Assembly: GCA_964538915.1 (NCBI GenBank)
Contig: CAZIFB010000023.1
Span: 3,294-67,293 of the forward strand
Direction: 5' to 3'
Length of the DNA: 64,000 nucleotides
Source: an uncultured candidatus Brocadiaceae bacterium
Lineage (GTDB): Bacteria > Planctomycetota > UBA1135 > UBA2386
Shown here: positions 1 through 64,000 of the stretch, piece after piece
Layout: every line of letters begins with the position of its first letter
How positions within the stretch are numbered: the stretch's first letter is position 1
Notes under the pieces: model-generated
Databases searched by the model: none
Told to the model about the DNA's origin: nothing
The model's input: only the letters and a program-made list of their open reading frames with translations
Position numbers and translations under genes: made by a program

Positions 1-3000
1 TCGCGAGCGCGACCACCGCATAGCCGACGGCGGCGAGTGCGCCCGTCGCGACCGACCAGTCTTCCTGTGGCCACCAGTGGCGCATCGCGGCGTAGACGAC
101 GCAGGTGTGCGCGAGGTAGTGCGTGAACGACATGCGCCCGACGTTCGCCACCGGACGAAGCCGGCGCGGCAGTGCGCGTTCCCGCAGCCACCACACGAGG
201 GCCGCCGTCACGGCGATCGCCGCGCCGAAGCGCTGTGCCACGAACGCCAGCGAAGTCGGCTGCCACGTCGGGAGCAGCAGCGGGTCGGGATCGCCCCCAT
301 CGATCGCCGCGACCGCCGGGACGAGGTGCCCGGCGACCACGAGCAGCAGCGCGAGAACGCACCAGCGCGAGAGCCGCGCAGCATCGCGCGAACGCGCCAG
401 TACGGCGCCGATCAGAGGCAGGCACAGCCACGGCAGCAGCGGGTACGCGCCGTCGAGCACGAACCAGCGCAGCGTCGCGAGGCCGAACGAGTGGTTCGCG
501 ACGTGGGTCCCGTCGTCGAGGAGGTCGCTCGCGACGACCTCGCCGAACACGACCCCGACGAACGGCACGACCGACATGCCGACCGCGATCACGGCCGCGA
601 TCGCGAAGCGCCCGGCGCGCTGCAGCGCCACGGTGAGCGGCAGCATCAGGGCGAGCGGCACGAGCACGTCGTTCGGCCAGACGAACCACCAGAAAGGCGC
701 CCCGATCGCCGCCATCGCGAGCGCGCGGCGGCCGACCCAGGCCGCCGGCCGCGGCCGCATGGTCCATGCGACGCCCGCGAGGAGCAGGAACGTCGCTGCG
801 GGCACGCCCTCGAGCCACCCGAGGCTCTGGCGCACGAGCCAGGTGATCGCGACCGTGTCCGCTTCGGCCGGTTCGGGCACGAAGTGCAGCCACACCATAC
901 CGAGCACGGCGAGCCCGCGCACGACGTCGAACGCATCGACGCGCGATGGGGCATCGAGCGCCGCCGGCGCGCCTTCGTCCGCCAGCAGCGGCAGCGCGGC
1001 CTCGGCGACCTCGGCCGTCGGTGCGCCCGCGTAGCAGCGGCCCGGCAGCAGCGTCTCCCGCTTCATCACGACGCTGTGCGGCATCACGTGCGCCCCGTCG
1101 CCGACGTCCACGCCGTAGAGCAGGACCGCGCCCTTCCCGATCGTGCTGCCGCGCCCGATCCGCACCCGATCGATCTTGAGCACACGGTCCTCGAAGCTGT
1201 GCGCCTGGAAGAGCGCGTGCACCGTGGCGCCGTCTTCGATCGCGATCATGTCCGGATCGACGACCTGCGCGAACCCGTCGCCGAGCACACAGCCTCGGCC
1301 GATGCGCATCCCCATCAGCCGGAGGAACCACGGCAGCAGCAGCGTTCCCTCGAGGGCCTGCAGCAGCGTGCGACCGCAGCGCTGCCACAGCACGTAGTGG
1401 AAGTCCCATCGGCTGGCCCAGCACGACCACAGCCCGTGCTGGCCGGGGCGCACGCGGCCGAGCAGCAGCCACTTGGTCGCGACCACGACGGCGGCGAGCG
1501 CCGTGGTCACGACGAGCGTGGCGACGACCGAGGCCAGCCACCGGCCGGTGAAGCCGCCGCCCCCGGCGACACGATCCGCGATCGCGAACCACGCGAGGCC
1601 GGCCGCGGCGAGCAGACCGGGCAGAACGAAGCGCAGCGCTTCCCAGAAGACGCGGTTCGCGTAGCGGATCGGGCCCGGCTCGTGCGTGAGGCGGCGATCG
1701 ACCTCCACCACCTCGCGGCGCGGCAGAAGGAACGGCGGCTGGCCGAACCAGCCCGTTCCGGCCCGCATGCGTGCGTCGTCCGCGACGGTACTGATGCCGA
1801 GCAGCAGGTCGTCCGGCAGCCGTTGGCCCGTGGGCACGACGACGTGGTTGCCGACGAAGGTGCGATCGCCGAGTCCCGTCGTCGCAACCGCGACCGCGCC
1901 TCGGTGCACGTACGGGACGCCGAGGTAGACGCCGTCCGCGAGGAACGAGCCGCCGCCGATCGACGTGTGTTCGGGCAGGACGTCGAGAATCGTGCTGACC
2001 TCGACGTCGTCGCCGACGCGCATGCCCGCGAGCCGGAGCCACCGCGGCCAGAACAGCGTGCCCGAGAGCCACGTCCCCGCGCGCTCGAGCCACGCCGTGC
2101 GCACCGAAGCCCACGCGTGGCGCGCCGACCAGAGTCCGTGGGTTCCGGTGGGGATCTTCGGCGACCAGCGCAGGAGGAGCGCGGTCTGCAGGAGACCCGC
2201 AGGTACCGCGACGATCGCCACCACGACGACCAGCAGCGCGGCGTCGGGCTGTGTCCACGGGCCCGCGCCGCGCAGCCATGCGGCGATCGTGCCGCCGTCG
2301 AGCCCGCACCACGACGCGCCCCACCACGCCAGCAGCGCCATCGGCATCCAGGTCACCGGGCCGAGCACGGCGCGTGCCCCGAGCAGCAGCAACGAATGGC
2401 GCCTCGATGTCGCGGCGGACGGACCGGCCTGCGGCAATCCGCCAGGCGACGCGTTCGGCGCGGCCGGCACGCCACTCCACGCGGCACGGTCGGGCACGCG
2501 TGTTCCCGCCGGAGCGAACGACAGCGGTGCGAGCATCGCCCCGTCGCCGACGACGACGTCGGGCCCGGTGCCCGCGCGCGTGGCCAGTGTCGCGCCAGCG
2601 CCGATGCGCACGGGACCGATCACGAGTTCGCCCGCGTCCAGCTCGCACAGGCCGAGATCGACTTCGCGGCAGAGCGTCGCGTCGTCGCCGATCTCGAGCA
2701 GATCCCAGCCGCCGCCCGAGAGGTCGACGCCGCGGTGCACGTGGACACGCCTGCCGATGCGCGCGCCGAGCGAACGCAGCAGCACTCCGTACATCTCCGT
2801 GCCGGCGCAGAACGACCACGGCAGCGCCCGCGCCATCGTCGCGACGACCCAGTGACGCAGACGGAGCCCGCTCCAGGCGGACACGCGGCCCGGAACGTAG
2901 CGCCCGATCAGCAGCTCCTTCGCGGCAACGACGAGCCACCACAGGGCGAGCGACGCGAGGCCCGCGGTTGCGAGCGCGAGCCACGGTGCAGCGAGCAGGA

Positions 3001-4945
3001 AGGCGCCGAGCGGAAGCGAATCGAGCAGCCACGGCAACAGGTCGAACGCCACGAGGCCCACGGCGGTCGATCCGAGCCCGAGGAACCCGATGAGGAACAG
3101 CACCTGGCCCGCGGTGAACACCAGCAGCGATGCGCGCGAAGCCGGACCGGCGTCGCGACGGGCCGCTCCAGGCGTCGCCGCGGCGCTGCCCGGCACGCGC
3201 GCGCGAAGCACGAGGCCGGCGACGGTCGGTGCCTCGTAGAGATCGCGTACGGCGATCCGCGACATGCGTTCGTCGGCACGCAGCTGCGACACGAGCAGCG
3301 CCGCCCGGAGCGAGTTGCCCCCGAGTGCGAAGAAGTCGTCGCCGTCGCGGATCGCACTCGCGGGCACGGCGAGCACCTTCGCGAAGGCGGCGCGCACGCG
3401 GCCTGCGATCGAGTCGTCGGTGTGCACCGCGCCGATCGCCGCGATCCCGACGAACGGCAGCGAGCGACGGTCCACCTTGCCGCCGACGGTGCGCGGCACG
3501 CGCTCGAGCAGCGCGAGGCGCGTCGGCACCGCGATGGCCGGCAGTTCGGCGCGGACACGAGCCACCAGTTCGTCGAATCGCGGCGGCGCCGCCGGATCCG
3601 CCGGCACGACGTGCGCGACGAGATCGCGATCCGGCTCGTCGCCCTGGACGGTGCACACGACTTCGCGAACGCCGCCGACGCGCGCGAGCACCGCCTCGAC
3701 GGCTTCGAGTTCGATCCGATGGCCGCGCACCTTCACCTGCGCGTCGATGCGGCCGAGGTGGCGCAGTTCGCCGCGTTCGTCCTGCACGACCAGATCGCCG
3801 GTGCGGTAGACGCGACCGAGGCCGGGCAGGGTCGGAAAGCGCTCGGCAGTCAGAGCGTCGAGCCCGAGATAGCCGCGCGCGAGGCCTGGCCCTGCGATGC
3901 ACAGTTCGCCCGGCTCGCCGCGCGGCACGGGTCGGAGGTCCTCGCCGAGGACGTGCGCTGCGTGCGGCGGCACCGGCGTGCCGATCGTCACGGGTTCGCC
4001 CGCGCGAACGCGGCCGCGCACGACCGTGACCGAACACTCGGTCGGCCCGTAGCCGTTCTCGAGCCAGACGTCGCGACCCCACACCGCCGCGAGATCCGCC
4101 GGCAACGGTTCGCCGCCGACATACGCGAGGCGCAGGTCGGGCAACTCGTCGCGCGGCGAACGGCAGCCGAGCGCGCGGAGCAGTGTCGGCGGCGGACAGA
4201 GGATGGTGATCCGTTCGGCGCGCAACCACGGCAACAGATCGGGGCCGAGCCGTACGGTCTCGTCGTCCATCACGACGACCGTGGCGCCGCTCGCGAGCCC
4301 GAGCCAGATCTCCTCGACCGACGAGTCGTACGCGGGCGAACTGCCTTGCGCGATGCGATCACCCGGCCCCATTGCGAAGCGCGTCACGCCTTCGCGGATC
4401 AGGTTCACGACGCCGCGGTGCTCGATGCAGACGCCCTTCGGCCGACCGGTCGTGCCCGACGTATAGATGACGTAGGCGAGGCGGTTCGGGTCCGGACCCG
4501 GCAACGCCCGCGCATCCCGCCGCGGCACGTCGATGCCTGCGGGCACGAGGACGATCGGGACACCGAGCCCGGCGAAACGATCGGCGAACCCGGCCACCGT
4601 GACGATCGCAGCCGCCCCCGTGTCGCGCACGACGTGGTGCAGATGCGCGTCGGGGAACGACGGGTCGAGGCACACGTGCGCGCCGCCGGCGAGCAGCACC
4701 CCGAGCTGCGAAGCGACCAGCCACGGATCCTGCCGCGGCACGAGCACGACGATGCGCGACTCGTCGCCGACGCCGGGCCCGAGCTCGGCGGCGATCCACT
4801 CCGCCATGCGCTCGAGCTGCGCGAACGTCACCCTCAAGCGCTGGCGGCGGCCGTTCGCCGGGGGCACGTCGATGGCGACACGGTCCGCGTTCTTCGCGAC
4901 GCCGGCGACGAAGAGGTCCGTCAGCACGGCGCGTTCCTCGACCAC
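1..4945 (-). CDS. Pls/PosA-family NRPS-like homopoly(amino acid) synthetase: adenylation domain, PCP, TM-interleaved tandem C1/C2/C3 domains, plus extra C-terminal DUF418/YeiB-like membrane domain (3' end beyond window start)
   Basis: Absent from ORF track because there is no stop in the window. Hand translation of the minus frame (codon high coordinate = 1 mod 3) is open from GTG 4945 to base 1. A-domain motifs: LTDLFVAGVAKNADRVAI, YTSGTTGRPKGV (4430-4465), GYGPTE (4037-4054), YRTGD, GRIDAQVKVRGHRIELEAVE, PRTVGGKVDR. PCP motif FFALGGNSL (Ser codon 3311-3313). Then TM helices alternate with three related soluble repeats (LRSLGARIGRRVHV, LRLAGMRVGDDVEV, LRLMGMRIGRGCVL). The last ~320 aa read VDAFDVVRGLAVLGMVWLHF ... 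GRMSFTHYLAH. Confidence 0.85.
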   Translation of the reverse strand, partial: MVEERAVLTDLFVAGVAKNADRVAIDVPPANGRRQRLRVTFAQLERMAEWIAAELGPGVGDESRIVVLVPRQDPWLVASQLGVLLAGGAHVCLDPSFPDAHLHHVVRDTGAAAIVTVAGFADRFAGLGVPIVLVPAGIDVPRRDARALPGPDPNRLAYVIYTSGTTGRPKGVCIEHRGVVNLIREGVTRFAMGPGDRIAQGSSPAYDSSVEEIWLGLASGATVVVMDDETVRLGPDLLPWLRAERITILCPPPTLLRALGCRSPRDELPDLRLAYVGGEPLPADLAAVWGRDVWLENGYGPTECSVTVVRGRVRAGEPVTIGTPVPPHAAHVLGEDLRPVPRGEPGELCIAGPGLARGYLGLDALTAERFPTLPGLGRVYRTGDLVVQDERGELRHLGRIDAQVKVRGHRIELEAVEAVLARVGGVREVVCTVQGDEPDRDLVAHVVPADPAAPPRFDELVARVRAELPAIAVPTRLALLERVPRTVGGKVDRRSLPFVGIAAIGAVHTDDSIAGRVRAAFAKVLAVPASAIRDGDDFFALGGNSLRAALLVSQLRADERMSRIAVRDLYEAPTVAGLVLRARVPGSAAATPGAARRDAGPASRASLLVFTAGQVLFLIGFLGLGSTAVGLVAFDLLPWLLDSLPLGAFLLAAPWLALATAGLASLALWWLVVAAKELLIGRYVPGRVSAWSGLRLRHWVVATMARALPWSFCAGTEMYGVLLRSLGARIGRRVHVHRGVDLSGGGWDLLEIGDDATLCREVDLGLCELDAGELVIGPVRIGAGATLATRAGTGPDVVVGDGAMLAPLSFAPAGTRVPDRAAWSGVPAAPNASPGGLPQAGPSAATSRRHSLLLLGARAVLGPVTWMPMALLAWWGASWCGLDGGTIAAWLRGAGPWTQPDAALLVVVVAIVAVPAGLLQTALLLRWSPKIPTGTHGLWSARHAWASVRTAWLERAGTWLSGTLFWPRWLRLAGMRVGDDVEVSTILDVLPEHTSIGGGSFLADGVYLGVPYVHRGAVAVATTGLGDRTFVGNHVVVPTGQRLPDDLLLGISTVADDARMRAGTGWFGQPPFLLPRREVVEVDRRLTHEPGPIRYANRVFWEALRFVLPGLLAAAGLAWFAIADRVAGGGGFTGRWLASVVATLVVTTALAAVVVATKWLLLGRVRPGQHGLWSCWASRWDFHYVLWQRCGRTLLQALEGTLLLPWFLRLMGMRIGRGCVLGDGFAQVVDPDMIAIEDGATVHALFQAHSFEDRVLKIDRVRIGRGSTIGKGAVLLYGVDVGDGAHVMPHSVVMKRETLLPGRCYAGAPTAEVAEAALPLLADEGAPAALDAPSRVDAFDVVRGLAVLGMVWLHFVPEPAEADTVAITWLVRQSLGWLEGVPAATFLLLAGVAWTMRPRPAAWVGRRALAMAAIGAPFWWFVWPNDVLVPLALMLPLTVALQRAGRFAIAAVIAVGMSVVPFVGVVFGEVVASDLLDDGTHVANHSFGLATLRWFVLDGAYPLLPWLCLPLIGAVLARSRDAARLSRWCVLALLLVVAGHLVPAVAAIDGGDPDPLLLPTWQPTSLAFVAQRFGAAIAVTAALVWWLRERALPRRLRPVANVGRMSFTHYLAHTCVVYAAMRHWWPQEDWSVATGALAAVGYAVVALA

Positions 4946-4958
4946 GACCCGGCCGCGC

Positions 4959-5471
4959 TCAGTCCGCGTGCCCGTCGGCGGCGCGAAGCCACGGCGCCGC
5001 GCGGTCCGCGATCACGGCCCGCTGCGCGGTCGACAGGAACCGCCAGCCGCGGATCCAGCCGCGACACTCGGGCGCCCCGCACGAGCAGAAGAACGGCTCG
5101 GCCATCTCGTACTCGTTCGTTTCGTAGTCGAACGTGACGTCGTCGCCGACCGCGATGTCGCGCAACGCGACCAGTCTGCGCCCGCGCAGCAGCGCGTTCG
5201 GTCGGCACGAGTGGTTGAGGAAGCGCCAGGGATGGCGCCCGGAAGACCCGTCCGACTCGCCGATCCGACCGGCGGTCACGTGCTCGCCGGTGCCGATCTG
5301 CACCGAGTAGCGGTCGGGTCGATCGGCCACCTCGCCGTCCACGAACAGGATCTCGGTCCCCGCCGCGAACCCCGCCGCCGCGACCGTCGTGAGGCAGCCG
5401 TCGCGGCGTTCGACACGGACCCGGCGCTCGGTGACAGGGATGGGGTCGATGGCAGTGCGATGCGGCCGCAT
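4959..5471 (-). CDS. SET-domain protein-lysine N-methyltransferase-like protein (~170 aa)
   Basis: Track ORF 4959..5561 with start moved to Met31 (5471). SET core RFLNHSC (NHSC = 5205-5216), VTFDY, Cys-rich post-SET-like FFCSCGAPECRG. Stop at 4959 lies 13 nt upstream of GTG 4945 of the synthetase. Confidence 0.8.
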   Translation of the reverse strand: MRPHRTAIDPIPVTERRVRVERRDGCLTTVAAAGFAAGTEILFVDGEVADRPDRYSVQIGTGEHVTAGRIGESDGSSGRHPWRFLNHSCRPNALLRGRRLVALRDIAVGDDVTFDYETNEYEMAEPFFCSCGAPECRGWIRGWRFLSTAQRAVIADRAAPWLRAADGHAD

Positions 5472-5603
5472 GGAGGGCGTGCGAGGGGCGCGGGCAACGC
5501 GCAGCCGCCCGACGCCAACACCGCAAGGCCGAGATTCCCGACCGATGCGACACCGCGTCACCCGACACTGCTGTCCGGACCGAGCCGAACACCGGCTCCC
5601 CGT

Positions 5604-6821
5604 TCACCGCGGCGCGCCGACGAACGGCACGCCGTCGATGACAACGCCCGTGCAGTGCGTCGTGTACTCGAGCGGATCGCCGTCGAACATCGCGAGATCC
5701 GCGTCCTTGCCGGCCTCGAGCGAACCGATGCGCGCGTCGACGCCGAGCAGCTTCGCCGCGTCGATCGTGAGCGCGCGCAGCGCCGCGTCGGCGGGAAGGC
5801 CGTGCCCGACCGCGACGCCCGCTTCGAAGAGCACGACGCGCGTCTTCGGCACGTAACCTTCGAAGCCGCTCTGCAGTGCGAACGGCACCTTCGCCTCGAG
5901 CAGCAGGCGCGGCAGTTCCATCGTGCCGTTCTCCATCTCGCCGGTCGTGCGCGCCATGGCCGGATGCGGCAGCACGGGGACGTTCGCCGCCCGGATCTCC
6001 GGAAGCACGAGGTAGCTCTCCGCAGCGCCGTCGAGCACGACCCGGATCGAGAACTCCTGCGCGACGCGCAGCGCCGAGAGGATGTCGTTCGACCGGTGCG
6101 CGGTGACCAGCAACGGCACGTCACCGGCGAGCACCCTGGCCATCGCCTCGAGGCCGAGGTCGACCGGCGAGGCGGCGTCCTTCTCACGCTTGCCGGCGTA
6201 TTCGCGCGTCCGCTGCAGCAGTTCGCGCAGCATCGCGACGGACTTCGCGCGTGTGCCCGGCGACTTGCCCGCGCCGGCTCGGCCGGAGTCGCCGAGCGTG
6301 CAGGCGACCATCGCGAACGGCACGACGACATCCGTGTCGACCGTGCGGCCGCGCAGCTTGACCACGCACGTCTGGCCGGACACCAGGGCACCCGGCGCGT
6401 GGCCCGTGTGCGCGGTCGTCACCCCGAGGCCGCGCAGCCAGGCGACGAGTTCGTCGCGCGGATTGAACGCGTCGATCGCGCGAAGCTCGGGTTGTGTGGC
6501 GGCGGAGCGTTCGAGCTGGTCCTGGTCGTGCGGGATGTTCAGCAGGCCGCTGAGACCGACGGTCGAGTGCGCGTCGATCAGGCCCGGCATCACGACGGCG
6601 GCGCGGAGGACCTGCGCGCCCGATGGAACGTCGAGTTCGGCCGCCGGCACGACCCTCTCGATCTTGCCGTCCTTCACCAGCACCGCGCCGTCGGTGATCG
6701 GCGCCCCCGCCATCGTGATCACCTTGTCGCCGCGCACGACGACGACTCCCGTCGCCGCTTCGCCCTGAGGCACGGGCAGCGCCGACACGACCGTGAGTAC
6801 GAGGAGCGAGGAGAACATCAT
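5604..6821 (-). CDS. secreted metal-dependent amidohydrolase (prolidase-like/imidazolonepropionase-like subgroup)
   Basis: C-terminal 405 aa of track ORF 5604..8894. Start MMFSSLLVLTVVSALP (signal peptide) at 6821 overlaps the upstream stop (ATGA 6818-6821). Motifs PGLIDAHSTVG and GKDADLAMFDGDPLE. Confidence 0.85.
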   Translation of the reverse strand: MMFSSLLVLTVVSALPVPQGEAATGVVVVRGDKVITMAGAPITDGAVLVKDGKIERVVPAAELDVPSGAQVLRAAVVMPGLIDAHSTVGLSGLLNIPHDQDQLERSAATQPELRAIDAFNPRDELVAWLRGLGVTTAHTGHAPGALVSGQTCVVKLRGRTVDTDVVVPFAMVACTLGDSGRAGAGKSPGTRAKSVAMLRELLQRTREYAGKREKDAASPVDLGLEAMARVLAGDVPLLVTAHRSNDILSALRVAQEFSIRVVLDGAAESYLVLPEIRAANVPVLPHPAMARTTGEMENGTMELPRLLLEAKVPFALQSGFEGYVPKTRVVLFEAGVAVGHGLPADAALRALTIDAAKLLGVDARIGSLEAGKDADLAMFDGDPLEYTTHCTGVVIDGVPFVGAPR

Positions 6822-8131
6822 TGGCCTCCTTGCGCGGCGAAGCAGCACATCGACATCGCCTGCCCGTTGCTCGCGCCGTAGCCGCCCATCGCCATCAAGC
6901 GGTCCTTCGGATCCGCGAGGTCGAACACCTTCGTCCCTTCGACCCAGGTCTGCAGGACCTGCGTGTGCACCGACAGCGGATCGCCCGACAGCACGACGAA
7001 GTCCGCATCCTTGCCGACCGTGAGCGTGCCGATGCGGTCCTGCAGGTCGAGCATGCGCGCGTTGGCGATCGTCACCGACTCGAGCGCCTTCGCTCGATCC
7101 ATGCCCGCACGAACCGCGAGAGCCGCGGAACGGAGGAACAGCCGGCTGTCCGTGATGCCGTCGTCGGTGTGCAGACCCACGAGCACGCCGGCGCGATCGA
7201 GCACGGCCGCGGTCTCGAGCGACAGGTTCCTCGCTTCGAGCTTGCCGCCCGGAGAGTCGATCACGATGACCGAACACGGCACGCCGGCCGCCGCGATCTC
7301 GTTCGCGACGAGCGCGCCCTCGCTGACGTGGTGCAGTACGCAACGGAACCCGAACTCCTCGCGCAGGCGCAGCACGGTCAGGATGTCGTCCTGCCGGTGC
7401 GTGTGGTGGTGCACGACGCGCTTCCCTTCGAGCACCTCGACGAGCGCTTCGAGGCCGAGACTGCGCTCGGGCATCTTCTCGGGGTCGCCGTTCGCATCCG
7501 CGACCTTGCGCTGGTACTCCCGGGCGCGGAGGAACTGAGCCCGCACGAGCGCCGCGGCCTTGCCGCGGGTGCCGGCGAACGGCGGGTCGCGCTGCGGATT
7601 CGTGCCGTTCGCCATCTTGATCCCCCACGCGAGGCTGCCGTCGGCGTTCTTGATGGTGAGGTCGTCGACCGTGCGCCCGTCGCGCAGCTTGAGGTAGATC
7701 GTCTGGCCCGAGAGCAGGTGCCCGCTGCCGGGCATCACGTTCGCGGCGGTGATGCCGCCGGCCTGCGCCTTCTGGATGCCGGGATCTCGCGGATCGATGG
7801 AGTCGAGCGCGCGCACTTCGGGCTGGATCGGACCGCTTCCGTCGGCGCCCGCGACCGCACCGATGTGCGAGTGGCTGTCGACGAGCCCCGGCAGGATCGT
7901 CTTGCCCGTCGCATCGATCACGGTTGCGCCGTCGGGCACCGCGACGGCGTCGCGCGCGCCGATCGCTTCGATGCGGCCGCCGCGGACGAGCAGCGTGCCG
8001 TTCGTTATCGGCGGTCCGTCCACCGGGATCAGGGTCGCACCGACGAAGGCGTGCGGCGCGTCCTGGGCCGCGACCGCGACTGCGAGCAGGAGCGGCGACA
8101 ACGCCGCGCGAACGGAACGAGACCTGGTCAT
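6818..8131 (-). CDS. secreted metal-dependent amidohydrolase (paralogue of the downstream gene)
   Basis: Signal peptide MTRSRSVRAALSPLLLAVAVAAQD. Motifs PGLVDSHSHIG (HxH metal site), VHHHTHR, GLHTDDG, GKDADFVVLSGDPL. Confidence 0.9.
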   Translation of the reverse strand: MTRSRSVRAALSPLLLAVAVAAQDAPHAFVGATLIPVDGPPITNGTLLVRGGRIEAIGARDAVAVPDGATVIDATGKTILPGLVDSHSHIGAVAGADGSGPIQPEVRALDSIDPRDPGIQKAQAGGITAANVMPGSGHLLSGQTIYLKLRDGRTVDDLTIKNADGSLAWGIKMANGTNPQRDPPFAGTRGKAAALVRAQFLRAREYQRKVADANGDPEKMPERSLGLEALVEVLEGKRVVHHHTHRQDDILTVLRLREEFGFRCVLHHVSEGALVANEIAAAGVPCSVIVIDSPGGKLEARNLSLETAAVLDRAGVLVGLHTDDGITDSRLFLRSAALAVRAGMDRAKALESVTIANARMLDLQDRIGTLTVGKDADFVVLSGDPLSVHTQVLQTWVEGTKVFDLADPKDRLMAMGGYGASNGQAMSMCCFAAQGGQ

Positions 8132-8226
8132 GACGGTTGGTTACTCGCTGACTCCGCGAAAGGCCATCCACTCGGCGACAGAACCCGACGAACGTGGGCG
8201 CGGCGCACTCGAGCCCCCGGGCTTGG

Positions 8227-10251
8227 TCATCGCGCGAGTTCGCGCAGCAGACGATCCGCCGCGTAGACCTTGCGGAGCGACTCGACGATGCCCTTCGGGT
8301 GCACACACACGCTGCGTTCGACGCGTTCGCCGTACAGGAACTCGTTGGCGAGCGACTCGATGTTGCCGTCGAACAGGAGGCCCACCAGCTCGCCGCGTGC
8401 ACTGACGACGGGGCTGCCCGAGTTGCCTCCGGTCGAGTCGACCGTGCACACGAAATCGACCGGCGCCTGCATGTCGATGCGGTCCTTCGCCAGGAGCCAC
8501 TCGCGCGGCAGGTCGAACGGGTGCTGGTGATCGAACTCGGCGGCGCGGGCGAAGAGACCGTGGAAGACCGTGCGCCACGGTGCGCGCGACCCGTTGTACG
8601 GATAGCCGAGCACGCGGCCATCGCTCCACCGAAGCGTGAATGTCGCGTCCGGCGACACGTCGCTCCCGTACACCGCGAACAGGAGCTTCGCGAGATGGGT
8701 GCCCAGAGCGGCTTCGGCCGCGTCGATCGAACCTTGCAGCGCCTGATTCGCCAGATACAGGGATCGCACCGCGCGCCCCGCGACCAGAGCGACGTCGTCG
8801 CTCGACTCGATCGCCGACTTGCCGCCCGCGAGCAGCGAATCGAGGAACGCCGGGTCGGCCAGTCTGCTCTTCGACTGCAACGCAGCCGCGGCATCCTCCG
8901 GACTGCGCCCCCCGAGCAGCGCGGCCAGATACGGGTCGCCCTTCGGCAATGCGCGCGCCGCGCGACGCAGATGATCGACGAAGAAGGCCTCCTGCAGCGG
9001 ATTCGGCGAGCAGTCGACGTCGCGTGCTTTCTTCGCCTGCGCCTCGTCGCCCTTCTCCGCGAACTCGAGGACGATGGACGCGCGGATCAAGAGCGGTGAG
9101 CCGCCGTGCGTCTGGAAGTTGAGCGGGGACTCGAGTTCGCGGCGCTTCTGCATCAGGCTCGCGATCCGTTGCCACAAGGCGAGTTCGCCACCGCGGCCGC
9201 TGTCGGCAAGGCGCGCCTTGAACACCCGCTCGGCTTCGGCCTTGCGCGCCATGAACGCCGGATCCGACAGCGCCGCGTGTTCGCCGCGGTAGAGCTTCTG
9301 CCCGTTCTCCAGGCCGAGGATCGTCGTGCGCACCTTCTTCTCGGACTCTGCATCCCTGCTCGCGAAGGCGCGCAGGATCTCGATGCGCGAATCGATCATC
9401 TCGCGGATCCGCGGATAGCGCGCGTCGCGCTGGTACTCGAGCTGCGCCGTCGTGAGCAGTCGCTGCGTTCCGCCGGGATTGCCGGTCAGGAACACGAGAT
9501 CGCCCTCGGCCGGGCCATCGCCCCACGGGAAGTGGAACGCCTCGGTGTCCGCCGGCTTGCCGTCGACGTACGCGCGGCAGAAGGAGAAGTCGACCGCGTA
9601 ACGCGGATAGACGAAGTTGTCCGTGTCGCCGCCGAAGTGCGACACCTGCAGGTGCGGCGCCATCACGAGCCGTACGTCGTCGAAGATGCGGTACTGGTAG
9701 AGCTGCCACACGCCACCGTGGAACAGCTTCACGATCTGTGGATCGAGACTCGGCTGCTCGCGCCGCGCGTCGGCAAGGATGCGTTCGCGGTTCTTCGTGC
9801 GCACGCGCTCGGCCTCCTCGTCGGCCGTGCCGTCCGCGACGCCCGCGCTGACGGCCGCGGTCACGTCGGACATGCGCACGAGCTGCTGCACGGTGAGACC
9901 TTCGAGCCGCACTTCGTCGCCGAGGTCGCGCGCGACGAATCCGTCGCGAACCCAGTCCGCGGCTCCCTGCGCCTTCGCGACCGCGTCGCGCACGCAGTGG
10001 TGGTTCGTCAGGATCAGACCCTGCGGTGAAACGAACGATGCGGAGCAGCCGCGACCGAAGCGGAGCGACGCGAGGCGCATTCGGGTCCACCACGCCTCGT
10101 CCGCGACGAAGCCGTACTCGCGCTTCAGGTAGTCGAGTGGCGGTCGCTCGAACGTCCACATTCGGCCGAGGCCGAGTTCGTCCTGAGCGAGCGCGGATAC
10201 GGAGATGCCGAGCGCGGCGACGAAAGCCGCGCAGAATCGAGACGAGGGCAT
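8227..10251 (-). CDS. S46-family dipeptidyl-peptidase (DPP7/DPP11-like serine peptidase)
   Basis: Signal peptide MPSSRFCAAFVAALGISVSALAQD. S46 hallmarks CSASFVSPQGLILTNHHC (His region) and GGNSGSPVVSARGELVGLLFDGN (catalytic Ser region). Confidence 0.9.
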   Translation of the reverse strand: MPSSRFCAAFVAALGISVSALAQDELGLGRMWTFERPPLDYLKREYGFVADEAWWTRMRLASLRFGRGCSASFVSPQGLILTNHHCVRDAVAKAQGAADWVRDGFVARDLGDEVRLEGLTVQQLVRMSDVTAAVSAGVADGTADEEAERVRTKNRERILADARREQPSLDPQIVKLFHGGVWQLYQYRIFDDVRLVMAPHLQVSHFGGDTDNFVYPRYAVDFSFCRAYVDGKPADTEAFHFPWGDGPAEGDLVFLTGNPGGTQRLLTTAQLEYQRDARYPRIREMIDSRIEILRAFASRDAESEKKVRTTILGLENGQKLYRGEHAALSDPAFMARKAEAERVFKARLADSGRGGELALWQRIASLMQKRRELESPLNFQTHGGSPLLIRASIVLEFAEKGDEAQAKKARDVDCSPNPLQEAFFVDHLRRAARALPKGDPYLAALLGGRSPEDAAAALQSKSRLADPAFLDSLLAGGKSAIESSDDVALVAGRAVRSLYLANQALQGSIDAAEAALGTHLAKLLFAVYGSDVSPDATFTLRWSDGRVLGYPYNGSRAPWRTVFHGLFARAAEFDHQHPFDLPREWLLAKDRIDMQAPVDFVCTVDSTGGNSGSPVVSARGELVGLLFDGNIESLANEFLYGERVERSVCVHPKGIVESLRKVYAADRLLRELAR

Positions 10252-10260
10252 GGCGTTTCC

Positions 10261-11403
10261 TTACCGCACGGTGGCGGGTTCTGCACCGGACTTCGCGGCC
10301 GCGTGCCACTTCGCGAGCAGCGACGCTTCCCGCTCCGCCGGGAGCCCGGTGCGCCCGAAGGGCCTGGCGCCGCGCTCGCCCTTCGCCCATTGCAGCGTGT
10401 CCCGCACGGTGTCGCCGACGGGGCGGAAGCGCAGGCCGGCCGCGATCGCCTTCGTGTTGTCGACGACCGTGCGCGCCCCGCGCGGGATCCACAGCGGCAT
10501 CTGCATCCACGGGCGCACGTCGTTCTCGGCGAGGAACTCCTCGTCGGCCCAGGTCAGAGTGACCGCGCTGGATGTCGCGCACTTGCAGGCCGAGAGCACA
10601 TCCCCCATCGACACGCGCCCGGCGAAGCCGTTGACGTTGTGCACGCCGGTGACGTTCCGCTCGATGCAGTGCAACATGAACTCGGCGAGGTCGCGCACGT
10701 CGACGAACTGCACTTGCCCGTCCGGATCGCCCGGTGCGAGCACTTCACCGCCCTTGTCGATGCGCACGGGCCACCACGTGAATCGATCGCTCGTGTCGCC
10801 GGGGCCGACGATGAGTCCGGGACGCAACGTCGACACCTTGCCAGGCATCGCCGCCTCGGCCGCCGCCTCGCAGCGCGCCTTCAGCGGCCCGTAGAACGGC
10901 ATTGCCTGCGCGATCGCGTTGACGCCCTCGACCTTTCCGTCCTCGACCTCCGCGACGGGCGTCGCCTCGTCGATCGTGTCGGGGCGCTGGCCGAAGCTTC
11001 CGTAGACGGAGATCGTGCTGATGAACTGATAGTGCTCGCACGAACCGGCGAAGAGCTTCGCCGTCGCTTCGACGTGCGCCGGCACATAGCCCGACGTGTC
11101 GACCACCGCGTCGAACGTGCGTCCCTCCAGCGAAGCGAGATCCCCGGTGTCGCGGTCGCCCCGCAGGTGCTCGAGGTCGGGGAACAGCCCGGGGTTGGTC
11201 TTGCCGCGATGGAACAGGGTCACTTTGTGCCCGTTCGCCAGCGCCGCGCGAACGAAGTGCGGCCCGAGGAAGCCGGTGCCGCCGAGCACGAGGATCTTCT
11301 TCGCGCGGGCGGGGTGCCGCGCCACGGCCCCGCGCGCCAGCGGTGCGAGCGCACCGGCGGCAGCCATCGACGACAGGAACGAGCGGCGCGTAGGTCCGAG
11401 CAT
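10261..11403 (-). CDS. Tat-signal NAD(P)-binding epimerase/dehydratase-family (extended SDR) protein
   Basis: Tat-like RRSFLSSMAAAGALAPLARG. Rossmann motif KKILVLGGTGFLGPHFV. Ends 9 bp upstream of the S46 peptidase start, same strand. Confidence 0.8.
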   Translation of the reverse strand: MLGPTRRSFLSSMAAAGALAPLARGAVARHPARAKKILVLGGTGFLGPHFVRAALANGHKVTLFHRGKTNPGLFPDLEHLRGDRDTGDLASLEGRTFDAVVDTSGYVPAHVEATAKLFAGSCEHYQFISTISVYGSFGQRPDTIDEATPVAEVEDGKVEGVNAIAQAMPFYGPLKARCEAAAEAAMPGKVSTLRPGLIVGPGDTSDRFTWWPVRIDKGGEVLAPGDPDGQVQFVDVRDLAEFMLHCIERNVTGVHNVNGFAGRVSMGDVLSACKCATSSAVTLTWADEEFLAENDVRPWMQMPLWIPRGARTVVDNTKAIAAGLRFRPVGDTVRDTLQWAKGERGARPFGRTGLPAEREASLLAKWHAAAKSGAEPATVR

Positions 11404-11569
11404 GGGCCCCTTCTACGGAGCTCGCCGGGCGCGCGTTGGCGGCATCTGCCCCGCGAGGGATGCGCCGCGCCAAGGCCCGGGCGCCGAGGGATCCATGGCA
11501 TCGGTTACCGGCGCCAAGGACGCTGGCTACCATGCGCCGGTCGCCGCAGATGCCCTTCCAGGAGACCCC

Positions 11570-12757
11570 ATGCTCACTCGTTCGCGCGTTGCGTCCGTCG
11601 GCACTTCGTTCCTTCTCCTCACCGCCGCCGCCGCGGCCCAGTCCGTCATCGTCGTCGACGGTCTGAATCGCCCCGGCACCCACTTCCTCGACCTGCCCGC
11701 CGCCGAGGCGGCCGCGGTCAATGGCGACACCATCCTGCTGCGTACCGACGGTGGCAGCTACCACGGAGTCACGACGAGCAAGGCGTTGACGATCACCGGC
11801 GGCGCTTCTGCCTACGCGACGATCATCGGCCCCGCGCCGTGCTTCACGATCAGCGGCCTCGCAGCCGGTGCCGATTTCGTGTTGCAGAACATCGAGGTGC
11901 TCTCGTCGGGTGCGGCCGGCCCGGCGATCAGCGTGCAGGCGTGCCTCGGGCGGGTGCACCTCGTGCACGTGGATGCATACAACTACTCCGGGCCGCCCGG
12001 CCTCGACATCTCACTGTGCAGCGCCGTCACGGTGCGCGACGGGACGTTCCTCGGCCGGCCCGGCCTGCGCGCGCAGAACACCACCCTGGCTGCCAGCGGC
12101 GCTCGCTTCTACGGGCAGCCTGGCGCTTCGGCGACGATCCTGCCGAGCGCCGGCGCCAGGCTCGTCGACTGCACCGCGTGGTTCTCGGACGTGCAGGCGT
12201 TCGGCGGCAACGGGTGGCACACCGACGCTCCGGGTTCCGGGCTCGAACTGACGAACACCACGCTGTCGATGACCGGTGCGTCGAACGCTTCGCGCGCGAT
12301 GAGTGGCTATCTCGGCACCCAGGCGACGCCGGGATTCACCGCAGCCGTCCCGGCCATCGTGGGACAGAACAGCCTGTTGCGCATCGACCCGGACGTCGTG
12401 CTCGGCACGATCGGAGGTGCTTCACCGATCGTCGGCGCCACGGCCACCACCGCGACCATTCCGTCGTTCTCGCTCTACGGCGTGTGGAACCTCTTCACGA
12501 TGACGGACCCGGGCACGTCCACCGCGGTGATGACGGTCGTCGGTTTCCCGGCGAACCCGCTGTCCCTGCCCGGCGTCGAAGGCCGCCTGTGGCTCGACCC
12601 CGCCGGGATGTTCGCGGTGGCCGGCGTACTCGGCGGCTACACGGGCTTCAACGAGACCATGCTCCCGCTCGGCTTCACGTTCACGATCCAGTTCGCGGCG
12701 CTGCAGGGCGCAACACTCGAACTGTCGCCGCCCGCGATCGCACGCCGCCGGGAGTGA
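11570..12757 (+). CDS. secreted hypothetical protein, possibly parallel beta-helix
   Basis: Start moved to ATG 11570 (GGAGAC just upstream) inside track ORF 11096..12757. Signal peptide MLTRSRVASVGTSFLLLTAAAAAQS. Gly/Thr/Ala-rich strands (ITGGASAYATIIG, FVLQNIEV). No family recognised. The C-terminal ~85 aa is shared with two other secreted proteins in this window. Confidence 0.65.
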   Translation: MLTRSRVASVGTSFLLLTAAAAAQSVIVVDGLNRPGTHFLDLPAAEAAAVNGDTILLRTDGGSYHGVTTSKALTITGGASAYATIIGPAPCFTISGLAAGADFVLQNIEVLSSGAAGPAISVQACLGRVHLVHVDAYNYSGPPGLDISLCSAVTVRDGTFLGRPGLRAQNTTLAASGARFYGQPGASATILPSAGARLVDCTAWFSDVQAFGGNGWHTDAPGSGLELTNTTLSMTGASNASRAMSGYLGTQATPGFTAAVPAIVGQNSLLRIDPDVVLGTIGGASPIVGATATTATIPSFSLYGVWNLFTMTDPGTSTAVMTVVGFPANPLSLPGVEGRLWLDPAGMFAVAGVLGGYTGFNETMLPLGFTFTIQFAALQGATLELSPPAIARRRE

Positions 12758-12817
12758 TTGCGAACGGCAGGAGCGAGGTTGCCGGCGCCGGGCGGCGCCG
12801 CTCCGGACCGGCAGGGG

Positions 12818-13891
12818 TCACCGGGGCTTCTTGAGGCGCTCCGACAGCACCTCGAGGACCGAGTTGGCGCCCATGTATTCGTTCCCGACGTAGCTGTCGG
12901 CGATCAGGGCGCCCGTTGCGTCCAGCATGACGAGGTCCGGGATGCCCCGCGAGTCGTGCGCCTGCGCGATCGGGATGGAGGAGAGTTTGTCCCACGCCAC
13001 TGCGAGCCACGGGAAGTTGTGCTCCTTCGTGTACTGCTGCATCTCGCGCTCGGTGCGGTCGCGGCTGATCCAGATGATCTCGAACCGCTTGCCCGCGTCC
13101 TTCTTGTTGGCCTCGTAGAAGCGCACCAGTTCGGGTGAGAACGCCTGACACGGACCACACCACGAGGCCGAGAAGTAGAGCACGACGAACTCGGGCGGAC
13201 TCTTGGGATTGACGCGAGCCTTCTTGCCGGTGCGAAGGTTGAACAGCTTGCCGTCCAACTCGTTCAACACGCGGTGCCCAGCAGGAGGCCGCTTCGTCTC
13301 CAGCACCGCCCGCACGCGTGCCACGAGGTCCGTCTCGTGCACGCCGACCCGGGGCATGTAGTCGAAATCGGGGTGGCGAGCGCACACCCACTTGCCGTCG
13401 AACGTGCCGAAGGTGAGCTCGCTGCCGGCGCGGAACTCCTTCTGGTCGGCGCCCTCGCCGGCCGTGATGGTCGATCGCAGGATCACCTTCGCCGGCCAGA
13501 GATCCGCCCGCGCGACGATCGTCTTGATGTCCAGGGCGCGCTGCACGGGGGACATGCTCGCGAATTCACTGTTTGCCACGGCCAGCACGTCGGTGTCCGC
13601 CCGGGGAATGGTCCCCGAGTTGCCGCTCGGCAGGCCGATCACGGCCTGTTCTCCCTGCAATCCGAGCACGGGATAGGTCGCTTCCAACGACAAGGTGTCG
13701 TGCGCATAGCCGTAGGCTTTCGTCACCTTGCATTGCGCGGGCCACAGCTCGGGGCGTTCGAGGAGCTGTGCCCATGTCATGGGCTGCGGCACTTCGGCTG
13801 ACGGTGGCGGATTCGCGGGTGCCGGAGCCTGAGCGACGATCGCGGACGATGCCAACAACGCGACGAGCGGGACGGTGATGCCTTGGTTCAT
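12818..13891 (-). CDS. secreted thioredoxin-fold (TlpA/nucleoredoxin-like) protein with unassigned N-terminal domain
   Basis: Start moved to ATG 13891 (MNQGITVPLVALLASSAIVAQA) inside track ORF 12818..14425. Contains VVLYFSASWCGPCQAF (CGPC redox motif). Confidence 0.8.
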   Translation of the reverse strand: MNQGITVPLVALLASSAIVAQAPAPANPPPSAEVPQPMTWAQLLERPELWPAQCKVTKAYGYAHDTLSLEATYPVLGLQGEQAVIGLPSGNSGTIPRADTDVLAVANSEFASMSPVQRALDIKTIVARADLWPAKVILRSTITAGEGADQKEFRAGSELTFGTFDGKWVCARHPDFDYMPRVGVHETDLVARVRAVLETKRPPAGHRVLNELDGKLFNLRTGKKARVNPKSPPEFVVLYFSASWCGPCQAFSPELVRFYEANKKDAGKRFEIIWISRDRTEREMQQYTKEHNFPWLAVAWDKLSSIPIAQAHDSRGIPDLVMLDATGALIADSYVGNEYMGANSVLEVLSERLKKPR

Positions 13892-13998
13892 GGGTGCTTC
13901 CCCGCGCCGAGCATAACAACTCACTTGGGCGCGCCAACGCGTTGCGTGACTCGAGAAAAGCCGCCTGACTTCCCGAAAGGAGCGCCGGACAAGCCCGA

Positions 13999-15432
13999 TC
14001 AGTTGTTCGTGTAGACGTCGATGGCGTTCGACATCGCGAAACCGAGCGCATTCGCCGCGGGGTCGTACGCGGCAGCCTGCACGCTGCAAGCCGTGCCGAC
14101 CAGCGCCGGCGACACCGGCATAGTGAACGACTGCGTCGCAACGCCGTTCGCGTCCGCGAGGAGCAGTAGAAGCGAGTCGGGACTGGCAAGAAGACGGTTG
14201 CCCGGCGCTCCGAGCGGACCCAGGTCGACGTCCACGTTGGCGCCGATCAAGAACAGAGAGAGGCCGTTCGCCAGCTGGCCACGCACGTCGAAGAAGACGC
14301 TCTTCCCGGTCGCACAGCTGCCACGCGTGGTCACGCGCGGCTTGTTGCCGATGCTCGTGGTACCCGAGCCGCCACGGCGCACCAGGCGGCTCGCAACCGG
14401 CAGCGTCGGGTCGTTCCAGTGGCAACGCACCTGCTGTCCCGAGAGTCCCGTGATCCCGTCCTGCCGCCCGTCGCCATCGACGTCACCGAACGGACGCGGC
14501 GCGATCGACGTCGAGCCGAGGAAGGTCAACGTGGCGCCGCTCACGATGTCGCGGACGGGCGAGGTCAGCACGGAGAAGTCGTCGTGACCGTCCCCGTCGA
14601 AGTCTCCCATCGGAATCACGTCGACCAGGCTGGACGACGAGTCCTGCGGGATCGATCCGAGGACCGGACCGGTACCACCATCCCGCACTTCGGAAACGCC
14701 CAGCACGACGTTGCGGACGATGAAGTCTGCGCTGCCGTTGTTGTTGACGTCGCCGATCAGCCGCGGCCGGAAACCGTTCTCCGAGCCCATCGTGGACGTC
14801 GTGAACGTGGGCCCGAGCACGTTGCGGAGTATGCCGCTGAAGACGTCCACGGTGGAATAGTCCGCGTATCCGTCGCCGTTCAGATCGCCGACGAAGCCTC
14901 GCATGTTGAAGCCGAACAAGATCGGGATCGAGTGGAGGATGCCCCCGGTCCGGCCGGAGCGGACTTCAAAGCGATCCCCGGCGCGAATCAGCGTGTCGTC
15001 ATGGCCGTCCGCGTCGAGGTCTCCACCGCCGTACGACTCGACGAACCCGCCGAAGGTGCTGGAGTACGCCGACCACGTGTGCAGCGTCGAACCGTCGGCG
15101 CCGGACACGACCGTCGCGACGATGCCCGGCTGCCGCCACACCAGATCGTCGCGACCGTCCGCGTTCACGTCCCCCGCAGGAAAGTAGCCGTTCACCGAGT
15201 CCGTCCACGGCCGCGTGAGATGCGCGATCGTCGTGCCAGCGAGGTCGCGGCAGACGACAACATCCGCCCCGACGACTCCCGAGTAGTCCGCGTTCCCGTC
15301 GCCATCCACGTCCCCGACGCACACCGGAGCGGGAACGGGGTACGGCGCGCCGATCATCACGGACTGTGCGACGGTGGACACCGCGAAGAAGGACGAAGCG
15401 GTCACCAACGCGAGTGGAGAGAGAGTCGGCAC
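13999..15432 (-). CDS. secreted FG-GAP/VCBS repeat protein
   Basis: GTG start at 15432 and a signal peptide. Repeated Ca-binding loops GDVDGDGNADY, GDVNADGRDDL, GDLDADGHDD, GDLNGDGYADY, GDVNNNGSADF, GDFDGDGHDDF, GDVDGDGRQD. C-terminal ~85-aa shared module. Confidence 0.85.
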   Translation of the reverse strand: MPTLSPLALVTASSFFAVSTVAQSVMIGAPYPVPAPVCVGDVDGDGNADYSGVVGADVVVCRDLAGTTIAHLTRPWTDSVNGYFPAGDVNADGRDDLVWRQPGIVATVVSGADGSTLHTWSAYSSTFGGFVESYGGGDLDADGHDDTLIRAGDRFEVRSGRTGGILHSIPILFGFNMRGFVGDLNGDGYADYSTVDVFSGILRNVLGPTFTTSTMGSENGFRPRLIGDVNNNGSADFIVRNVVLGVSEVRDGGTGPVLGSIPQDSSSSLVDVIPMGDFDGDGHDDFSVLTSPVRDIVSGATLTFLGSTSIAPRPFGDVDGDGRQDGITGLSGQQVRCHWNDPTLPVASRLVRRGGSGTTSIGNKPRVTTRGSCATGKSVFFDVRGQLANGLSLFLIGANVDVDLGPLGAPGNRLLASPDSLLLLLADANGVATQSFTMPVSPALVGTACSVQAAAYDPAANALGFAMSNAIDVYTNN

Positions 15433-15676
15433 GAGAGTTCCTTTGGCAAGGTCGAGAGACGCCGCATGCTACCGCGCCGCGACGAGCGTCGGGGCTTCGA
15501 GGTCGCGCCGCGGGGCTTCCGTGGTGCCGCGCTTCACGCGCTTGCGCCGGCAGCAAAGAGCGCCGCCCAGGAAGGACGGCCATGACCGTTCGAGCCCTTC
15601 CCGAGTAACTGGGCAACGGCTATAGCGCCGGCCTGCGATCGCCCTGCAATTCGCGAGAACACTCGTCCGCCCGGCG

Positions 15677-15890
15677 TGGAGTTGCCGCTTGCGAGGGTGC
15701 GGCGAAGCCGCGCGCGAGCAATGACCGACTCCCCGGGCTACCTGGCCGGCGCGCTCCGTGCGATACGCCTGGTACGCCCGGCATGGAGTTGCCGCTTGCG
15801 AGGGTGCGGCGAAGCCGCGCGCGAGCAACGCCCGACTCCCCGGGCTACCTGGCCGGCGCGCTCCGCGCGCCGCGCCTGGTACGCCCGGCA
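15677..15890. repeat. 2 x 107-bp head-to-tail direct repeat; each unit ends with the last 14 nt of tRNA-Arg
   Basis: Unit 1 is 15677-15783 and unit 2 is 15784-15890, with 101/107 identical by hand alignment. Both end in cctggtacgcccggca. Unit 2 runs into the genuine tRNA. A degenerate third copy of the tRNA 3' end lies at 15661-15676. Confidence 0.85.
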
Positions 15891-15953
15891 GGAGTCGAAC
15901 CTGCAACCCTCAGATCCGAAGTCTGATGCTCTATCCAATTGAGCTACGGGCGC
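15877..15953 (-). tRNA. tRNA-Arg (anticodon UCG), CCA encoded
   Basis: Minus strand folds by hand as GCGCCCG TA GCTC AATTGGATA GAGC A TCAGA CTTCGGA TCTGA GGGTT GCAGG TTCGACT CCTGC CGGGCGT A CCA. All four stems pair (G1-U72 wobble). T33, anticodon TCG, G37. 77 nt. Confidence 0.9.
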
Positions 15954-15999
15954 GCGGCGAACGACGATAGCCACTGCACGCCGCGGCGCCAGCGCGCGA

Positions 16000-17340
16000 T
16001 CAGCGCAGGTCCAGGGCGCCATTGCTGTCCGCGAAGGACTTGTCCTGACCGCCCATCGCGCGCGCCATCGAGACGTAGAGGTTCGCCATCGGCGTGCCCT
16101 TCGGCACGGTGACGTGACCGCGCCCCTTCGCCGCTCCACCGCCCTCGCCGAGCAGCAGCACCGGCAGGTCGTCGTGGTTGTGGCGATCGCCGTCGCCGAT
16201 GCCCGAGCCGAACACGACGAGCGTCTGCGACAGGAGATCGCCGTTCGGCGTCTTCGCCGCTTCGAGGCGCGCGGCGAACGTCGCGAGCTGCTCGACCTGG
16301 AAGCGGTTGATCTTCGCGAGCGCAGCGAGCTTCTCCGGCTTCTTGCCGTGGTGGCTCACGTCGTGGTGGCCGTCGGGTACGCCGAGGAAATCGTAGCTGC
16401 GGTTGCTGCCGGCGTTGCCGAGCATCAGCGTGACGACGCGCGTTCGTTCGGTCGCGAGCGCCATCGCGATGAGTTCGTACATGACCTCGAGCTTGCCGCG
16501 GTATCCCTTGTCCGACGCCGACAACCCCGCGGGAACGGATGCGCGCTCCTTGCCACCGTCGTCGGTGCGCTCGAGCCGTTGCTCGAGCTCACGCACGGCC
16601 TGGAGATACTGCTCGAGCTTCTGCCGGTCGGTCGGCGCGAGGCGCGCCCCGAGCGACTTCGCCTCGGCGAGCACGCTGTCCAGCACGGAGCGGTCCACGT
16701 CGCGGCGTTGCTTCTCCGTCGCCGCGTCGATCGCCTTCTTTGGATCGCCGAACAACCGCGCGAACACCGCCTTCGGATCGGTCTCCTTGGCAACCGGCGT
16801 CTCCGGCGTACGCCACGCGATGTTGTTGCCGTAGGCGCAGGAGTAACCCGAGTCGCACACACCCGCGCGCGCTCCGCGCTCCAGGCCCAGTTCGAGCGAA
16901 GGGAACGGCATGTTGCCGCCGACGCGCGCCGCGATCACCTGGTCGATCGACACGCCGACGCGGATGTCGGCACCACCGGTCTTGAACGGGTGCGCACACG
17001 TGAGGAACGAAGCCGCTGCGCGAGCGTGGTCGCCGGGCCCGTCGCCGTGCGCGAAGCCGGCATCGATCGCCAGCCCGGACCACACCGTGACGCGGTCGCG
17101 CAACGGAGCGAGCGGCGCCAGCGTCGCACCGAACTTCGCCGCGCGCCCTGTCCCGTCGGGCCGCCACTCGGCCATGTTCATGCCGTTCGGCGAGAACACG
17201 AAGACGCAGCGCGGCATCGCGGGCGGCGGCTGCCGCGTGAGCGCCGGCGTCATGGCATCGAGCCAGGGCAGCGCGATGCAGGCCCCGCTGCCGCGCAGGA
17301 ACGCGCGGCGGTCGAGGGCGAGGCGGCGGATCGGCGGCAT
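16000..17340 (-). CDS. DUF1552 domain protein (Tat signal)
   Basis: Start moved to ATG 17340 inside track ORF 16000..18033. Tat signal MPPIRRLALDRRAFLRGSGACIALPWL, then FVFSPNGM, GDHARAAASFLT and DVSHHGKKPE, typical of DUF1552. Confidence 0.85.
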   Translation of the reverse strand: MPPIRRLALDRRAFLRGSGACIALPWLDAMTPALTRQPPPAMPRCVFVFSPNGMNMAEWRPDGTGRAAKFGATLAPLAPLRDRVTVWSGLAIDAGFAHGDGPGDHARAAASFLTCAHPFKTGGADIRVGVSIDQVIAARVGGNMPFPSLELGLERGARAGVCDSGYSCAYGNNIAWRTPETPVAKETDPKAVFARLFGDPKKAIDAATEKQRRDVDRSVLDSVLAEAKSLGARLAPTDRQKLEQYLQAVRELEQRLERTDDGGKERASVPAGLSASDKGYRGKLEVMYELIAMALATERTRVVTLMLGNAGSNRSYDFLGVPDGHHDVSHHGKKPEKLAALAKINRFQVEQLATFAARLEAAKTPNGDLLSQTLVVFGSGIGDGDRHNHDDLPVLLLGEGGGAAKGRGHVTVPKGTPMANLYVSMARAMGGQDKSFADSNGALDLR

Positions 17341-17417
17341 GGTCCGGCGATCATGCCCGATCGGCCGCGGCGAGCGAATCCCCACGGCCCGCGACGCTCG
17401 GCCCGACCCTCGGCCTC

Positions 17418-17840
17418 TCAGACGTTGAACTGGAACTCGACCTTGTTCGGCAGCTGCACGTCGAGTTCGTAGAGCGACTTGATCTCGATCGTGTAGGAGC
17501 CGGGCGGGAGCGGCGCCTCGAGCGGGAAGGTCCAGCGGAACTCGCGGTAGGTCTTCGGCTGGATGTCGAGGCGCACCGACTGGCCCTTCGGATTGGCGGG
17601 CGACAGCTCCTTGTCGCACTTCATCCGGACGTCGCAGAGATCGAACGACACCTTGAGGTCGTGGTCGTTGAAGATCTTGACGCCGATCTCGATGCCGCGC
17701 TTGCCGTTCTTCACGCGCACGACGTCGACGAGAAGACCCGCCACGCTCACCTGGGGCGGCTGCGGGACGCGGCAGCCCGTGGCGATGGCGCATACGCACA
17801 GGAGCGGAATCGCGAAGCGAGCGGAAGAGGGGTTGCGCAT
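17418..17840 (-). CDS. small lipoprotein, unknown function (140 aa)
   Basis: Start moved to ATG 17840 inside track ORF 17418..18026. Lipobox AIATG|C. Non-biased beta-rich sequence. No family recognised. Confidence 0.6.
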   Translation of the reverse strand: MRNPSSARFAIPLLCVCAIATGCRVPQPPQVSVAGLLVDVVRVKNGKRGIEIGVKIFNDHDLKVSFDLCDVRMKCDKELSPANPKGQSVRLDIQPKTYREFRWTFPLEAPLPPGSYTIEIKSLYELDVQLPNKVEFQFNV

Positions 17841-17974
17841 CCCCCCAGTTTGGCAAGGCCGGGACCCTTCGTTCAAGTGCAGCGCATGCGGATCGCGCAG
17901 AACGTGTGCGAACGCCGCGGCGCCGGGCTCCCGCGTTGACCCTCTCCCGCGCCGTCGACATGATGCGCGGCCCG

Positions 17975-18730
17975 ATGGTCGGCCAGACACCCTCGACTGC
18001 TGCGGGCCCGCGTGCGCGGCGGGCACTGGTCACTGGCGGCAGCCGCGGGATCGGCGCGGCGATCTGCCGCCGGCTCGCGGCCGACGGCTATGCGGTGATC
18101 GTGAACTACCGCTCCGACGGCGCGGCAGCCGCGAAGGTCGTCGGCGACATCGAAGCCGCCGGCGGCGAAGCCGTGGCGGCGCAGTTCGACGTCGCGGACG
18201 GCCCCGCCACCGCGCGCGCGATCGCGACACTGCTCGAAGAGCCGCGCCCGATCGCCGTGCTGGTGAACAACGCCGGCGTCGCGCGCGACGCGGCGTTCCC
18301 GGCGATGACCGAGGAGCAGTGGCACGACGTGATGCGCACGACGCTCGACGGCTTCTTCCACGTCACGCACCCTCTGGTGATGCCGATGGTGCAACGCAAG
18401 TGGGGCCGCATCGTCAACCTCTCGTCGATCTCGGCGCTGCGCGGCAACCGCGGCCAGGCCAACTACGCCGCCGCGAAGGCGGGCATCCTCGGTGCGACGA
18501 AGACGCTCGCGATCGAACTCGCGAAGCGCAAGATCACCGTGAATGCAGTCGCGCCCGGACTCGTGGAGACCGAGATGATCGCGGGCGTGCCCGAGTTCGT
18601 GTTCGACATGATCCCGATGCGCCGCGCCGGGACTCCCGACGAGGTCGCGTCGCTCGTCGGCTTCCTCGCGTCCGAGGACGCCGGCTACGTGACCGGGCAG
18701 GTGATCGGCGTCGACGGAGGCTTCCAATGA
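17975..18730 (+). CDS. fabG: 3-oxoacyl-ACP reductase (FabG/ApeQ-like SDR) of aryl-polyene locus
   Basis: Motifs ALVTGGSRGIGAAI, NNAG, SSISALRGNRGQANYAAAKAG (Ser/YxxxK). Start is ambiguous (ATG 17960 or 17975). Stop overlaps the next start (ATGA 18727-18730). Confidence 0.85.
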   Translation: MVGQTPSTAAGPRARRALVTGGSRGIGAAICRRLAADGYAVIVNYRSDGAAAAKVVGDIEAAGGEAVAAQFDVADGPATARAIATLLEEPRPIAVLVNNAGVARDAAFPAMTEEQWHDVMRTTLDGFFHVTHPLVMPMVQRKWGRIVNLSSISALRGNRGQANYAAAKAGILGATKTLAIELAKRKITVNAVAPGLVETEMIAGVPEFVFDMIPMRRAGTPDEVASLVGFLASEDAGYVTGQVIGVDGGFQ

Positions 18731-19947
18731 ACGACGGCCACGACGTGCTGGTGATCGGCGCGGGACCCGCGGGCGCAACCGCGGCCGGCCTCCTGGCCCA
18801 GACCGGTCACCACGTGCTCGTTCTCGAGAAGGACGAGTTCCCGCGCTTCCACATCGGCGAGTCGCTGCTGCCCGCGGGCCTTCCCGTGCTCGAACGGCTC
18901 GGCATCGATCCCTCGAAGGACACGTTCGTCTACAAGGCCGGCGCCGAGTTCGTCTGCGAAGAGAGCGGGCGGCGCGGCGTCTTCGTCTTCCGCGAGTCGC
19001 TGCCCGGATGCGCGCGCCACGCGTGGCACGTCGATCGCGCCCGCTTCGACAAGGCGCTGCGCGACCGCGCCGTCGCGCTCGGCGCGGAGATCCGCCACGG
19101 CGCGACCGTGGTCGACGCGGGCGTGAACGGCGACTCCGTGTTCGTAAAGACGCGCGAGGCCACGTTCCGTGGGCGCTACCTGATCGATGCGTCGGGCCAG
19201 TCGCGGCTGCTCGGGCGACGAGCGGGCACGCTGAAACCGTACGACCGCTTCGGCCACTGCTCGGTGTTCACGCACTACGAAGGACTCGGCGATGCGGCGG
19301 TCGAAGAGATCGGGCCGACGACGAACAACATCCGCATCATGCTGCGACCCGAGGGCTGGGGCTGGATCATCCCGTTGCCCGATCGCGCCCTCAGCGTCGG
19401 CATCGTCGGGCGAGCGAAGATGACGCCCGACGACCTCGATCGTGGCCTGATCGAGAGCCCGATGGTGAAGCGGCTCACCGCCGGTGCACGCCGGCTCGGC
19501 ACACACGTGGTCGGCAACTTCAGCTATCGCAACACGGTGCCGTCGGGCTCACGGTTCACGTCGATCGGGGACGCCGCGTGCTTCCTCGACCCGGTCTTCT
19601 CGTCGGGCGTGACGCTCGCGCTGCGCGGTGCCGAAGCGGTCGCCGACAAGCTCTCGGACGCGCTGAAGAACGGCACCGAGGCCGACCCCGCGTTGCTGCA
19701 CGCCCACGACAGCGGGATGGATCGCGCATACCGCACGTTCGCCGCGCTGATCGAGCGCTTCTATCACACGAACTTCGCCGAGACGATGTTCCTCGGCCCC
19801 GTCGACGACCAGCCGCTGCGGCGCGGCGTGATGAGCGTGCTCGCGGGCGACGTCTGGCGCGAGGGCAATCCGTTCCAGGACATGCTGCTCGCAGCGAAGC
19901 GCAAGGAGAAGGCGGCGGACGCGAGGCGGAGCGGCCATGCGAACTGA
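18727..19947 (+). CDS. FAD-dependent halogenase-like oxidoreductase
   Basis: C-terminal part of track ORF 17563..19947. Motifs VLVIGAGPAGATAA (GxGxxG), EGWGWIIPL (WxWxIP, 19354-19377), FLDPVFSSGV. Confidence 0.8.
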   Translation: MNDGHDVLVIGAGPAGATAAGLLAQTGHHVLVLEKDEFPRFHIGESLLPAGLPVLERLGIDPSKDTFVYKAGAEFVCEESGRRGVFVFRESLPGCARHAWHVDRARFDKALRDRAVALGAEIRHGATVVDAGVNGDSVFVKTREATFRGRYLIDASGQSRLLGRRAGTLKPYDRFGHCSVFTHYEGLGDAAVEEIGPTTNNIRIMLRPEGWGWIIPLPDRALSVGIVGRAKMTPDDLDRGLIESPMVKRLTAGARRLGTHVVGNFSYRNTVPSGSRFTSIGDAACFLDPVFSSGVTLALRGAEAVADKLSDALKNGTEADPALLHAHDSGMDRAYRTFAALIERFYHTNFAETMFLGPVDDQPLRRGVMSVLAGDVWREGNPFQDMLLAAKRKEKAADARRSGHAN

Positions 19948-21106
19948 CCCGCTCCGGGTCACCGGATACGCGATGCTGAGTGCGCTCGGCGGCTCGCGCG
20001 ACGAACACCTTCGCTCGATGATCGAAGGCCGCACGGGTCTCGGCAAACCTCCGTTCGAGCTGCCGTTCGCGACCGCGGTGGGCGCCGTCACAGCGCCGCT
20101 GCCCGACCTGCCCGCGCCGCTCGCGCCGTGGTCGACGCGTCTTGCACGGATGTCGGCGCAGCTGATCGCACAGCTCGACGAGCCGCTCCGCCGCGCGCGA
20201 CAGAAGTGGCGCCCCGAGCGCATCGCGGTCCTGCTCGGCACGAGCACGGCCGGCGCCGACTCGACGGAGCGCGCGTACCGCGCCTTCATCGCCGACGGCC
20301 GCTTCCCCGACCGCTACGACTTCCTCCGCCAGCACACGTTCGGCGCGGTGCTGCACGTCATCGCCGAACTCGCGGGCGCCCGCGGTCCGGCGTGGATGGT
20401 GTCGACCGCGTGCACGTCGAGCGCGAAACCGTTCGCATCGGCGGCGCGCCTCATGGCGACAGGCATGATCGATGCGGCGATCGTCGGCGGCGTCGACACG
20501 CTGTGCCAGATGACGCTGCACGGCTTCGAGTCGCTGCAGGCGCTCGACCGCGCGCCGTGCCGGCCTTTCCACAAGGACCGTCTCGGCATCAGCATCGGCG
20601 AAGGCGGCGCGTTCGCGCTGGTCGAACGCACGGGCGACGCACGCGTGCTCATCGAGGGCGTCGGCGAGACGTCGGACGCCTACCACGTCAGCGCGCCGCA
20701 CCCGGAAGGCGCCGGCGCGCTCGCCGCGATGAAGGAGGCGCTGCACTTCGCCGGACGCACCGCGGACGACGTCGACCACGTGAACGCGCACGGCACCGGC
20801 ACGAAGCTGAACGACAGCGCCGAGGCGAAGGCGATCGGCGCTCTCTTCGCGCGGCCGATCCCCGTCGTGTCGACGAAGTGCTACACGGGTCACACTCTCG
20901 GGGCGGCGGGTGCGCTCGAGTTCGCGTTCTCCGCCTGCGCCATCGAAGAGGGCTGGGTCCCGCCGGCTCTGGGCGCCGACGAACTCGACCCGGAGATCCG
21001 CCTCCACGTGCCGCGCGACGTCGTGCGCGGCACCTACCGTCGCGTGATGAGCAACTCGTTCGCGTTCGGCGGCAACAACGTCGCGATCCTCGTGGGGGCA
21101 CCGTGA
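19937..21106 (+). CDS. beta-ketoacyl-ACP synthase (KS, FabB/F-like; APE type II PKS)
   Basis: Cys-His-His contexts VSTACTSS, AYHVSAPHP, NAHGTGT, and C-terminal NSFAFGGNN. Overlaps the upstream gene by 11 nt. Confidence 0.9.
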   Translation: MRTDPLRVTGYAMLSALGGSRDEHLRSMIEGRTGLGKPPFELPFATAVGAVTAPLPDLPAPLAPWSTRLARMSAQLIAQLDEPLRRARQKWRPERIAVLLGTSTAGADSTERAYRAFIADGRFPDRYDFLRQHTFGAVLHVIAELAGARGPAWMVSTACTSSAKPFASAARLMATGMIDAAIVGGVDTLCQMTLHGFESLQALDRAPCRPFHKDRLGISIGEGGAFALVERTGDARVLIEGVGETSDAYHVSAPHPEGAGALAAMKEALHFAGRTADDVDHVNAHGTGTKLNDSAEAKAIGALFARPIPVVSTKCYTGHTLGAAGALEFAFSACAIEEGWVPPALGADELDPEIRLHVPRDVVRGTYRRVMSNSFAFGGNNVAILVGAP

Positions 21107-21882
21107 GCTCGCCGCGCATCGCCGTCACCGGGCTCGGCTTCTGGGCCACGGGATTCCCAACCGTCGCCGCGTGGACCGCGGGCACCGCGGATCCGACCGC
21201 CGACAAGCCGCAGGGCAAGGCCCTCGACCGCGTGAACCGCCGACGCGCCGGCCCGCTCGATCGCGCCCTGGCCGACGTCGTCGCCGACGCGATCGCGCAA
21301 GCGGGCGTCGATCCGGCGAGCGTGCCCGTCGTCGTCGGCTCGTCGATCGGCGAAGCCGTCACGATGATCGGCCTGCTCGACGAGATGTGGCGCAACCACA
21401 ATCCGATGTCGCCCGCCGACTTCACGATGAGCGTGCACAACGCCGCGTCGGGGCTCATCTCGATCTCGAACAAGAACCGCGGCATGACGACTTCGATCGC
21501 CGCGGACGAGAACACACCCGCCGCCGCGCTGCTCGAGGGCATCGGTCTCGCGCTCACTCGCGAAGTGCCCGTCGTGGTCGCGTGTGCCGACGAACCCGCG
21601 CCGCCGACGCTCGTACAGCACGCGCCGCCGTGGGCGATGCTCGCGTCCGCCGTCGTTCTGGCGCCGCAGGGCGCCGCCGGCGCGCTCGCACATCTGGAAG
21701 TCGAAGAACGCGGAACGCCGACCGTCGTGCCGGGACCGTTCGCGCCGCTGCTGCTCCAGAACCCGCAGATCGGCCTCGCGATGGTCGTCGACGCGATCGC
21801 GCGCGGCGCACGCGGCGTGCTGCCGCTCGATCGCGGCACGGGCCGCGGCCACGTCGCGCGCATCTCCGCCGGCACGCCATGA
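21103..21882 (+). CDS. KS-like chain-length-factor-type protein (no recognisable active-site Cys)
   Basis: GTG 21103 overlaps the KS stop (GTGA). C-terminal part of track ORF 20128..21882. Sequence VSSPRIAVTGLGFWATGF...NAASGLISISNKNRGMTTSI resembles the KS N-terminal half but lacks the ACxS and HGTGT motifs. Confidence 0.7.
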   Translation: MSSPRIAVTGLGFWATGFPTVAAWTAGTADPTADKPQGKALDRVNRRRAGPLDRALADVVADAIAQAGVDPASVPVVVGSSIGEAVTMIGLLDEMWRNHNPMSPADFTMSVHNAASGLISISNKNRGMTTSIAADENTPAAALLEGIGLALTREVPVVVACADEPAPPTLVQHAPPWAMLASAVVLAPQGAAGALAHLEVEERGTPTVVPGPFAPLLLQNPQIGLAMVVDAIARGARGVLPLDRGTGRGHVARISAGTP

Positions 21883-22313
21883 GCCCGTTCCCGCCGATCG
21901 TCGACCTCGTACCCCACGCGCCGCCGACGGTCGCACTGGACGAGCTCGTCGACTGGAGCGAAGACGGCGCCGCCGCCGAGCTGACCGTACGCGACGGCGG
22001 CCTCCTCGTACGCGACGGGCTGGCCGACACGGTCGTCTGCCTCGAATACATGGCGCAAACCGTCGCGGCGTGCCTCGGCTACGGCGCGTTCCGCGGCGGC
22101 GTCGGCGTGCGCGTCGGCATGGTCGTCGCCTGCCGCCGCCTCACGCTGCATCGGTCGCACGTGACCGTCGGCGAACGCCTGCGCACCCGCGTGACACGAC
22201 TGCGCGCCACCGACGACATCAGCAGCTTCGAGGCCGAAGTCCGCGATGCCCACGGCGCCTCCGTCGCGACCGCGACGATGACCCTCGTGCACGCCGAAAA
22301 GCCGCCGACCTGA
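21879..22313 (+). CDS. hot-dog fold 3-hydroxyacyl-ACP dehydratase-like protein (ApeP-like)
   Basis: ATG 21879 overlaps the upstream stop (ATGA). 144 aa. LEYMAQTVAACLGY and a single hot-dog-sized domain. C-terminal part of track ORF 21171..22313. Confidence 0.7.
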   Translation: MSPFPPIVDLVPHAPPTVALDELVDWSEDGAAAELTVRDGGLLVRDGLADTVVCLEYMAQTVAACLGYGAFRGGVGVRVGMVVACRRLTLHRSHVTVGERLRTRVTRLRATDDISSFEAEVRDAHGASVATATMTLVHAEKPPT

Positions 22314-22380
22314 CGCCGCCGCGACCGCGACCGACGACTGCCCTGTTCCCAGCGGCCGCCGGGTCCGGTCGAATCCGAGG

Positions 22381-25300
22381 ATGCCCTCGCCCACCCTCGC
22401 GCTGCTCGCCCTGCTCGCGCCACAAGAGCCGGCGGCTCCCCCGACGCGACCGTTGTCGTTCGAACGGCAGGTGCTGTCGGACCGGTTCCTGTGCGAAGGC
22501 GCCGGGTTCGGCGACCTCGACGGCGACGGCGACGCCGACGTCGTCGCCGGACCATGGTGGTACGAAGGCCCGGAGTTCACGCAGCGCCACGCGCTGTATC
22601 CCGAGAAGCAGTTCCACCGACTGCACTACTCGGACAACTTCTTCGCGTGGGTCCGCGACGTCGACGGCGACGGGCACAACGACGTCTTCTGCGTCGGCTT
22701 CCCGGGCCAGGACGCGTTCTGGTTGCGCAACCCCGGCGAAAAGGACGGTGAGTGGGTACGCCACGTCGTGTTCCAGGGCATCGACAACGAGTCGCCCGAG
22801 TTCGTGGACCTCACCGGCGACGGCAAGCCCGAACTCGTCTGCCAGAACAACGACCGGCTCGGCTGGATCCAGGCGGACTGGAACGATCCGAAGAAGGCGT
22901 GGACGTTCCACACGGCGCTCGGCAAGGGCGCGGGCGCGGCGTTCACGCACGGGCTAGGTGCCGGCGACATCGACGGCGACGGGCGCCGCGACATCGTGAC
23001 GGCGCGCGGCTGGTACGCGCAGCCGAAGGAACTCACGTGCGATCCGGAGTGGACCTTCCACGCGGTCCCGTTCTCACCCGGTCACGGCGGCGCGCAGATG
23101 CTCGTCACCGACGTCGACGGCGACGGCGATGCCGATGTCGTGACTTCGTACTCCGCGCACGGCTGGGGCCTCGCGTGGTTCGAGCAGCAGGAGGCAGGCG
23201 CCTTCGTCGCGCACGAACTGATGCCGGCGAAGCCCGCCCCGGGCAATGTCAGCGAGCTGCACGCGCTCTGCCTGTGCGACCTCGACGGCGATGGCCTGCA
23301 GGACGTCGTGACGGGCAAGCGCTGGTGGTCCCACGGCCCGACGAAGGACGGCAACGCCGACGGCGCAAACGATCCGGCGATCCTGCTGGGTCTCCTGCTT
23401 CGTCGCGACGGCAAGAGCGCGCGCTACGAGGTGACGGTGCTCGACGGCGATTCCGGTGTCGGCACGCAGGTCGTCGCGGGTGACGTCGACGGCGACGGCG
23501 ACACGGACGTGGTGGTCGGCAACAAGAAGGGCACGTTCGTGCTCCGCCAGCAGGAGCCGAAGAAGGTCGGCAAAGCACCGGCGGCCGTCGGCGAGCCTCC
23601 CGACCTCGACTTCGAGAGCGGTTCGCTGCGCGGATGGACCGCGACCGGCAACGCCTTCGAGGGCCAGCCGATCCGCGGCGACACCGTCGCCGCGCGTCGC
23701 GCGAAGATGCGGAGCGCACACCAGGGCGAGTTCTGGGTCGGAGGCTACGAACTGCTCGGCGACGAACCGACCGGTACGCTGACGTCGAACCCGTTCCCGG
23801 TGACCGGCGCGTGGGCGACGTTCCTGGTCGGCGGCGGCGAAACCGACGCGACGCGGGTCGAAGTGCTCGATGCCGCCGACGACCGCGTGCTGTTCTCCGC
23901 GCACGGCACCAACCGCGAAACGATGGAACCGGTGCTGCTCGACCTGCGCGCGCACGCCGGGAAGTCGCTGCGCATCCGCCTCGTCGACGAAACGAGCGGC
24001 GGCTGGGGCCATGTGAACTTCGACGCATTCCTGTTCCACGACGCGCCGGTGCGCGGGACGCTGCCCGACTCGATCGGCGGCCTCGCGCCCGCGGAAGCGG
24101 CGCGCGCGATGACGGCCCTGCCCGGCTTCCAGGTCGATCTGATCGCCGCAGAGCCCGACCTACACCAGCCCGTCGCGCTCTGGGTCGACCAGCGCGCGCG
24201 ACTCTGGGTCGCCGAGGCGTACAGCTACCCGACCCGCCGCGAGGACAAGGACGCGAGGGACACGATCCTGGTGTTCGAGGATCGCGATCACGACGGCAGC
24301 TACGAGAGCCGCACGGTGTTCTTCGACAAGCTGAACCTCGTGAGCGGCCTCGCGTGCGGCTTCGGAGGCGTCTGGGTCGGCGCCGCGCCGCACCTCCTGT
24401 TCATCCCCGACGCGAACGGCGACCTCGTGCCCGACGGGCCGCCCGAGGTCGTGCTCGACGGCTTCGGCTACGAGGACACGCACGAGACGCTCAACAGCTT
24501 CACCTGGGGCCCCGACGGCTGGCTCTACGGCACGCACGGCGTCTTCACCGAGAGCAACGTCGGCGTCCCGGGCACTCCGGCCGATCGCCGCGTCGCGCTG
24601 ACGTGCGGCGTGTGGCGTTTCCAGCCGCAGCGCCGCGAGTTCGAAGTGTTCGCGTACGGCACGAGCAACCCCTGGGGCGTCGACTTCGACGAGCGCGGCG
24701 AAGCGTTCCTCGCGTGCTGCGTGATCCCGCACCTGTGGCACATGGCGCAGGGTGGGCGTTTCCGCCGGCAGAGCGGCAGCCACGCCGACCCGCACCCGTG
24801 GATCGAGATCGCGACGATCGCCGACCACCTGCACTACGCGGGCAGCACGCGCGACCACGCGTGGTGGGGCCGGGAGCGGGCCGTCGTCGACCCCGGCACC
24901 GACGCGGCGGGCGGCGGCCACGCCCACTGCGGCACGCTCATCTACAAGGGCGACGCGTTCCCGCCCGAGTTCCGCGGCGCGATGCTGTTCCACAACATCC
25001 ACGGCAACCGCGTCAACCAGGACCGCCTCGAACGCCGCGGTTCGGGCTACGTCGGCCACCACGCTCCCGATCTCGTGAAGGCGAACGATCCGTGGTTCCG
25101 CGGCGTGGCGCTGCGGCAGGGTGCGGCCGGCGAGGTCTTCTTCATCGACTGGTACGACAAGCTCGCGTGCCACCGCGAGAAGCCGGAGCTCTGGGATCGC
25201 ACGAACGGCCGCATGTACCGCCTGAGCTACGGCGCGCCCCGCGGAGTGGACGTCGCGTTCGACGCAGAGACCGACGATCAGCTCGCGGCGGCCCAGGCGA

Positions 25301-27549
25301 GCACCGACGAGTTCGTGGTCTCGCACTCGCGCCGCATCCTGCAGGAACGCGGAACGATCGCCGCGTCGGCGACGCGCACTCTGCTCGACATGCTGCACGG
25401 CCACGCCGACCCGTTCGCCAGGCTGCGCGCCCTGTGGGCACTGCATCTCACGAACGGCCTCGACGCCGCCGAACTGCTCGCCCTGCTCGCGAACACGAAC
25501 GAAGACCTGCGCGCCTGGGCCGTCCGCATCGCGGCGGAGCGCACCGATCGCTTCCCGACGGTGATGGCCGCCCTGCCCGCCATGGCGCGCACCGAGGGCT
25601 CGCCGGCGGTGCGCCTCGCACTCGCCTCGGCGCTCCAACGGCTGCCGGTGAAGGCGCGCCGCGACCTCGCCGCCGCGCTGCTCGCCCACGGCGAGGACAA
25701 CGGTGACCACAACATCCCGACGGTGCTCTGGTACGGCGTCGAACCGACCGCTGCGGTCGCCGGCGAGGACTTCGTGCAGCTCGCGCGGGACGCATCGCTC
25801 GCGAAGGTCCGGACCCTGATGTGGCGCCGCGCCGCGCTCGGCGACGAAGCGCAGCGGTCCCGCCTCGTCGCGATGCTCGCCAACGCCGATTCCCCGCATG
25901 CGGAGATCCTTCGGGCGATCGTCGCGGCGATGCGGGACGAACCGGGCATGGTCGCACCGAAAGGCTGGAGCTCGACCAGTGGCGCACTGCTCGCGAGCCG
26001 CGACGAGGCCGTTCGCGATCTCGCGGGTGAGATCGCACTCGCGTTCGGCGACATGAACCTCGCCCCGACCTTCCGGGCGCGGCTCGCCGACGCAACCGTT
26101 CCCACGCCCCGCCGCATCGCGGCGCTCGACGGTCTCGTGCGGCTGCGCGATCCCGCCACCGGGCCCGTCCTGCTGCACCTGCTCGACCAGCCGGACATGC
26201 GTCGCGCGGCGCTGAACGCACTCGGCGCGTACGACCTCCCCGACGCACCGGCGCGTGTCCTGGCCGTCCTCGACGCCCTCGACGCGACGGACCGCGAACT
26301 CGCCCTCACCACGCTCGCCGCGCGCCCCACGTCGGCGCGCGTGCTGCTGGAGTCGATCGTCGCCGGCACCACGAGCGCACGGCTGCTCGACGCGGCGAGC
26401 CTGCGGCGTCAGCTCCGTTCGCTCGGCGACCCCGACGTCGAGGCGCTCCTGCAGCGGGCCTGGGGCCGCAGCGTGCGCCCGGACGAAGGCGCCGCCGAAG
26501 ACATCGCACGCTACAAGCAGCTGTTGACGCCGGCGTTCCTCGCCGAGGCCGACCGTTCCAACGGCCGCGCGATCTTCGCGCGCACCTGCCAGGCGTGTCA
26601 CAAGCTGTTCGACCAGGGCGGAACGCTCGCGCCGGATCTGACCGGCAGCAACCGCGGCGACGTCGACTACCTGCTCGCGAACATCGTCGATCCGAGCGCC
26701 GAGGTCGGCCGTGAGTACCAGCTCGTCACCGCGCGCCTCGCCGACGGCCGCGTGTTCGCCGGCAACATCGTGAAGGACACCGCGGCGGCGGTCACGCTGA
26801 AGACGCTCGCCGGCACGCAGGTGATTCCGCGTGCCGACCTGGCGACGGGCACGAAGGAGAATCCCGCGATCGCCTACTCGCCGGTGTCGCTGATGCCCCC
26901 GGGGCAGTTGCAGATGCTGGCCGACACCGACGTTCGCGACCTGATCGCGTACCTGATGAGCAAGCAGCAGGTACCGATCGCGGCGTCACGCGAGAACCTC
27001 GGCACGTTCTTCGACGGCCGCTCCCTCGCCGGCTGGAGCGCGAACCCGGCCGTGTGGCACGTCGAAGACGGCGAACTCGTCGGCAGCACCGCCACCGGCA
27101 TCCCGCACAACGACTTCGCACAGAGCGATCTGCTGCTCGGCGACTTCCGGCTCGAACTCGAGGTGAAGCTGTCGCCGGACACCGCGAACTCAGGCATCCA
27201 GTTCCGCAGCGTCGGACTCCCGGACGGCGAGATGCGCGGTTACCAGGCGGACATCGGCGCGGGCTGGTGGGGCCTGCTCTACGAGGAGAACGGGCGGGCC
27301 GTCCTGCAGAAGGCGGCCGCGAACCCCGTCCGCGTCGGCGAGTGGAACGACTACGAGATCCTCGCCACCGGCAGTCGTGTACAGCTCGCGATCAACGGCG
27401 TTCGCACCGTCGATTTCACCGACGAGGCCGGACTGCGCCGCGGCATCGTCGCGCTCCAGGTCCACTCCGGCGGACCGACCGAAGTGCGCTTCCGCAGGTT
27501 CCGGCTCGAAGTCGACCCGCAGCCCGAGCTTCGCAGCGTGAGACGCTGA
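22381..27549 (+). CDS. 1722-aa secreted mosaic protein: FG-GAP repeats, lectin-like domain, PVC-type membrane-bound-dehydrogenase domain, HEAT-like repeats, CxxCH heme-binding domain, DUF1080
   Basis: Short signal peptide. N-terminal GDLDGDGDADV/VDGDGHND/GDIDGDGRRD/TDVDGDGDADV loops. FESGSLRGWTATGNAFEGQP...GGWGHVNFDAF. LHQPVALWVDQRARLWVAEAYSYP...WGPDGWLYGTHG...NPWGVDFDERGEAF. CQACH at 26587-26601 followed by DLTGSNRGDVDYLLANIVDPS. C-terminal WHVEDGELVG...NSGIQFRS...VALQVHSGGPTEVRFRRFRLE (DUF1080-like). Confidence 0.9.
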   Translation: MPSPTLALLALLAPQEPAAPPTRPLSFERQVLSDRFLCEGAGFGDLDGDGDADVVAGPWWYEGPEFTQRHALYPEKQFHRLHYSDNFFAWVRDVDGDGHNDVFCVGFPGQDAFWLRNPGEKDGEWVRHVVFQGIDNESPEFVDLTGDGKPELVCQNNDRLGWIQADWNDPKKAWTFHTALGKGAGAAFTHGLGAGDIDGDGRRDIVTARGWYAQPKELTCDPEWTFHAVPFSPGHGGAQMLVTDVDGDGDADVVTSYSAHGWGLAWFEQQEAGAFVAHELMPAKPAPGNVSELHALCLCDLDGDGLQDVVTGKRWWSHGPTKDGNADGANDPAILLGLLLRRDGKSARYEVTVLDGDSGVGTQVVAGDVDGDGDTDVVVGNKKGTFVLRQQEPKKVGKAPAAVGEPPDLDFESGSLRGWTATGNAFEGQPIRGDTVAARRAKMRSAHQGEFWVGGYELLGDEPTGTLTSNPFPVTGAWATFLVGGGETDATRVEVLDAADDRVLFSAHGTNRETMEPVLLDLRAHAGKSLRIRLVDETSGGWGHVNFDAFLFHDAPVRGTLPDSIGGLAPAEAARAMTALPGFQVDLIAAEPDLHQPVALWVDQRARLWVAEAYSYPTRREDKDARDTILVFEDRDHDGSYESRTVFFDKLNLVSGLACGFGGVWVGAAPHLLFIPDANGDLVPDGPPEVVLDGFGYEDTHETLNSFTWGPDGWLYGTHGVFTESNVGVPGTPADRRVALTCGVWRFQPQRREFEVFAYGTSNPWGVDFDERGEAFLACCVIPHLWHMAQGGRFRRQSGSHADPHPWIEIATIADHLHYAGSTRDHAWWGRERAVVDPGTDAAGGGHAHCGTLIYKGDAFPPEFRGAMLFHNIHGNRVNQDRLERRGSGYVGHHAPDLVKANDPWFRGVALRQGAAGEVFFIDWYDKLACHREKPELWDRTNGRMYRLSYGAPRGVDVAFDAETDDQLAAAQASTDEFVVSHSRRILQERGTIAASATRTLLDMLHGHADPFARLRALWALHLTNGLDAAELLALLANTNEDLRAWAVRIAAERTDRFPTVMAALPAMARTEGSPAVRLALASALQRLPVKARRDLAAALLAHGEDNGDHNIPTVLWYGVEPTAAVAGEDFVQLARDASLAKVRTLMWRRAALGDEAQRSRLVAMLANADSPHAEILRAIVAAMRDEPGMVAPKGWSSTSGALLASRDEAVRDLAGEIALAFGDMNLAPTFRARLADATVPTPRRIAALDGLVRLRDPATGPVLLHLLDQPDMRRAALNALGAYDLPDAPARVLAVLDALDATDRELALTTLAARPTSARVLLESIVAGTTSARLLDAASLRRQLRSLGDPDVEALLQRAWGRSVRPDEGAAEDIARYKQLLTPAFLAEADRSNGRAIFARTCQACHKLFDQGGTLAPDLTGSNRGDVDYLLANIVDPSAEVGREYQLVTARLADGRVFAGNIVKDTAAAVTLKTLAGTQVIPRADLATGTKENPAIAYSPVSLMPPGQLQMLADTDVRDLIAYLMSKQQVPIAASRENLGTFFDGRSLAGWSANPAVWHVEDGELVGSTATGIPHNDFAQSDLLLGDFRLELEVKLSPDTANSGIQFRSVGLPDGEMRGYQADIGAGWWGLLYEENGRAVLQKAAANPVRVGEWNDYEILATGSRVQLAINGVRTVDFTDEAGLRRGIVALQVHSGGPTEVRFRRFRLEVDPQPELRSVRR

Positions 27550-27564
27550 GCGCGAGTCCGCGCG

Positions 27565-30207
27565 TCACTGCACGTCGATCGATCGAACGTTCGAACTCGG
27601 CAGCGGCCACGGGTCCGCGGCGGTCAGGTCGTACGCGATGGCCTGCACGTGGAAGTCCGGCCACGGCAACGGCGGGATCGTCCACGACACGGAGTCCGTT
27701 CCCGCGTCGAACAGGCGCGGATCGGTCCAGACGATTTCGCTGAACGCGTTGCCGATGCCGAGATCGACGATGCCGGGCGCCGACGACGGCGCGTTGCTCG
27801 TACTGAAGCCGATCATCGCGATCGACCACGACGGGAGGGAGCCGGTGCCGCAGTGGACCTGGAACGTCCACGACGGCGTGATCCACGGCGGCGCCGCGAC
27901 GACGAGCGGGCCCGTCGTCGGGCTGACCTGGATGACCGTCACACCGCTGCCGCCGACGGAGTTCCAGACCGACAGACCGTACCACGACGGCTGCAGTCCC
28001 TGCGGCGGGTACACGCGCATCTCCGTGGGGCTCACGATCTCGAACCAGCCGAGATGCCAGTTCGCCGGCGTCGTGTCGGTGATCGAGTAGAGGCCGAAGC
28101 GCACGCTGGTCGCGGTGTCCAGCCGTTCGCCCGTGACGACGATCGGCACGTTGCCGACGTTCGGCACGTTCGTCGAGCTGACGCCGGTCACCGCGGGACG
28201 GCGCGGGAACGACGGGAGTCCGTAGGTCGGGAACAGATCGTCGGTCGGCCACGACGGCACCGCGTCGATCAGGTCGTTCAGGTAGTCGAAGTCGGTCGCC
28301 GCGTCGCCGCGATTCACGAGCACGGTGACCGAGATGCCGTCGGTGCGCCAGAACGTGCGCGTCTTGCAGTCGGACAGGTCCCCGCTCTTGTTGTAGACGA
28401 CCACGCCGTTCGGCCGCTGGCTCCAGCTGAACGAACCCGGCGTGCTCTGGGTGATCGGCTCGTACGGCCCCGCCGGGAACGTGTGCTGCGCCAGCATGCT
28501 CGCCTGCCGCGTCTGGTCGAGGACGATCCAATCCGCGCCGAGACCGAACGTGCCGGCCATCACGCGTGCCCAATCGACCGCCGAGAAGGCCATGCCGCCC
28601 GAACCGTCGGCCAGACCGAGGTCGGCGGACCACTGCGACGCCTTGCGCGTCTGCGCGGTCACGAGGTTGCTCTTCAGGAGGTAGAGCTCGGGCGCCTGCC
28701 CACGCAGTTCGCCGACCGCGAGGTTCGCGGAGAGCGACGCGGCGACGCGAGCGCGGTTGATGCCGAACGGCGTGTACAGGTTGTTCTGCAGCCACGTCTG
28801 CATCGACTGGCCGGAGACGTGTCGGACGACCTGGCTGGCGAGCAGGAAGCCCGTGTTGCAGTAGGAGGCCGCGGTTCCCGGCTGGAACCAGTACGGTCGG
28901 CTCGACAGCCAGTCGACGGCCTGCGCGTGACTCGCCGGCAGCGGCGCGTTCCCCGCGCCCGAGTAGGAGTACTCGGCCGCCTGGATGCCCGAGTAGTTGC
29001 GCTCCATCCCGCTCGTGTACTCGAGGCAGTTCAGCAGCGAGACGTTGCCGAAGTTGGTACCGCCGGTCGTCAGCCCGAGGATCGACTTCGGCTTCTGCGA
29101 CAACGTCACCTGGCCGTCCTGCACCAGCTTGTGCACCGCGATCGCCGTGAGCACCTTCGTCATGCTGGCGATCCGGAACAGACTCGTCGGCTGCGTCGCG
29201 TGGGTCCCGGTCTCGCCCCACGTGTAGCCGCGCGCGAACACGAGGCGGCCGTCCTTGGTGATCGCGATCGCGGCGTTGCGAGCGCGTTCGGTGTGCAGGA
29301 GCCACGTCATGTAGGTGTCGAACGCCGCGAATTCCGAGCGCGCGACGCCGGTCGTCAGGTCCGTTCGCGCCAGCGGTGTCGCGTGTTGCGCGAACGAGCC
29401 GGCGACGCGCAAGCCCGTGCCCGATCCGCCGGACGCGATGATCTGCGGATTCCGGCCGAAGCCGATCTGCGTCGCATTCGTGCTCTGCCACGACGCCGAT
29501 GTCTGACCCGAGTACACCGCGTCCGAACCGACGCGGTCGTCGCGCCAGACAGATACGTATTGCTGGCTGTCGGACATGCCGAGCGCGGCCAAGCGCGCCT
29601 CTGCCTCCTGCATCGCGCTGCTCGTCTCGTCGAACGCCGCGGCATCGGCGTCGAGCACGTGCCCCCACGAGTCACCGCTCGTGTTCGGTTCGAAGACGGC
29701 GGTGTACCAGGGCGACGACTGGGTGTTGTAGACGTCGACGCTCACCGGCCAGCGCCCGAGATCGCGCTGCTGGCCGCAGGTCGTCTCGAAGCTCGATGCC
29801 GTGTTGCCGAACAACTCGACGACCGACGCACCGTCCGAGACGAACACGGCAGCGAACACGATGTCGCTCCCGGTGCCGGCGGCGGTCACGAGCTTCGCCC
29901 GGTAACCCTGACCGATCCACGTCGTGCGCTGCGTCAGGTACTGCGTCAGCGTCATGCCGTGACCTGCGACCCACGACGGCCCCGTCGCGAGCCGCCACAC
30001 CGCCGAGTAGCGCTGCGTCGACAGACCACCGGAGACGGCGAGCTGTTCGAGGCGGTACCCCTGCGCACGCAGCGTCGTGTACTGCGTCTGGTGCGACGTC
30101 GCCGTCACCCCGTGGTAGGCGACGATCTGGGCAACCGCGGTCAGTGCGAACAGGGCCGACGCCGCGGCGATCCGCAGCGCTGCGAAGAGGGACGGGAAGG
30201 AGGGCAT
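27565..30207 (-). CDS. secreted beta-lactamase-family serine hydrolase with five N-terminal ~50-aa tandem repeats, an IPT/TIG-like domain and the shared C-terminal module
   Basis: Start moved to ATG 30207 ([27 protein letters not shown]). Repeats follow the pattern h.G.T...Y/F....GYR....YxAVW/F. Catalytic SxxK in [18 protein letters not shown]-like [24 protein letters not shown]. Confidence 0.85.
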
Positions 30208-30348
30208 CGAAAGGAAGCAGCGAACCGCCGGCCCTCCGTGTTCGCGGATTCCGGGAGAACCACCCGCAGTCTCCCGCTGAGACCGATGCCATCGCGGCGA
30301 CGGGCACATCGCCGCCCGATGCGGTCGCGCGTGTTACGTTCGTTCGGC

Positions 30349-31959
30349 ATGCCGCAGTCCACCGAAACGACGAAGACCTCGCCCGCCGTCCGACTGCCCG
30401 ACGATCTCGCCTCGGCATCCGGCGCCGTACTCACCCCGGAAGCGCTCGCGTTCGTGACCGACCTGCAGCGACGCTTCGGCCCGCGCCGCAAGGCGCTGCT
30501 CGAGCGGAGGAAGGACGTGAACCAGCGCCTCGCGGCCGGCGCGCTTCCCGATTTCCTGCCGGAGACGAAGTGGGTCCGCACATCGGAGTGGCGCGTGGCG
30601 CCCGTGCCCGCGGAGTTGCTCGACCGCCGCGTCGAGATCACGGGCCCGGTCGAACGGAAGATGGTCATCAACGCGCTGAACAGCGGCGCCGACGTCTTCA
30701 TGGCGGACTTCGAGGACAGCTGCGCCCCGACGTTCCGCAACGTGATCGAGGGCCAGCAGAACCTGTCCGACGCGGTGCGTCGCACGATCGCCTTCACCGA
30801 CGAGAAGACGGGCAAGCGTTACGCGCTCGCCGAGAAGGTCGCGGTGCTGTTCGTCCGCCCGCGCGGCTGGCACCTCGAGGAGAAGCACGTGCTCGTCGAC
30901 GGGCAGCCGGTGTCCGGTTCGCTGTTCGACTTCGGCCTCTTCTTCTTCCACAACGCCAAGGAGCAGCTCGCGCGCGGCACGGCGCCGTACTTCTACCTGC
31001 CGAAGATGGAGAGCCACCTCGAGGCGAGACTCTGGAACGACGTGTTCGCGTACGCGCAGCACGCTCTCGGGATCCCGCACGGGACGATCAAGGCGACCGT
31101 CCTGATCGAGACGATCCTCGGTTCGTTCGTGATGGACGAGATCCTCCACGAACTGCGCGACCACTCGGCCGGACTCAACTGCGGCCGGTGGGACTACATC
31201 TTCTCGTTCATCAAGAAGCTCGGTCACGACGCCGCGCGCGTGATGCCCGACCGCGCGACGGTGACGATGGAGCAGCACTTCCTCCGCAGCTACAGCCGCC
31301 TCCTGATCGAGACGTGCCACCGCCGCGGCGCGTTCGCCATGGGCGGCATGGCCGCGCAGATCCCGATCAAGAACGACGCCGAAGCGAACGAACGCGCAAT
31401 GGCGAAGGTGCGCGCCGACAAGCAGCGCGAGGCGAAGGACGGCCACGACGGCACATGGGTCGCGCACCCCGGACTCGTCGCGATCGCACGCGAACAGTTC
31501 GACGCGGTGCTCGCCGGCCGCAAGAACCAGCTCGAGGTCCGTCTGCCCGACCTGCGCGTGACGCAGCAGGACCTGCTGCAAGTGCCTGCCGGTCAGATCA
31601 CCGAAGGCGGCCTGCGACAGAACCTCGCGGTCGGCGTCCGCTACACCGAGGCATGGCTGCGCGGCAGCGGCTGCGTGCCGATCTTCAACCTCATGGAAGA
31701 CGCGGCGACCGCCGAGATCTCGCGCACGCAGGTCTGGCAGTGGCGCCACCACGGTGCTCGTCTCGCCGACGGCCGCGTGATCGACGCCGCGCTCGTGCGC
31801 ACGACACTCGCCGACGAAGTCGCGAAGGTGCGCGCCGAACTCGGCGACGAGGCCTTCGGCAAGAGCCGCTTCGCCGACGCAGCGAGCCTGTTCGAGTCGC
31901 TGATCCTCGCCGACGAACTGCCCGAGTGGCTGACGGTGCCCGCCTACGCGCACCTCTGA
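30349..31959 (+). CDS. aceB: malate synthase A
   Basis: C-terminal 536 aa of track ORF 27649..31959. Motifs [57 protein letters not shown]. Confidence 0.95.
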
Positions 31960-31963
31960 TAGC

Positions 31964-32021
31964 GCCTTCTCTTCGTTCTCCTCTCGCTCTTTCTTCTCCC
32001 GACTCTCGTTCTTTCCCACCC
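31964..32021 (+). other. 58-nt polypyrimidine (about 90% C/T) aceB-aceA spacer
   Basis: gccttctcttcgttctcctctcgctctttcttctcccgactctcgttctttcccaccc lies immediately before ATG 32022. It has about 6 purines, no Shine-Dalgarno, and is visibly T-richer than its surroundings. Confidence 0.6.
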
Positions 32022-33341
32022 ATGACCTGCATCCGCAGCACTTCCGCATCCGATCCGTACCTCCCGCACCTGCCGCTCCCGCAGGGTCGTTTCGCCGGTA
32101 TCCAGCGCGACTACTCACCCGCTGACGTCGAGAAGCTGCGGGGCAGCATCCGCATCCGCCACACGCTGGCCGAAGCGGGCGCCGCGCGACTGTGGGACCT
32201 GCTGCACCGGCCCGAACACACCGCGGCGCTGGGCGCACTGACCGGCAACCAGGCCGTGCAGATGGTCAAGGCCGGATTGAAGGCGATCTACCTCTCGGGC
32301 TGGCAAGTCGCGGCCGACGCGAACCTCGCGGGCCACATGTATCCCGACCAGAGTCTCTACCCGAGCAACTCGGTGCCCCAGGTCGTGAAGCGCATCAACC
32401 AGGCGCTGCAGCGCGCCGACCAGATCGCGCACATGGAACAGAAGGGCGACCAGACGCACTGGTTCGCACCCATCGTCGCCGACGCCGAAGCGGGCTTCGG
32501 TGGCCCGCTGAACGCATTCGAGCTCATGAAGCTGATGATCGAAGCGGGCGCCGCCGGCGTGCACTTCGAAGACCAGCTGGCGAGCGAGAAGAAGTGCGGC
32601 CACCTCGGCGGCAAGGTCCTCGTGCCGACGCAGACCTTCGTGCGCACTCTCAACGCGGCGCGCCTCGCGGCCGACGTCTCCGGCGTGCCGACGATCCTCG
32701 TCGCGCGCACCGACGCCGACGCTGCGGGTCTGCTCACGAGCGACGTCGACGAACGTGACCGCGCCTTCGTCACCGGCGAACGCACGAACGAAGGATTCTT
32801 CGTGACCAAGGCCGGCCTGCCGCAGGCGATCGCGCGCGGGCTCGCCTACGCGCCGTACGCCGATGTCGTGTGGTGCGAGACGAGCCACCCGGATCTCGCC
32901 GAAGCGAAGGCGTTCGCCGAAGCGATCCACGCCAAGTTCCCCGGCAAGCTGCTCGCGTACAACTGCTCGCCGTCGTTCCACTGGAAGAAGAACCTCGACG
33001 ACTCGACCATCGCGCGCTTCCAGCGCGAGCTGAACGCGATGGGCTACAAGTTCCAGTTCGTGACGCTCGCGGGCTTCCACGCCCTCAACCACTCGATCTT
33101 CGAGCTGGCGCACGACTACAAGGACCACGGCATGGCGGCCTACGTGAAGCTGCAGCAGGCCGAGTTCGACGCCGAGAAGCGCGGCTACACCGCGACGAAG
33201 CACCAGCGCGAGGTCGGCACCGGCTACTTCGACGCCGTCACGCAGGCGGTCAGCCAGGGCAAGTCGTCGACGACGGCGCTCGCCGGCTCGACCGAAGCCG
33301 AGCAGTTCTACGGGGACAAGAACAAGCGCCACTCGGCGTGA
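32022..33341 (+). CDS. aceA: isocitrate lyase
   Basis: C-terminal 439 aa of track ORF 29499..33341. Motifs [36 protein letters not shown] (ICL signature), [19 protein letters not shown]. Confidence 0.95.
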
Positions 33342-33352
33342 TCGCGGGGCCC

Positions 33353-33376
33353 GGGTTCGCGCGCAGGCGCGAACCC
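33353..33376 (+). terminator. GC-rich hairpin 12 nt after the aceA stop (10-bp stem, GCAG loop, no U-tract)
   Basis: gggttcgcgc gcag gcgcgaaccc, perfect complementarity checked by hand. Confidence 0.4.
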
Positions 33377-33569
33377 CCGGCTTCCGGCGGCGGCCCCGGC
33401 TCATGATGGCCGGAGAAGGACGCGTCACCCTCACGCGGCACGGCGCGCCTGCCCGTGCCGGTCGGCCCGCATCGCGCAGCGCGTGAGGCGATGGCCTTCT
33501 CGACGCTGGGACGGGTCGGAGAGGTTGATGTCGGGGGGCGACTGATCTGGCGTCTCAACGCAACGTTGG

Positions 33570-33593
33570 AGCGGCGATCGCGCGATCGCCGCT
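33570..33593 (-). terminator. perfect 24-nt palindrome overlapping the stop codon of gene 33592..34701
   Basis: agcggcgatcgcgcgatcgccgct equals its own reverse complement. Confidence 0.35.
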
Positions 33594-34701
33594 AACGAAG
33601 CAGAGCGCCGAGCCGCGCGACGAGCAGTGCCTCGGCGTCCGCGAGCGACTTCGGCATCGCCTTGCTCACCGCCGGGCTCTGGTCGTTCTGGAAGTCGACG
33701 AGCACGTAGTCGCCGGTCGCCGTGGTGACCACGGCGTGCAGGTAGCAGTGTTTGCCTTCGGCATCGACGCCGAGGTCCGCGGCGAGCACGTAGTCGACCT
33801 CCGGCGCAGGAGCCTTGCCGAGCGACGCCTTCACCGCGCGCGCCAGGTCCCAAAGGCGCTTCTGTTCGTTGCTGTCCGCGGCCACGGTCGGCTTCGCGCC
33901 GTCCGCCTTCGCCTCGGCGCGGCAGCCGAACTCCTTGCCGATCGCTTCGGCGAGCCGCGCCGCACTCGTGACGTCGTGAGCACCGGCCACGACCGTCGGC
34001 AGCACGGCGACCCGCGCCTTGCCGATCGTGTCGCGCATCGTCGCGAGCCGTGCCTTCATCGCCGCGAACTCCTTCTGGTCGGGCACACCCGACCGCTCCT
34101 TCCAGCCCTTCGCGAACTTGCCGTCGCGCACGCTGCCGGGCGCCTTCTTCCAATCGGCGAGCCCGAAGAGGCGATCGGCGACGAGCATCGAGCAGCCGAG
34201 CGGATCGGGGTCCTTCGCCGCGGTGCGCTTGAAGTCGGCGTCGGCGGGTGTCTGTCGGTCGACGAGCACGACGTGCCCCGCTCCGTCGGCGACGACGAAG
34301 CGGACCTCCTCGGGCCCGGTCTTCGGCGTGCCGAGGAACTCCGCATACAGGTGGTGTCTCTTCGCGGCCTCGCCGCCGAGTGCCGCCACGTGCGCAGAGA
34401 ACAGTGCGGGCACGTCGTCCCACTTCGTGTCCTTCGGCGGCGTGAACGGAGCCGCGGCGACGTCGAGGTCGGTCATGCCCTGCTTCTCCAGGACGAGGCC
34501 GAGCGCTTCGGCGACCCGCGAATCCGGGCGGCCCAGCACGACGATCGGATGCAAGACGAACGGCGCCGCAACGCCAGCGGCGTGCAGGGCCTCGCGGCGC
34601 GCAGTGTTCTCGGGATCCTGCGGCGCCATGGCGAAAGCGGGACACGACGCGGCGGCCGCAACGGCGGCGAGGAGAGAAGGGAACGGGCGAAGACGGATCA
34701 C
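33592..34701 (-). CDS. secreted/lipoprotein-like hypothetical protein with internal ~150-aa duplication
   Basis: GTG start at 34701 with GGAGG 7 nt upstream. Signal peptide MIRLRPFPSLLAAVAAAASC. The two halves share the pattern hhVLxxVVxG...YAEFLG/YVLAADLG...VVLVDRQ/YVLVDFQ. No family recognised. Confidence 0.65.
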   Translation of the reverse strand: MIRLRPFPSLLAAVAAAASCPAFAMAPQDPENTARREALHAAGVAAPFVLHPIVVLGRPDSRVAEALGLVLEKQGMTDLDVAAAPFTPPKDTKWDDVPALFSAHVAALGGEAAKRHHLYAEFLGTPKTGPEEVRFVVADGAGHVVLVDRQTPADADFKRTAAKDPDPLGCSMLVADRLFGLADWKKAPGSVRDGKFAKGWKERSGVPDQKEFAAMKARLATMRDTIGKARVAVLPTVVAGAHDVTSAARLAEAIGKEFGCRAEAKADGAKPTVAADSNEQKRLWDLARAVKASLGKAPAPEVDYVLAADLGVDAEGKHCYLHAVVTTATGDYVLVDFQNDQSPAVSKAMPKSLADAEALLVARLGALLR

Positions 34702-34783
34702 GGACGAACCTCCATGCTTGTTCTGTAAGTATGCACTGACTCTACGCAGGGCGGAAGTGGCCGGGTCCGGTTTCCGTCTGTCG

Positions 34784-34794
34784 CCCCCCCCCCC
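34784..34794. repeat. C11 (G11 on minus strand) homopolymer in an intergenic region
   Basis: 11 consecutive C counted by hand. Lies 83-93 nt upstream of GTG 34701 and 80 nt downstream of the OMT stop. Confidence 0.9.
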
Positions 34795-34873
34795 TCGGCC
34801 TCATGGCACCGCGAAGGTGGCCGTTGGTCGCATGCCGCGTCCCAACCTGGGTCGGGCCGACCGAAGCGACCGG

Positions 34874-35872
34874 TCAGTTGCGCGCGACGACGAACCAGGT
34901 GCCGGCGGTCAGCGGCTCGAATCGCTCGACCACGAGCCCGGCGTCGCCGACGAGCCGACGCAGCTCCGGCTTGCGGCGCACACGCCCCTGCAGCAGCACC
35001 TGCATCTCGAGGTCGAGCATCGCCGCCATGTCGGCACGGTTGTCCGGCGACAGGATCGTCTCGAGCAGCAGCACCCGCCCATCGCGACCCACGGCCTCCC
35101 TGCAGCGCTGCAGCAGCGCAACCGCGCGCTCGTCGTTCCAGTTGTGCAGCACGTGCTTCACCATCACGAGGTCTCCGGCGGGCACGGTCGAGAAGAAGTC
35201 GCCGCCGAACACTTCGATGCGGTCGCCGAAGCGTTCGGCGAGCCCCGCTCGCGCACGGTCGACGACGTGAGGCAGGTCGAGCAGCACGCCGCGCAGGTGC
35301 GGATTCGCCGCGAGCACCGCCGCGAGAAGCGAGCCGCGCCCACCCCCGACGTCGACGACGCGGCGCACGGCGACGAAGTCGAACTCGGCGCACAGCGCCG
35401 CGGCTTCGTGCTTCGTGAACGCGTCGATCGCCGCGTCGTAGCGTGCCGCCGCGTCAGGGCGCCCACCCATCCAGTCGTAGAGTGCGCTGCCGTTCGCGAG
35501 GGTGAAGGCACTCGCGCCGTCCCGCGACACCTCGCGCAACCGCGACCACGGATCCCACTGCTCCTTCGCCCCGACGAACTCCGCCATCGCCCCGAGTGCG
35601 TCGGCACGCAGTGCGCGACCGCGCTCGGTGACCACGAACTCGCCGGGCGTAGGGCTCTCGAAGAAGCCGAGACCGGCGCAGATCCGCAGCACGGCGCCCA
35701 TCGCGTCGATCGGGCAGCCGATTTCGGCGGCAAGCTGCTGCGCGGTGCGCGGCGCAGCGGCGAGACGTTCCGCGAGCCGCCACGCCGCCGCGGTCGACAC
35801 CGCCTGCGCCCGGCCCTTTCCGCCGAGCACGTACATCAGGTACTCGCCGGGCGAGCCGTCCTCCGGCGTCAC
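34874..35872 (-). CDS. class I SAM-dependent O-methyltransferase (COMT/Methyltransf_2-like with N-terminal dimerisation/wHTH domain)
   Basis: Motifs VVDVGGGRGSLL (SAM motif I), FGGDFFSTVPAGDLVMVKHVLHNWNDE, GRVLLLE. Start is either GTG 35872 (GTGA overlap with the halogenase stop) or ATG 35836. Confidence 0.85.
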   Translation of the reverse strand: MTPEDGSPGEYLMYVLGGKGRAQAVSTAAAWRLAERLAAAPRTAQQLAAEIGCPIDAMGAVLRICAGLGFFESPTPGEFVVTERGRALRADALGAMAEFVGAKEQWDPWSRLREVSRDGASAFTLANGSALYDWMGGRPDAAARYDAAIDAFTKHEAAALCAEFDFVAVRRVVDVGGGRGSLLAAVLAANPHLRGVLLDLPHVVDRARAGLAERFGDRIEVFGGDFFSTVPAGDLVMVKHVLHNWNDERAVALLQRCREAVGRDGRVLLLETILSPDNRADMAAMLDLEMQVLLQGRVRRKPELRRLVGDAGLVVERFEPLTAGTWFVVARN

Positions 35873-37644
35873 GGCATCGCACCTGCGAACAGTTCGCGAG
35901 CCTCCGCGGCTCGCGGATGGCGGCGGATCGGCCCGAGGCCACGCTCGACGTCCCGCGCGAGGTCCGGCAGGCCGTGGCGACGCTCGAGTCCCTTCTTCGC
36001 CTCGATCTCGAGACGCATCGCCGACACCGGCACACCCCACTTCGAGAACTCGACGGCGTCGATCAGTTCGCGACCGCGTTCCGGTCCGAGCTCCTGCACG
36101 ATGCGCAGGACGAGCTCGGCGACGATCTCGTGCGCCTGCTCGAGCCGCATCTTCAGGTAGTCGAGCGTCTCCTCGAACGTCATCGACTTGCCGACCGCGA
36201 CGTGCGCGTCGATCAGCACCGACGGGAACGCAGGCGCCTGCTTGAACACCGGCGCGGGATCCTCCGGCGCCATCTTCGCCCAGGTCGCGAGCAGCTTCTC
36301 GACGTGCGCCATCAGCTCGAGGAAGCGCCGCCCGTACATCGCGACCTTCTCCTGCCCTTCGGCGTCGAGGCGGCAGAGCTCCTGCATGAAGTACTGGCAG
36401 GTGAAGGACCAGTAGCAGAAGTTGTTGAAGAAGACCTTGTACGCCATCGCCGACGAGTGGCCGTAGATCGGCGCCGCGGTGCGGAAGAGCTGCAGCGAGC
36501 CGTTCAGGATCGAACGGTACTGCGCGTTCATCATCATCGCCTTCTGCTTCACGTCGCCGCCGGCGAGCGCCGTGCGCATCGTCTCGACGGTGAAGCAGTT
36601 CGCGAAGCCGATGAAGTCCGTGCCCGGGCTGAACAGCGGATCCGCGAACGCACCCGCCTCACCGACGAGCGCCCAGCCGTCCTCGGACCAGCAGCGGCCG
36701 ACGTTGTAGCTGTAGTTGCGAAGGCACAGGAAGTCCTCGATCTCGTACTTCGCGAGCGCATCGGCGAGCTGCGGTTCGTGCTGGCGGATGAACGCGAGCG
36801 TCTTCTCGAGTCCGGCGATGTGGTGGTAGTCGTGCGTGTCCTCGTGGATGACGAGGCCGATGCTCGTCTTGCCGCTCGACAGCGGAATCACCCAGACCCA
36901 GTAGCCGGCGCCCATGAAGTGGTTCGTCGCGAGCCAGCGCTGCTCGGCGCACGGGCGCGTGTGCCACTCGGTTTCGCTCTTCGGCACCATCTCGTTGATG
37001 TCGAACTTCCCGTCGATGCGAAACCACCCCGCGCTCGCCGTGTGGTGCGAGCCGCGCGTCAGCTTCTGCTGACGGCGCAGGATCGCCTGCCGCCCCGTCG
37101 CATCGACGACCCAGCGCGGATGCAGTTCGTGCTCGACGCCGTCCTGCTCGTAGCGCACCGTGTGACGCGCGCCGCCCTTGGCGAGGTCGATCCCCGTGAC
37201 CTTCGCGCCTTCGATCAACGTGGCGCCGTCCTCCTCGATCATCGCGCGCAGGTCGGTCTCCATGCGGCCACGATCCATCTGGTAGCTCTTCAACGGCGGC
37301 TCCGCACACGGCCCGATCTCGGTGCGAAGGTGCAGCGGCAGATGGCCGCCCCCGGGGAAGAACCGGATGCCCCACTTCAGCAGCTGGCGCTCCTGCATGT
37401 AGGGATGCAGCCCGAGTCGCATGATGTACTGAGAGCCCAGCTCGACCGACGACTCGCCCACCTTGTGGCAGGCCTCGGGGAGCGGGCGCTTCGTCCGCTC
37501 GACCACCGTGACCCTCGCCTCGGGCAGTTCGCGGCGGAGTTGCCGAGCCAACAGGAGGCCCGCCAGCCCGGCGCCGCAGATCACCACGTCGAAGGGGTCG
37601 CCAGCCGGGTCGGGACGGAGCCGCGTAACGTCGTTCTTCTGCAT
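35869..37644 (-). CDS. flavin-dependent halogenase (591 aa)
   Basis: Motifs DVVICGAGLAGLLLA (GxGxxG), GAGYWVWVIPL (WxWxIP, 36880-36906), GEAGAFADPLFSPGTDF (FxxPxxSxG). Confidence 0.85.
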   Translation of the reverse strand: MQKNDVTRLRPDPAGDPFDVVICGAGLAGLLLARQLRRELPEARVTVVERTKRPLPEACHKVGESSVELGSQYIMRLGLHPYMQERQLLKWGIRFFPGGGHLPLHLRTEIGPCAEPPLKSYQMDRGRMETDLRAMIEEDGATLIEGAKVTGIDLAKGGARHTVRYEQDGVEHELHPRWVVDATGRQAILRRQQKLTRGSHHTASAGWFRIDGKFDINEMVPKSETEWHTRPCAEQRWLATNHFMGAGYWVWVIPLSSGKTSIGLVIHEDTHDYHHIAGLEKTLAFIRQHEPQLADALAKYEIEDFLCLRNYSYNVGRCWSEDGWALVGEAGAFADPLFSPGTDFIGFANCFTVETMRTALAGGDVKQKAMMMNAQYRSILNGSLQLFRTAAPIYGHSSAMAYKVFFNNFCYWSFTCQYFMQELCRLDAEGQEKVAMYGRRFLELMAHVEKLLATWAKMAPEDPAPVFKQAPAFPSVLIDAHVAVGKSMTFEETLDYLKMRLEQAHEIVAELVLRIVQELGPERGRELIDAVEFSKWGVPVSAMRLEIEAKKGLERRHGLPDLARDVERGLGPIRRHPRAAEARELFAGAMP

Positions 37645-37715
37645 CGGAGGACCGTTCCTGTTGAGGTCCGGCAGTCTGGCGGGCCGCTCGGCGCGAGTCC
37701 ACTCCGAGGGCCTCT

Positions 37716-37749
37716 CCCTGGGGCGTGTTGTTGCCCGGGCTCCCCAGGG
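37716..37749 (+). promoter_or_regulatory. 8-bp inverted repeat (ccctgggg N18 ccccaggg) in the divergent halogenase/ACP intergenic region
   Basis: Arms at 37716-37723 and 37742-37749, 25 nt upstream of the ACP ATG. Could be an operator or a leader hairpin. No experimental support. Confidence 0.2.
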
Positions 37750-37773
37750 TGCCTAGAGTCGCCGCCCCACGCC

Positions 37774-38064
37774 ATGGCCGACACCCTCGAAGACCAGTTG
37801 AAGCGCCTCATCGTCGACACCCTCGCGCTCGAGGACGTGGCACCGGAGAGCATCGAAACGAACGCGCCGCTCTTCGGCGAGGGACTCGGTCTCGACTCGA
37901 TCGACGCACTCGAGATCGCCCTGGCCGTTCACAGTAAATTCGGCGTGAAGACCGTCGCGAACGACGAGAAGAATCGCGAGTACTACCACTCGATCGCCTC
38001 GCTCGCGCAGTTCGTCCGGACCAAGCAGGCGGAGAACGCCGCACAGGCCGCCGCCGGCGCCTGA
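37774..38064 (+). CDS. acyl carrier protein
   Basis: C-terminal 96 aa of track ORF 35917..38064. Motif GLGLDSIDALE (phosphopantetheine Ser codon 37897-37899). Confidence 0.9.
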   Translation: MADTLEDQLKRLIVDTLALEDVAPESIETNAPLFGEGLGLDSIDALEIALAVHSKFGVKTVANDEKNREYYHSIASLAQFVRTKQAENAAQAAAGA

Positions 38065-38071
38065 CCCACCG

Positions 38072-38662
38072 ATGGCGCCGCGGTCGCCTTCGTTCCTCGC
38101 GCTCGCGGCGAAGGTGCTGCTCGGGGTCGTGTTCATCGCGTATCCGGTGCTCGTCTGGCAGGGCCTTCGGGCCGGCAGTCCGCGCGTGATCGCCGCGGCC
38201 CTGCTGTGCATCGTGCTCCCCGTCGCCGCGTTCCGCCTCCGCCGCGCGAAGAACGCGTCGCTGCGCGGCCTCGCCGCGGTGCCGATCGCGACCGCGATCG
38301 GACTCGTGCTCTCCGCCGCCCTCGACAACGCCGGGTGCCTGCTGCTCGTGCCGACGGCGATCAACGCCGTCTTCCTCACGGTCTTCGGTGCGTCACTGCG
38401 ACGCGGGTCGATGCCGATGGTCGAGCGCTTCGCGCGGCTGCAGGAGGACACGTTGTCGGCCGAGCAGCGCGCGTGGTGCCGTCTCTGGACGATCATCTGG
38501 AGCGCGTTCTTCGTCGCGAACGGCACGTGCGCGGCGGTGCTCGCGGCAGCGGCGCCGCTCGAGTGGTGGGCGACCTACAACGGCCTCGTGTCGTACGTCC
38601 TGATGGGGTTCCTGTTCGCGATCGAGTGGACGGTGCGCCGCCGGCGGTTCTCCCGTGGCTGA
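38072..38662 (+). CDS. integral membrane protein of aryl-polyene loci (4-5 TM)
   Basis: Hydrophobic segments LALAAKVLLGVVFIAYPVLVW, IAAALLCIVLPVAAF, LAAVPIATAIGLVLSAAL, LLLVPTAINAVFLTVFGA, WTIIWSAFFVANGTCAAVLAAA. Sits between the ACP and the ligase-like gene. Confidence 0.65.
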   Translation: MAPRSPSFLALAAKVLLGVVFIAYPVLVWQGLRAGSPRVIAAALLCIVLPVAAFRLRRAKNASLRGLAAVPIATAIGLVLSAALDNAGCLLLVPTAINAVFLTVFGASLRRGSMPMVERFARLQEDTLSAEQRAWCRLWTIIWSAFFVANGTCAAVLAAAAPLEWWATYNGLVSYVLMGFLFAIEWTVRRRRFSRG

Positions 38663-40064
38663 GCCCCACACGACCCGACCGTCGCGCACGGACGCCGTCG
38701 CACGCATCGCCGCCGCGTTGCCCGAGGCGACACCGGGCTCGCAGGTGGTGATGGTCTTCGAGGGCGACCGCAGCCGCTTCGTCGCGACGCTCGTCGGCGC
38801 ATGGCAACGCGGCCACGCTGCCGCCCTGCCCGAGGACCCGCGCCGGCTCGCCGTCACCGCGACCCTGTCGCGACCGGACGTCGCCCTGCTCGCGCACGAC
38901 ACCGGCGTCGGCACCGGCCTCGACGTGCGCACCGTCGCGGCGGAGGACGTTCGGCCGTTCGCCGTCGATCCGAAGACGATCGGCGCCGTCGTCTGCGTGG
39001 CCGCGGGCGCGGACGGCCGAGCGGTCGCCAGGTCCTGGTCCGCTGCGGACGTTGCCGGGCTGCTCTCGCACTGCACGGCGGCGCTCGCGCTGCCGCGCAA
39101 TGCGACCGTCTGGAACGCGTTCCCGACGGCCGCGCCCTGTGCGCTGCTCCCCGGCCTCCTCGCACCGCTGGTCGTCGGCGCGCACGTCGTCGGCCGCGCT
39201 GCACTCGACGTCGAGACGATGGCGCACGAACTCGCCGCGTCGTTCGCCCACACGCTGGTCGCACCCGCCGCGACCCTCCGCGCGCTGTCGCTGCACGAGG
39301 CCGACACGCCGGCGCTGGTGCAAGTGGTGGCAGCCGACGAAGCGCTCGACGAGAGATCGATCCGCCGCTTCGCGGCGAACGGCGTGCGCACGATTCGCCT
39401 CTCGACGATCGAGGCGCCGCGGCCCCACGACGACGCCGGGGCTCAACTCGCCGCGGGTCTGTTGCTCGCCGACGGCGTCACCGACGCGGCGGTCGAGGCC
39501 GTGGTCACGCCTACGGGCCGCGTGTTCTGCTGCGTGGTCGCGACGCCGGGCTCCCTCGACGAAGCGCGTCTCCGTGCGCAGGAGCACGCCGATGGCGTCG
39601 TCGAACTGCGCCGCGTCGACGCCATCCCGCGCGAGCAGGACGGCCGTGTCCCGCGCGACGTCGTGCTGCGGCTCTGCGGGCGCAACGCGGACGGCTCCCC
39701 CGTCGTCCACGACCTCGTGTTCGTGCCGGCCGCGACCAGCGGGGAACGCCGCGTCTTCCGGGTGCACGTGCCGACCGGGTTCTTCGCGTTCGCCGGGCAC
39801 TTCGCGACCTACCCGGTCCTGAGCGGCGCGATGCAACTGCACGAACTGGTGCTGCCGTGCCTGCGGCTCGTCGCCGGACCGGGCGCGCGTCCGGCCGCGT
39901 TCCAGGACCTCAAGTTCCTCGCGCGCATCGCTCCGGGCGACACGGTCGACGTCTCGCTGCGCGTCGACCCCGCGGCCGCCTCGGCGGAGTTCGAGATCGT
40001 CCGCGGCGACACGAAGTGCTCGAGCGGGCGCGCGACCCTGCGCGGCACGGAGTCGCCGCCGTGA
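38655..40064 (+). CDS. degenerate AMP-ligase (ANL)-like domain fused to a FabA/FabZ-like hot-dog dehydratase domain (ApeH-ApeI-like fusion)
   Basis: GTG start overlaps the upstream gene by 8 nt. ANL-like topology, but the P-loop position reads VCVAAGADGRAV instead of T/SSGTTGxPKG. C-terminal FFAFAGHFATYPVLSGAMQLHELVL is a typical dehydratase hot-dog motif. Confidence 0.75.
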   Translation: MAEPHTTRPSRTDAVARIAAALPEATPGSQVVMVFEGDRSRFVATLVGAWQRGHAAALPEDPRRLAVTATLSRPDVALLAHDTGVGTGLDVRTVAAEDVRPFAVDPKTIGAVVCVAAGADGRAVARSWSAADVAGLLSHCTAALALPRNATVWNAFPTAAPCALLPGLLAPLVVGAHVVGRAALDVETMAHELAASFAHTLVAPAATLRALSLHEADTPALVQVVAADEALDERSIRRFAANGVRTIRLSTIEAPRPHDDAGAQLAAGLLLADGVTDAAVEAVVTPTGRVFCCVVATPGSLDEARLRAQEHADGVVELRRVDAIPREQDGRVPRDVVLRLCGRNADGSPVVHDLVFVPAATSGERRVFRVHVPTGFFAFAGHFATYPVLSGAMQLHELVLPCLRLVAGPGARPAAFQDLKFLARIAPGDTVDVSLRVDPAAASAEFEIVRGDTKCSSGRATLRGTESPP

Positions 40065-40801
40065 CCACACCCCGGATCTGCGCACTCATCCCGACGTACG
40101 ACAACCCGCGCACGGTGCGCGACGTGGTTCTCGGCGTCCAGCGCCACGTGCCGGACGTGATCGTCGTCGACGACGGCAGCGGTCCCGAGGGTCGGGCTGC
40201 GTGCGAAGCGATCGCGAAGGGCGGGCTCGCGACCGTGCACCGCCTGGCGAAGAACAGCGGCAAGGGCGGCGCGGTGAAGGCGGGCTTCGCCGTCGCAGCG
40301 GAGCGCGGGTTCACGCATGCCTTCCAGGTCGACGCGGACGGCCAGCACGACCTCGCGTGCATGCCGGCGTTCCTCGCGGCGGCCGCCGAGCGGCCCGACG
40401 CGCTGATCCTCGGCTACCCCGTCTACGACTCCACCGCGCCGAAGACCCGCATGACCGCGCGCCGCGTGACGAAGTTCTGGGTCGACCTCGAGGTGGGCCG
40501 CGACCGCGTACACGACGCGATGATCGGCTGCCGCATCTACCCGATCGAAGCGGCGCTGCGCAGCGGCACGCGCGGCGACCGCATGGACTTCGACGTCGAA
40601 GTCGTCGTGCGCATGGCGCGCGGCGGCGTGCCGATCGTCAACCTGCCCGTCAACGTGCGCTACCTCACCGCCGAGCAGGGCGGCGTGTCGCACTTCCGCC
40701 CCGTGCGCGACATCGTCCGCTTGTCGTGGATGCACAGCCGCGTGTGCACGGGGATCTCGATGCGCTGGGTCTTCGGCCGGCTGCTCGGCGGTGCACGATG
40801 A
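40061..40801 (+). CDS. family 2 glycosyltransferase
   Basis: GTG 40061 overlaps the upstream stop (GTGA). Motifs ICALIPTYDNPRTV, VIVVDDGSGPEG, QVDADGQHD (DxD). Confidence 0.85.
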   Translation: MTTPRICALIPTYDNPRTVRDVVLGVQRHVPDVIVVDDGSGPEGRAACEAIAKGGLATVHRLAKNSGKGGAVKAGFAVAAERGFTHAFQVDADGQHDLACMPAFLAAAAERPDALILGYPVYDSTAPKTRMTARRVTKFWVDLEVGRDRVHDAMIGCRIYPIEAALRSGTRGDRMDFDVEVVVRMARGGVPIVNLPVNVRYLTAEQGGVSHFRPVRDIVRLSWMHSRVCTGISMRWVFGRLLGGAR

Positions 40802-41766
40802 GCGAACGCCCGGCAACGTGGCTGTCCCGCCGCGAACGCGGCACCATCCTCGGCATCCGCGCCGCGTTCCGCTGCGCGACGCTGTTCGGCCGTCCCGCGA
40901 CCAAGCCGCTCGTCGGCTTCCTCGCGTTCTGGTACCAGCTCTTCGATCGGCGCACGGCGCACATCTCGCGCGCCTGGCTGCGCCGCGCGACCGGCCGCGA
41001 CCCGGGGTTCTTCGGCGTGTGGCGTCACCTCTTCACGTTCGCGCAGACGACGCTCGACAAGGTGTTCCTGCTGACGAACCGCACGAGGAGCCTCGTGTTC
41101 AACCGCACGGGGCACGAACTGCTCACGGCACAGCGGGCGACCGGCCGTGGTGCGGTCCTGCTCGGCGCGCACGTCGGCAGCTACGAAGCCATGCGCGCCG
41201 GCGGCGACCGCGACGACGTGCCCATCAAGATCCTCGGCTACTTCCAGAACGCCGCGCGCATCAACTCGCTGCTCGCCGAACTGAATCCGACGCAGGCCGC
41301 GCAGGTGATCCACGTCGGCGACGATCCGGTCGGCGTCGTCGCGAAGGTGCAGGAGTGCATCGAGAAGGGCGAGTTCATCGCGGTCCTCGGTGACCGCACC
41401 GGACTGAACGACCGCAGCGTGCCGGCGACGTTCTTCGGCGAACCCGCCAACTTCGCCAGCGGGCCGTTCCTGCTCGCATCGATCCTGCGGTGCCCGGTCT
41501 ACCTCGTGTTCGGCCTCTACGAGGCGCCAAACCGCTACGAGTTGCATTGCGAGCGCTTCGCCGATCGCCTCGACATCCCGCGCCGCGACCGCGAAACGGC
41601 GCTGCGCGCCTGGGTGCAGCGTTACGCCGAACGCGTCGAACACCACGCTCGCTCCTCGCCGCTGAACTGGTTCAACTTCTACGACTTCTGGGCCCCCGAC
41701 GCGCGCGGCGCCGCCGCCACTCGCCCGACCGCCGCGGCCCCCACCGAGCAACGAGCCACGTCGTGA
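40798..41766 (+). CDS. LpxL/HtrB-like lysophospholipid acyltransferase (ApeD-like)
   Basis: ATG 40798 overlaps the upstream stop (ATGA). AVLLGAHVGSYEAMRA (HX4E/D-type motif region), IAVLGDRTG, GPFLLASILRCPVYLVF. Confidence 0.8.
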   Translation: MSERPATWLSRRERGTILGIRAAFRCATLFGRPATKPLVGFLAFWYQLFDRRTAHISRAWLRRATGRDPGFFGVWRHLFTFAQTTLDKVFLLTNRTRSLVFNRTGHELLTAQRATGRGAVLLGAHVGSYEAMRAGGDRDDVPIKILGYFQNAARINSLLAELNPTQAAQVIHVGDDPVGVVAKVQECIEKGEFIAVLGDRTGLNDRSVPATFFGEPANFASGPFLLASILRCPVYLVFGLYEAPNRYELHCERFADRLDIPRRDRETALRAWVQRYAERVEHHARSSPLNWFNFYDFWAPDARGAAATRPTAAAPTEQRATS

Positions 41767-42182
41767 ACCGGAAACGCCCGCCGCACGCGATCACCGTCGA
41801 GCAGAAGATCGGGCTGCACCACTGCGATCTGCTCGGCGTCGCGTGGCACGGCCGCTACTTCGAGTGGTTCGAGGTCGCGCGCACGGCTCTTTTCTGCAGC
41901 ATCGACCTCGACGTGCCGCGCATCCGCGACCTCGGGTTCCGCATGTACGTGGTCGACGCCCGCTGCCGCTACATGGCCGCGCTGCAGTACGGCGACACCG
42001 CGACGATCACCGCGTGGTTCGTGGCGACGGAACCGTTGATCCGCGTCGCGTACGACATCGTCGATCCGGGAACCGGCCGCTGGTGCGCCCGCGCGACGAC
42101 GGTGCTCGCGACGACCGACGCCGCGGGCACCCTGCTGGCGACGACGCCGGCGGAGCTGCTCGAACGGCTGCCGCGCCGCTGA
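41763..42182 (+). CDS. 4HBT/YbgC-like acyl thioesterase (hot-dog)
   Basis: GTG 41763 overlaps the upstream stop (GTGA). 139 aa. HHCDLLGVAWHGRYFEWFEVART is typical of 4-hydroxybenzoyl-CoA-thioesterase-fold proteins. Confidence 0.8.
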   Translation: MNRKRPPHAITVEQKIGLHHCDLLGVAWHGRYFEWFEVARTALFCSIDLDVPRIRDLGFRMYVVDARCRYMAALQYGDTATITAWFVATEPLIRVAYDIVDPGTGRWCARATTVLATTDAAGTLLATTPAELLERLPRR

Positions 42183-42190
42183 TCACCGCG

Positions 42191-43840
42191 TCACTTGTCG
42201 GACGGGATCTCGAGCATCGTCGACTCCTGCAGGCGAGCCTGCATGTCGGCGACGTAGCGCGGCACCTCGAACGCGGCGGTCAGCGACCACGGGTGCCGCT
42301 CGCGAACCGCGTTCCACAGCACGATCACGTCCTGGTACTGGCGCTGCTCGACCATCCGTTCCTTGCTCACCAGCGACCAGGTCTCGACGACGGCGAAGCG
42401 CGCCACCAGCTCGACGCACGCGAATGCACCGAACGCGGCGACACCGCACACGGTGAGGAACAGGCGCACCAGGCGACGCTTCCGTTCGCGACGGCGCACG
42501 AAGATCTCCTTGTCGATCATCTCGATCGACACGGTCGCTTCGCGGTTGCCGGGCTCGATGTCCAGGACCTCCTCGAACAGGGAACGTGCGGCGACGTAGT
42601 CCTGCTTCTGGATCAAGGTCTTGCCGCGCCGCGCTAGCTGCTTCACCGCCTCCTGCGACTCGCCGCAGTCGACACGGCAACGCGCGAGCTCGACGTGCAG
42701 GGCGTCGTCGTCGGGTGCGACACGCAGCAGCTTCTCGAGCACTTCCTTCGCCCGGCTGTGCAGACCGGGACCGCGATGGAGCGACACGAGCTGCATGCCG
42801 TCCCGCACCGCTTCTTCGCGTCGCCCCTGCGCGATGAGCAGCGCCAACGTCTTCTCCCAGAGACTCTGGTCGGTCGGCGTCAGCTCCTTCGCGTACTCGA
42901 GTTCGCGCAGCGCGTCGTCCGTACGACCGGCCTCGAGGTGGAGATGCCCGGCCAGCTTGCGCGCCGCGGCGGCGGCGACGCCGTCGTCCAACGCCTCGGC
43001 GAGGCGCGCTTCGGCGGCGAGCAGGTCGAGGTTGTGCGGTTCGCGCTCCAGCGCACGGCGGACGAGCTGACGCGACCGCGCCGGATCGTCGCTCTCGACG
43101 CCCCGCGCGATCTCGAGCAGGTCCTCGGTTCCCGTCGGCCGCGCGAGCCGGTCGCGGACGAAGTCGGCCATCATCTTGAACGCGAGGAAGCGCTGGTGCG
43201 GGAAGAGGTCGGCGACCTCCTTCACGCTGCGCGAGCCGTCGAGTGCACCGAGGATCTGTGCCGCCAGTTCGGGGTCCTCGCTCTCGGCCGGGCACCTGGC
43301 CCCGGTGCGCGCCTGGAAGTGCATGCCCTCCGACGGCAGGAACTTCTTGATCTCGGCCCAATGATCGACACGGCGCGTGGCTTCGAGGATCAACGGCGCC
43401 ACCGGCAGTGCGAGCTGCAGACTCGTCTCGTCCGCGTCGAAGCCGCGGTCCGGCTCCTTCTGTTCTTCGAACTGGAATTCGCCCTGCGCCGCCGCGATCA
43501 GGTTCGCGATGTCCTCCGAGAGGAACTCCTCCGCAGCCTGCTTCGCGGCTTCGAACGTGAGCACCTTCGCGCCGACCAGCACTTCGAGCGCACAACGACG
43601 ACCGCGCTTCTTGTCGGCGGCCTCGAGCTTGCGTCGCGTCAGCACACCCGCGGCGACCAGGCGCTCGGGCAACGACACACGACCGTCGCTCGCGAGCATC
43701 GCGACGTTGCCGTCGCGGAAGAACACCTTCGACTGCCCGTCCTCCGAGCGCAGCGTCAGCGTGCCGGTCCGCGCATGGACCTGGATGTTCTGCAAGAGGT
43801 CCGCGAGATCGATGGTTGCGAGATCGCCCGAAACGGTCAT
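42191..43840 (-). CDS. DUF4388 (PatA-N-like) plus TPR-repeat protein with C-terminal TM helix
   Basis: Start set to ATG 43840 (GGAGG 5 nt upstream) rather than 43879. N-terminal GDLATIDLADLLQNIQVHARTGTLTL (DUF4388 signature). TPR-like helices in the middle. TM helix LFLTVCGVAAFGAFACVELVA. Confidence 0.8.
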   Translation of the reverse strand: MTVSGDLATIDLADLLQNIQVHARTGTLTLRSEDGQSKVFFRDGNVAMLASDGRVSLPERLVAAGVLTRRKLEAADKKRGRRCALEVLVGAKVLTFEAAKQAAEEFLSEDIANLIAAAQGEFQFEEQKEPDRGFDADETSLQLALPVAPLILEATRRVDHWAEIKKFLPSEGMHFQARTGARCPAESEDPELAAQILGALDGSRSVKEVADLFPHQRFLAFKMMADFVRDRLARPTGTEDLLEIARGVESDDPARSRQLVRRALEREPHNLDLLAAEARLAEALDDGVAAAAARKLAGHLHLEAGRTDDALRELEYAKELTPTDQSLWEKTLALLIAQGRREEAVRDGMQLVSLHRGPGLHSRAKEVLEKLLRVAPDDDALHVELARCRVDCGESQEAVKQLARRGKTLIQKQDYVAARSLFEEVLDIEPGNREATVSIEMIDKEIFVRRRERKRRLVRLFLTVCGVAAFGAFACVELVARFAVVETWSLVSKERMVEQRQYQDVIVLWNAVRERHPWSLTAAFEVPRYVADMQARLQESTMLEIPSDK

Positions 43841-44010
43841 GACATCCTCCGCATCCCGTTTCGGCATCGCGCGCGCCACGCGGGTGGACCACTACGGAAA
43901 ACTCCGCCCTGCCGCCCCTGCTCCGGCGCCGAACCCTCGATGGCGCCGGGAGACCCGATCCGGGACGAACTTGCGCGGCCCGGCGACGCCCACCTACCAT
44001 CGCCGCGCGC

Positions 44011-44775
44011 ATGCGACCTTCCGAGCGACCCACGACGCCGCTCCTGCTGTCCGTCCTGGCGGCAGGGCTCTTCGCCGCCTCGGCGAGTTCGCAGACGCCT
44101 CCCGCGGCGCCGAAGGCGGTGGATCCCGCGCCGAAGGCGATCGAGCCGACACCGCAGGATCGGGCGCGCCCGGCGAACGCCACCGAGCTGTTCCGAGCGA
44201 TGGCGGCGATGCGCGGCCTCGAAGCGAGGTTCGAGGAGGAGAAGCACCTGCAGCTGCTCGCCGCTCCGCTGCACAGCTCGGGTGCGCTGTACTTCCTGCG
44301 GCTCGACCCGCGCGACGCGGGGGAAGGGCGCACCGCCGGCGGCTACCTGACGCGTGTCGTCGAGAAGCCCGAGCCGTCGACCGTGCGGATCTCGCCACGG
44401 GAACTGCGTGTGCAGAACCGCGACGGCACCGAAGTCATCGACCTCGAACGCAGCGACAAGGTGCGCACGTTCGTCTCGTCGCTCGTGCAGGTGTTCGCCG
44501 GCGACGAGGCGGCGCTGACGAAGGCGTGGTCCGTCGAGTTCGTCACCGATCCGAAGAGCGACAAGACCTGGACGCTGACGCTGTCGCCGCGCGCGGCGCC
44601 GCTCGACAAGACCGTGAAGAGCCTGCGCCTCGTCGGCGAGGGGCGCGCGATCGTCCGCGTGGAGATGCTGGAGCCGAACGGCGACCGCACCGTGACGCGC
44701 ATCGTCGGCGCCGACCCCGACCGGGCCTTCGACGCCGCCGAGCAGAAGAAGCTGTTCGGCATCGAACCGCGATGA
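44011..44775 (+). CDS. LolA-like outer-membrane lipoprotein-carrier-fold protein (ApeL-like)
   Basis: Signal peptide. FRAMAAMRGLEARFEEEKHLQLLAAPLHSSGALYF matches the LolA-family N-terminal pattern. Sits directly upstream of the MMPL gene. Confidence 0.7.
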   Translation: MRPSERPTTPLLLSVLAAGLFAASASSQTPPAAPKAVDPAPKAIEPTPQDRARPANATELFRAMAAMRGLEARFEEEKHLQLLAAPLHSSGALYFLRLDPRDAGEGRTAGGYLTRVVEKPEPSTVRISPRELRVQNRDGTEVIDLERSDKVRTFVSSLVQVFAGDEAALTKAWSVEFVTDPKSDKTWTLTLSPRAAPLDKTVKSLRLVGEGRAIVRVEMLEPNGDRTVTRIVGADPDRAFDAAEQKKLFGIEPR

Positions 44776-47168
44776 CCGGCGGCGAACGGCCGCGGCTCCT
44801 GCTCGGCGCACTGGTCCTCGCCATCCTGGGCGGGTTCGTCGCGCTGCGATTGCGTGTCACGACCGACATCACGCACTTCCTGCCGCACGGCGAACGCGAC
44901 TCCGACGTCGATCTCGCGCGCCGCATCGCGACCGGGCCGATGAGCCGCACGATGGTCCTGCTCGTCGACACGAACGACCGCGACGAGGCCGCCGCCGTCA
45001 GCAGGACGTTCGAGGCCGAACTGCGCGCGGAGCCGGCGGTCGCGATCGCGGCCGAGTCGATCGAGGGCGGTCCGCCGCCCGGCATCGAGGAGGCGCTGTG
45101 GTCGCTGTGGCACCCGCGACGTTTCGCGTTCCTCGCGGCGGAGACCGACGACGGGCAATCGCGGATCGGCGACGCACGCATCACCGCGGCGGTGGCCGAG
45201 CTGAAACGTCGCCTCGCTTCGCCGATGTCGGGGCTCGTCTCGCGCGTGGCGCCGAGCGATCCGTTCCTCGTGATGCCGCGACTCTTCGAACGCATGTCCG
45301 GCGGCAGCGGCGCCGGGCTCGCGATCGTCGAAGACCGCTTCGTCACGACCGACGGAACCGGAGCCGTGCTCTTCCTCACGACGCGCGCGTCGTCGTCCGA
45401 CTCGACGGCGCAGCGCCCGGTGCTGCGCGGCGTGCAGGACGCGTTCGCCCGCGTCGTGCAGAAGCACGGCCGGCACCTGCGCCTCCGGCGCAGCGGCGCG
45501 AACCGCCACGCGATCGCGGCCGAGGACTCGATGCAGGCGGACATGCAGCGTGTGTCGATCGTGTCGATCGCCGGCCTGCTGTCGCTCTACCTCCTGTTGT
45601 TCCGCTCCGTCCGCCCCGCGCTGCTGTCGCTCCCCGTCCTCGGCGCAGGCTTCCTCGCGGGCACCACCTCCTGCCTGCTCGCTTTCGGCGCGATCCACGG
45701 GCTCACGCTCGCGTTCGGCGCGTCCCTGCTCGGCGTCGCCGTCGACTACTCCCTGCACTTCTATGCGCACGAGGCGCTGTCGCCCGACCCGCGCGGCCCG
45801 CGTTCGACGCTGCGGCGGATCCAGGGCAGCCTCGTGCTGTGCACCGCGACGACGATCGTCGGCTTCGTCGCGCTGCTCGGCTCGACGTTCCCCGGCCTGC
45901 GCGAACTGGCTCTCTTCGCGGCCACCGGCCTCGCGGCCTCGCTCGGCGCAACGTGGCTGATCCTGCCGGCCCTCACCCGCGGCGTCCGCGTCACCCGCGT
46001 GAGCCGTATCCTCACCGGCGGCCTCGCTGCACTCGAAGACCGCCGCACGCGATCGCGGCTCTGGCTCGTGCTCCCGGCGATCGCGATCCTCGTCGCGACC
46101 GCTGTCGGCCTGCCGCGTGCGTCGTGGGACGACAGCGTGCAGAGCCTGAACCGCGTCGATGCGACCTTGAAGGCCGAAGACGACGCCGTGCACGCACGGG
46201 TCGCGCGCTTCGAGCAGCGGCGCGTGCTGGTCACCGAGGGCGCAGACGAGAACGCAGCGCTCACGAACTACCGCACCGTGGCGACGGCGCTCGCTGCCGC
46301 GAAGGACCGGACCGCGATCGCCGACTTCGGCAACATGGCAGCGCTGCTGCCGAGCCCCGATCTGCAGGCACGGGTCGACGCGGCGGTGCGCGGCGACGCG
46401 ACGCTGTGGCCGCGCCTTCGCGACGCACTCGTCGCGGCAGGCTTCAAGACGGAGGCTTTCGCCCCGTTCGTGGAGGACCTCGGCAAGCCGGCGCCCGCGC
46501 CGCTGTTGCCCCGCGATCTCGACGGCACGCCGCTGCAATCGCTCGTGCGGCCGTTCCGCCTCGACCTGCCCGACGGCACGGCGTGGCTCTCGTTCGTGCA
46601 GCGTGCAGAGCCGGAAGCGTTCGCGGCCGCCGGAGCGCTCGGCCCGCAGGCCCTCGGCGAACACACCCGCGTCATCGACATCGAAGCGACCCTGGCCGGC
46701 GCTCTCGCACGCTACCGGGGCAGCATGGTCGAACTGCTGCTGCTCGGCACGCTGGCGGTCGTGGTGCTCGTGGCGGCGAAACAGCGGCGCCTGCGCCCGA
46801 CCCTGCTCGCCTGCGCCCCTCCACTGCTCGCCGCGGCCGGTACGGTCGGCGTGCTCACGCTGGCGGGGGTGCCGATGAACCTGATGAGCCTGATGGCCCT
46901 CCTCATGGTCGTCAGCATGGGCGACGACTACGGCATCTTCCTCGTCGACGACGCCGACGCCGAGTCGCGCGACGCGACCCACCTGTCGGTGATCTCGTCC
47001 GCGATGTCGACGATCTTCGGCTTCGGCCTGCTCGCGATGTCGGACCAGCCTGCGCTCCGTTCGATCGGTCTCGTCTCGATGGTCGGCGTCGTACTCAGCG
47101 TGGTCCTGGCGCTCGCGACCGGCGCGCTGTTCTTGCCGGTCCGCCACGGTGCTTCGCCGGCCCGTTGA
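44772..47168 (+). CDS. MMPL/RND-superfamily exporter (ApeM-like)
   Basis: ATG 44772 overlaps the upstream stop (ATGA). C-terminal 798 aa of track ORF 43377..47168. Two blocks of 5-6 TM helices each follow a large soluble loop. Motifs GVAVDYSLHF and MGDDYGIFLV. Confidence 0.85.
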   Translation: MTGGERPRLLLGALVLAILGGFVALRLRVTTDITHFLPHGERDSDVDLARRIATGPMSRTMVLLVDTNDRDEAAAVSRTFEAELRAEPAVAIAAESIEGGPPPGIEEALWSLWHPRRFAFLAAETDDGQSRIGDARITAAVAELKRRLASPMSGLVSRVAPSDPFLVMPRLFERMSGGSGAGLAIVEDRFVTTDGTGAVLFLTTRASSSDSTAQRPVLRGVQDAFARVVQKHGRHLRLRRSGANRHAIAAEDSMQADMQRVSIVSIAGLLSLYLLLFRSVRPALLSLPVLGAGFLAGTTSCLLAFGAIHGLTLAFGASLLGVAVDYSLHFYAHEALSPDPRGPRSTLRRIQGSLVLCTATTIVGFVALLGSTFPGLRELALFAATGLAASLGATWLILPALTRGVRVTRVSRILTGGLAALEDRRTRSRLWLVLPAIAILVATAVGLPRASWDDSVQSLNRVDATLKAEDDAVHARVARFEQRRVLVTEGADENAALTNYRTVATALAAAKDRTAIADFGNMAALLPSPDLQARVDAAVRGDATLWPRLRDALVAAGFKTEAFAPFVEDLGKPAPAPLLPRDLDGTPLQSLVRPFRLDLPDGTAWLSFVQRAEPEAFAAAGALGPQALGEHTRVIDIEATLAGALARYRGSMVELLLLGTLAVVVLVAAKQRRLRPTLLACAPPLLAAAGTVGVLTLAGVPMNLMSLMALLMVVSMGDDYGIFLVDDADAESRDATHLSVISSAMSTIFGFGLLAMSDQPALRSIGLVSMVGVVLSVVLALATGALFLPVRHGASPAR

Positions 47169-47220
47169 CCTCGGGCCGAATCCTGCGCTGGCGCTGCACC
47201 GACCGGCGCCGCTGCGTATC

Positions 47221-47886
47221 GTGCGCGCCGTGCGTCCCGCCCGCTGCTTGCCGCTCCTCGCCGTCGCCGTCGCCGCTGCCGCGTGCACGACGACGCGGCG
47301 CACGCCGTTCGACGAGATGGAGTATCCGGGCGAATTGCTGCCCGCGCAGGCGGTGCCCGGCGACGTGGTCTGGCAACAACGCGTCACGGCGACCTGGGGA
47401 CTGGCCGGCGGGGAACCGGGCGAACGCGGCTTCGACGCGGCGATCCAGAAGCAGGGAGACGTGCTGACGGTGCTCGGCCTGTCGCCGATGGGTTCGGTCG
47501 GCTTCGCGATGATCCTGCGCGGGACGACGGTCGAGGTGCAGAACCACGCCGACCAGGAGCTGCCGTTCCCCGCGCGATTCGTGCTGCTCGACGTGCAACG
47601 CACCTTCTACCCGTGGCTCGGCGCACCGCTGGCGAACGGGCAGCGCACCGGCGTCGTCGGCGTCGAGGAAGTCACCGAGCGATGGGCGAACGGTCGCCTG
47701 CTCCATCGCACGTTCACCCGCCGCGACGGCAAACCCGCGGGCACGATCGCGGTGACGTACGACTGGCGCGACGACGACGCACGCGACCGGCTCGCGCCCT
47801 CGCGCACCGTGCTCGACAACGGCTGGTTCGGTTACCGCCTCGCGGTCGACACGCACCGAGAGACGAAGCTCGGTCCGTCCCGCTGA
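47221..47886 (+). CDS. DUF3261-like lipoprotein (ApeN-like)
   Basis: Track ORF 47149..47886. Preferred start is GTG 47221, giving VRAVRPARCLPLLAVAVAAAA|C (lipobox). Position after the MMPL gene is as in APE clusters. Confidence 0.6.
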   Translation: MRAVRPARCLPLLAVAVAAAACTTTRRTPFDEMEYPGELLPAQAVPGDVVWQQRVTATWGLAGGEPGERGFDAAIQKQGDVLTVLGLSPMGSVGFAMILRGTTVEVQNHADQELPFPARFVLLDVQRTFYPWLGAPLANGQRTGVVGVEEVTERWANGRLLHRTFTRRDGKPAGTIAVTYDWRDDDARDRLAPSRTVLDNGWFGYRLAVDTHRETKLGPSR

Positions 47887-49004
47887 TGGCCATCCGCGTC
47901 CACGTCGCCGGCCGCGGCGCGATCACCGGCTTCGGCCCGGGCCACCGCCGGTTCGTCGACGCGATCTTCGCCGGCGAGACGGCGATCCGGACGCGCGCGC
48001 GCACTGCTGCGTTCGCGGTCCCGACGAACGTCGCGGCCGAAGTGCCCGGCGATGCACTGCCGCCGGGCCTCGCCGGGCGCGACCACGCCTTCTGGTTCGC
48101 GATCACCGCCGCCCACGAAGCGCTCACCGAAGCGCGCGAACCGCCGCACGACCGCACGATGCTCGTGCTCGCGTCGACGAAGGGCGACCTGTCTGGCGTC
48201 GACGGCGCCGGCGACGGCCTCGGGCAGCCGTGGCGGCTCGGGGCGCGGCTCGCGCACGAACTCGGCATCGGTGGCGACGTGGTGAACGTGTCGTGCGCGT
48301 GCGCGTCCGGCCTCGTGGCGCTCGCCACGGCCGCACGCCGGATCGCGGCCGGCGAAGCCGAGCGCGCCCTCGTCGTCGGCGTCGACGCGCTGCACGCGTT
48401 CGTGATGGCCGGATTCGGTTCACTCAACGCCCTCGACCGCGAACCCTGCCGGCCGTTCGATCGAGCGCGCCGCGGAGTGACCCTCGGCGAGGGTGCGGGC
48501 GCGATCCTGTTGTCGCGCCATGCGCACGAGTCGATCGGCGCCGCCATCGTCGGACACGGCGGCGCCAACGACGCGTGCCACGTCACCGGCCCCGACCGCC
48601 AGGGCGCGGGCATCGCTCTCGCCGCCGCGCGTGCGCTCGCGAACGCGGGGCTCACGACACACGACGTCGACGTGCTGCACCTGCACGGCACCGCGACCGA
48701 GGCGAACGACGCGACCGAGGCGACGGGCCTCGCGCGCCTGTTCGGTGGCCGCACGCCGCCGGCCTTCGGGACGAAGGCGCAGACCGGTCACACGCTCGGC
48801 GCAGCGGGCGTTCTCGAGGCCATCGCCGCCATCGAGTCGCTGCAACGCGGCGAAGCGGCCGCGAACGTCGCACTCGCAGACCCGGACGTCGACGCGGGTC
48901 TCGACCTCGTCCGCGCGCCGCATCGCCTGCCGCGGGCGAAGACCGCGCTCAAGGTCGCGAGCGGGTTCGGCGGCGTGCAGGCCGCGGTGGTGCTCCAGTC
49001 ATGA
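47886..49004 (+). CDS. beta-ketoacyl-ACP synthase (KS, second copy)
   Basis: ATG 47886 overlaps the upstream TGA by 1 nt. Motifs NVSCACASGL, ACHVTGP, HLHGTATEAND, ASGFGGVQAAVVL. Confidence 0.9.
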   Translation: MAIRVHVAGRGAITGFGPGHRRFVDAIFAGETAIRTRARTAAFAVPTNVAAEVPGDALPPGLAGRDHAFWFAITAAHEALTEAREPPHDRTMLVLASTKGDLSGVDGAGDGLGQPWRLGARLAHELGIGGDVVNVSCACASGLVALATAARRIAAGEAERALVVGVDALHAFVMAGFGSLNALDREPCRPFDRARRGVTLGEGAGAILLSRHAHESIGAAIVGHGGANDACHVTGPDRQGAGIALAAARALANAGLTTHDVDVLHLHGTATEANDATEATGLARLFGGRTPPAFGTKAQTGHTLGAAGVLEAIAAIESLQRGEAAANVALADPDVDAGLDLVRAPHRLPRAKTALKVASGFGGVQAAVVLQS

Positions 49005-49654
49005 CGCCTCCCGTCGTCGTGGCCGCCGTCGGCGTCGTCGACGAGATCGGCATCGCGGGGAGCAGCGGTGTGCGCGTGTCCTGGGGCGATCTCGGCATCG
49101 CCGCACCCGGCGACGGCCGCACGTTCCGCGCCGCCTTCGGTCGCAGTGACGAGACGTTCCGCCGGCTCGACGTTGCGTCCCGCACGCTCGTGCTCGCGTG
49201 CGAAGCGCTCGCGCTGCCGGCCGTGCTGGCGCCTGACCGACGCGACGAGACGGCACTGGTCGTCGAGACGACGGCCGGTTGCCTCGACGCGGATCTGCAG
49301 TTCGCCGCGAGCCTCGCCGCGGCGATGCACGACGCGCCGATCTTCCCGTACACGTTGCCGAGCACGTGCCTCGGGGAAGTGGCGCTGCGGCACGGCCTGC
49401 GCGGCATCAGCACCTGCCTGTCGGTCGCACCAGCCTCCCGCGGGGCGGCGCTCGCCGAGGCGACCCGCCTCCTGACGAACGACGAGGCGCCCGCGGTCGT
49501 CGTCGCGAGCGTCGACGTGCTCGTCCGTCCGGATGCGCCGGCCCCGCGCGAGTGCCGGGCCGTGGCCGCGCTGCTGACGACCTCGGCGTCGGGATCGCGC
49601 GCCGTGGCGATCGCGCCGCTCGCCTGGTCGTCGCTGCTCGAAGCCGCGCGCTGA
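49001..49654 (+). CDS. KS N-terminal-like chain-length-factor-type protein (second copy)
   Basis: ATG 49001 overlaps the KS stop (ATGA). 217 aa. FPYTLPSTCLGEVALRHGLRG resembles the KS fold without the catalytic triad. Confidence 0.7.
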   Translation: MTPPVVVAAVGVVDEIGIAGSSGVRVSWGDLGIAAPGDGRTFRAAFGRSDETFRRLDVASRTLVLACEALALPAVLAPDRRDETALVVETTAGCLDADLQFAASLAAAMHDAPIFPYTLPSTCLGEVALRHGLRGISTCLSVAPASRGAALAEATRLLTNDEAPAVVVASVDVLVRPDAPAPRECRAVAALLTTSASGSRAVAIAPLAWSSLLEAAR

Positions 49655-49668
49655 TCGGCGCGGCGGCG

Positions 49669-52461
49669 TCAGCGCACTTCGAAGTGGTACGACCCGCCGC
49701 CGACCTGCACCTCGCAACCGCTCGCGTCGACGCCGACGACGTGCACGGCGCCGGCGGGCGGGCGGACGCGCCCGCGATCGACGAGCAGGTCGCCGCTCTC
49801 GGTCACCGACGCGTCGGGCCGCCCGAGCATCGGCACGACGATCGTCGCGTTCGTGTTCGCGGGAACGTCGACGTCGAGCGCCACCGTCGCTCCGCTTCGC
49901 CGCCACGACACACCGATGCGTCCGCGCACCGAGTCGAAGTGGCCGCGCGCCCACGTGAGATCGCCGACGACGGACGGCTTCACGACGATGTCGCGCCAGG
50001 CCACCGAACCCGGCGCCTGACGGATGCCGAGCAGCGAGCGACGGAACCAGGCGCTCACCGCGGAGTACATCGCGTGGTTGCGCGACCATCCGTCGATGCG
50101 ACTCCAGTGCTCCCACAGCGTCGTGGCCCCCTGGTCGAGCATGTAGCCGTACCCGGGGAACTCGCGGGAACGCACCATGCCGAGCACGAGGTCGTCGCGC
50201 CCGGCGTCGCTCAGCACTTCGAACATGTCGCCCGTCGCGAACATGCCCGTCGACAGGCGGCCGTGTTTCGCCTGGATCTCGTCGAGAAGCACGCCGAACG
50301 CCTTCTCGCGCAGTTCGGGCGGAACGAGCCCGTGGCGCAGCGACGTCGCCTGGCTCGTCTGCGTACGCACGAACACCTGCCCGGTCGCCGGCTCCACCTG
50401 GCGCGCGAACGCGGCTTCGATCGCGCGCGCGAGCGCCTCGAACTCACGCACGTCGTCGGCCCGGCCGAGCACGTTCGCGAGGTCGACGAGGATCGAGACC
50501 ATGCGGTGGTACGCGACGGTCGCCATCAACGGCGAGGGGTTGAAGCCGATGTTGCCGTGATCGCCGAAGCACGCGACCGCGAGATTCTCGGGGGAGCGAT
50601 CGCGGCAGAAGCTCACGAGCCGCCGCACCGTCTCGTACTGCTCTTCGACGAGCCGTCGGTCGCCGTACTCGGTCCAAGCACGGTGCACGAGGTACGGATG
50701 CGCGAGCATCCAGCCGAGCGGTCCGGTGTCCGGCGTGAGACCGCTCTCGTTGACGCCGACATCCGGCGCACATTCGGGCAGGCCGCCGTCGGGCCGCGCG
50801 TCGCGCGCGAAGTCCTCGACCGCCTTCCGGTGCATCGTCGCCATGTCGAAGACGGCCTGGTACGCGGTGGCCGAGGCGACCATGTCGCCGCCGTAGCCGA
50901 AGCGCTCGCGCGCCGGGCAGTCGGACAGCACCGACGACGCATTGCTGAGCAGCGTCCGCACGACGACTTCGTCGATGCGGTTGCACAGTGGATCGGAGCA
51001 CTCGAACGAGGAGACGCGCCGCAGGTCCGCATGCCAGACGAGACCCTCGATGTCGCCCGCGGCGAGAGCGTCGGGCAGACCGGTGACCTCGACGTAGCGG
51101 AAGCCGTGGCACGTGAAGCGCGGCTCGAACACTTCGCGGCCGCCGCCGCGGCAGACGTACGTGTCCTCCTGCAGAGCAACGGGAGGCGCGCCGGGACCGC
51201 CCTTGCCGGGTTCGTTCACCTGCGCCGCGACCGTCGAGGTCGGATCGATCGTGCCGTCGGGCCGCAGCTCTTCGGCGTAACGCAGCACGACCGCCGTGCC
51301 GGCCGGTGCCGTCACCGCGAGCCGAACCGCGCCGGCGAAGTTCTCGCCGAAGTCGACGACCTGCATGCCAGGCAGCGGGCTGGTCACCGCGACCGCTTGC
51401 ACCGTTCGTGACTGCCGCACGGGCGGGATCGGCAGGCAGCGCAGTTCGCCGCCAGGCGCCGCGACGACGTCGGCCCGCCGCCACGCGCGGTCGTCGAAGC
51501 CGGGGTCGTCCCATCCGTCGGGCCACGCCGCTGCAGCGAAGCGTTCGCCGAGATAGACGTTGTCGCGCAGCACGGGGCCCGGCGCCGTCCGCCACGAACG
51601 ATCCGACACGACACGCACGATCCGTCCGTCGCGCTGCACGACCTCGAGCACGCACCACAGCTTCGGCTGCCCGCACGCGAGCGTCGTGCGCAGGTCGAGA
51701 CGCCCCCACAGCCTCAGCGGCAGCGGGTCGTACCAGCCGCGGCCGAGCATGACGCCCAGAGCGTTCTCGCCGTCGTGCACGAACGACGTCACGTCGTGGA
51801 CGACGTACGGAACGACGGTCGAGTAGCGGGTCCACGCCGGCTGGAGGAGTTCGTCGCCGACGCGCCGGCCGTTCAACCGCGCCTCGTGGAAGCCGAGACC
51901 GCAGACGTATAGGCGGGCGCGCAGCGGCTCACCGTCGATGCGGAACGTGCGGCGGAGCAGCGGTGCGGGCCGGTCGCGGTAGTGGTCCTCGGCGCGCGTC
52001 GGAGCCTCCTGACCGTCGCCTATCCAGAGCGCGGCTCGATCGTTGGAGCGAAGGAGTCCGGTCTCGAACCACGTCGGCGTCGCGGACGCCGATTCCGCGC
52101 CCTCGGCGTTCCACGTGCGCACCGTCCACCAGTAGCGCGTGGCGCTCGCGAGCCGCGGCCCGCCCCACACGACGTGCAGGCTCTCGTCGCTCCCGACGCG
52201 GCCGGAGTCCCACACGTCGGGCTTCTCGTCGGCGAGCAGAGCAGGCGCGGTGGCCACCAGGATCCGGAACGCCGTCTGGCGGGCGCTGCGCGCCGCATCG
52301 ACGAACCGCCACGACAGCCGCGGGTTCTCGACGTCGACGCCCAGCGGGGTCGAGACGTACTCGCAGCGCAGGTCGGTCGGCGGTTCGCCGAGCGACGAAC
52401 TCCAGGGGAACGAGCACGCCGCAGCCAGCACGGCGAACGGCAGGAGCGACGACTTCCTCAT
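49669..52461 (-). CDS. GH78 alpha-L-rhamnosidase (lipoprotein signal)
   Basis: Start moved to ATG 52461 (MRKSSLLPFAVLAAA|C) inside track ORF 49669..53376. N-terminal LRCEYVSTPLGVDVENPRLSWRF plus QTAFRILVA is the classic bacterial rhamnosidase N-terminus. 930 aa. Confidence 0.9.
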   Translation of the reverse strand: MRKSSLLPFAVLAAACSFPWSSSLGEPPTDLRCEYVSTPLGVDVENPRLSWRFVDAARSARQTAFRILVATAPALLADEKPDVWDSGRVGSDESLHVVWGGPRLASATRYWWTVRTWNAEGAESASATPTWFETGLLRSNDRAALWIGDGQEAPTRAEDHYRDRPAPLLRRTFRIDGEPLRARLYVCGLGFHEARLNGRRVGDELLQPAWTRYSTVVPYVVHDVTSFVHDGENALGVMLGRGWYDPLPLRLWGRLDLRTTLACGQPKLWCVLEVVQRDGRIVRVVSDRSWRTAPGPVLRDNVYLGERFAAAAWPDGWDDPGFDDRAWRRADVVAAPGGELRCLPIPPVRQSRTVQAVAVTSPLPGMQVVDFGENFAGAVRLAVTAPAGTAVVLRYAEELRPDGTIDPTSTVAAQVNEPGKGGPGAPPVALQEDTYVCRGGGREVFEPRFTCHGFRYVEVTGLPDALAAGDIEGLVWHADLRRVSSFECSDPLCNRIDEVVVRTLLSNASSVLSDCPARERFGYGGDMVASATAYQAVFDMATMHRKAVEDFARDARPDGGLPECAPDVGVNESGLTPDTGPLGWMLAHPYLVHRAWTEYGDRRLVEEQYETVRRLVSFCRDRSPENLAVACFGDHGNIGFNPSPLMATVAYHRMVSILVDLANVLGRADDVREFEALARAIEAAFARQVEPATGQVFVRTQTSQATSLRHGLVPPELREKAFGVLLDEIQAKHGRLSTGMFATGDMFEVLSDAGRDDLVLGMVRSREFPGYGYMLDQGATTLWEHWSRIDGWSRNHAMYSAVSAWFRRSLLGIRQAPGSVAWRDIVVKPSVVGDLTWARGHFDSVRGRIGVSWRRSGATVALDVDVPANTNATIVVPMLGRPDASVTESGDLLVDRGRVRPPAGAVHVVGVDASGCEVQVGGGSYHFEVR

Positions 52462-54878
52462 CGGCGGGGCACCGCGGCGAGCGGCCGTCCATCGGCGTCG
52501 ATGTCGCGATCGACCGCCGCGAGGCACCGCGCGAGATGCGGATCGCCGTCGCGGCGCAACAGACCGAGCGTCACCGTCGCGAGCTGCGCGAGGACTTCGT
52601 CGATGAGCTCGGTGGCGACGCCGTAGAACAGGAAGTTGATCGGCGCGAGATCGCCGAGAGCGAGCAGCGTCCGCGTGCGACCCGACGCAAAGCGGAACGT
52701 CCAGCGATGGCCGTACACGCGCGCCGTGCGAGGGTCGAGCAGTTCGCCGACGCCGATCGCGACCGCTTCGCCGCCGATCGTCGGAGCCTCTTCGCGAAGT
52801 TTGCCGCCGAACCACGACATCACGTCGCGGAACTCGACCTTCTTCGTCGATCCGCTCGCGAGCACGAGCGCGGACTTCGTGCCGTGCAGGAGCCAGCGTT
52901 CGACGTCCGCACCCTGCACGACGCTCTGGCCCGTGACGCCGGTCACGAGATCCACGTCGAGCCACGCATCGCCGACGCCCGCCAGAGTGAGCGCCTCGGG
53001 AACGCCGGTGCCCCGTCCCCGCCCGGCCTCGAGGTCGACGCCCAGCACCCGCTGCTCGTCGATGCGGGGCAGGAGCGCGCGACAGAGTTCCGAGCCGATC
53101 GCGCCGCGCGAGCCGAGAACGAGGCAGGTGCGCCGCGCCAGGATGCGACCGTCGGCGTTCAGCACGGTCTCGACGGCGTTCAGGATCGACGCGGCGACCT
53201 CGCGCGACTCGACCTCGCGCTTCAGCCGCGAGATCGCGATCGAGAACGAGGGCAGCGCGAGCCGTCCGTGTGCACGCTCGACCTCGACGAGCCGGTCGAA
53301 GCCGTTGCGGGTGTGCTCGACGGTGCCGTGCAGCCGCCCCGCGAAGACGCTCTCCGCGGGACGCTCGTCGGCGCACGCGTGGCCGAGCGCCGCGGCGAAC
53401 GCGCGCACGCTGTCACCGCGCAGCATCGCGTCCTGCACGACGGGACCGAGGTAACCGCCGTCCTCGACGAGCAGCATGCGCTGCCCTGCGCGTTCGGCGC
53501 GGTCGATCTGCGCGAGAAAGGGAACGACGGCCGCGGCCCGCATCGCCGTCACGTAGGCATGGTCGTTGCCGGCGAGCGCACGTTCGATCGCAGGGGCCTC
53601 GTCGAGGCGCGAATACGCGTGCGAAGGGCGATAGCGGCCCTCGACACGATCGGCCGCCGGAACGTGCACGAGCGCCAGCGCGCGGAACTCGTCGGGCGGC
53701 AGGTCGAGCACGGCGTCGAGGTAACTCGCCGGTGGCTCGCCCGCGTACGACACGAACAAGCAGCAGAGGTCGCGGCACCCGAGGGCACGCAGGGCACCGA
53801 TCAGCCCGACGACCTCGGCCGTCATGTGGTGCACCAGGAAGACCGGCGTCGCGCGCAACGGCGCGTCGGCGTTCGCATCGACCACCGCCCGCAGCGCGGG
53901 CATGCGCTGCAGGAACGCGTCGACGTCGGGACACTCACGGCGCTGACCGATCGACAGCTCGAGCACACGTCCGAGCTGCGCCAGGTCGAGGAACACCGGG
54001 ATCGCTCCGGTGTCGATCCGCACGACCTCGCGGGCCGCGAGCAGGCGGCGCACGTTCTGGTCCTCGAGCGCGAGCAGCACGCGCTTCACCCGATCGGTGA
54101 TCTCGGACGGCGCGCTGTCGATGAGCATCGACACGGCGCTCTCCGGCCACTGGATCGACACCCGCTGGATCGCGGAGAGACCCGCCTGGTCGAACTGGCG
54201 GAAGAGATGGCTGTGCGGACTCCGGCTCTCGACGAACGAACGGCGGCCGCGTTCGGCCTCGCGGCGCAGTGCCTCCGCCCACGTCTCCGCGATGCGGGTC
54301 GAACCGGCGATGAAGTGGCGGTCCTCCGCGTCCGCGACCGGCACGTGCGCGATGCGGGCGATGTCGATGCATCCGACCGCACCGCAGTCGACCGTGAGCC
54401 GCAGACCGGCGGCGGCGGCGGCGCTCGACGGCAGGTGTTCGAGCACGACGCGGCGTCGGCCGTTCGTGCCGCTGAACTCCGCGACGAGCGCCCGCGACGA
54501 CGACCGATCGGCCGGCAGGAGCGCATCGCGATAGCGCTGCCGCTGCAGGCTGCCCAGCACTGCGCGCAGGTGCATCTCGAGGAGGTCGGGCCGAGCCACG
54601 AACTCGGCGACCAGCGCCGGTTGCACCACGAGGTGAACGACCTCGATGCCGAACACCTCGACCAGTTCGGGCGTCTCGCGTGCGCGGAGGCGGCGTTCGA
54701 TCGCTGCGTCGGGGCGCTCGCTGCGGGCGCGCACACCGATCATCTCGGCGAGCGCACGCGACAACACCGACAGGCCGTGCATGACGGCGAGCGAACCGAC
54801 GGCGAGGACCCAGGTGCCGTCGTGGCGTTCGAGCGGCGGGCCGATCGAGGTTTCGAGGCGGGCAGGGGCGTCGTTCAT
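52458..54878 (-). CDS. 806-aa hypothetical protein: unassigned ~330-aa N-terminal half plus very divergent adenosylhomocysteinase-like NAD-binding half
   Basis: ATG 54878 overlaps the upstream stop and its own stop overlaps the rhamnosidase ATG (both ATGA). By-eye parallels to AdoHcyase: LLVEDGGYLGPVV (53430-53474) vs DDGGD, VEHTRNGFDRL (53289-53321) vs EETTTGVxRL, LVLGSRGAIGSE (53088-53123) vs GYGDVGKG. Confidence 0.7.
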   Translation of the reverse strand: MNDAPARLETSIGPPLERHDGTWVLAVGSLAVMHGLSVLSRALAEMIGVRARSERPDAAIERRLRARETPELVEVFGIEVVHLVVQPALVAEFVARPDLLEMHLRAVLGSLQRQRYRDALLPADRSSSRALVAEFSGTNGRRRVVLEHLPSSAAAAAGLRLTVDCGAVGCIDIARIAHVPVADAEDRHFIAGSTRIAETWAEALRREAERGRRSFVESRSPHSHLFRQFDQAGLSAIQRVSIQWPESAVSMLIDSAPSEITDRVKRVLLALEDQNVRRLLAAREVVRIDTGAIPVFLDLAQLGRVLELSIGQRRECPDVDAFLQRMPALRAVVDANADAPLRATPVFLVHHMTAEVVGLIGALRALGCRDLCCLFVSYAGEPPASYLDAVLDLPPDEFRALALVHVPAADRVEGRYRPSHAYSRLDEAPAIERALAGNDHAYVTAMRAAAVVPFLAQIDRAERAGQRMLLVEDGGYLGPVVQDAMLRGDSVRAFAAALGHACADERPAESVFAGRLHGTVEHTRNGFDRLVEVERAHGRLALPSFSIAISRLKREVESREVAASILNAVETVLNADGRILARRTCLVLGSRGAIGSELCRALLPRIDEQRVLGVDLEAGRGRGTGVPEALTLAGVGDAWLDVDLVTGVTGQSVVQGADVERWLLHGTKSALVLASGSTKKVEFRDVMSWFGGKLREEAPTIGGEAVAIGVGELLDPRTARVYGHRWTFRFASGRTRTLLALGDLAPINFLFYGVATELIDEVLAQLATVTLGLLRRDGDPHLARCLAAVDRDIDADGRPLAAVPRR

Positions 54879-56323
54879 GGCCGCCCTCCGTCCGAATCCT
54901 CGTGCTCCACCACCGCCTTGATGCATGCGCGCGAACCGGCGACGGCGAACGCGCGCGCGAGGTCGGCCGCGGCGAAGCGATGCGTGACGAGCCGTTCGCC
55001 GATGCGTCGCAGATCCGCGTCCGCCGCGAGCAGTTCCAGCGCACGACGGAAGTCGCCGCAGCGCGAACTCGACAACACGAGGCCGCGCGCGACAACGGCC
55101 TGCAGCAGTTCCGAACCGGCGACCTCCGCCGTGGGCGTCACCAGGACGGTGCCGCGCGGCCTCACCAGCGACCGCTCGTCGCCCGCACGGGGCCTGATCG
55201 CCGCGTCGACCTCGGCGGCGTTCCCCGCCACGGCGACGGTGGCGCGCGGCAGACCCGTGGTCTCGCGGTCGAACTCCACGGCAAGGGCCGCCGCATCGCG
55301 TCCGGCGCGGACGTCCGCGGTCGCGGCGAGCCACGCGGGCGGCGGCGATGCGGCGAGCCACGCGATGCGCGGGCGCCCGCCGATCGCGAGCTGCTGCCAC
55401 TCGGACGCACCGGGCGCGGGCGGCCGATCCGGGAAGCGCGCGATCGAGAGTTCGTCGACGACGAGCGCCGTGAGGTTCGCGAGCCCGCACGACACGCGAC
55501 CGTGCGTCGACTTCAGGTGGACTTCACGGCGCGCGATGCGCACCGCGGTCGGGAGGCCCTCGGGGTTGCCCGTCGTGTCGATCACGACGTCGCACGACGC
55601 CTCGGGCACGCCACCGGCGGCGAGCACGTGCACTTCGTCCGCGCCGCAGGCCGTCGCGAGTTCGCGCAACGACGGATCGCGCACGAAGGCCACGACGGAG
55701 AAGTCCGCGCCCGCGCGGCGGCGCTCCGCACGCACACCGGCCAGCGCCGCGACGACGAGCATGCCGAGGCGGCGCGGTCCGAGCACGGCGATGCGGTCAC
55801 CTGCGCGCGGAGCGATCGAATCGACGGCGTGCAACGCAGCGGCGAAGGGCTCGACGAGCACCGCAGCGGTGTCCGGCACCACGTCCGGCACTTCGAGGCA
55901 CGCGTCGACCGGCGCGAGCAGCCAGGGACCGAAGCCGCCCGGCAGGCCGTGGATGCCGAGCGTCAGTCGATCGGGGCAGTGTGTGTGCAGCCCGGCGCGG
56001 CAGAACGCACACTCGGCGACGCCGCGAGCGTGGTGGGACGCGTTGATCTCCACCACGTACCGGCGACCGGCGTCGTCGCGCGCGATCACTTCGTGGCCGG
56101 TGACCTGCGGCAGCGGGAACGGCAGGTGGTGCCGGGCGAGATCGGTCGAACAGACACCGCACTGACGCGTCCGCAACAGCCGGTAGCCGGGGCCGAGTTC
56201 GAGCACGACCGCGCCGTCGCGCTGCACCGTCCAGCCGCGGTCGTTGCCGCGCAGCCGATAGTGCGCCGGCACGAACGTCGTGTCCTGCCGGTAGTCCAGG
56301 GCGTCGAACTCCACGGTGGTCAT
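54875..56323 (-). CDS. zinc-type medium-chain dehydrogenase/reductase (MDR) with ~110-aa insertion
   Basis: ATG 56323 overlaps the kinase stop (ATGA). Motifs RQCGVCSTDL, VTGHEV, LVEPFAAAL, degenerate Rossmann AVLGPRRLG. Extra segment ARFPDRPPAPGASEWQQLAIGG...VAVAGNAAEVDAAI. Confidence 0.8.
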   Translation of the reverse strand: MTTVEFDALDYRQDTTFVPAHYRLRGNDRGWTVQRDGAVVLELGPGYRLLRTRQCGVCSTDLARHHLPFPLPQVTGHEVIARDDAGRRYVVEINASHHARGVAECAFCRAGLHTHCPDRLTLGIHGLPGGFGPWLLAPVDACLEVPDVVPDTAAVLVEPFAAALHAVDSIAPRAGDRIAVLGPRRLGMLVVAALAGVRAERRRAGADFSVVAFVRDPSLRELATACGADEVHVLAAGGVPEASCDVVIDTTGNPEGLPTAVRIARREVHLKSTHGRVSCGLANLTALVVDELSIARFPDRPPAPGASEWQQLAIGGRPRIAWLAASPPPAWLAATADVRAGRDAAALAVEFDRETTGLPRATVAVAGNAAEVDAAIRPRAGDERSLVRPRGTVLVTPTAEVAGSELLQAVVARGLVLSSSRCGDFRRALELLAADADLRRIGERLVTHRFAAADLARAFAVAGSRACIKAVVEHEDSDGGRP

Positions 56324-57504
56324 CCGATCTCTCCCGGGCCGTTGCCGATGCGGAGGACGTCGAACGCCGGGTGCACACCGAAGCGCGCCTCGAACGCCTC
56401 GCCGACGCGGCGGCCGACCGACGCCGACGAACCGGGGCGCAGCAGCGCGATCGCACATCCGCCGAAACCGGCGCCGGTGAGCCGCGCGCCGAAAACGCCG
56501 TCGCACCCGCGCGCCGCGTCCGTGATGACGTCGAGTTCGTCGCAGCTCACGTCGAAGTCCGCGGCCGTCGAGCGATGGCTCGCGTCGAGCTGGGCACCGA
56601 GCGTCGCGTAGTCGTGGCGACGCAACGCGGCGACCGCGAACGCCGTGCGTTCCATCTCGGTGACGACGTGGCGCGCACGACGGAACGACACTTCGTCCAT
56701 GGCTTCGCGGCTCGATTCGAGTTCGGCCAGCGAATACGAGGCGAGGTGCGGCAGGTCGCGAACGTGCGTGCGCAGGATCTCGTGGGCGGTCGCACACTGG
56801 GCGACCCGCTCGTTGAAGCCGCTCTTGGCCAGGTGCCGCGGCTTCTTCGTGTCCATCACGAGCACTTCGCAGGCCTGCGGATCGAAGGGCACGTGCTCCC
56901 ACCGCGGCCCCGCACAGCGCAGCAACAGCACCTGGCCGGCCCGCCCGAGCGCCGACGCGAACTGGTCCATGATGCCGCAGCGGACGCCGACGAACCCCGT
57001 CTCCGCGCGGTGCGCGATCAAGGCGAGCTGCTGGCGATCCAGCCGGGTGTCGTGCAGTGCGTCGAGCGCGAGCGCGGTGACCACTTCGATCGCCGCGGAC
57101 GACGACAGGCCGGAAGCCATCGGCACGTCGCCGCCGAAGACGACGTCCATGCCCTTCGTGACACCGGTGCGTTGCTGGAAGCCGTGCCACACGCCGATGG
57201 GATACGCCGCCCACCCCCACTCCGAACGCATGCGCCGGCCCACCGCCGCGACGTCGAGGTCCACGGCGAGCTGCTGGTCCAGGCTGCGCAGCCGCAGGCG
57301 ACCGTCGGCGCGCGCAACCGCCGCTGCGTAGATGCCCCGGTCGACCGCCATCGGGAGCACGTCACCGCCGTTGTAGTCGAGGTGCGCACCGACCAGGTTG
57401 ATGCGCCCGGGTGCGAAGAAGCATCGCGGCAGCGCCCCGCCGAACTCACCGCGAAAGCGCCCGACGACGGCATCGAGCAGGGCGGGTCGCGTGGGGACGG
57501 ACAT
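56320..57504 (-). CDS. GHMP sugar kinase, galactokinase-like with altered signature
   Basis: Start set to ATG 57504 (track gives 57552). GRINLVGAHLDYNGG (57373-57408 covers GRINLVGAHLDY), GGDVPMASGLSSSAA (GHMP motif II), GARLTGAGFGGC (motif III). Confidence 0.85.
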   Translation of the reverse strand: MSVPTRPALLDAVVGRFRGEFGGALPRCFFAPGRINLVGAHLDYNGGDVLPMAVDRGIYAAAVARADGRLRLRSLDQQLAVDLDVAAVGRRMRSEWGWAAYPIGVWHGFQQRTGVTKGMDVVFGGDVPMASGLSSSAAIEVVTALALDALHDTRLDRQQLALIAHRAETGFVGVRCGIMDQFASALGRAGQVLLLRCAGPRWEHVPFDPQACEVLVMDTKKPRHLAKSGFNERVAQCATAHEILRTHVRDLPHLASYSLAELESSREAMDEVSFRRARHVVTEMERTAFAVAALRRHDYATLGAQLDASHRSTAADFDVSCDELDVITDAARGCDGVFGARLTGAGFGGCAIALLRPGSSASVGRRVGEAFEARFGVHPAFDVLRIGNGPGEIG

Positions 57505-57629
57505 GGACGAACCATCGAACTGGTGCGCAGCGTCCCGCGCAAGCCATGCCATCGCCCGATGCGGGCGCGGCTCGTTCCGGGAATGCCCGCGTAACGGCGT
57601 CGTGCGGGCGGGCTATACCTTGGGTGCGT

Positions 57630-58715
57630 ATGCCGAAGCTCTCGCTGACGACGATCACCGCCTTCCTGCTGCCGTTCTCCGTCGCCGTCGCGCAGGACAC
57701 TCCCGCGCAGGAAACTCCCGCGCCATCGGCGGCAGCCCCCGCCCAGGCGCCGCACCACGTCGTTCGCCGTTTCCCGCAGGACCGCGACGTCACGATCGCG
57801 ATCGTCGGCACGCGCGCGCTCTCGCTCGGCGATCTCGTCGATCACATCGACGCGAAGCACTACCCGGGCTTCCGCAAGGCCATGGAGACGCGGCCCGAGT
57901 TCCAGCGCATGCTGCAGTCCGACCTGATCGCGCCATGGGTGCGCCAGTTCGTGGACATCGAGGCGCTCCGGCAGACGGCGAAGCAGAAGGTCGACGAAGA
58001 GAAGCTGATCGCCGCGCAGAGTGCCGCGCTGAAGAACATGTTCCAGGGCTGGCTCGACTCCTACATCAACGAAGCCCGGTCGAAGGGTCGCCCCGACCCG
58101 TCGCAGCGCACGGTGAACGTGCTGCTCTCGGACTTCCAGCTCCGCAACGGCCTCGCGGCGGAGATGCAGGGCTGGCTCGACTACCTGGAGCCCGACGACT
58201 ACTCGCGCGGCCAGTTGCAGAAGTTCTTCACGGAGCACGCGCGCTACTTCGGTGGCCGCGTGAACATCCGGCACATCCTCGTGCAGAACCGCGACGCCGG
58301 CACGGGCATCCTGCTGACGGAGGAGGGTGTCGCCCGCGCCGCCGCCCGGCTGGCCGACATCAAGGGCCGCCTGCTCAGGGACGGTTCCAACTTCGAGGAA
58401 CTCGCCCGTCTCTACTCCGACGACACGAAGACGGCCCAGCAGGGCGGTGAGTTGAAGGGCATCCTGCGTTTCGACGATCGTCTGCCCGCGCCGCTCTGCC
58501 GCGCGGCGTGGATGCTCGAGGACGGCCAGATGAGCGACGTCGTCGAGACGCAGTACGGCTGGCACCTCGTGAAGCGCGTCGACTTCGACCAGAACATGTT
58601 CATCCTCTTCACCGACGACGCGATCCCGACGATCCGCGACGTGATGCACCGAGCCAGGCAGGAAGAGCGGCTCTTCGCGGCGCGCCACGACACCGAGCGG
58701 CAGCTGATGCTCTGA
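57630..58715 (+). CDS. secreted parvulin-type peptidyl-prolyl isomerase (SurA/PrsA-like)
   Basis: Start moved to ATG 57630 (MPKLSLTTITAFLLPFSVAVAQD). Parvulin domain: RHILVQNRD...FEELARLYSDD...GGELKGILRFDDRLPAPLCRAAWMLEDGQMSDVVETQYGWHLVK. Confidence 0.8.
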   Translation: MPKLSLTTITAFLLPFSVAVAQDTPAQETPAPSAAAPAQAPHHVVRRFPQDRDVTIAIVGTRALSLGDLVDHIDAKHYPGFRKAMETRPEFQRMLQSDLIAPWVRQFVDIEALRQTAKQKVDEEKLIAAQSAALKNMFQGWLDSYINEARSKGRPDPSQRTVNVLLSDFQLRNGLAAEMQGWLDYLEPDDYSRGQLQKFFTEHARYFGGRVNIRHILVQNRDAGTGILLTEEGVARAAARLADIKGRLLRDGSNFEELARLYSDDTKTAQQGGELKGILRFDDRLPAPLCRAAWMLEDGQMSDVVETQYGWHLVKRVDFDQNMFILFTDDAIPTIRDVMHRARQEERLFAARHDTERQLML

Positions 58716-58729
58716 ACGACGCGGTCCCG

Positions 58730-59041
58730 TCAGCCGGCGCGCACCGACCACCACACGAGCAACCACGTCGGGTTGAGCACGGACCACAGCACGGCCCACC
58801 GCCGGAACGGCTGCTTCACGGTCTTGTGGCGGAACCACGACATCGCGAGCCACGCGCCCAGGAGGCCGCCGAGCCCGATGCACCACAACAGCGTCCGCTC
58901 CGGCACGCGCCGGCCTTCACCGCGACTGCGCCACTTGTCGAAGCCGTAGAGCAGCAGCGTCACGACGTTGCCGACGATCCACAGCGACCAGAGCAGTTGC
59001 AGCATCGCCGCGATGATGCACGCGCCGTTCGCGGGTGACAA
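58730..59041 (-). CDS. DUF1294 small membrane protein
   Basis: YGFDKWRSRGEGRRVPERTLLWCIGLGGLLGAWLAMSWFRHKTVKQPF matches the DUF1294 pattern. The true start may be the internal Met (~59005). Confidence 0.7.
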   Translation of the reverse strand: MSPANGACIIAAMLQLLWSLWIVGNVVTLLLYGFDKWRSRGEGRRVPERTLLWCIGLGGLLGAWLAMSWFRHKTVKQPFRRWAVLWSVLNPTWLLVWWSVRAG

Positions 59042-59068
59042 CGCAGCGCACTAGACTCCGCGCTCCCC

Positions 59069-60277
59069 ATGCAGGTCACCGCGCAAGACGTCGCCAGCGC
59101 CTTCCTCGCGATCCAGAATCACGTGCAGCGGACACCGACGGTCGCGGCGCCGCGACTCGGGGAGATGCTGGGATGTCGGCTGTTCCTGAAGCTCGAGAAC
59201 CTGCAGTTCACCGGCTCGTTCAAGGACCGCGGGAGTTGCCTCAAGCTCCAGCGACTCGCGCAGGCGAACGATCCGCCGGCAGGCGTGGTCGCCGCGTCGG
59301 CCGGCAACCACGCCCAGGGCGTCGCGTACCACGCGCGCCGGCTCGGCCTTCCCGCGGCGATCGTGATGCCGCAGACGACGCCGTTCTCGAAGGTCGAGCG
59401 CACGGAGGCTCTCGGCGCCGAAGTGCTGCTGCGCGGCGAGTCGGTGGCCGAGTCGACGACGTACGCCCAGGAACTCGCGCGGCAGCGCAACTTCGCGTTC
59501 GTGCACCCGTACGACGATCCGGTCGTCGTCGCGGGCCAGGGCACGGTCGCGCTCGAGATGCTCGAGGACCGCCCCGAGATCGACACGCTCGTCGTGCCGA
59601 TCGGCGGCGGCGGCCTCTGCAGCGGGATGGCGATCTGGGGCAAGCACGTGAAGCCGGCGATGCGCGTCTACGGCGTGCAGACCGAGATGTGCCCGTCGAT
59701 GCGAGCGGCGATCCGCGGCGAACCGATGCCCGCGTTGCGAACGCACACGCTGGCGGACGGCATCGCGGTGAAGACGCCCGGCGTGGTGACGCAGGAGATC
59801 CTGAAGGCGCTCGTCGACGACGTCCTGCTCGTCGACGAGGTCGACATCGAGACCGCGGTGCAGACCCTGATCGCGCAGCAGAAGGTCGTCGCGGAGGGCG
59901 CCGGTGCGGCGGGTTTCGCGGCGCTGCAGAAGCACGCCGGGTTCTTCCGCGATCGCACCGTCGGCGTCGTGATCTGCGGCGGCAACATCGATCGGCGCAT
60001 GCTGTCGACGGTGCTGCTGCGCGGGCTGAAGCGCGACGGCAAGGTCGCGAAGCTGCGCATATCCATCCACGACGTTCCGGGCGTGCTCGCCCGCGTGACG
60101 CAGATGATCGGTGCCGCGGGCGCCGACATCATCGACATCGAGCACCAGCGGCTGTTCAACAACCTGGCACCGCGCCAGGCCGAACTGGACGTCGTGATGG
60201 AGACGCGCGGCAAGGCGCACGTCGACCAGATCCTTCTGACCCTCGAAGCGGCGGGCTTCCCGGCGCACGCGCTCTAG
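59069..60277 (+). CDS. ilvA: threonine ammonia-lyase (PLP-dependent, short form with one ACT-like domain)
   Basis: Motifs ENLQFTGSFKDRG (PLP Lys), ASAGNHAQGVA, VPIGGGGL. C-terminal regulatory ACT-like segment KLRISIHDVPGVLARV. Confidence 0.9.
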   Translation: MQVTAQDVASAFLAIQNHVQRTPTVAAPRLGEMLGCRLFLKLENLQFTGSFKDRGSCLKLQRLAQANDPPAGVVAASAGNHAQGVAYHARRLGLPAAIVMPQTTPFSKVERTEALGAEVLLRGESVAESTTYAQELARQRNFAFVHPYDDPVVVAGQGTVALEMLEDRPEIDTLVVPIGGGGLCSGMAIWGKHVKPAMRVYGVQTEMCPSMRAAIRGEPMPALRTHTLADGIAVKTPGVVTQEILKALVDDVLLVDEVDIETAVQTLIAQQKVVAEGAGAAGFAALQKHAGFFRDRTVGVVICGGNIDRRMLSTVLLRGLKRDGKVAKLRISIHDVPGVLARVTQMIGAAGADIIDIEHQRLFNNLAPRQAELDVVMETRGKAHVDQILLTLEAAGFPAHAL

Positions 60278-60300
60278 GCGCTGCCGTCGCGATCCGTACG

Positions 60301-62211
60301 GTGAGGATCCATCCGACAAGACCCGTTCTCGAGTCCACGACCGCTACTCACCGGGCGAACGAACACGCCGAAAGCCTGCCGAACGCGGTGCGCAAGGAGC
60401 AGGGCGCGTGGTTCACGCCGACGGCGCTCGCGATGCCGACCGCGGCCCGCGCCCTGGAGCCGCTGCTCGCAAAAGGCGAACCGGCGCGCCTGCGCATCGT
60501 CGATCCCGCGGTCGGCGGCGGCGTATTCCTCGTCGCGGCACTGCGAACGTTGGTCGCGGCCGGCCTGAGACCGCGGGCCGCCGCGAAGTGCGTCCTCGGC
60601 ATCGACTGCGACGCGAAGGCGGCTGCGCTGGCGGCGAGTGCGGTGCACGAAGCGTGCGGCGACGGTGTCGCCCTGACCGACGTAGCGACGCGAGTCCGCG
60701 CCGGCGATGGCCTGCTGGAGCTGGAGCCCGCGACGTTCGATGCGGTGCTGACGAACCCGCCGTGGGAGACGCTGCAGGCCGGGCCGCACGCGAAGGCGCG
60801 CGTCGAGAGGCTCCGTCCGCTCTTCCGCCACCAGGGCCGCGGCAAGCTGTTCACATACCGCCTGTTCGTGGAGCGCGCGCTGCAGCTGCTGCGGCCGGGC
60901 GGCCGCTTCGGCCTGATCGTGCCGGCGAGCCTGTGGTTCGACCGCGATGCCGAACCGCTGCGCCGCCTCCTTCTCGACGAGTGCGAGTGGGAATGGTTGT
61001 TCGGATTCGAGAACCGCGAGCGCGTCTTCGCGATCGACAGTCGCTACCGCTTCGGTGTGATCGTCGGGACGAAGGGCGGTCGCACGGACGCAGTGAAGGT
61101 CGCATTCGCACGAACGGCCGTCGCCGACTGGGCACACTCCGATCCGCGAAGCGCGACGTACGCCCGCGACGAGCTGCGCGCGCTGAGTCCGACCTCGGGG
61201 GCATTCGTCGAAATCGAGGACCGTCGCGATCTCGACCTGCTCCGCCGCATGCAGGGCACCGGCACCCCGCTCGTCGGCAACGGCGCCGCGTTCTCGTGGC
61301 GACAGGGCGACTTCAACATGACCGCCGATCGCGCGAACTTCGTCGAACGCGAACACGCCATCGCGCGCGGCTACCGGCCGGGCGCCGACGGCGCGTGGAG
61401 CAACGGCCGCGACCACGCCCTGCTGCCGCTGCTGCAAGGCGCGATGATCGGCGATCTGCACCCGAACGCGGCGGTGCACGCGCGGGGCACCGGACACGCG
61501 ACGACGTGGCGGACGGCGACCCCGGCCGACGGCGTGGTACCGGCGTACTTCGTGCCGGCGGAGCCCTGGCGCGCGACCGCGGCGTCGCGCCCCCGGGCGC
61601 GCATCGTGCTGCGCGCCCTCTCGAACGCGACGAACGAGCGCTCGGCGATCGTGTGCCTCGTGCCCGACCGCCCCTGCGGCAACTCGCTCGGAGTGCTGAC
61701 TCCGCGCGCCGGCGGCGGCCCTCCGCTCCGCGCCATGGCGGCGGCCGCTGCGGCGCTGTCGTCGCTCGCGTTCGATCACGCGCTGCGGCTCCGCCTCGTC
61801 GGCACGAACCTCAACCACTTCGTCCTCGCGGACTGCGTGCTGCCCCGCCTCGACGAAACGGACGCCGTCGACCTCGCCCGCGCCGCGCTCCGGCTGTGCG
61901 CAATCCTCCCCGACGGCGACACACTGTGGCGCGAGGCGACGGCCGAGGGATGGCTGCCGGACGAAGGACCTGCGACGCGACCGGAAGTCCGCCGCGATCT
62001 GGCGACGCGCATCGACCTGATCGCCGGGCGCGCGTTCGGCCTCGACGCCGACGACATCGCGTGGATCGTGCGAGGCTGCGATCGGCCGGCGACCGAGAGC
62101 CGAGGCGCAGCGGCATCGCGGGCGCACGGCCGGGGTTTCTGGCGTGTCGACCGCACGCTGCCCCCGCACGAACGGCGCCCGATGCGCTGGCTCGCCGCCG
62201 CGAGGCGCTGA
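60301..62211 (+). CDS. solitary Eco57I-like (gamma-class) N6-adenine DNA methyltransferase with unassigned C-terminal half
   Basis: C-terminal 636 aa of track ORF 59035..62211, with GTG 60301 as start. QGAWFTPTALA, motif I IVDPAVGGGVFL (VDPAVGGGVF = 60499-60528), motif IV TNPPW (60751-60765), GGRFGLIVPASL. Confidence 0.8.
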   Translation: MRIHPTRPVLESTTATHRANEHAESLPNAVRKEQGAWFTPTALAMPTAARALEPLLAKGEPARLRIVDPAVGGGVFLVAALRTLVAAGLRPRAAAKCVLGIDCDAKAAALAASAVHEACGDGVALTDVATRVRAGDGLLELEPATFDAVLTNPPWETLQAGPHAKARVERLRPLFRHQGRGKLFTYRLFVERALQLLRPGGRFGLIVPASLWFDRDAEPLRRLLLDECEWEWLFGFENRERVFAIDSRYRFGVIVGTKGGRTDAVKVAFARTAVADWAHSDPRSATYARDELRALSPTSGAFVEIEDRRDLDLLRRMQGTGTPLVGNGAAFSWRQGDFNMTADRANFVEREHAIARGYRPGADGAWSNGRDHALLPLLQGAMIGDLHPNAAVHARGTGHATTWRTATPADGVVPAYFVPAEPWRATAASRPRARIVLRALSNATNERSAIVCLVPDRPCGNSLGVLTPRAGGGPPLRAMAAAAAALSSLAFDHALRLRLVGTNLNHFVLADCVLPRLDETDAVDLARAALRLCAILPDGDTLWREATAEGWLPDEGPATRPEVRRDLATRIDLIAGRAFGLDADDIAWIVRGCDRPATESRGAAASRAHGRGFWRVDRTLPPHERRPMRWLAAARR

Positions 62212-62235
62212 TCAGCCGGCGTCGCGATCCTGCGC

Positions 62236-64000
62236 CTACTTCTTCGCTTCGCGGTCGCGCGCTTCGAGCTCGGCGGTGACGTCGACGTCCCACTCGACCG
62301 TTTCGCCGTCGACGATCGTACGCGTGATCCGGATCTCCGGCTTGCCGGGTTCCGCGAGGATCGCGGTGTAGGTGTCCGGCGGCACGCTGCCGAACTCGTA
62401 CCAGCCCGAATCGGCGACCTCGTCCCGGTTCATCAGGCGGCGCATCACGGACAGAGTCGACACTCGGCTCACGACCGCCTTGCCCTGGCCGTCCAGCAGC
62501 GAGATCTGCGCGAACGGGATGCGCTTCTTGTCGACGTTCGTCGCGCGCACCCGCAGCGTCGCACCGCGAACCATGCGCAGTGTCACCTCGGTCGATCCGT
62601 CCTCGGCGACCTTCACGTCGTTCGCCTTGCCGGCTTCGAGCGCTTCGCTCTCGACGCGAAGGTCGTACACGCCGGGCGTGAGGCCCTTGATCTCGAAGCG
62701 GCCGTCCTCGCCGCTGCGGATCGGGCTCGGTTGCGCGGCGATGAGGTCGAGCATCGGGTTGCCCTTCGCCTTCGCCTTCCTGGCGCTCGTTTCGACGTAC
62801 GCGATCTCCGCGCCGCGAACAGGGTTGCCGGAGCCGTCGACGACGATGCCCGTGATGCGGCCGGCCATCGGCACCGTCACCACGAGTCCCTCGACGTTCG
62901 TCACTCCGTCGACCACGACGTTCTCGACCGACGCCTCGCCGTGCACGTCGGCGTCGCCGTCGCCGCCGCCGCCGCGACGCCCGCGGCCCAGCCGGCTGCC
63001 GGCGGTCACGCGGTAGGTGCCGGGTGCTATGGAGCGCAGGGTGAACTCGCCCTCGGCGTTGGTTCGCGCCTGCGCGAGCCCGTTCTGCGCGATCAGGCCG
63101 ATGAGCCCCTCCGCGGCGCCGAGCGAACCCTGATCGCTGCCGAGCGTCACCTGCGTGCCCGAGACCGGGTTGCCGCGCGTGTCGATCACCCGTCCACGGA
63201 TGGAACTCGTCGGCAGCGACACGTCGAACTGGAAGTCGCGGATGTCCTCCGGGATCTCGACCTCGAACGTCGTCTGCACGGGCTGCCCCTGGAAGCGCGT
63301 GACCTGCATCACGTAGTCGCCGGGCTTGATGCCGGGCAGTTCGTAGCGGCCGTCCATGCCGGCGGCGTTCGCGCGGATGCCCATGCCGAGCAGGCCGTCG
63401 CGATCCGTGCCGAGCAGCGTGACGAGCGCACGCGGCACGGGCGCCGTGCCTTCTCGGACCACGCCGTACACACGCACACCGTTCTCGCTGTCGTCGTGCA
63501 CGTCGAGCCGCACGATCTGGCCCTGCTTCACCCCGATCGACTTGAGCCGCATGTTGCTCATCAGCTCGAGTCCGATGTTGTCGGCTCGCTCGTCCATGCG
63601 CGACTTGAAGACGACGTAACGACCCGAGGGCAATCCGTCGATGCGGTAGTAGCCCGCCTTGTCCGTCGTCGTGCTGCGCATCGTCCCGGCCTGCAGGCTC
63701 ACCGCGACCATCAGGGCGTCCGCGAGCGGTCGCTGGCCCAGCCCCGTCACGTTGCCTTCGATGCCGCCGCCGTCGTCGAGGCGGATTTCGATGTCGGGCG
63801 TGGGCACACCGGCCTTCACCTCGACGTCCTTCGCGGACGACTTCGCCTTGTCCGGATGCCGCGCGGTGAAGCGGTACTTACCTGGGCTGAGGGCGGCGAT
63901 GTGGAAGGCGCCCTTGCTGTCGCTGATCGCGCTGCGCTGATTCGTCGCAGACGACAGTGCGAGGAAGTCGAAGTCCTCCGGATCGATGCTGAAGAGTCCG
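62236..64000 (-). CDS. carboxypeptidase-regulatory-like (CarboxypepD_reg) domain repeat protein, 5' end beyond window
   Basis: Track ORF 62236..63819. The frame stays open to base 64000 (..SDSKGAFHIAALSPGKYRFTARHPDKAKSS..). Repeated units follow the pattern G.V.D..G.P...A.V......TD..G.Y.I.GL.PG.Y. Confidence 0.8.
   Translation of the reverse strand, partial: GLFSIDPEDFDFLALSSATNQRSAISDSKGAFHIAALSPGKYRFTARHPDKAKSSAKDVEVKAGVPTPDIEIRLDDGGGIEGNVTGLGQRPLADALMVAVSLQAGTMRSTTTDKAGYYRIDGLPSGRYVVFKSRMDERADNIGLELMSNMRLKSIGVKQGQIVRLDVHDDSENGVRVYGVVREGTAPVPRALVTLLGTDRDGLLGMGIRANAAGMDGRYELPGIKPGDYVMQVTRFQGQPVQTTFEVEIPEDIRDFQFDVSLPTSSIRGRVIDTRGNPVSGTQVTLGSDQGSLGAAEGLIGLIAQNGLAQARTNAEGEFTLRSIAPGTYRVTAGSRLGRGRRGGGGDGDADVHGEASVENVVVDGVTNVEGLVVTVPMAGRITGIVVDGSGNPVRGAEIAYVETSARKAKAKGNPMLDLIAAQPSPIRSGEDGRFEIKGLTPGVYDLRVESEALEAGKANDVKVAEDGSTEVTLRMVRGATLRVRATNVDKKRIPFAQISLLDGQGKAVVSRVSTLSVMRRLMNRDEVADSGWYEFGSVPPDTYTAILAEPGKPEIRITRTIVDGETVEWDVDVTAELEARDREAKK

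Follow-up and report, generated by a model that had tools for sequence, protein, structure and literature searches.

A small SET-domain methyltransferase gene sits directly upstream of a Pls/PosA-like synthetase gene in the 64,000-nucleotide stretch of DNA that we analysed (the window), and this pairing is conserved, not accidental. We collected the closest SET relatives from species-representative genomes; of their 79 informative loci, 62 carry the synthetase immediately downstream on the same strand. These linked loci come from at least seven phyla (including Planctomycetota, Verrucomicrobiota, Actinomycetota, Acidobacteriota, Armatimonadota and Pseudomonadota); their flanks differ, and the most frequent other flanking gene family occurs in at most 8 of 56 loci. 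The pairing is probably the signature of a so far undescribed family of polymers built from methylated cationic amino acids. Whether the SET enzyme supplies such a methylated amino acid for the synthetase to polymerise we consider an even call, and we are likewise evenly divided on whether the two genes form a self-contained biosynthetic cassette. The initial annotation was aware of no described Pls-SET pairing, and we found none in the literature searched, in which SET enzymes in NRPS clusters were represented by fungal chromatin papers only.

Both genes lie on the minus strand. The frame of the synthetase is uninterrupted from position 5011 to base 2, with a GC3 of 0.90, which bears out the earlier proposal of a gene open to the window edge. 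The candidate start codon, a GTG at 4945, places the gene at 2..4945 (at least 1648 aa visible, with the 3' end leaving the window) and lies 13 nt (4946..4958) past the SET stop codon (4961..4959). An alternative GTG at 4927 has GAGGAA in front of it, so the gap between the genes is either 13 nt, as originally described, or 31 nt. In the closest relative, L001, which is 82% identical, the gene call has an equal 13-nt gap and the complete product is 1673 aa; because that orthologue is complete, we estimate that about 25 aa of the synthetase lie beyond base 1. The SET gene occupies 4959..5471 (170 aa plus stop, as first reported), and GC3 is high exactly over 5471..4959. The signal drops out in the 132-nt non-coding gap upstream of it (5472..5603), which separates it from an upstream amidohydrolase gene ending at 5604. 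This gap is about 83% identical to its counterpart in L001, including one conserved block, and is likely the promoter region of the two-gene cassette. A search around the SET gene for a sigma-70-like promoter or an intrinsic terminator found neither, using a consensus that may not be the host's, and positions 1..12000 yielded no Rfam match, riboswitch or other RNA family. We also considered the upstream amidohydrolases, S46 peptidase and epimerase as members of the system. They probably are not, being syntenic only in L001 and missing from the other cassette contexts. An all-against-all comparison of flanking ORFs for further conserved cassette genes returned only lineage-specific synteny.

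A start codon for the synthetase falls between -16 and +66 nt from the SET stop codon in 62 of 62 linked loci, and in 15 of them the two genes overlap by 4 nt. Judged by these coordinates, the spacing is close enough for co-transcription and translational coupling. No in-frame fusion was found in the linked loci, each SET gene having its own stop codon. Plasmids show a related pattern: PLSDB holds 47 records with a Pls/PosA terminal domain, and this SET is also present in only four, all of them with clade-level synthetases (51% identity), while none of the other 43 was among the SET matches. On the Streptomyces plasmids the SET gene lies 13.5 kb away, on the opposite strand of the same replicon as the synthetase. 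Some SET relatives and some synthetases do stand alone, as they might if the adjacency were a meaningless product of chance or of inherited synteny between unrelated genes. We regard that explanation as hardly credible in view of the recurrence of the pairing despite differing flanks, its span of several phyla, a spacing that fits translational coupling, and the restriction of plasmid co-occurrence to clade-level synthetases. The synthetase is missing near the SET gene in 17 of the 79 loci; we rejected the idea that these orphans are a separate subfamily, as a neighbour-joining tree intermingles them with the linked ones and none of the invariant residues has been lost from them.

The synthetase resembles the epsilon-poly-L-lysine synthetase Pls of Streptomyces albulus and the delta-poly-L-ornithine synthetase PosA of Acinetobacter baumannii, founding names of the Pls/PosA or CHPA synthetases, in having a single adenylation (A) domain and a single carrier domain. 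As the initial annotation had read it, the protein contains no condensation or thioesterase domain, neither PF00668 nor PF00975 being among its Pfam matches. The A domain (residues 16-490, 3476..4900) is covered by AMP-binding (residues 16-360, E 7.6e-68) and AMP-binding_C (residues 416-490), reaches 343 bits with TIGR01733 (cutoff 317), and carries the core motifs YTSGTTGRPKG, NGYGPTE, YRTGD and GGKVDR. The peptidyl carrier (thiolation) domain (residues 516-579, 3209..3400) matches PP-binding at 40.3 bits (cutoff 20.8) and has the phosphopantetheine site GGNSL. A terminal region of about 700 aa follows (residues 614-1309, 1019..3106), to which TIGR02353, the NCBIfam model for the Pls/PosA family, aligns end to end (profile positions 3-694 of 695, E 6.6e-103). 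Hydropathy places hydrophobic segments at about 603-681, 896-927 and 1099-1163, and between the TM helices lie three soluble, hexapeptide-repeat-like domains (C1, about 682-895; C2, about 928-1098; C3, about 1164-1330), the last containing a Pfam Hexapep match at residues 1261-1293. The three domains are similar to one another (pairwise z of 4.5, 8.2 and 11.5 against shuffles), so the interleaving of TM helices with mutually similar repeats, noted earlier by eye, is upheld. The overall architecture is A-T-(TM/C1/TM/C2/TM/C3).

The assignment to Pls/PosA stands in that homology extends across the whole terminal region, and needs qualifying in that the TIGR02353 score of 345.3 bits is below the NCBIfam curated cutoff of 423.1. 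In this region the window synthetase is just 27-35% identical to annotated family members. On these alignments we place the clade as a divergent sister clade of the Pls/PosA family. The sub-cutoff score also accounts for the labels assigned by PGAP, which withholds the name from the clade-level plasmid genes ("amino acid adenylation domain-containing protein") and calls most of the others "Pls/PosA family". The clade further differs in its dedicated SET partner, whereas posA was reported to have "no obvious neighboring, cotranscribed genes" (PMC10522769).

In the lineage of the window, another difference from Pls and PosA is an extra domain fused to the C-terminus. The A domain, carrier domain and repeats recognized by the initial annotation fit the Pls layout, but this polytopic membrane domain (residues 1335-1648 and beyond, 2..943) had been overlooked. 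It has about eight or more hydrophobic segments and matches HGSNAT_cat/DUF1624 (29.7 bits for HGSNAT_cat, cutoff 22) and DUF418 (35.7 bits, cutoff 23.6); Acyl_transf_3 scores 25.8 bits, under its cutoff of 31. The domain has an N-terminal R-x-D-x-x-D-x-x-R-G-like signature, which we take to be the one found in acyltransferase-3 proteins, and by its profile matches it belongs to the acyltransferase-3 superfamily. Unlike HGSNAT, DUF1624 and DUF418/YeiB-like proteins, with which it shares this polytopic character and the above-cutoff matches, it is fused or translationally coupled to a Pls-like synthetase. Of the 62 linked loci, 11 have an equivalent domain after the synthetase. In L002 it is encoded by its own gene, which overlaps by 4 nt, and ORF length suggests a gene of its own in L023 as well.

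For the substrate pocket of the A domain, alignment-based extraction gives the specificity code DSECYGGVTK, and the earlier by-eye reading, which had placed acidic residues in the pocket, was essentially right. The same extraction applied to out-of-clade Pls/PosA genes gave DAESIGTVIK (L099) and DFEALGTVTK (L111 and L119), codes that resemble published Lys- and Dap-type codes; no SET gene was seen near these three, L099 having almost no upstream DNA in view. Of 58 SET-linked synthetases assessed, 51 have exactly DSECYGGVTK and three gave consistent partial reads, while four carry substitutions (one residue in three linked genes, three residues in L018). All CHPA A domains are reported to conserve an Asp at the first code position and a Glu at the third (PMC10522769), and the window code has both. 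The suggestion of a Lys/Orn-like pocket holds for these acidic residues but not for the code as a whole, which is no Lys, Orn, Dab, Dap or beta-Lys code and equals that of an orphan A domain that has been assayed.

That A domain ("Bdello_A") comes from OFZ39577.1 of a Bdellovibrionales bacterium, which, with WP_072382105.1 of Novosphingobium, is one of two uncharacterised CHPA synthetases in Patel et al. 2023 with the same ten-residue code. In the published assay it did not favour any of Dap, Dab, Orn and Lys, and it activated L-Arg only modestly; the authors doubted that Arg is the true substrate and proposed "a larger analog" (PMC10522769). Their study examined the isolated A domain alone and does not mention a SET neighbour (PMC10522769). 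The A domain of the window is about 42% identical to a reconstruction of Bdello_A from OCR-damaged supplementary DNA. We searched for the OFZ39577.1 locus with this reconstruction: a protein search gave nothing above 48% identity (in a database apparently holding only proteins of up to about 1260 aa), no collected locus matched, and one metagenome scan, dominated by generic TSGTTGKP motif matches, did not find it. The scan did yield L094, L095 and three out-of-clade genes.

The SET protein has neither a signal peptide nor a TM segment, and its AlphaFold model has a pLDDT of 88. Pfam SET scores 33.4 bits (cutoff 22.4), in a match that spans residues 74-116 alone. The GxG-type motif of the outgroups P0029 and P0032 (IHGTGVFA) is replaced in the window family, which has about 410 cluster representatives at E <= 1e-30. 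Across 28 homologues there is no variation at N86, H87, C89, Y116 and the post-SET cysteines C129, C131 and C136; H87, C89, Y116 and the three cysteines are likewise invariant among 81 locus-derived SET sequences. The best match is BurB by profile (E 1.3e-20) and by fold in Foldseek (9l4v, E 5.2e-12, 30% identity over 157 columns and the whole length). BurB S-methylates free L-methionine to S-methylmethionine, which feeds a thiotemplate secondary-metabolite pathway, and it shuts a gated pocket around one free amino acid (PMC12542666). With BurB of Burkholderia thailandensis (PDB 9l4t and 9l4v) and its homologue MSMT of Streptomyces mobaraensis, likewise an L-methionine S-methyltransferase, the protein shares a small, single-domain SET architecture of about 170 aa. 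With BurB it further has in common a strand motif (S/T)(V/L)Q(V/I/L) with a His six residues on, the T-E and Phe motifs, and the post-SET cluster CxCGxxxC. The two families also differ. Identity is only about 30%; the window family keeps the Asn of NHSC where BurB has Leu, and has a longer His64-Trp82 loop; in our mapping of the profile alignment its invariant Trp82 and Arg83 fall on Ser88 and Gly89 of BurB, and its conserved acidic residue (Asp/Glu) 122 maps to Val130. The changes at 82 and 122 argue against simple orthology. BurB moreover works with BurI, BurD, BurE and BurA, whereas the window SET accompanies a Pls-like synthetase.

The NCBI name for these SET proteins is protein-lysine N-methyltransferase, and the initial annotation had likewise equated SET domains with lysine N-methyltransferases. 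If that is the function here, the enzyme would act on the synthetase (for example on a catalytic- or carrier-domain lysine) or on another protein, with no role in the chemistry of the product. The intact NHSC, catalytic-site Tyr and post-SET Zn cluster agree with this, and histone-type SETs also match strongly (1e-19 by profile; histone KMTs about 1e-8 by fold). BurB is nevertheless the better match on both measures and over the whole length, and the BurB-specific motifs that the family shares surround the amino-acid-binding strands. Members of the window family are fused elsewhere to ATP-grasp amino-acid ligases. That the family is tied to a single synthetase clade whose substrate pocket is unusual also speaks for a role in the chemistry of the product. 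We consider a protein substrate quite unlikely; the earlier description was correct as to intact SET motifs and too narrow as to function, since the closest solved relative methylates free methionine.

We instead favour a role in supplying the monomer. Besides the ATP-grasp fusions, this view draws support from a phosphopantetheinyl transferase gene that lies divergently beside the cassette in L005, and from a second methyltransferase gene, of class I, ahead of the SET gene in one lineage. With SAM as donor, the cytoplasmic SET enzyme would methylate a free amino acid on its side chain, giving a bulky cationic monomer, most plausibly an N-methylated basic amino acid of the methyl-Lys, methyl-Orn or methyl-Arg type; BurB suggests S-methylmethionine as an alternative. 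The A domain would pick the methylated monomer and load it onto the carrier domain, with Asp235 binding the alpha-amine and Glu239, the pocket Tyr and a Gly in place of the usual Thr/Ser holding the bulky cation. The membrane-embedded terminal domains would then transfer one monomer after another onto a free acceptor amine, in the manner of epsilon-polylysine synthetase, giving an exported methylated polycationic oligomer or polymer that the fused HGSNAT/DUF418 domain may acylate or help across the membrane. The linkage would depend on the monomer. Methionine has only one amine, which would rule out an isopeptide polymer of S-methylmethionine, and di- or trimethyl-lysine could not form epsilon-links; both are points against a precursor role for SET. 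A fully methylated or sulfonium side chain would imply an alpha-linked rather than an isopeptide-linked backbone.

The conservation of the SET gene beside Pls-like genes, strong in the SET-centred loci, is incomplete when viewed from the synthetase, and this counts in part against the initial proposal by the standard that the initial annotation had itself set. No SET gene was found within about 3-5 kb upstream of L093, L095, L174 and L176, which have the code DSECYGGVTK, nor adjacent to L175 and L177, clade members with variant codes. The synthetase-centred look-ups that gave four loci without SET are skewed to N-terminally short genes and truncated gene calls and are therefore not usable as a linkage frequency. 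Same-code members without a nearby SET gene would allow either an unlinked SET gene or a tailoring role, in which the synthetase would use some ordinary cationic amino acid (Arg, for instance, or an Arg/Lys analogue) and an optional SET enzyme would methylate either the monomer while it is bound to the carrier or free amines on the growing or finished oligomer. Should genomes without an adjacent SET gene have no SET at all, the A-domain substrate could not be the SET product. A tailoring role is possible, and we lean clearly against it. In its favour, the code is identical in those four loci and in the 51 linked ones; the non-linked members are scattered in the A-domain tree, as expected under repeated loss of an accessory gene; the assayed A domain does activate unmodified L-Arg (PMC10522769); and the class I methyltransferase gene that precedes the SET gene in one lineage is an addition typical of tailoring sets. 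Against this, the gated pocket of BurB, closed around a single free amino acid, suits a polymer or carrier-tethered substrate poorly, and the L-Arg activity was that same modest one of which its authors were unconvinced. The orphan SETs, with every invariant residue kept, and the plasmid SET in the same replicon suggest unlinking rather than loss. Furthermore, the Pls product is thought to exit the cell while being made, so that the growing chain would presumably be away from the cytoplasmic SET enzyme.

Monomer supply by the SET enzyme may account for a published failure to identify what such a synthetase uses: the 2023 PosA work left the substrate of DSECYGGVTK unfound (PMC10522769), and an adjacent SET gene is the obvious candidate source. 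We give a somewhat less than even chance to the fuller proposal that the SET-Pls cassette makes an undescribed natural polycation, a homo-oligomer or homopolymer built from a SAM-methylated amino acid and bearing secondary to quaternary ammonium, methyl-guanidinium or sulfonium side chains. To our knowledge only seven cationic homo-poly(amino acid)s have been described (six earlier ones and delta-poly-L-ornithine); among them, epsilon-polylysine is an industrial food preservative. The cassette idea is directly testable because there are cultured carriers, including Amycolatopsis vastitatis H5, Gandjariella thermophila, Planosporangium spp., Lentzea and the Streptomyces NBC plasmids. If it is true, the cassette would be common across Planctomycetota, Verrucomicrobiota, Gemmatimonadota and rare actinomycetes, and the BurB-like SET family, given its fusions to ATP-grasp ligases, would serve amide-forming polymerases in general as a maker of monomers. 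It would be a second large example, after BurB, of SET domains that likely act on small molecules and not on proteins, and with a clade that has its own methyltransferase the chemistry of the Pls/PosA family would come to include methylated, possibly permanently charged, monomers.

Because the G+C content of the window is 70-73%, spurious frames crowd raw ORF lists, and we told real genes from spurious ones by third-position GC. One minus-strand frame, running from 5011 down to base 2, is open throughout with a GC3 of 0.90. Its candidate start codon is a GTG at 4945, 13 nt past the stop codon of the neighboring SET-domain gene; an alternative GTG lies at 4927, with GAGGAA six bases upstream. 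At least 1648 amino acids of the product are visible in the window, and the complete counterpart in the closest homologous locus (L001) is 1673 aa long. Pfam matches to AMP-binding (residues 16-360), AMP-binding_C (416-490), and PP-binding (516-579, GGNSL site present) are followed by an NCBIfam match to TIGR02353, "Pls/PosA family non-ribosomal peptide synthetase" (614-1309, E 6.6e-103), and no condensation or thioesterase family was found among the Pfam hits. The TIGR02353 alignment spans the whole profile (positions 3-694 of 695), at a score of 345 bits where the curated cutoff is 423. Hydropathy placed membrane segments at approximately residues 603-681, 896-927, and 1099-1163, and the three soluble stretches between membrane segments resemble one another (z 4.5 to 11.5 against shuffles). 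These results bear out the layout proposed in the initial annotation, in which an adenylation (A) domain and a PCP precede transmembrane helices and three similar soluble repeats, with no condensation or thioesterase domain. That description held for the A, PCP, and terminal regions; it had overlooked a fused polytopic membrane domain at residues 1335-1648, which matches both HGSNAT_cat (PF07786) and DUF418 (PF04235) above cutoff. The domain belongs to a superfamily of membrane acyltransferases and may acylate the product or aid its export.

The gene directly upstream (5471..4959, minus strand) encodes 170 amino acids with a Pfam match to the SET domain. Across 28 homologues there is no variation in the NHSC motif, in the Tyr of FDY, or in the post-SET cysteines. 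The earlier call of a SET-domain gene 13 nt upstream of the synthetase on the same strand stands. A non-coding gap of 132 nt (5472-5603) lies upstream of SET, and no Rfam family or sigma-70-like promoter was matched in it; comparison with L001 (9885-10000) shows that some 70 nt of it are well conserved (TCGGGAATCTCGG ... GCGTTGCCCGCGCCCC). Next on the minus strand are two tandem amidohydrolase genes (5604-6815 and 6818-8131), an S46 dipeptidyl-peptidase gene (8227-10251), and an NAD-dependent epimerase gene (10261-11403). Synteny of this block is restricted to L001, so these genes are probably not members of the cassette. Elsewhere in the window, no tie to the cassette was seen for a beta-ketoacyl synthase gene (19937-21103, plus strand), a gene for a 1722-aa FG-GAP/DUF7133/cytochrome c/3-keto-disaccharide hydrolase protein (22381-27546, plus), a FAD-dependent halogenase or monooxygenase-like gene (35872-37644, minus), or an MMPL-like transporter gene (43377-47165, plus).

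Context look-ups placed five of five SET homologues (44-82% identity) directly upstream of an A-T-hexapeptide gene encoding 1305-1673 aa, with flanking genes that differ in every case. A scan with the SET alignment, run on a single genome for each species, yielded 425 relatives, the best 80 of which were taken for loci. In this tblastn survey a synthetase was encoded directly downstream on the same strand in 62 of the 79 informative loci among those best 80, and the adjacency noted in the window is thus conserved. The linked loci come from Planctomycetota (including Phycisphaerae and Brocadiia-labelled MAGs), Verrucomicrobiota, Acidobacteriota, Armatimonadota, and Pseudomonadota, and also from cultured Actinomycetota (Amycolatopsis, Lentzea, Planosporangium, and Gandjariella). 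A start codon lies -16 to +66 nt from the SET stop in all 62, the two genes overlapping by 4 nt in 15 of them, and no in-frame fusion of the two was found among the 62. Adjacency by chance is an unlikely explanation for this arrangement. Any further flanking gene family was shared by at most 8 of 56 loci, so that what is conserved is the pair itself, accompanied in 11 of the 62 linked loci by the HGSNAT/DUF418 domain, which in L002 is a separate third gene, all three genes overlapping by 4 nt.

Individual loci carry features of their own. A gene for a class I SAM-dependent methyltransferase precedes SET on the same strand in eight loci of a single Planctomycetota lineage, so that the genes run MTase-SET-synthetase; in L026 it is a Methyltransf_11 gene (3015-4397, plus strand, E 1.5e-12) about 180 nt upstream of SET, and the same order occurs in L043, L045, L048, L049, L056, L059, and L087, which suggests more than one methylation step. 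Locus L005 has a 4'-phosphopantetheinyl transferase gene (9243-9911, minus) divergently upstream of SET and, after the synthetase, a 356-aa gene (14740-15810, plus) with weak, sub-threshold matches to DUF2268, a predicted Zn-protease family; the encoded enzyme might degrade the cassette's product or protect the producer. In Amycolatopsis sp. NPDC058986 (L063, 8533-9000), the synthetase downstream of SET matches for approximately 120-150 codons and then continues as unrelated sequence, and looks like a disrupted pseudogene.

We took the ten specificity-conferring residues from the A domains by alignment. The code D S E C Y G G V T K is present in 51 of 58 assessable linked synthetase genes; three more are partial reads that agree with it, and the remaining four are substituted, at one residue in three genes and at three residues in L018. 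The same extraction from genes outside this clade gave DAESIGTVIK and DFEALGTVTK, which resemble published Lys- and Dap-type codes. The identical code DSECYGGVTK has been reported in two uncharacterised homologues, from Bdellovibrionales (OFZ39577.1) and Novosphingobium (WP_072382105.1) (Patel et al. 2023, PMC10522769). When purified in that study, the Bdellovibrionales A domain showed no preference for Dap, Dab, Orn, or Lys and activated L-Arg only modestly; the study also points out that Ser occupies the chain-length position and that the polar residues with which PosA grips the terminal amine are missing from the pocket. A SET gene goes unmentioned in that report. The small Ser at the chain-length position, Gly in place of the amine-holding Thr/Ser, and a Tyr favor an extended side chain ending in a bulky cation, which points to methylated Lys, Orn, or Arg.

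The kinship of the SET protein bears on where such a substrate might come from. In a family profile search the best solved relative was BurB (PDB 9l4t, E 1.3e-20), with the MLL and ASH1L SET domains just behind (~1e-19). An AlphaFold model of SET (pLDDT 88) matched BurB best, over the whole chain (E 5e-12, 30% identity), whereas histone methyltransferases gave fold matches of ~1e-8 at 21-25% identity; on the predicted structure, fold comparison thus separates the two better than the profile search. BurB is a SET enzyme that converts free L-methionine to S-methylmethionine, the reaction that begins the route to the DMSP-derived unit used in malleicyprol biosynthesis; main-chain atoms of residues 70, 73, 130, and 132 bind the amino acid, and a gating loop shuts the pocket after SAM binding (PMC12542666). 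The SET family shares with BurB a strand motif, (S/T)(V/L)Q(V/I/L) followed by His, as well as T-E and Phe motifs. Differences lie near the transfer and amino-acid sites, where, as mapped from the profile alignment, the invariant Trp82 and Arg83 correspond to Ser88 and Gly89 of BurB, and Asp/Glu at position 122 corresponds to Val130. This added acidic residue may hint at a basic substrate.

At E <= 1e-30, a profile search across the library gave about 410 cluster representatives of the SET family. Among them are tandem SET arrays of up to nine copies in one protein (P0273, 1479 aa; P0274, 1449 aa; P0276, 960 aa), with nine matched stretches at 617 bits, and fusions of SET domains to an ATP-grasp ligase domain (Dala_Dala_lig_C; P0365, P0370, P0375, P0381, P0392, and P0275). 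The fusion proteins are approximately 460-670 aa long (P0275, 1415 aa), most have two SET domains, and the C-terminal one strongly matches the family of the cassette. Fusion to ATP-grasp amino-acid ligases connects the family with enzymes that form amides, not with chromatin-like targets, and a purely regulatory role through protein methylation is unlikely.

The most economical reading is that SET supplies a precursor for the synthetase. SET would methylate a free amino acid, the resulting bulky and cationic monomer would be picked by the unusual A domain, and the Pls-type membrane domains would polymerise and export it. By analogy with BurB the monomer might instead be S-methylmethionine, which is less likely than methylated Lys, Orn, or Arg; the backbone would then be alpha-linked.

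The main rival to precursor supply is methylation after loading or after polymerisation, and it is favored by clade members without SET. The code is unchanged in four synthetases with no adjacent SET (L093 of Gemmatimonadaceae, from GCA_035559475.1; L095; L174; and L176) and variant in two (L175 and L177, the latter from GCA_031401355.1), and SET-less members are dispersed over the A-domain tree. Protein-database matches were at most 1259 aa, against 1305-1673 aa for full-length clade synthetases, and represent fragments or gene calls cut short at the N terminus; because the database appears to be without proteins longer than ~1260 aa, the sample of SET-less synthetases is small and biased to N-terminally short genes or truncated calls. 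Conversely, 17 of the 79 SET relatives have no synthetase nearby and lie in unrelated contexts; they intermingle with linked SETs in a neighbor-joining tree and retain all invariant residues. Six SET loci were taken from Gemmatimonadota; none was linked to a synthetase, and the sole synthetase locus examined in that phylum (L093) had no adjacent SET, which fits, but does not prove, an unlinked arrangement.

Such an arrangement is seen on plasmids. PLSDB holds 47 plasmid or chromid records with the Pls/PosA terminal domain, and clade-level identity (51%, code DSECYGGVTK) occurs in four, all near-identical Streptomyces plasmids; exactly these four encode a SET of the family, 13.5 kb off on the other strand. 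On the 220-kb linear plasmid of Streptomyces sp. NBC_00060 (L091, NZ_CP108254.1 80000-112000), the synthetase lies at 88031-92050 and SET at 105610-106212, and five of the intervening genes encode hypothetical proteins of ~460-480 aa. The other 43 records (27-35% identity) are all missing from the SET hits; they cover Azospirillum, Rhodococcus, Acinetobacter, Mycobacterium, and Rhizobium. The posA gene itself is reported to have no obvious co-transcribed neighbors (PMC10522769).

In full-text literature searches, no Pls-type synthetase was described with a SET partner, and BurB was the only SET enzyme reported from a bacterial NRPS cluster. Judged from its domains, the cassette synthetase probably works like a Pls/PosA synthetase; it differs in falling under the family's curated score threshold, and the cassette adds a dedicated methyltransferase and, in the lineage of the window, an acyltransferase-like domain. 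The cassette thereby offers a concrete, testable answer to the published question of which substrate the DSECYGGVTK A domain uses (PMC10522769).

Follow-up and report, generated by a model that had tools for sequence, protein, structure and literature searches.

The window analyzed here, a 64-kb (64,000-nucleotide) stretch of DNA, belongs to a Planctomycetota MAG, and its close homologues are all so named, in keeping with the PVC-like genome that the original prediction had recognized. Since the window has 70% GC and many shadow ORFs, genes were called with a codon-usage model, and their domains were scanned against Pfam and NCBIfam. All genes listed in the original prediction were recovered at about the coordinates given there (Table 1). 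Within 32 kb, we found 17 homologues of the Ape proteins of E. coli, Xenorhabdus, or Acinetobacter, with an ApeE-to-ApeN block collinear with that of E. coli, and this agreement is far beyond chance. The blastp matches in E. coli CFT073 comprised ApeB, C, E, G, I, J (both halves), K, L, M, O, P, and Q, and the best solved structures were ApeO, ApeC, ApeP, and ApeQ. These data bear out the assignment to an aryl polyene (APE)-type gene set.

Table 1. Genes of the APE-type region and the genes interrupting it (positions in the window)
Feature	Position	Strand	Evidence
ApeQ-type 3-ketoacyl-ACP reductase (KR/SDR)	17936..18730	+	Pfam adh_short_C2/KR
Hal406, predicted flavin-dependent halogenase, 406 aa	18727..19947	+	Pfam Trp_halogenase 1.3e-30
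KS1, ApeO-type ketosynthase	19937..21106	+	NF006618 413 bits, above cutoff
CLF1, ApeC-type chain-length-factor partner	21103..21882	+	Pfam Ketoacyl-synt_2 1.6e-26
ApeP-type hot-dog dehydratase	21879..22313	+	Pfam ApeP-like
DUF7133/FG-GAP protein, 1722 aa, one CQACH haem motif	22381..27549		
Beta-lactamase-family protein, 880 aa, SMTK motif	27565..30207	-	
aceB	30331..31959		
aceA	32022..33341		
Hypothetical protein	33592..34629	-	
ApeB-like SAM methyltransferase (OMT; Methyltransf_2)	34874..35872	-	Pfam 1.4e-42
Hal591, predicted flavin-dependent halogenase, 591 aa	35869..37644	-	Pfam Trp_halogenase
ApeE-type starter ACP	37774..38064	+	NF006617 92 bits, above cutoff
ApeG-type membrane protein	38072..38662	+	EcApeG 41% identity, 3.9e-27
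Degenerate ApeH-like ANL domain + ApeI-type dehydratase fusion, 469 aa	38655..40064	+	
GT2 glycosyltransferase (N-terminal half of ApeJ)	about 40061..40801	+	Pfam Glycos_transf_2
LpxL-like acyltransferase (C-terminal half of ApeJ)	40798..41766	+	Pfam Lip_A_acyltrans
ApeK-type 4HBT thioesterase	41763..42182	+	Pfam 4HBT_2; EcApeK 34% identity
DUF4388 (PATAN)+TPR protein, 562 aa (second interruption)	42191..43879	-	Pfam DUF4388 3.8e-21 + TPRs
ApeL-type LolA-like carrier	44011..44775	+	Pfam LolA_3; EcApeL 27% identity
ApeM-type MMPL/RND exporter	44772..47168	+	Pfam MMPL, NCBIfam HpnN-like
ApeN-type DUF3261 protein	47149..47886	+	Pfam DUF3261 4e-13; EcApeN annotated DUF3261
KS2, second ketosynthase	47886..49004	+	Pfam KS N- and C-terminal domains
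CLF2, truncated KS-like partner, 217 aa	49001..49654	+	Pfam ketoacyl-synt 1.2e-6

The genes of locus 1 overlap at all four junctions, by 4, 11, 4, and 4 bp, as had been noticed earlier, and the start of the KR gene has four candidates (17906, 17936, 17960, and 17975). The KR shares 49% identity with EcApeQ (blastp), and its top PDB matches are the ApeQ structures 7caw, 6nrp, and 4iiu (232-244 bits; 232-255 bits for ApeQ overall), compared with 166-170 bits for AbFabG and EcFabG. KS1 keeps the Cys-His-His triad, active-site Cys included, and is 38% identical to EcApeO over its full length (blastp); among solved structures it matched ApeO (6qsp_A, 245 bits) and 7f28_B (224 bits), while FabF and FabB reached at most 159 bits. 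Since the ApeO and ApeQ scores are far above those of FabF, FabB, and FabG, neither the KS nor the KR of locus 1 is an ordinary fatty-acid paralogue. CLF1 matched ApeC (7f28_A, 1.6e-7), and the dehydratase matched 6qsr_B (1e-4) and EcApeP (30% identity, 1.9e-12). Both KS partners lack the active-site Cys, as predicted, with Glu in that column in CLF1 and Pro in CLF2.

The two flavoproteins, previously described as halogenase-like, both matched halogenase structures and retained the WxWxIP motif and the catalytic Lys. For Hal406 the PDB matches were the halogenases 8zop, PltA, CmlS, CndH, and Bmp2, and its sequence carries GxGxxG, WxWxIP (as GWGWIIP), and an aligned Lys70. The profile matches of Hal591 were CndH, Bmp2, CmlS, and PltA, its WxWxIP motif reads WVWVIP, and Lys90 aligns with the lysine of IKRGGTF in CndH. 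Judged by these features, both proteins are flavin-dependent halogenases.

In locus 2, the OMT matched EcApeB only weakly (23% identity, 4e-7). The ACP carries DSID and GEG motifs, the latter matching the description in PMC12624758, and shares 49% identity with EcApeE versus 37% over 43 residues with ApeF; it is the sole ACP, and ApeF is absent. The GT2 protein, for which there are several start candidates, aligns with EcApeJ residues 8-237 (39% identity), and the LpxL-like acyltransferase with residues 243-549 (33%). The exporter is 25% identical to EcApeM over 598 aa. KS2, which also keeps Cys-His-His, occupies the position of ApeO and is closer to EcApeO (39.5% identity, 148 bits) than to EcApeR (30%, 108 bits); CLF2 matched 7f28_B weakly and is kept after KS2 in L019, L032, and L037. 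A PF01553 acyltransferase of the ApeD type, which lies between Hal591 and the ACP gene in most relatives, was not found anywhere in the 64-kb window.

The segment at 22381..34629 is unrelated to APE (Pfam). The DUF4388/PATAN+TPR gene between the thioesterase and LolA genes, which the original prediction had not listed, encodes a possible regulator; L008, L009, and L014 were the only other loci with this gene in the same place, and its dN/dS is 0.05. Thus, the predicted split of the cluster is real, but there are two interruptions instead of one, and ApeD is also missing.

Comparison with related loci indicated how the split arose. The block at 22.3-34.9 kb, for which a synteny comparison had been proposed, does not separate ApeP from OMT in 16 relatives, where ApeP adjoins OMT/Hal591 at a distance of ≤0.2 kb, and in at least 12 of these 16 loci the genes from KR up to ApeK or ApeM, at the least, form a single cluster. 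Nine of the 12 are Planctomycetota-labelled or unlabelled (L020, L027, L029, L032, L033, L037, L038, L040, and L059), and three are from Myxococcota (L026, L047, and L073, of which L073 has a gap of 1.8 kb); on this sequence evidence, the subfamily is common to Planctomycetota and Myxococcota. The aceBA interruption is common to L001-L003, whose orthologues share 89-99% protein and 87-96% DNA identity, and was also seen near OMT in L011; of the beta-lactamase gene, 46 bp survive in L001. Since relatives carry the same genes contiguously, with ApeP next to the methyltransferase, the split is best read as a lineage-specific interruption. The same comparison bears on whether locus 1 is an independent, fatty-acid-synthesis-like set of paralogues with a function unrelated to locus 2. 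Its KR does clear the NCBIfam FabG equivalog cutoff, and the five-gene module stands alone in L006/L007; yet KS1, CLF1, ApeP, and KR match Ape proteins best and not fatty-acid synthesis enzymes, a halogenase gene is embedded in the operon, and the module adjoins the rest of the cluster in the 16 relatives from two phyla, so that we give this explanation next to no credence.

All 18 Ape genes compared with a split-sharing sister species (~91% identical in DNA), from both loci, gave dN/dS values of 0.03-0.26 at a dS of ~0.2-0.39, indicating that the split cluster is maintained. Purifying selection of this kind reports on the keeping of each gene; co-expression of the three blocks is a separate matter. 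A decaying cluster, in which insertions broke the operon structure and left the pathway non-functional in its host, would account for the two interruptions, the disappearance of ApeD from its usual position, the kilobase-scale indels of the spacer between these ~91% identical genomes, and the further scattering of modules in L005, L006/L007, and L013. We consider it highly improbable, as every ORF is intact and under the selection just described, the module order persists across many lineages, and Azoarcus offers a precedent for split APE-type loci, with arcuflavin genes divided between two unlinked loci (PMC3691225, PMC3949708) that make a pigment (PMC3949708). The original prediction had offered a functional split and a disrupted ancestral cluster as alternatives, and both appear to hold together: synteny points to an interruption, and dN/dS to a cluster that was not inactivated.

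The ANL-like/dehydratase fusion is present as predicted, but the loss of its adenylation motifs had been missed. An AF2 model of the fusion (pLDDT 89), which is 100% identical to P0121, retrieved ANL/aryl-acid adenylases in Foldseek (E about 1e-12), and a profile search matched MatB (4e-8) and, for the hot-dog part, 3esi/6qsr_A; the ApeH-like domain is thus predicted to have the ANL fold. It falls ~110 aa short of the canonical ANL length, and the P-loop, A5, and the A10 Lys, all retained by EcApeH and the canonical ApeH-ApeI fusion P0169, are missing in all 24 aligned homologues. The N-domain is much shorter still in eight relatives (P0141-P0148); in P0145, the one of these read in sequence, the ANL-like domain lacks its C-terminal part. 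None of the 87 related loci, complete contiguous clusters included, encodes an ANL with a P-loop, and beyond KR the contiguous clusters of relatives hold no conserved extra gene (judged by conservation among the loci, with the protein-family scans covering the window). Because the domain is degenerate, neither the window nor the relatives' contiguous clusters hold a gene to which ATP-dependent aryl-ACP formation, the step that defines the start of the pathway, can be assigned, and the starter would have to come from outside the cluster.

These data could also indicate an APE-derived pathway without aryl priming of the ApeH type, in which the degenerate ANL domain is a structural or ACP-docking remnant on the dehydratase, priming falls to KS2:CLF2 (decarboxylative or with acyl-CoA), an unlinked ligase, or a non-aromatic starter, and the product is a halogenated polyene lipid with a head group unlike known APEs. 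The motif loss, the replacement of a FabB-like ApeR by a second KS with a Cys-less partner, and the N-domain itself, which is under purifying selection (omega 0.21) with invariant motifs of its own (W..GH...LP and HD.G.G.G), agree with such a pathway. We nonetheless regard it as unlikely, given that the ACP, the starter carrier, is clearly of the ApeE type, that the Methyltransf_2 enzyme and the PltA/CndH/Bmp2-like halogenases best suit a phenolic ring, and that a trans-acting ligase may be encoded elsewhere in a genome of which the window covers 64 kb.

As for starter supply, Pfam and NCBIfam scans and the annotation of the syntenic L001 genes revealed no chorismate lyase, chorismatase, or ammonia-lyase in the 64 kb. 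The starter-unit enzyme is thus absent, as had been pointed out, but this is no anomaly, since the E. coli-type clusters likewise have no in-cluster supply gene and the E. coli cluster depends on housekeeping UbiC (PMC8253772). With the APE systems of E. coli CFT073, Xenorhabdus doucetiae, and Acinetobacter baumannii, the region shares homologues of ApeB, C, E, G, H (fold only), and I-Q, with the ApeH-ApeI fusion also found in A. baumannii. It differs from these systems in having two flavin-dependent halogenases, an ApeJ split into two genes, a single ACP without ApeF, no ApeD in the window, KS2 and its truncated partner in place of ApeR, an ApeH domain without adenylation motifs, and three blocks rather than one operon.

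The xanthomonadin/arcuflavin systems of Xanthomonas, Lysobacter, and Azoarcus sp. BH72 have in common with it a type II polyene PKS with unusual KS/CLF, GT2, and acyltransferase genes, and product decoration through halogenase and methyltransferase activity; a xanthomonadin has 0-2 Br and a methoxy group. Unlike them, the planctomycete window has no XanB2/ArcB chorismatase, its cluster has no active AMP-ligase of the ArcT/XanA2 type, the gene order is that of E. coli, and the host is from a different phylum. Burkholderiales APE-like loci overall contain two KS/partner pairs and homologues of Hal591 (33-37%) and Hal406 (32-36%), all together in L087 and mostly so in L076, L082, and L085. With two halogenases, a methyltransferase, and two KS/partner pairs, the xanthomonadin-type flavor proposed originally is reasonable. 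Flexirubin clusters of Bacteroidota share the APE-type KS/CLF, KR, DH, LolA-like, and exporter genes, and some flexirubins are chlorinated, which parallels the halogenases here. The region differs from them in its sub-cutoff scores with the NCBIfam flexirubin models FlxB (287 vs 340), FlxJ (25 vs 560), and LolA2 (31 vs 125), and neither tyrosine ammonia-lyase nor DarA/DarB dialkylresorcinol genes occur in the window. Planctomycetales strain 10988 makes 3,5-dibromo-p-anisic acid through the chorismate lyase BaaA, the halogenase BaaB, and an unlinked O-methyltransferase (bioRxiv 10.1101/723874). An aromatic unit that derives from 4-HBA and is both halogenated and O-methylated is therefore within reach of a planctomycete, a likeness in chemistry alone; those genes are scattered too, but include no PKS, ACP, or export genes.

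We consider it likely that the region encodes one APE family pathway that was ancestrally contiguous, was later split, and still works as a unit, as its genes are intact and under selection. The ancestral order would have been KR, Hal406, KS1, CLF1, and ApeP, then the divergent OMT and Hal591, followed by (ApeD), ACP, ApeG, ApeH-I, GT2, LpxL, TE, LolA, MMPL, DUF3261, KS2, and CLF2. In this lineage, the 12.5-kb block of aceBA and its neighbours would have come to separate ApeP from the methyltransferase, and the PATAN/TPR gene the thioesterase from LolA, while ApeD would have gone from its usual site. With the homologous, reconstituted systems of Xenorhabdus and Acinetobacter as a guide (PMC8253772, PMC8358021, PMC12624758, PMC8041823), a starter on the ApeE-type ACP would be elongated by KS1:CLF1 (ApeO:ApeC) using malonyl units, and KS2:CLF2 would serve as another condensing pair; in each round the ApeQ-type KR would reduce and the ApeI domain:ApeP would dehydrate, yielding a conjugated polyene. 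The two halogenases and the methyltransferase may then decorate it in a xanthomonadin-like manner, the thioesterase, GT2, and LpxL-like acyltransferase would join it to a lipid anchor, and ApeG, LolA, MMPL, and DUF3261 would carry the product to the outer membrane. The sequence data themselves show the gene content and its orthology, the former contiguity, selection on the genes, the halogenase motifs, and the degenerate ApeH domain, whereas what the pathway makes, whether its blocks are expressed together, and which starter is loaded and how are inferred from the model.

Overall, the cluster is real but largely ordinary for the APE type, and its one odd feature is the degenerate ApeH-like domain. 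The subfamily-wide loss of the adenylation motifs is the unexpected part of the cluster, and it bears on how the chain is primed and on whether the head group is aryl.

At a GC content of about 70%, the window gave raw ORF lists dominated by shadow frames. A simple GC3 filter proved too noisy and was dropped; genes were called with an iterated codon-usage model trained on the window, which yielded a clean, non-overlapping map, and the called genes were scanned against Pfam and NCBIfam. As summarized in the table, each gene named in the original prediction was recovered, with stop/start overlaps of 4, 11, 4, and 4 bp in locus 1. All genes previously listed for locus 2 were present, while a gene for a DUF4388 (PATAN) and TPR protein interrupting this locus, revealed by Pfam, had been overlooked.

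Features of the window and pairwise blastp matches to the E. coli CFT073 aryl polyene (APE) cluster
Feature	Position	Strand	Description	E. coli match (identity)
AMP-binding gene	2-4945	-	>1648 aa, running past the window start; canonical AMP-binding, PP-binding, hexapeptide transferase, and Acyl_transf_3/HGSNAT membrane acyltransferase domains; P-loop TSGTTGRPK near 4462	
Extra DNA relative to L001	13921-15770		1.85 kb	
FG-GAP gene	13999-15405	-	absent from L001	
Locus 1	17936/17975-22313	+	five genes	
KR		+	FabG-like ketoreductase	ApeQ (49%)
Hal406		+	406-aa Trp_halogenase-family flavoprotein	
KS1		+	ketosynthase	ApeO (38%, full length)
CLF1		+	Ketoacyl-synt_2 partner	ApeC (33% over 48 residues)
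ApeP		+	ApeP-like hot-dog dehydratase	ApeP (30%)
Spacer gene 1			1722-aa DUF7133/FG-GAP protein with one CxxCH	
Spacer gene 2			beta-lactamase-family protein	
Counterpart of L001 remnant	29612-29657		46 bp	
Spacer gene 3			aceB	
Spacer gene 4			aceA	
Spacer gene 5			hypothetical protein	
Locus 2	34874-49654			
OMT		-	Methyltransf_2 enzyme	ApeB (23%, weak)
Hal591		-	591-aa halogenase-like flavoprotein	
ACP		+	acyl carrier protein	ApeE (49%)
ApeG		+	membrane protein	ApeG (41%)
ApeH-I	38655-40064	+	469-aa protein without library match	ApeI (C-terminus, 32%)
GT2		+	glycosyltransferase	ApeJ N-terminal half (39%)
LpxL		+	LpxL-like acyltransferase	ApeJ C-terminal half (33%)
TE		+	4HBT thioesterase	ApeK (34%)
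LolA		+	LolA_3	ApeL (27%)
MMPL		+	MMPL/RND	ApeM (25%)
DUF3261		+	DUF3261 protein	
KS2		+	second ketosynthase	ApeO (39.5%) versus ApeR (30%)
CLF2		+	217-aa KS-like partner	
PATAN/TPR gene	42191-43879	-	interrupts locus 2	
Restriction gene	60388-62211	+	Eco57I-like N6-adenine methylase/restriction gene (type IIG-like), unrelated to the APE cluster	

With the E. coli cluster as reference, gene order in the ApeE-to-ApeN block was collinear. Against solved structures, KS1 scored 245 and 224 bits with ApeO (6qsp_A and 7f28_B) and at most 159 bits with any FabF or FabB, while KR scored 232 to 244 bits with ApeQ (7caw, 6nrp, and 4iiu) and 166 to 170 bits with FabG of A. baumannii and E. coli; PMC8041823 confirmed which of these entries are ApeQ and which are FabG. 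CLF1 matched PF13723 and the ApeC structure 7f28_A, and the locus 1 dehydratase showed an ApeP-like Pfam match and matched the ApeP structure 6qsr_B. Since the best matches were ApeO, ApeC, ApeP, and ApeQ over enzymes of fatty acid synthesis, the KS and KR genes of locus 1 are, on a best-hit basis, not ordinary fatty acid synthesis paralogues.

The active-site Cys was kept in KS1 and KS2, and the same position was Glu in CLF1, Pro in CLF2, and Arg in E. coli ApeC; KS1 and CLF1 represent an ApeO-type ketosynthase with an ApeC-type (Ketoacyl-synt_2) Cys-less partner. An ApeQ-type KR was accompanied by the ApeI/ApeP dehydratase pair, in which the C-terminal hot-dog domain of the 469-aa protein matched 3esi, 6qsr_A, and E. 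coli ApeI. The ACP was of the ApeE starter type, NF006617 scoring above cutoff in addition to the identity listed in the table, and the export set of ApeG, ApeL (LolA), ApeM (MMPL), and ApeN (DUF3261) was present. Among lipid-anchoring genes, ApeJ occurred as two genes (GT2 and acyltransferase) and ApeK was found, yet a PF01553 acyltransferase (ApeD-type LPLAT), carried by most relatives, was not found anywhere in the window. The KS/CLF, KR, dehydratase, ACP, and export features all fit a cluster that is predicted to work like the Ape system, and the original prediction of an APE cluster was a real observation, correctly interpreted. What sets the subfamily apart is its pair of halogenases, the division of ApeJ into two genes, the presence of only one ACP, an additional KS with its partner, and the degeneration of the ApeH domain.

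The best matches of both Hal406 and Hal591 were flavin-dependent halogenases, including PltA, CmlS, CndH, and Bmp2. Hal406 contains GAGPAG (GxGxxG), GWGWIIP (WxWxIP), and K70, and Hal591 contains GAGLAG (GxGxxG), WVWVIP (WxWxIP), and K90, aligned to the CndH lysine; both flavoproteins belong to the PltA/CndH/Bmp2-like variant with GxGxxG, WxWxIP, and the catalytic Lys. As in xanthomonadin-type clusters, halogenases and a methyltransferase are tied to KS/CLF, an association kept in relatives. In contrast to those clusters, the Pfam domains of the window genes included neither a XanB2-type chorismatase nor an active 3-HBA:ACP ligase, and the related loci held no P-loop ANL enzyme. As for flexirubin, the FlxB, FlxJ, and LolA2 NCBIfam equivalogs all scored below their cutoffs, and neither an FlxA tyrosine ammonia-lyase nor DarA/DarB lay within the window; flexirubin and cispentacin (AmcF/AmcB) assignments from NCBIfam matches were rejected, all scores being below cutoffs. 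A planctomycete makes 3,5-dibromo-p-anisic acid from 4-HBA with scattered genes (bioRxiv 10.1101/723874), and by analogy a benzoate unit bearing halogen and O-methyl groups is chemically plausible for Planctomycetota.

Related loci were collected with a Hal591 profile, one genome per GTDB species, and the resulting 87 loci (L001 to L087) were searched by tblastn with all window proteins. The nearest KS1 homologues (65 to 98% identity) came almost all from MAGs named Planctomycetes or Planctomycetota. ApeP adjoined OMT/Hal591 at ≤0.2 kb in 16 of the 87 loci, and a single cluster from KR to at least ApeK or ApeM was found in 12, nine of them in Planctomycetota-labelled or unlabelled MAGs (L020, L027, L029, L032, L033, L037, L038, L040, and L059) and three in Myxococcota MAGs (L026, L047, and L073, where a gap of 1.8 kb occurs). 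Gene order in the contiguous loci was KR, Hal406, KS1, CLF1, ApeP; OMT, Hal591; PF01553 acyltransferase, ACP, ApeG, ApeH-I, GT2, LpxL, TE, LolA, MMPL, DUF3261, KS2, CLF2. Carriers of the contiguous cluster include the complete genomes OZ245006.1 and OZ245838.1. Because the twelve relatives hold the gene set as one cluster, the contiguous arrangement is ancestral, and the synteny comparison proposed with the original prediction thus identified the 22.3- to 34.9-kb block as a derived interruption.

Among the 87 loci, the aceBA interruption was confined to the window's own clade, where it was seen in L001 to L003 and also in L011 (Hal591 77% identical), and the PATAN/TPR gene was restricted among relatives to L008, L009, and L014. 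In other lineages the cluster is broken elsewhere: L004 has two foreign genes between Hal406 and KS1, the ACP block is set apart from the other genes in L005, and the five-gene module stands by itself in L006 and L007. In L001, the DUF7133 and beta-lactamase genes are gone, and a 46-bp remnant (L001 positions 12411-12456, 98% identity) is kept between ApeP and aceB. This beta-lactamase-family remnant rules out that the window gained the two genes; because it persists, the shorter spacer of L001 is a deletion and not the ancestral state. In pairwise comparison, the window carried 1.85 kb of extra DNA upstream of locus 1, and L001 carried 0.65 kb near 33434. The spacer itself is unstable within the clade.

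To judge whether the split is under constraint, we calculated dN/dS against the sister species sharing it (87 to 96% nucleotide identity, dS of ~0.2 to 0.39). Values were 0.03 to 0.26 for every Ape gene in both loci and similar for aceA and aceB, and all ORFs of the cluster were intact. These low ratios against the split-sharing species indicated that the split has been tolerated over substantial time. In Azoarcus sp. BH72, the genes for arcuflavin occupy two unlinked loci, a precedent for a functional split APE-type pathway (PMC3949708). The split is a lineage-specific interruption that is tolerated by selection and has precedent.

Several other observations were made on the related loci. The FG-GAP gene of the window is replaced on sister MAG contig L002 (1-5604) by genes for a phage-type integrase, DUF3987, and DUF1580, upstream of an HXXSHH gene; the neighbourhood of the 1.85-kb stretch is a hotspot of indels and mobile DNA. 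In a Polyangiales MAG (L048), aceA and aceB lie 3 kb from the Hal591 homologue in an APE-like locus organised differently, and in L011 they lie 5.9 kb from OMT, which could be coincidence or a recurrent glyoxylate-shunt association. L039 (CAMAUH010000119.1), labelled Candidatus Kuenenia stuttgartiensis, and L010 (CAYMRG010000283.1), labelled Brocadiaceae, both carry this cluster, with Hal591 75 to 76% identical to the window's. Since these contigs are 70 to 71% GC and Kuenenia genomes are ~41% GC, both are probably mis-binned. In Burkholderiales APE-like loci, as in the window cluster, two KS/partner pairs occur alongside homologues of the halogenases. L074 to L087 (Rubrivivax/Burkholderiales MAGs) are APE-like loci with a Hal591 homologue (33 to 37% identity), several also having another KS with its partner and a homologue of Hal406 (32 to 36%), with all of these together in L087; such likenesses appear to connect the window's subfamily to xanthomonadin/arcuflavin-type clusters. 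A third locus type was seen in L043 to L071 (Sandaracinaceae/Polyangiales MAGs), about 10 of which (L052, L056, L060, L062, L063, L065, L066, L068, L069, and L071) have two Hal591 paralogues near a KS, several also near DUF3261 and MMPL genes.

As originally predicted, no starter-supply enzyme was visible, and this held for the Pfam domains of called genes over the entire window. Such an absence is not unusual, since the E. coli APE cluster depends on the housekeeping UbiC (PMC8253772). APE biosynthesis is known to begin with ApeH, which forms aryl-ACP in an ATP-dependent reaction (PMC8253772, PMC12624758). In the 469-aa protein, an N-terminal domain (~335 aa) is joined to a hot-dog domain of the ApeI type, and the same ApeH-ApeI fusion architecture is found in A. 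baumannii (PMC8358021). Its AlphaFold2 model, built from 24 homologues, was confident (pLDDT 89, pTM 0.84), and Foldseek matched the model to ANL enzymes, among them the aryl-acid adenylases CahJ, FscC, PchD, 4CL, and MenE (E ~1e-12); the sequence profile of the family matched malonyl-CoA ligase (MatB; 4e-8) and DhbE (4e-4).

The window protein had no Pfam AMP-binding match, and the adenylation motifs of ApeH (P-loop TSGxTGxPK, YGxTE, and A10 Lys) were not found, with P-loop, A5, and A10 Lys missing in 24 of 24 homologues. Opposite the ligase P-loop TSGTTGPPKG, the ApeH-like family has a variable, gap-rich stretch (aaeaegelae); it has no YGxTE counterpart, its A10 lysine is replaced by Arg, Gln, Ala, or His, and the domain is ~110 residues shorter than canonical enzymes. 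E. coli ApeH keeps TSGSTGQPK and YGSTETG, and P0169, a canonical ApeH-ApeI fusion from the same search, keeps TSGTTGARK, FGATETG, and GK; both match Pfam AMP-binding. A regex scan of the 87 related loci, complete clusters included, turned up no ANL enzyme with a P-loop. The sole P-loop among window and related loci is that of the AMP-binding gene at the window start, which lies 13 kb upstream of locus 1 with unrelated genes between. Because hhalign matched only the first 65 columns of the ApeH-like alignment (the N-terminal A1/A2 region) to the lone E. coli ApeH sequence, the motif loss was established from the hmmsearch alignment to MatB, visual inspection of the homologue alignment, the regex scan, and the comparison with P0169.

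When the N-domain profile was used in a word-index search, only 25 proteins were recovered, a thin sample of how widely the degenerate form occurs. Eight relatives (P0141 to P0148) are only 334 to 352 aa in total, with a much shorter N-domain; in P0145, the one of these that was read (from the 39,403-bp contig that also carries L011), the ApeH-like domain is reduced to its first ~190 residues, fused directly to the ApeI dehydratase, and the C-terminal ANL-like part is gone. These short forms suggest a stepwise decay of the ANL domain. The N-domain is constrained (omega 0.21), with invariant residues W50, G53, H54, L58, P59, H81, D82, G84, G86, and G88 and motifs of its own (W..GH...LP and HD.G.G.G).

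Judging from the sequences, we conclude that ATP-dependent aryl-ACP formation can be assigned to no gene in this subfamily. Priming would rely on an unlinked ligase or on different chemistry, possibly through the extra KS2:CLF2 pair in place of the FabB-like ApeR. As for a conserved extra gene beyond KR that could supply the starter, contiguous relatives offered only a non-enzymatic, BamE-like lipoprotein. This ~190-aa lipoprotein (signal peptide plus Cys, weak BamE domain) lies upstream of KR in six relatives (L004, at 3094-3720, L020, L027, L033, L040, and L059), is absent from the window, and may be a counterpart of lipoprotein ApeA. A more far-reaching reading, which we consider rather unlikely, is that the Planctomycetota/Myxococcota subfamily represents an APE-derived pathway without ApeH-catalysed aryl-ACP formation, in which the ANL domain would be a conserved pseudo-enzyme, either KS2 with its partner or an unlinked enzyme would prime the chain, and a halogenated polyene lipid of the outer membrane would result whose head group or priming chemistry is new among known APEs.

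No biosynthetic cluster family of Gram-negative bacteria is more widespread than the APE clusters. In the literature, those of Planctomycetota appear only as predictions in genome-mining surveys (antiSMASH-type mentions); we found no characterised APE product or dedicated study from this phylum, nor do APEs feature in a 2025 review on metabolites of planctomycetes. The window documents a conserved two-halogenase subfamily common to Planctomycetota and Myxococcota and shows an APE cluster fragmenting while under selection, which means for genome miners that cluster-boundary tools will undercount such clusters. It also raises a concrete biochemical question, namely how the chain is primed given that the ATP-binding motifs are missing from the ApeH domain. 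If priming is unusual, the subfamily would be a possible source of new halogenated polyene lipids; otherwise, it would be a routine addition to the APE family.

Follow-up and report, generated by a model that had tools for sequence, protein, structure and literature searches.

Enzymes of the S-adenosylhomocysteine hydrolase (SAHH; AdoHcyase) type bind a sugar ring and oxidize one of its secondary alcohols by means of a tightly held NAD+; the acidified neighboring proton is then removed, an elimination or epimerization follows, and the hydride is given back. In human numbering, the SAHH catalytic set comprises His55, Asp131, Glu156, Lys186, Asp190, and His301. Known L-rhamnose catabolism, for its part, proceeds either through the isomerase, kinase, and aldolase of RhaABD or through the non-phosphorylative LRA1-4 series of SDR dehydrogenase, lactonase, dehydratase, and aldolase. 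The SAHH fold also serves other reactions: AgmF, from angustmycin biosynthesis, has this fold but acts as a self-sufficient NAD+ dehydratase; it rejects SAH, and the corresponding His, Asp, Lys, and Asp are essential to it (PMC8599513).

The locus described here lies in a 64-kb stretch of DNA, hereafter the window. Four minus-strand ORFs—encoding, in gene order, a GalK-family kinase (56320–57504), an MDR-like protein (54875–56323), an 806-aa protein (52458–54878), and a GH78 rhamnosidase (49669–52461)—translate without interruption into products of 394, 482, 806, and 930 aa. GC3 is 0.88–0.90 in each of the four frames, which is how coding sequence looks in this 71% GC window, and the start of the 394-aa kinase at 57504 agrees with a 100% identical database protein (P0265). 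As the original prediction claimed, translation and junction reading recover an ATGA on the minus strand wherever one gene meets the next: at the kinase stop and MDR start (56320–56323), the MDR stop and 806-aa start (54875–54878), and the 806-aa stop and GH78 start (52458–52461). Four-nucleotide overlaps of the form [A/G]TGA are the usual junction between coding frames here, with at least 12 in the window; the three ATGA junctions are therefore unremarkable alone, though they support co-transcription and coupling. No sigma-70-like promoter and no intrinsic terminator was found within 49300–58000. On one side the operon is flanked by a PPIase gene that starts divergently at 57629, on the other by a convergent ketosynthase gene ending at 49654. 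The predicted single transcript with coupled translation is in keeping with these sequence features, which support one tight operon. Its promoter presumably lies in the intergenic stretch from which the kinase and PPIase genes diverge (57505–57628), where no sigma-70 consensus was found. The operon contains no transporter gene and no nucleotidyltransferase gene, and neither a nucleotidyltransferase nor a Cupin_5 gene occurs in the window as a whole.

The kinase belongs to the GHMP anomeric sugar kinases. It contains the Pfam domains GalKase_gal_bdg, GHMP_kinases_N, and GHMP_kinases_C, passes TIGR00131 (270.7 bits vs. a cutoff of 226.65), scores under the cutoffs of the other four galactokinase equivalog models, and aligns full-length with Lactococcus lactis GalK (1pie, E 2e-66). 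Homology to GalK (TIGR00131; L. lactis 1PIE, human GALK1) extends over the whole protein; the GHMP phosphate-binding motif PMASGLSSSAA is shared, and the Arg and Asp that contact the anomeric hydroxyl there are also present. The sugar pocket, however, is altered: the galactose-binding signature GEHTDY reads GAHLDY (G39-A40-H41-L42-D43-Y44, codons at 57373–57390), and Phe230 (codon at 56815–56817) stands where other GalKs have Tyr. Two galactose ligands reportedly identified in the 1PIE structure paper, Glu42 and Tyr233 of L. lactis GalK, are thus both replaced, by Ala40 and Phe230, and Thr44 is replaced by Leu. GAHLDY recurs in 13 of 13 linked kinase orthologues and in 14 further clade members, whereas, among 76 other GalK homologues, the Ala40 position is Glu in 74 and the Phe230 position Tyr in 75; every member of the clade thus shares the substitutions, which hardly occur outside it. 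Judged by these residues, the kinase is truly atypical, as had been proposed, with two sugar-pocket residues changed throughout its clade, and because the pocket is remodeled, specificity for D-galactose seems unlikely. The scanned window ORFs include neither galT nor galE, the Leloir context. Replacement of this motif Glu by Ala is the hallmark of plant galacturonate kinase.

The second product is a long-form Zn-MDR-like protein, the partner of the 806-aa protein. Pfam detects ADH_N alone, and weakly (31.9 bits), with ADH_zinc_N (PF00107) undetected; the best PDB matches are uncharacterized or polyol-type MDRs. The catalytic zinc ligands C58, H77, E78, and E158 are conserved over 31 MDR sequences. 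The NAD loop reads GPRRLG, not the Rossmann GxGxxG, and an insertion of ~150 aa distinguishes the protein from short forms.

The 806-aa protein (model pLDDT 87.3) comprises an N-terminal domain (aa 1–316; 53931–54878) and an NAD domain of AdoHcyase fold (aa ~317–806; 52461–53930). Modeled alone, the N-terminal domain reaches a pLDDT of 90.6 and has no detectable relatives, its best Foldseek match in the PDB having an E of 0.07; no consistent Pfam match was found among 17 members, and few of its residues are invariant across the phyla in which the family occurs. Each of the best 50 Foldseek matches of the 806-aa protein in the PDB is an SAHH or SAHH-like structure (E 1e-14 to 6e-13), and the SAH hydrolase matches have target-normalized TM-scores of 0.55–0.68 at 13–18% identity. 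By sequence, the family profile matches PDB AdoHcyases at E 0.001–0.05 and a single-sequence phmmer search of the PDB gives E 0.33; Pfam and NCBIfam searches, PF05221 and PF00670 included, returned no match. The AdoHcyase-like character first noticed in the sequence is thus borne out by Foldseek (E 1e-14 against SAHH structures): the C-terminal half is, on the model, a divergent S-adenosylhomocysteine-hydrolase fold. The original prediction had also allowed that the protein might turn out to belong to a characterized family; on these searches it belongs to no curated one.

Across 32 sequences of the family, H350, H351, T353, E355, EDGGY (472–476), EHT-NG (521–526), K553, E557, the glycines G589/G592/G595, and D615 do not vary. 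HMMER alignments equate H351 with the SAHH His of LHMT, T353 with its Thr, K553 with the catalytic Lys, and E557 with the catalytic Asp, and they place His522 at the position of SAHH Glu156. D473, within EDGGY, is the equivalent of SAHH Asp131 by motif resemblance only, and the SAHH His301 equivalent is unmapped in the alignments. T353 and E355 are the equivalents of SAHH Thr57 and Glu59, which contact adenine in that enzyme.

The last gene encodes a GH78 alpha-L-rhamnosidase whose five-domain architecture is complete, six-hairpin catalytic domain included: PF25788, PF08531, PF05592, PF17389, and PF17390 all score over cutoff (E 1e-71 to 9e-20). Its signal peptide (aa 1–16, MRKSSLLPFAVLAAAC; 52414–52461) combines a basic start with an uncharged hydrophobic stretch and ends in AAC16, a pattern that presumably fits the lipoprotein signal PROSITE PS51257. 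The N-termini of the kinase, the MDR, and the 806-aa protein have no hydrophobic segment, in agreement with the prediction that the first three products lack a signal peptide and the rhamnosidase carries one of lipoprotein type. Among ~40 window ORFs scanned, a set that leaves aside ORFs 2–5011 and 5604–6881, none corresponds to a gene of the known rhamnose or galactose pathways.

Conservation of the gene cluster, which had been put forward as a check on a shared pathway, was assessed in 80 other species-level genomes carrying the 806-aa gene, and here the original prediction largely fails: the complete set of four occurs in four of the 80, each a close relative within Planctomycetota. Of the 73 loci with sufficient flanking sequence, ~54, from about seven phyla, have the MDR gene immediately upstream of the 806-aa gene, and 19 have no MDR next to it; hosts of the pair include Planctomycetota, Binatia, Leptospirales, Syntrophales, Desulfobacteraceae, and other phyla. 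MDR and 806-aa genes mostly meet in a 4-nt overlap (29 loci, several phyla), and in-frame MDR–806 fusions of 1280–1306 aa also occur (P0015, P0094, P0102, P0109, P0111; loci L005, L035). A kinase precedes this module in 12 of the 80 genomes, the kinase–MDR–806 order being kept down to 67% kinase identity; the 4-nt overlap of kinase and MDR is repeated only in L004 and L025, with gaps of 3–195 nt in the remaining 10 loci, and most Planctomycetota MDR–806 loci have no kinase. GH78 is linked in five genomes including this one, with very tight junctions in all five, and its ATGA overlap with the 806-aa gene is kept in four of the four other GH78-bearing loci. Members of the kinase clade (70–77% identity, GAHLDY) are also found in the same PPIase/threonine-dehydratase/methylase block without the 806-aa gene, so that the kinase may owe its place beside the module to inherited gene order; in L084, where the 806-aa gene is absent, the gene right behind the kinase encodes a short MDR of that subfamily. 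The conserved unit is the MDR and the 806-aa protein; a single small lineage of planctomycetes is the only one in which the kinase and GH78 have joined it.

Beyond the pair, neighbors are heterogeneous, and none accompanies it everywhere. In unrelated clades, some of them share a sugar or nucleotide-sugar theme. Cupin_5, the RmlC-like Cff1p family (PMC8092285), is fused to 806-aa homologues P0074 and P0193 and adjoins them in L077, L081, and L083. An overlapping NUDIX gene lies downstream in Leptospiraceae loci, a downstream GT2 gene can overlap the 806-aa gene, and L003 has RmlA-like, RmlB-like, and glycosyltransferase genes upstream; in some clades the neighbors encode a HAMP membrane protein, a ParA-like ATPase, STAS, or MCP. 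These contexts do no more than suggest that the module is linked to the metabolism of sugars or nucleotide sugars.

We tentatively propose, with a confidence that stops somewhat short of even, that the locus encodes a new heteromeric NAD enzyme recruited in this lineage into a glycan-salvage operon. The functional core would be the MDR and the 806-aa protein, acting as a two-protein, sometimes single-chain, enzyme. The 806-aa protein would perform the same redox-neutral chemistry as SAHH-type enzymes, its likely substrate being a furanose or pyranose to which a phosphate or nucleotide is attached as a handle, such as a sugar-1-phosphate, nucleotide sugar, or nucleoside; the MDR partner, its zinc site kept and its NAD loop degenerate, probably binds or polarizes the substrate or carries out a second half-reaction. 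In one Planctomycetota subclade, the module appears in a translationally coupled operon, behind a kinase and before an exported GH78, and there it most likely serves the salvage or breakdown of a sugar released from rhamnose-containing glycans. This reading draws on the MDR–806 pairing with its overlaps and fusions, the SAHH-like fold and mapped residues, the AgmF precedent, the sugar-related neighbors in unrelated clades, and the clade-specific kinase pocket. Against it weigh the heterogeneous neighbors, the 19 loci with no MDR alongside, the kinase clade members that occur apart from the module, the narrow spread of the GH78 link, an operon devoid of transporter and nucleotidyltransferase genes, His522 in place of SAHH Glu156, and counterparts of SAHH Asp131 and His301 that are, respectively, assigned by motif and not mapped. 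It is also conceivable, if doubtful on balance, that the assembly is incidental: a housekeeping GalK-family kinase stood in the PPIase/threonine-dehydratase/methylase block, and the module and later GH78 landed behind it. There would then be no shared pathway, and the module's substrate, an equally doubtful proposition, would be unrelated—for example, an adenosine-type nucleoside of the kind left over from SAM chemistry. The kinase clade that neighbors the same PPIase and threonine-dehydratase genes in genomes without the 806-aa gene, the absence of the kinase from most Planctomycetota MDR–806 loci, and a kinase–MDR spacing that ranges from -4 to +195 nt all suit such a history, as do the default use of 4-nt overlaps in this genome and the invariance of T353 and E355 at the presumed adenine contacts. 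Yet it accommodates less readily a kinase–MDR–806 order that 12 species-level genomes share at kinase identities as low as 67%, a same-subfamily MDR behind the kinase at a locus devoid of the 806-aa gene (L084), very tight four-gene junctions in five of five genomes, and sugar or nucleotide-sugar genes linked to the module in other clades too.

A dedicated new pathway for L-rhamnose, a 6-deoxy sugar, appears improbable. GH78 would free L-rhamnose, the kinase would convert it to L-rhamnose-1-phosphate, and the MDR and 806-aa protein would oxidize or rearrange the product. Translational coupling of GH78 to the 806-aa gene in five of five GH78-bearing genomes speaks for it; a pocket in which Ala and Phe replace the polar sugar ligands Glu and Tyr, and which has gained Leu42, would suit a sugar with fewer hydroxyls, and the scanned parts of the window revealed neither RhaABD genes nor those of the non-phosphorylative rhamnose route. 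However, the GH78 link is confined to four of the 80 other genomes, the module is common in phyla and loci without a rhamnosidase, the exported GH78 is set against three cytoplasmic proteins with no transporter encoded, and the presumed galacturonate-kinase hallmark would indicate a uronic acid instead. The rarity of the four-gene synteny, with the module occurring without kinase or GH78 and the kinase without the 806-aa gene, leaves a rhamnose-specific route undemonstrated: the original idea of an undescribed sugar route gains from the absence of known rhamnose and galactose pathway genes in the scanned parts of the window and is weakened in its rhamnose specificity by a conserved unit lacking both kinase and GH78. 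We consider it very improbable that the MDR–806 pair is non-metabolic, a regulatory, sensory, or defense module that binds NAD or nucleotides and uses the N-terminal domain as effector or sensor. The poor conservation of that domain and its lack of a known fold match, the signaling neighbors in some clades, and an N6 DNA methylase nearby in this lineage are what such a role might leave behind, but the methylase is part of the kinase synteny block and not of the module, PADLOC returned no match for any of the four proteins, and the SAHH-like catalytic residues and MDR zinc ligands are invariant, as in enzymes.

Read as a heteromeric NAD enzyme, the module resembles several known systems in part. 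With SAHH (PF05221/PF00670), the C-terminal half of the 806-aa protein shares a two-domain fold of substrate and NAD domains; the LHMT His, the Thr, the catalytic Lys, and the acid four positions later are all conserved in the family, and the NAD-binding glycine loop is likewise followed by an acidic residue, D615. The loop itself is GxxGxxG, however, rather than GxGxxG, and whereas SAHH is a stand-alone enzyme of ~420–500 aa, the 806-aa protein adds a 316-aa N-terminal domain and large insertions and is paired with or fused to an MDR protein. AgmF offers a precedent for an SAHH fold in which tightly bound NAD+ first oxidizes the substrate and, after an elimination, reduces it again, with no hydrolysis of SAH (PMC8599513). 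Its essential His56, Lys184, and Asp188 correspond to H351, K553, and E557, and its Asp129 probably to D473; AgmF also depends on His299, for which no equivalent was found in the 806-aa protein, and it differs in being a stand-alone SAHH homologue of normal length, annotated as SAHH in databases and encoded in a nucleoside-antibiotic cluster. The window-type MDR shares ADH_N and the catalytic zinc ligands with Zn MDRs of the polyol or threonine dehydrogenase type (PF08240 + PF00107); unlike them, it has only three of the four structural-zinc Cys, Arg in place of the middle Gly of GxGxxG in most long forms, and the 806-aa protein as an obligate partner. The enzymes of dTDP-L-rhamnose synthesis—RmlB 4,6-dehydratase, RmlC cupin epimerase, and RmlD reductase—offer an analogy of logic only: bound NAD oxidizes the sugar, elimination or epimerization follows, and the product is re-reduced. 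An RmlC-fold cupin (Cupin_5) fused or adjacent to 806-aa homologues adds to this likeness, but the folds of the MDR–806 pair are SAHH and MDR, not SDR.

The four overlapping minus-strand genes of the original prediction, at positions 49669-57504 of the window, were correctly placed. The window has a GC content of 71%, and the four stretches translate without interruption into a GalK-family kinase (394 aa), a zinc-dependent medium-chain dehydrogenase-like (MDR) protein (482 aa), an 806-aa protein and a GH78 rhamnosidase (930 aa), each frame showing a GC3 of 0.88-0.90, as coding sequence in this genome characteristically does. ATGA occurs at all three junctions (56320-56323, 54875-54878 and 52458-52461), and the kinase start is backed by a 100% identical database protein, P0265. 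The operon is bordered upstream by a divergent PPIase gene starting at 57629 and downstream by a convergent ketosynthase gene ending at 49654. Such four-base overlaps argue for a single transcript, though they are the usual junction type in the window, where at least 12 were counted. A promoter and terminator scan of the operon found neither, and the hairpin past the GH78 stop does not exceed shuffled sequence in stability (z = -0.3). The GH78 protein carries all five rhamnosidase domains and a lipoprotein-type signal ending at Cys16.

Comparison across genomes resolves which of these genes belong together. A synteny scan of one genome per species recovered 137 genomes with a relative of the 806-aa protein; 80 loci were examined, all from metagenome-assembled genomes, with flanks of at most 10 kb visible. 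They cover about seven phyla, the hosts including Planctomycetota, Binatia, Leptospirales, Syntrophales, Desulfobacteraceae, Elusimicrobia and Holophagae. An MDR gene lies immediately 5' of the 806-aa gene at about 54 of the 73 loci with enough flank, with a 4-nt overlap at 29 loci, and the two are fused in frame at loci L005 and L035 and in database proteins P0015, P0094, P0102, P0109 and P0111. The kinase stands 5' of the pair at 12 loci, all Planctomycetota, at spacings of -4 to +195 nt; GH78 stands 3' at four, with a 4-nt overlap every time. In the reverse direction, three same-clade kinases on long contigs adjoin the PPIase, threonine-dehydratase and methylase genes seen here, and none has an 806-aa gene behind it. 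The MDR and the 806-aa protein thus form the robust unit; the kinase link is confined to a lineage and the GH78 link to a subclade. All-against-all clustering of flanking ORFs, noisy in this high-GC DNA, recovered only clade-specific neighbors and no universal third partner. Behind one of the three same-clade kinases, the GAHLDY kinase of locus L084 (8001-10169), a short MDR (321 aa, with a canonical GDGKLG loop) begins 15 nt further on, with no 806-aa gene nearby; the kinase-MDR link may therefore predate the link to the 806-aa protein. The Syntrophales MDRs paired with an 806-aa gene are of this short MDR's subfamily and 43% identical to it; the window MDR is 36% identical.

The 806-aa protein has no match in Pfam or NCBIfam. 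Its AlphaFold model, built with 36 homologs, is confident (pLDDT 87.3), and the C-terminal ~490 residues match S-adenosylhomocysteine hydrolases (SAHH; E 1e-14, TM-score 0.55-0.68 on the target, identity 13-18%), which occupy the whole top of the PDB structure list; the family profile also reaches PDB AdoHcyases, through weak matches in two separate regions. By alignment, H351-M-T353 corresponds to the His-Met-Thr of the SAHH substrate loop, E521-H522-T523 to Glu-Glu-Thr, K553 to the catalytic Lys, E557 to the catalytic Asp, and G589-x-x-G592-x-x-G595 with D615 to the dinucleotide-binding loop and the acidic residue after it. These residues, together with EDGGY at 472-476, are invariant in 32 aligned sequences from all phyla, at identities down to 28%, and nearly all invariant positions in that alignment fall in the SAHH-like half. 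The N-terminal 316 residues are poorly conserved; modeled alone, they adopt a confident fold (pLDDT 90.6). A search of 17 N-domain sequences against Pfam at E up to 5 found no consistent family, and Foldseek against the PDB returned no significant match (best E 0.07). Pol-beta-type nucleotidyltransferases or small alarmone synthetases made up many of the weak matches, but no fold was assigned on that ground. An exhaustive profile search places at least 157 clusters (50% identity) in the family at E <= 1e-30, some comprising the SAHH-like half alone joined to other domains (Cupin_5 plus DUF952, EF-hand, or M4 peptidase).

The MDR partner shows a weak ADH_N match alone in the domain search, and its closest PDB relatives are uncharacterized or polyol-type zinc dehydrogenases. 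The catalytic zinc ligands C58, H77, E78 and E158 are kept in 31/31 sequences examined. Long forms have an insertion of ~150 residues and mostly GPRRLG as the nucleotide loop; in short forms the loop is GDGRLG. The partner is a zinc protein, with its NAD binding in doubt.

The kinase carries all three GalK/GHMP Pfam domains, aligns end to end with Lactococcus lactis GalK, and scores above the TIGR00131 cutoff but below those of four other galactokinase equivalog models. The motifs GAHLDY and S/T-G-F-N-E-R are present in 13/13 linked orthologs and in 14 further clade members. A metagenome scan with the kinase, which retrieved mostly distant canonical GalKs and served as a control for motif statistics rather than for synteny, gave Glu in 74 and Tyr in 75 of 76 other homologs at the two changed positions, the single exception being a member of the kinase's own clade. 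In the alignment, these positions are Glu42 and Tyr233 of the L. lactis structure 1PIE, with the adjoining Thr44 replaced by Leu; Glu42 and Tyr233 are reportedly galactose ligands in that structure. Both the phosphate loop and the anomeric-hydroxyl residues, Arg and Asp, are intact. The protein is very probably active as an anomeric kinase, with altered sugar preference. An Ala at the motif Glu position reportedly marks the plant galacturonate kinase. The clade-specific pair of changes, Glu to Ala and Tyr to Phe, represents by itself a testable specificity switch.

The bacteria in question are known degraders of complex sulfated and rhamnose-rich glycans, and the original prediction took the operon for a candidate new route processing a (deoxy)sugar freed by the rhamnosidase. 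Its sense that the kinase and the 806-aa protein are odd holds, given the altered pocket of the one and the SAHH fold without family match of the other; but the rhamnose pathway overreaches, as the kinase and GH78 links are lineage-restricted. The operon lies outside any polysaccharide-utilization locus, and no gene for rhamnose, galactose or uronate catabolism turned up in the part of the window that was scanned. A defense role was dropped, PADLOC returning no match for any of the four proteins. What should be retained is a widespread, unannotated, two-protein SAHH-fold/MDR candidate enzyme. With its own architecture and an obligate zinc-protein partner, the unannotated 806-aa family offers enzyme discovery a well-defined target. 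Should the kinase link prove functional, a sugar route that begins at an anomeric phosphate would be added.

The scanned part of the window otherwise contains a two-part aryl-polyene-like lipid cluster, glyoxylate-shunt genes, peptidases and large planctomycete-type proteins. The aryl-polyene or flexirubin-like lipid genes lie in two blocks (17681-21882, plus strand; 34874-49654, both strands) and include a ketoreductase-type SDR, two halogenase-like FAD enzymes, five ketosynthase-like genes, an O-methyltransferase and a GT2, as well as a lipid A-type acyltransferase, a thioesterase, a LolA-like protein, an MMPL protein and DUF3261. The two glyoxylate-shunt genes, for malate synthase (30241-31959) and isocitrate lyase (32100-33341), are adjacent on the plus strand. 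A 1755-aa protein (22282-27549, plus) combines FG-GAP repeats, DUF7133, HEAT repeats, a cytochrome c motif and a 3-keto-disaccharide hydrolase domain; a 922-aa protein (27565-30333, minus) has polyglycine-hydrolase-like BTRD1 repeats followed by a beta-lactamase-fold domain; and a minus-strand coding frame of at least 1670 aa (2-5011, GC3 0.90) runs off the window start. A block of HXXSHH (DUF1552), NAD-epimerase-like and S46 dipeptidyl-peptidase genes (8227-11412 and 16000-17340, minus) directly follows the kinase in relatives (L084:10664-15266, L085:10315-13748); since it lies ~40 kb from the kinase in the window, the intervening region has been rearranged or inserted. An Eco57I-type N6 DNA methylase beside a threonine dehydratase (PALP plus ACT) is a pairing conserved within this planctomycete lineage (59069-62211, plus; L084:1027-4365; L085:3041-6366), and no restriction partner was seen within the stretches read.

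The neighbors of the MDR-806 module vary between clades, and several point to sugars with a phosphate or nucleotide handle. Among these are the anomeric kinase and a set of RmlA-like nucleotidyltransferase, RmlB-like dehydratase and glycosyltransferase. A 322-aa GT2 gene lies at the stop of the 806-aa homolog at L043:12436-13401 and L044:6293-7258 (4-nt overlap) and at L048:12450-13415 (4-nt gap), in a family branch at 43-44% identity without an adjacent MDR. In the Leptospiraceae, a 141-aa NUDIX gene, with no subfamily match in NCBIfam, overlaps the homolog's stop by 4 nt, so that the operon there is MDR-806-NUDIX (L055:6010-6429, L060:12424-12843, L062:6301-6720, L063:4468-4887, L064:4932-5354). 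In unrelated lineages Cupin_5 (DUF985) is fused to 806-aa homologs, as in P0074 (984 aa) and P0193 (954 aa), or lies directly 3' of them, at L077:12559-13143, L081:2881-3468 and L083:6533-7123; no MDR was detected beside the 806-aa gene at these three loci, the upstream flank of L081 being too short to judge. This Cff1p/YML079w family resembles RmlC, has been crystallized with a nucleotide, and is needed in yeast for MHF, a furanone that mimics AI-2 (PMC8092285; PMC13267403). At L167 an NTP_transf_3 gene overlaps the MDR, but it resembles MobA and goes with the adjoining molybdoenzyme, and it was left out of the sugar-related neighbors.

SAHH-fold enzymes have long been credited with a single job. 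The angustmycin enzyme AgmF, an SAHH homolog that rejects SAH, holds NAD+ tightly and reversibly dehydrates a nucleoside sugar, demonstrates that other NAD-recycling chemistry can be built on this fold (PMC8599513). Given this precedent and the sugar-handle neighbors, we favor a redox-neutral reaction in which the MDR-806 pair would oxidize, then eliminate or epimerize, then reduce a sugar-phosphate, nucleotide-sugar or nucleoside. A more specific proposal, which we consider unlikely, is that the pair represents a new class of SAHH-fold complex performing redox-neutral conversion (epimerization, dehydration/hydration or isomerization) directly on a sugar-1-phosphate or nucleotide sugar, and that with the remodeled kinase it would constitute a new phosphorylative route, from the anomeric phosphate, for a uronic or 6-deoxy sugar of rhamnose-containing glycans; if true, the recurrent Cupin_5 link would suggest a role of related modules in making or processing keto-sugar or furanone-type products. 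The comparison with AgmF extends to individual residues: mutagenesis found His56, Asp129, Lys184, Asp188 and His299 essential (PMC8599513), and three of these are aligned and invariant in the 806-aa protein, with a fourth probably so.
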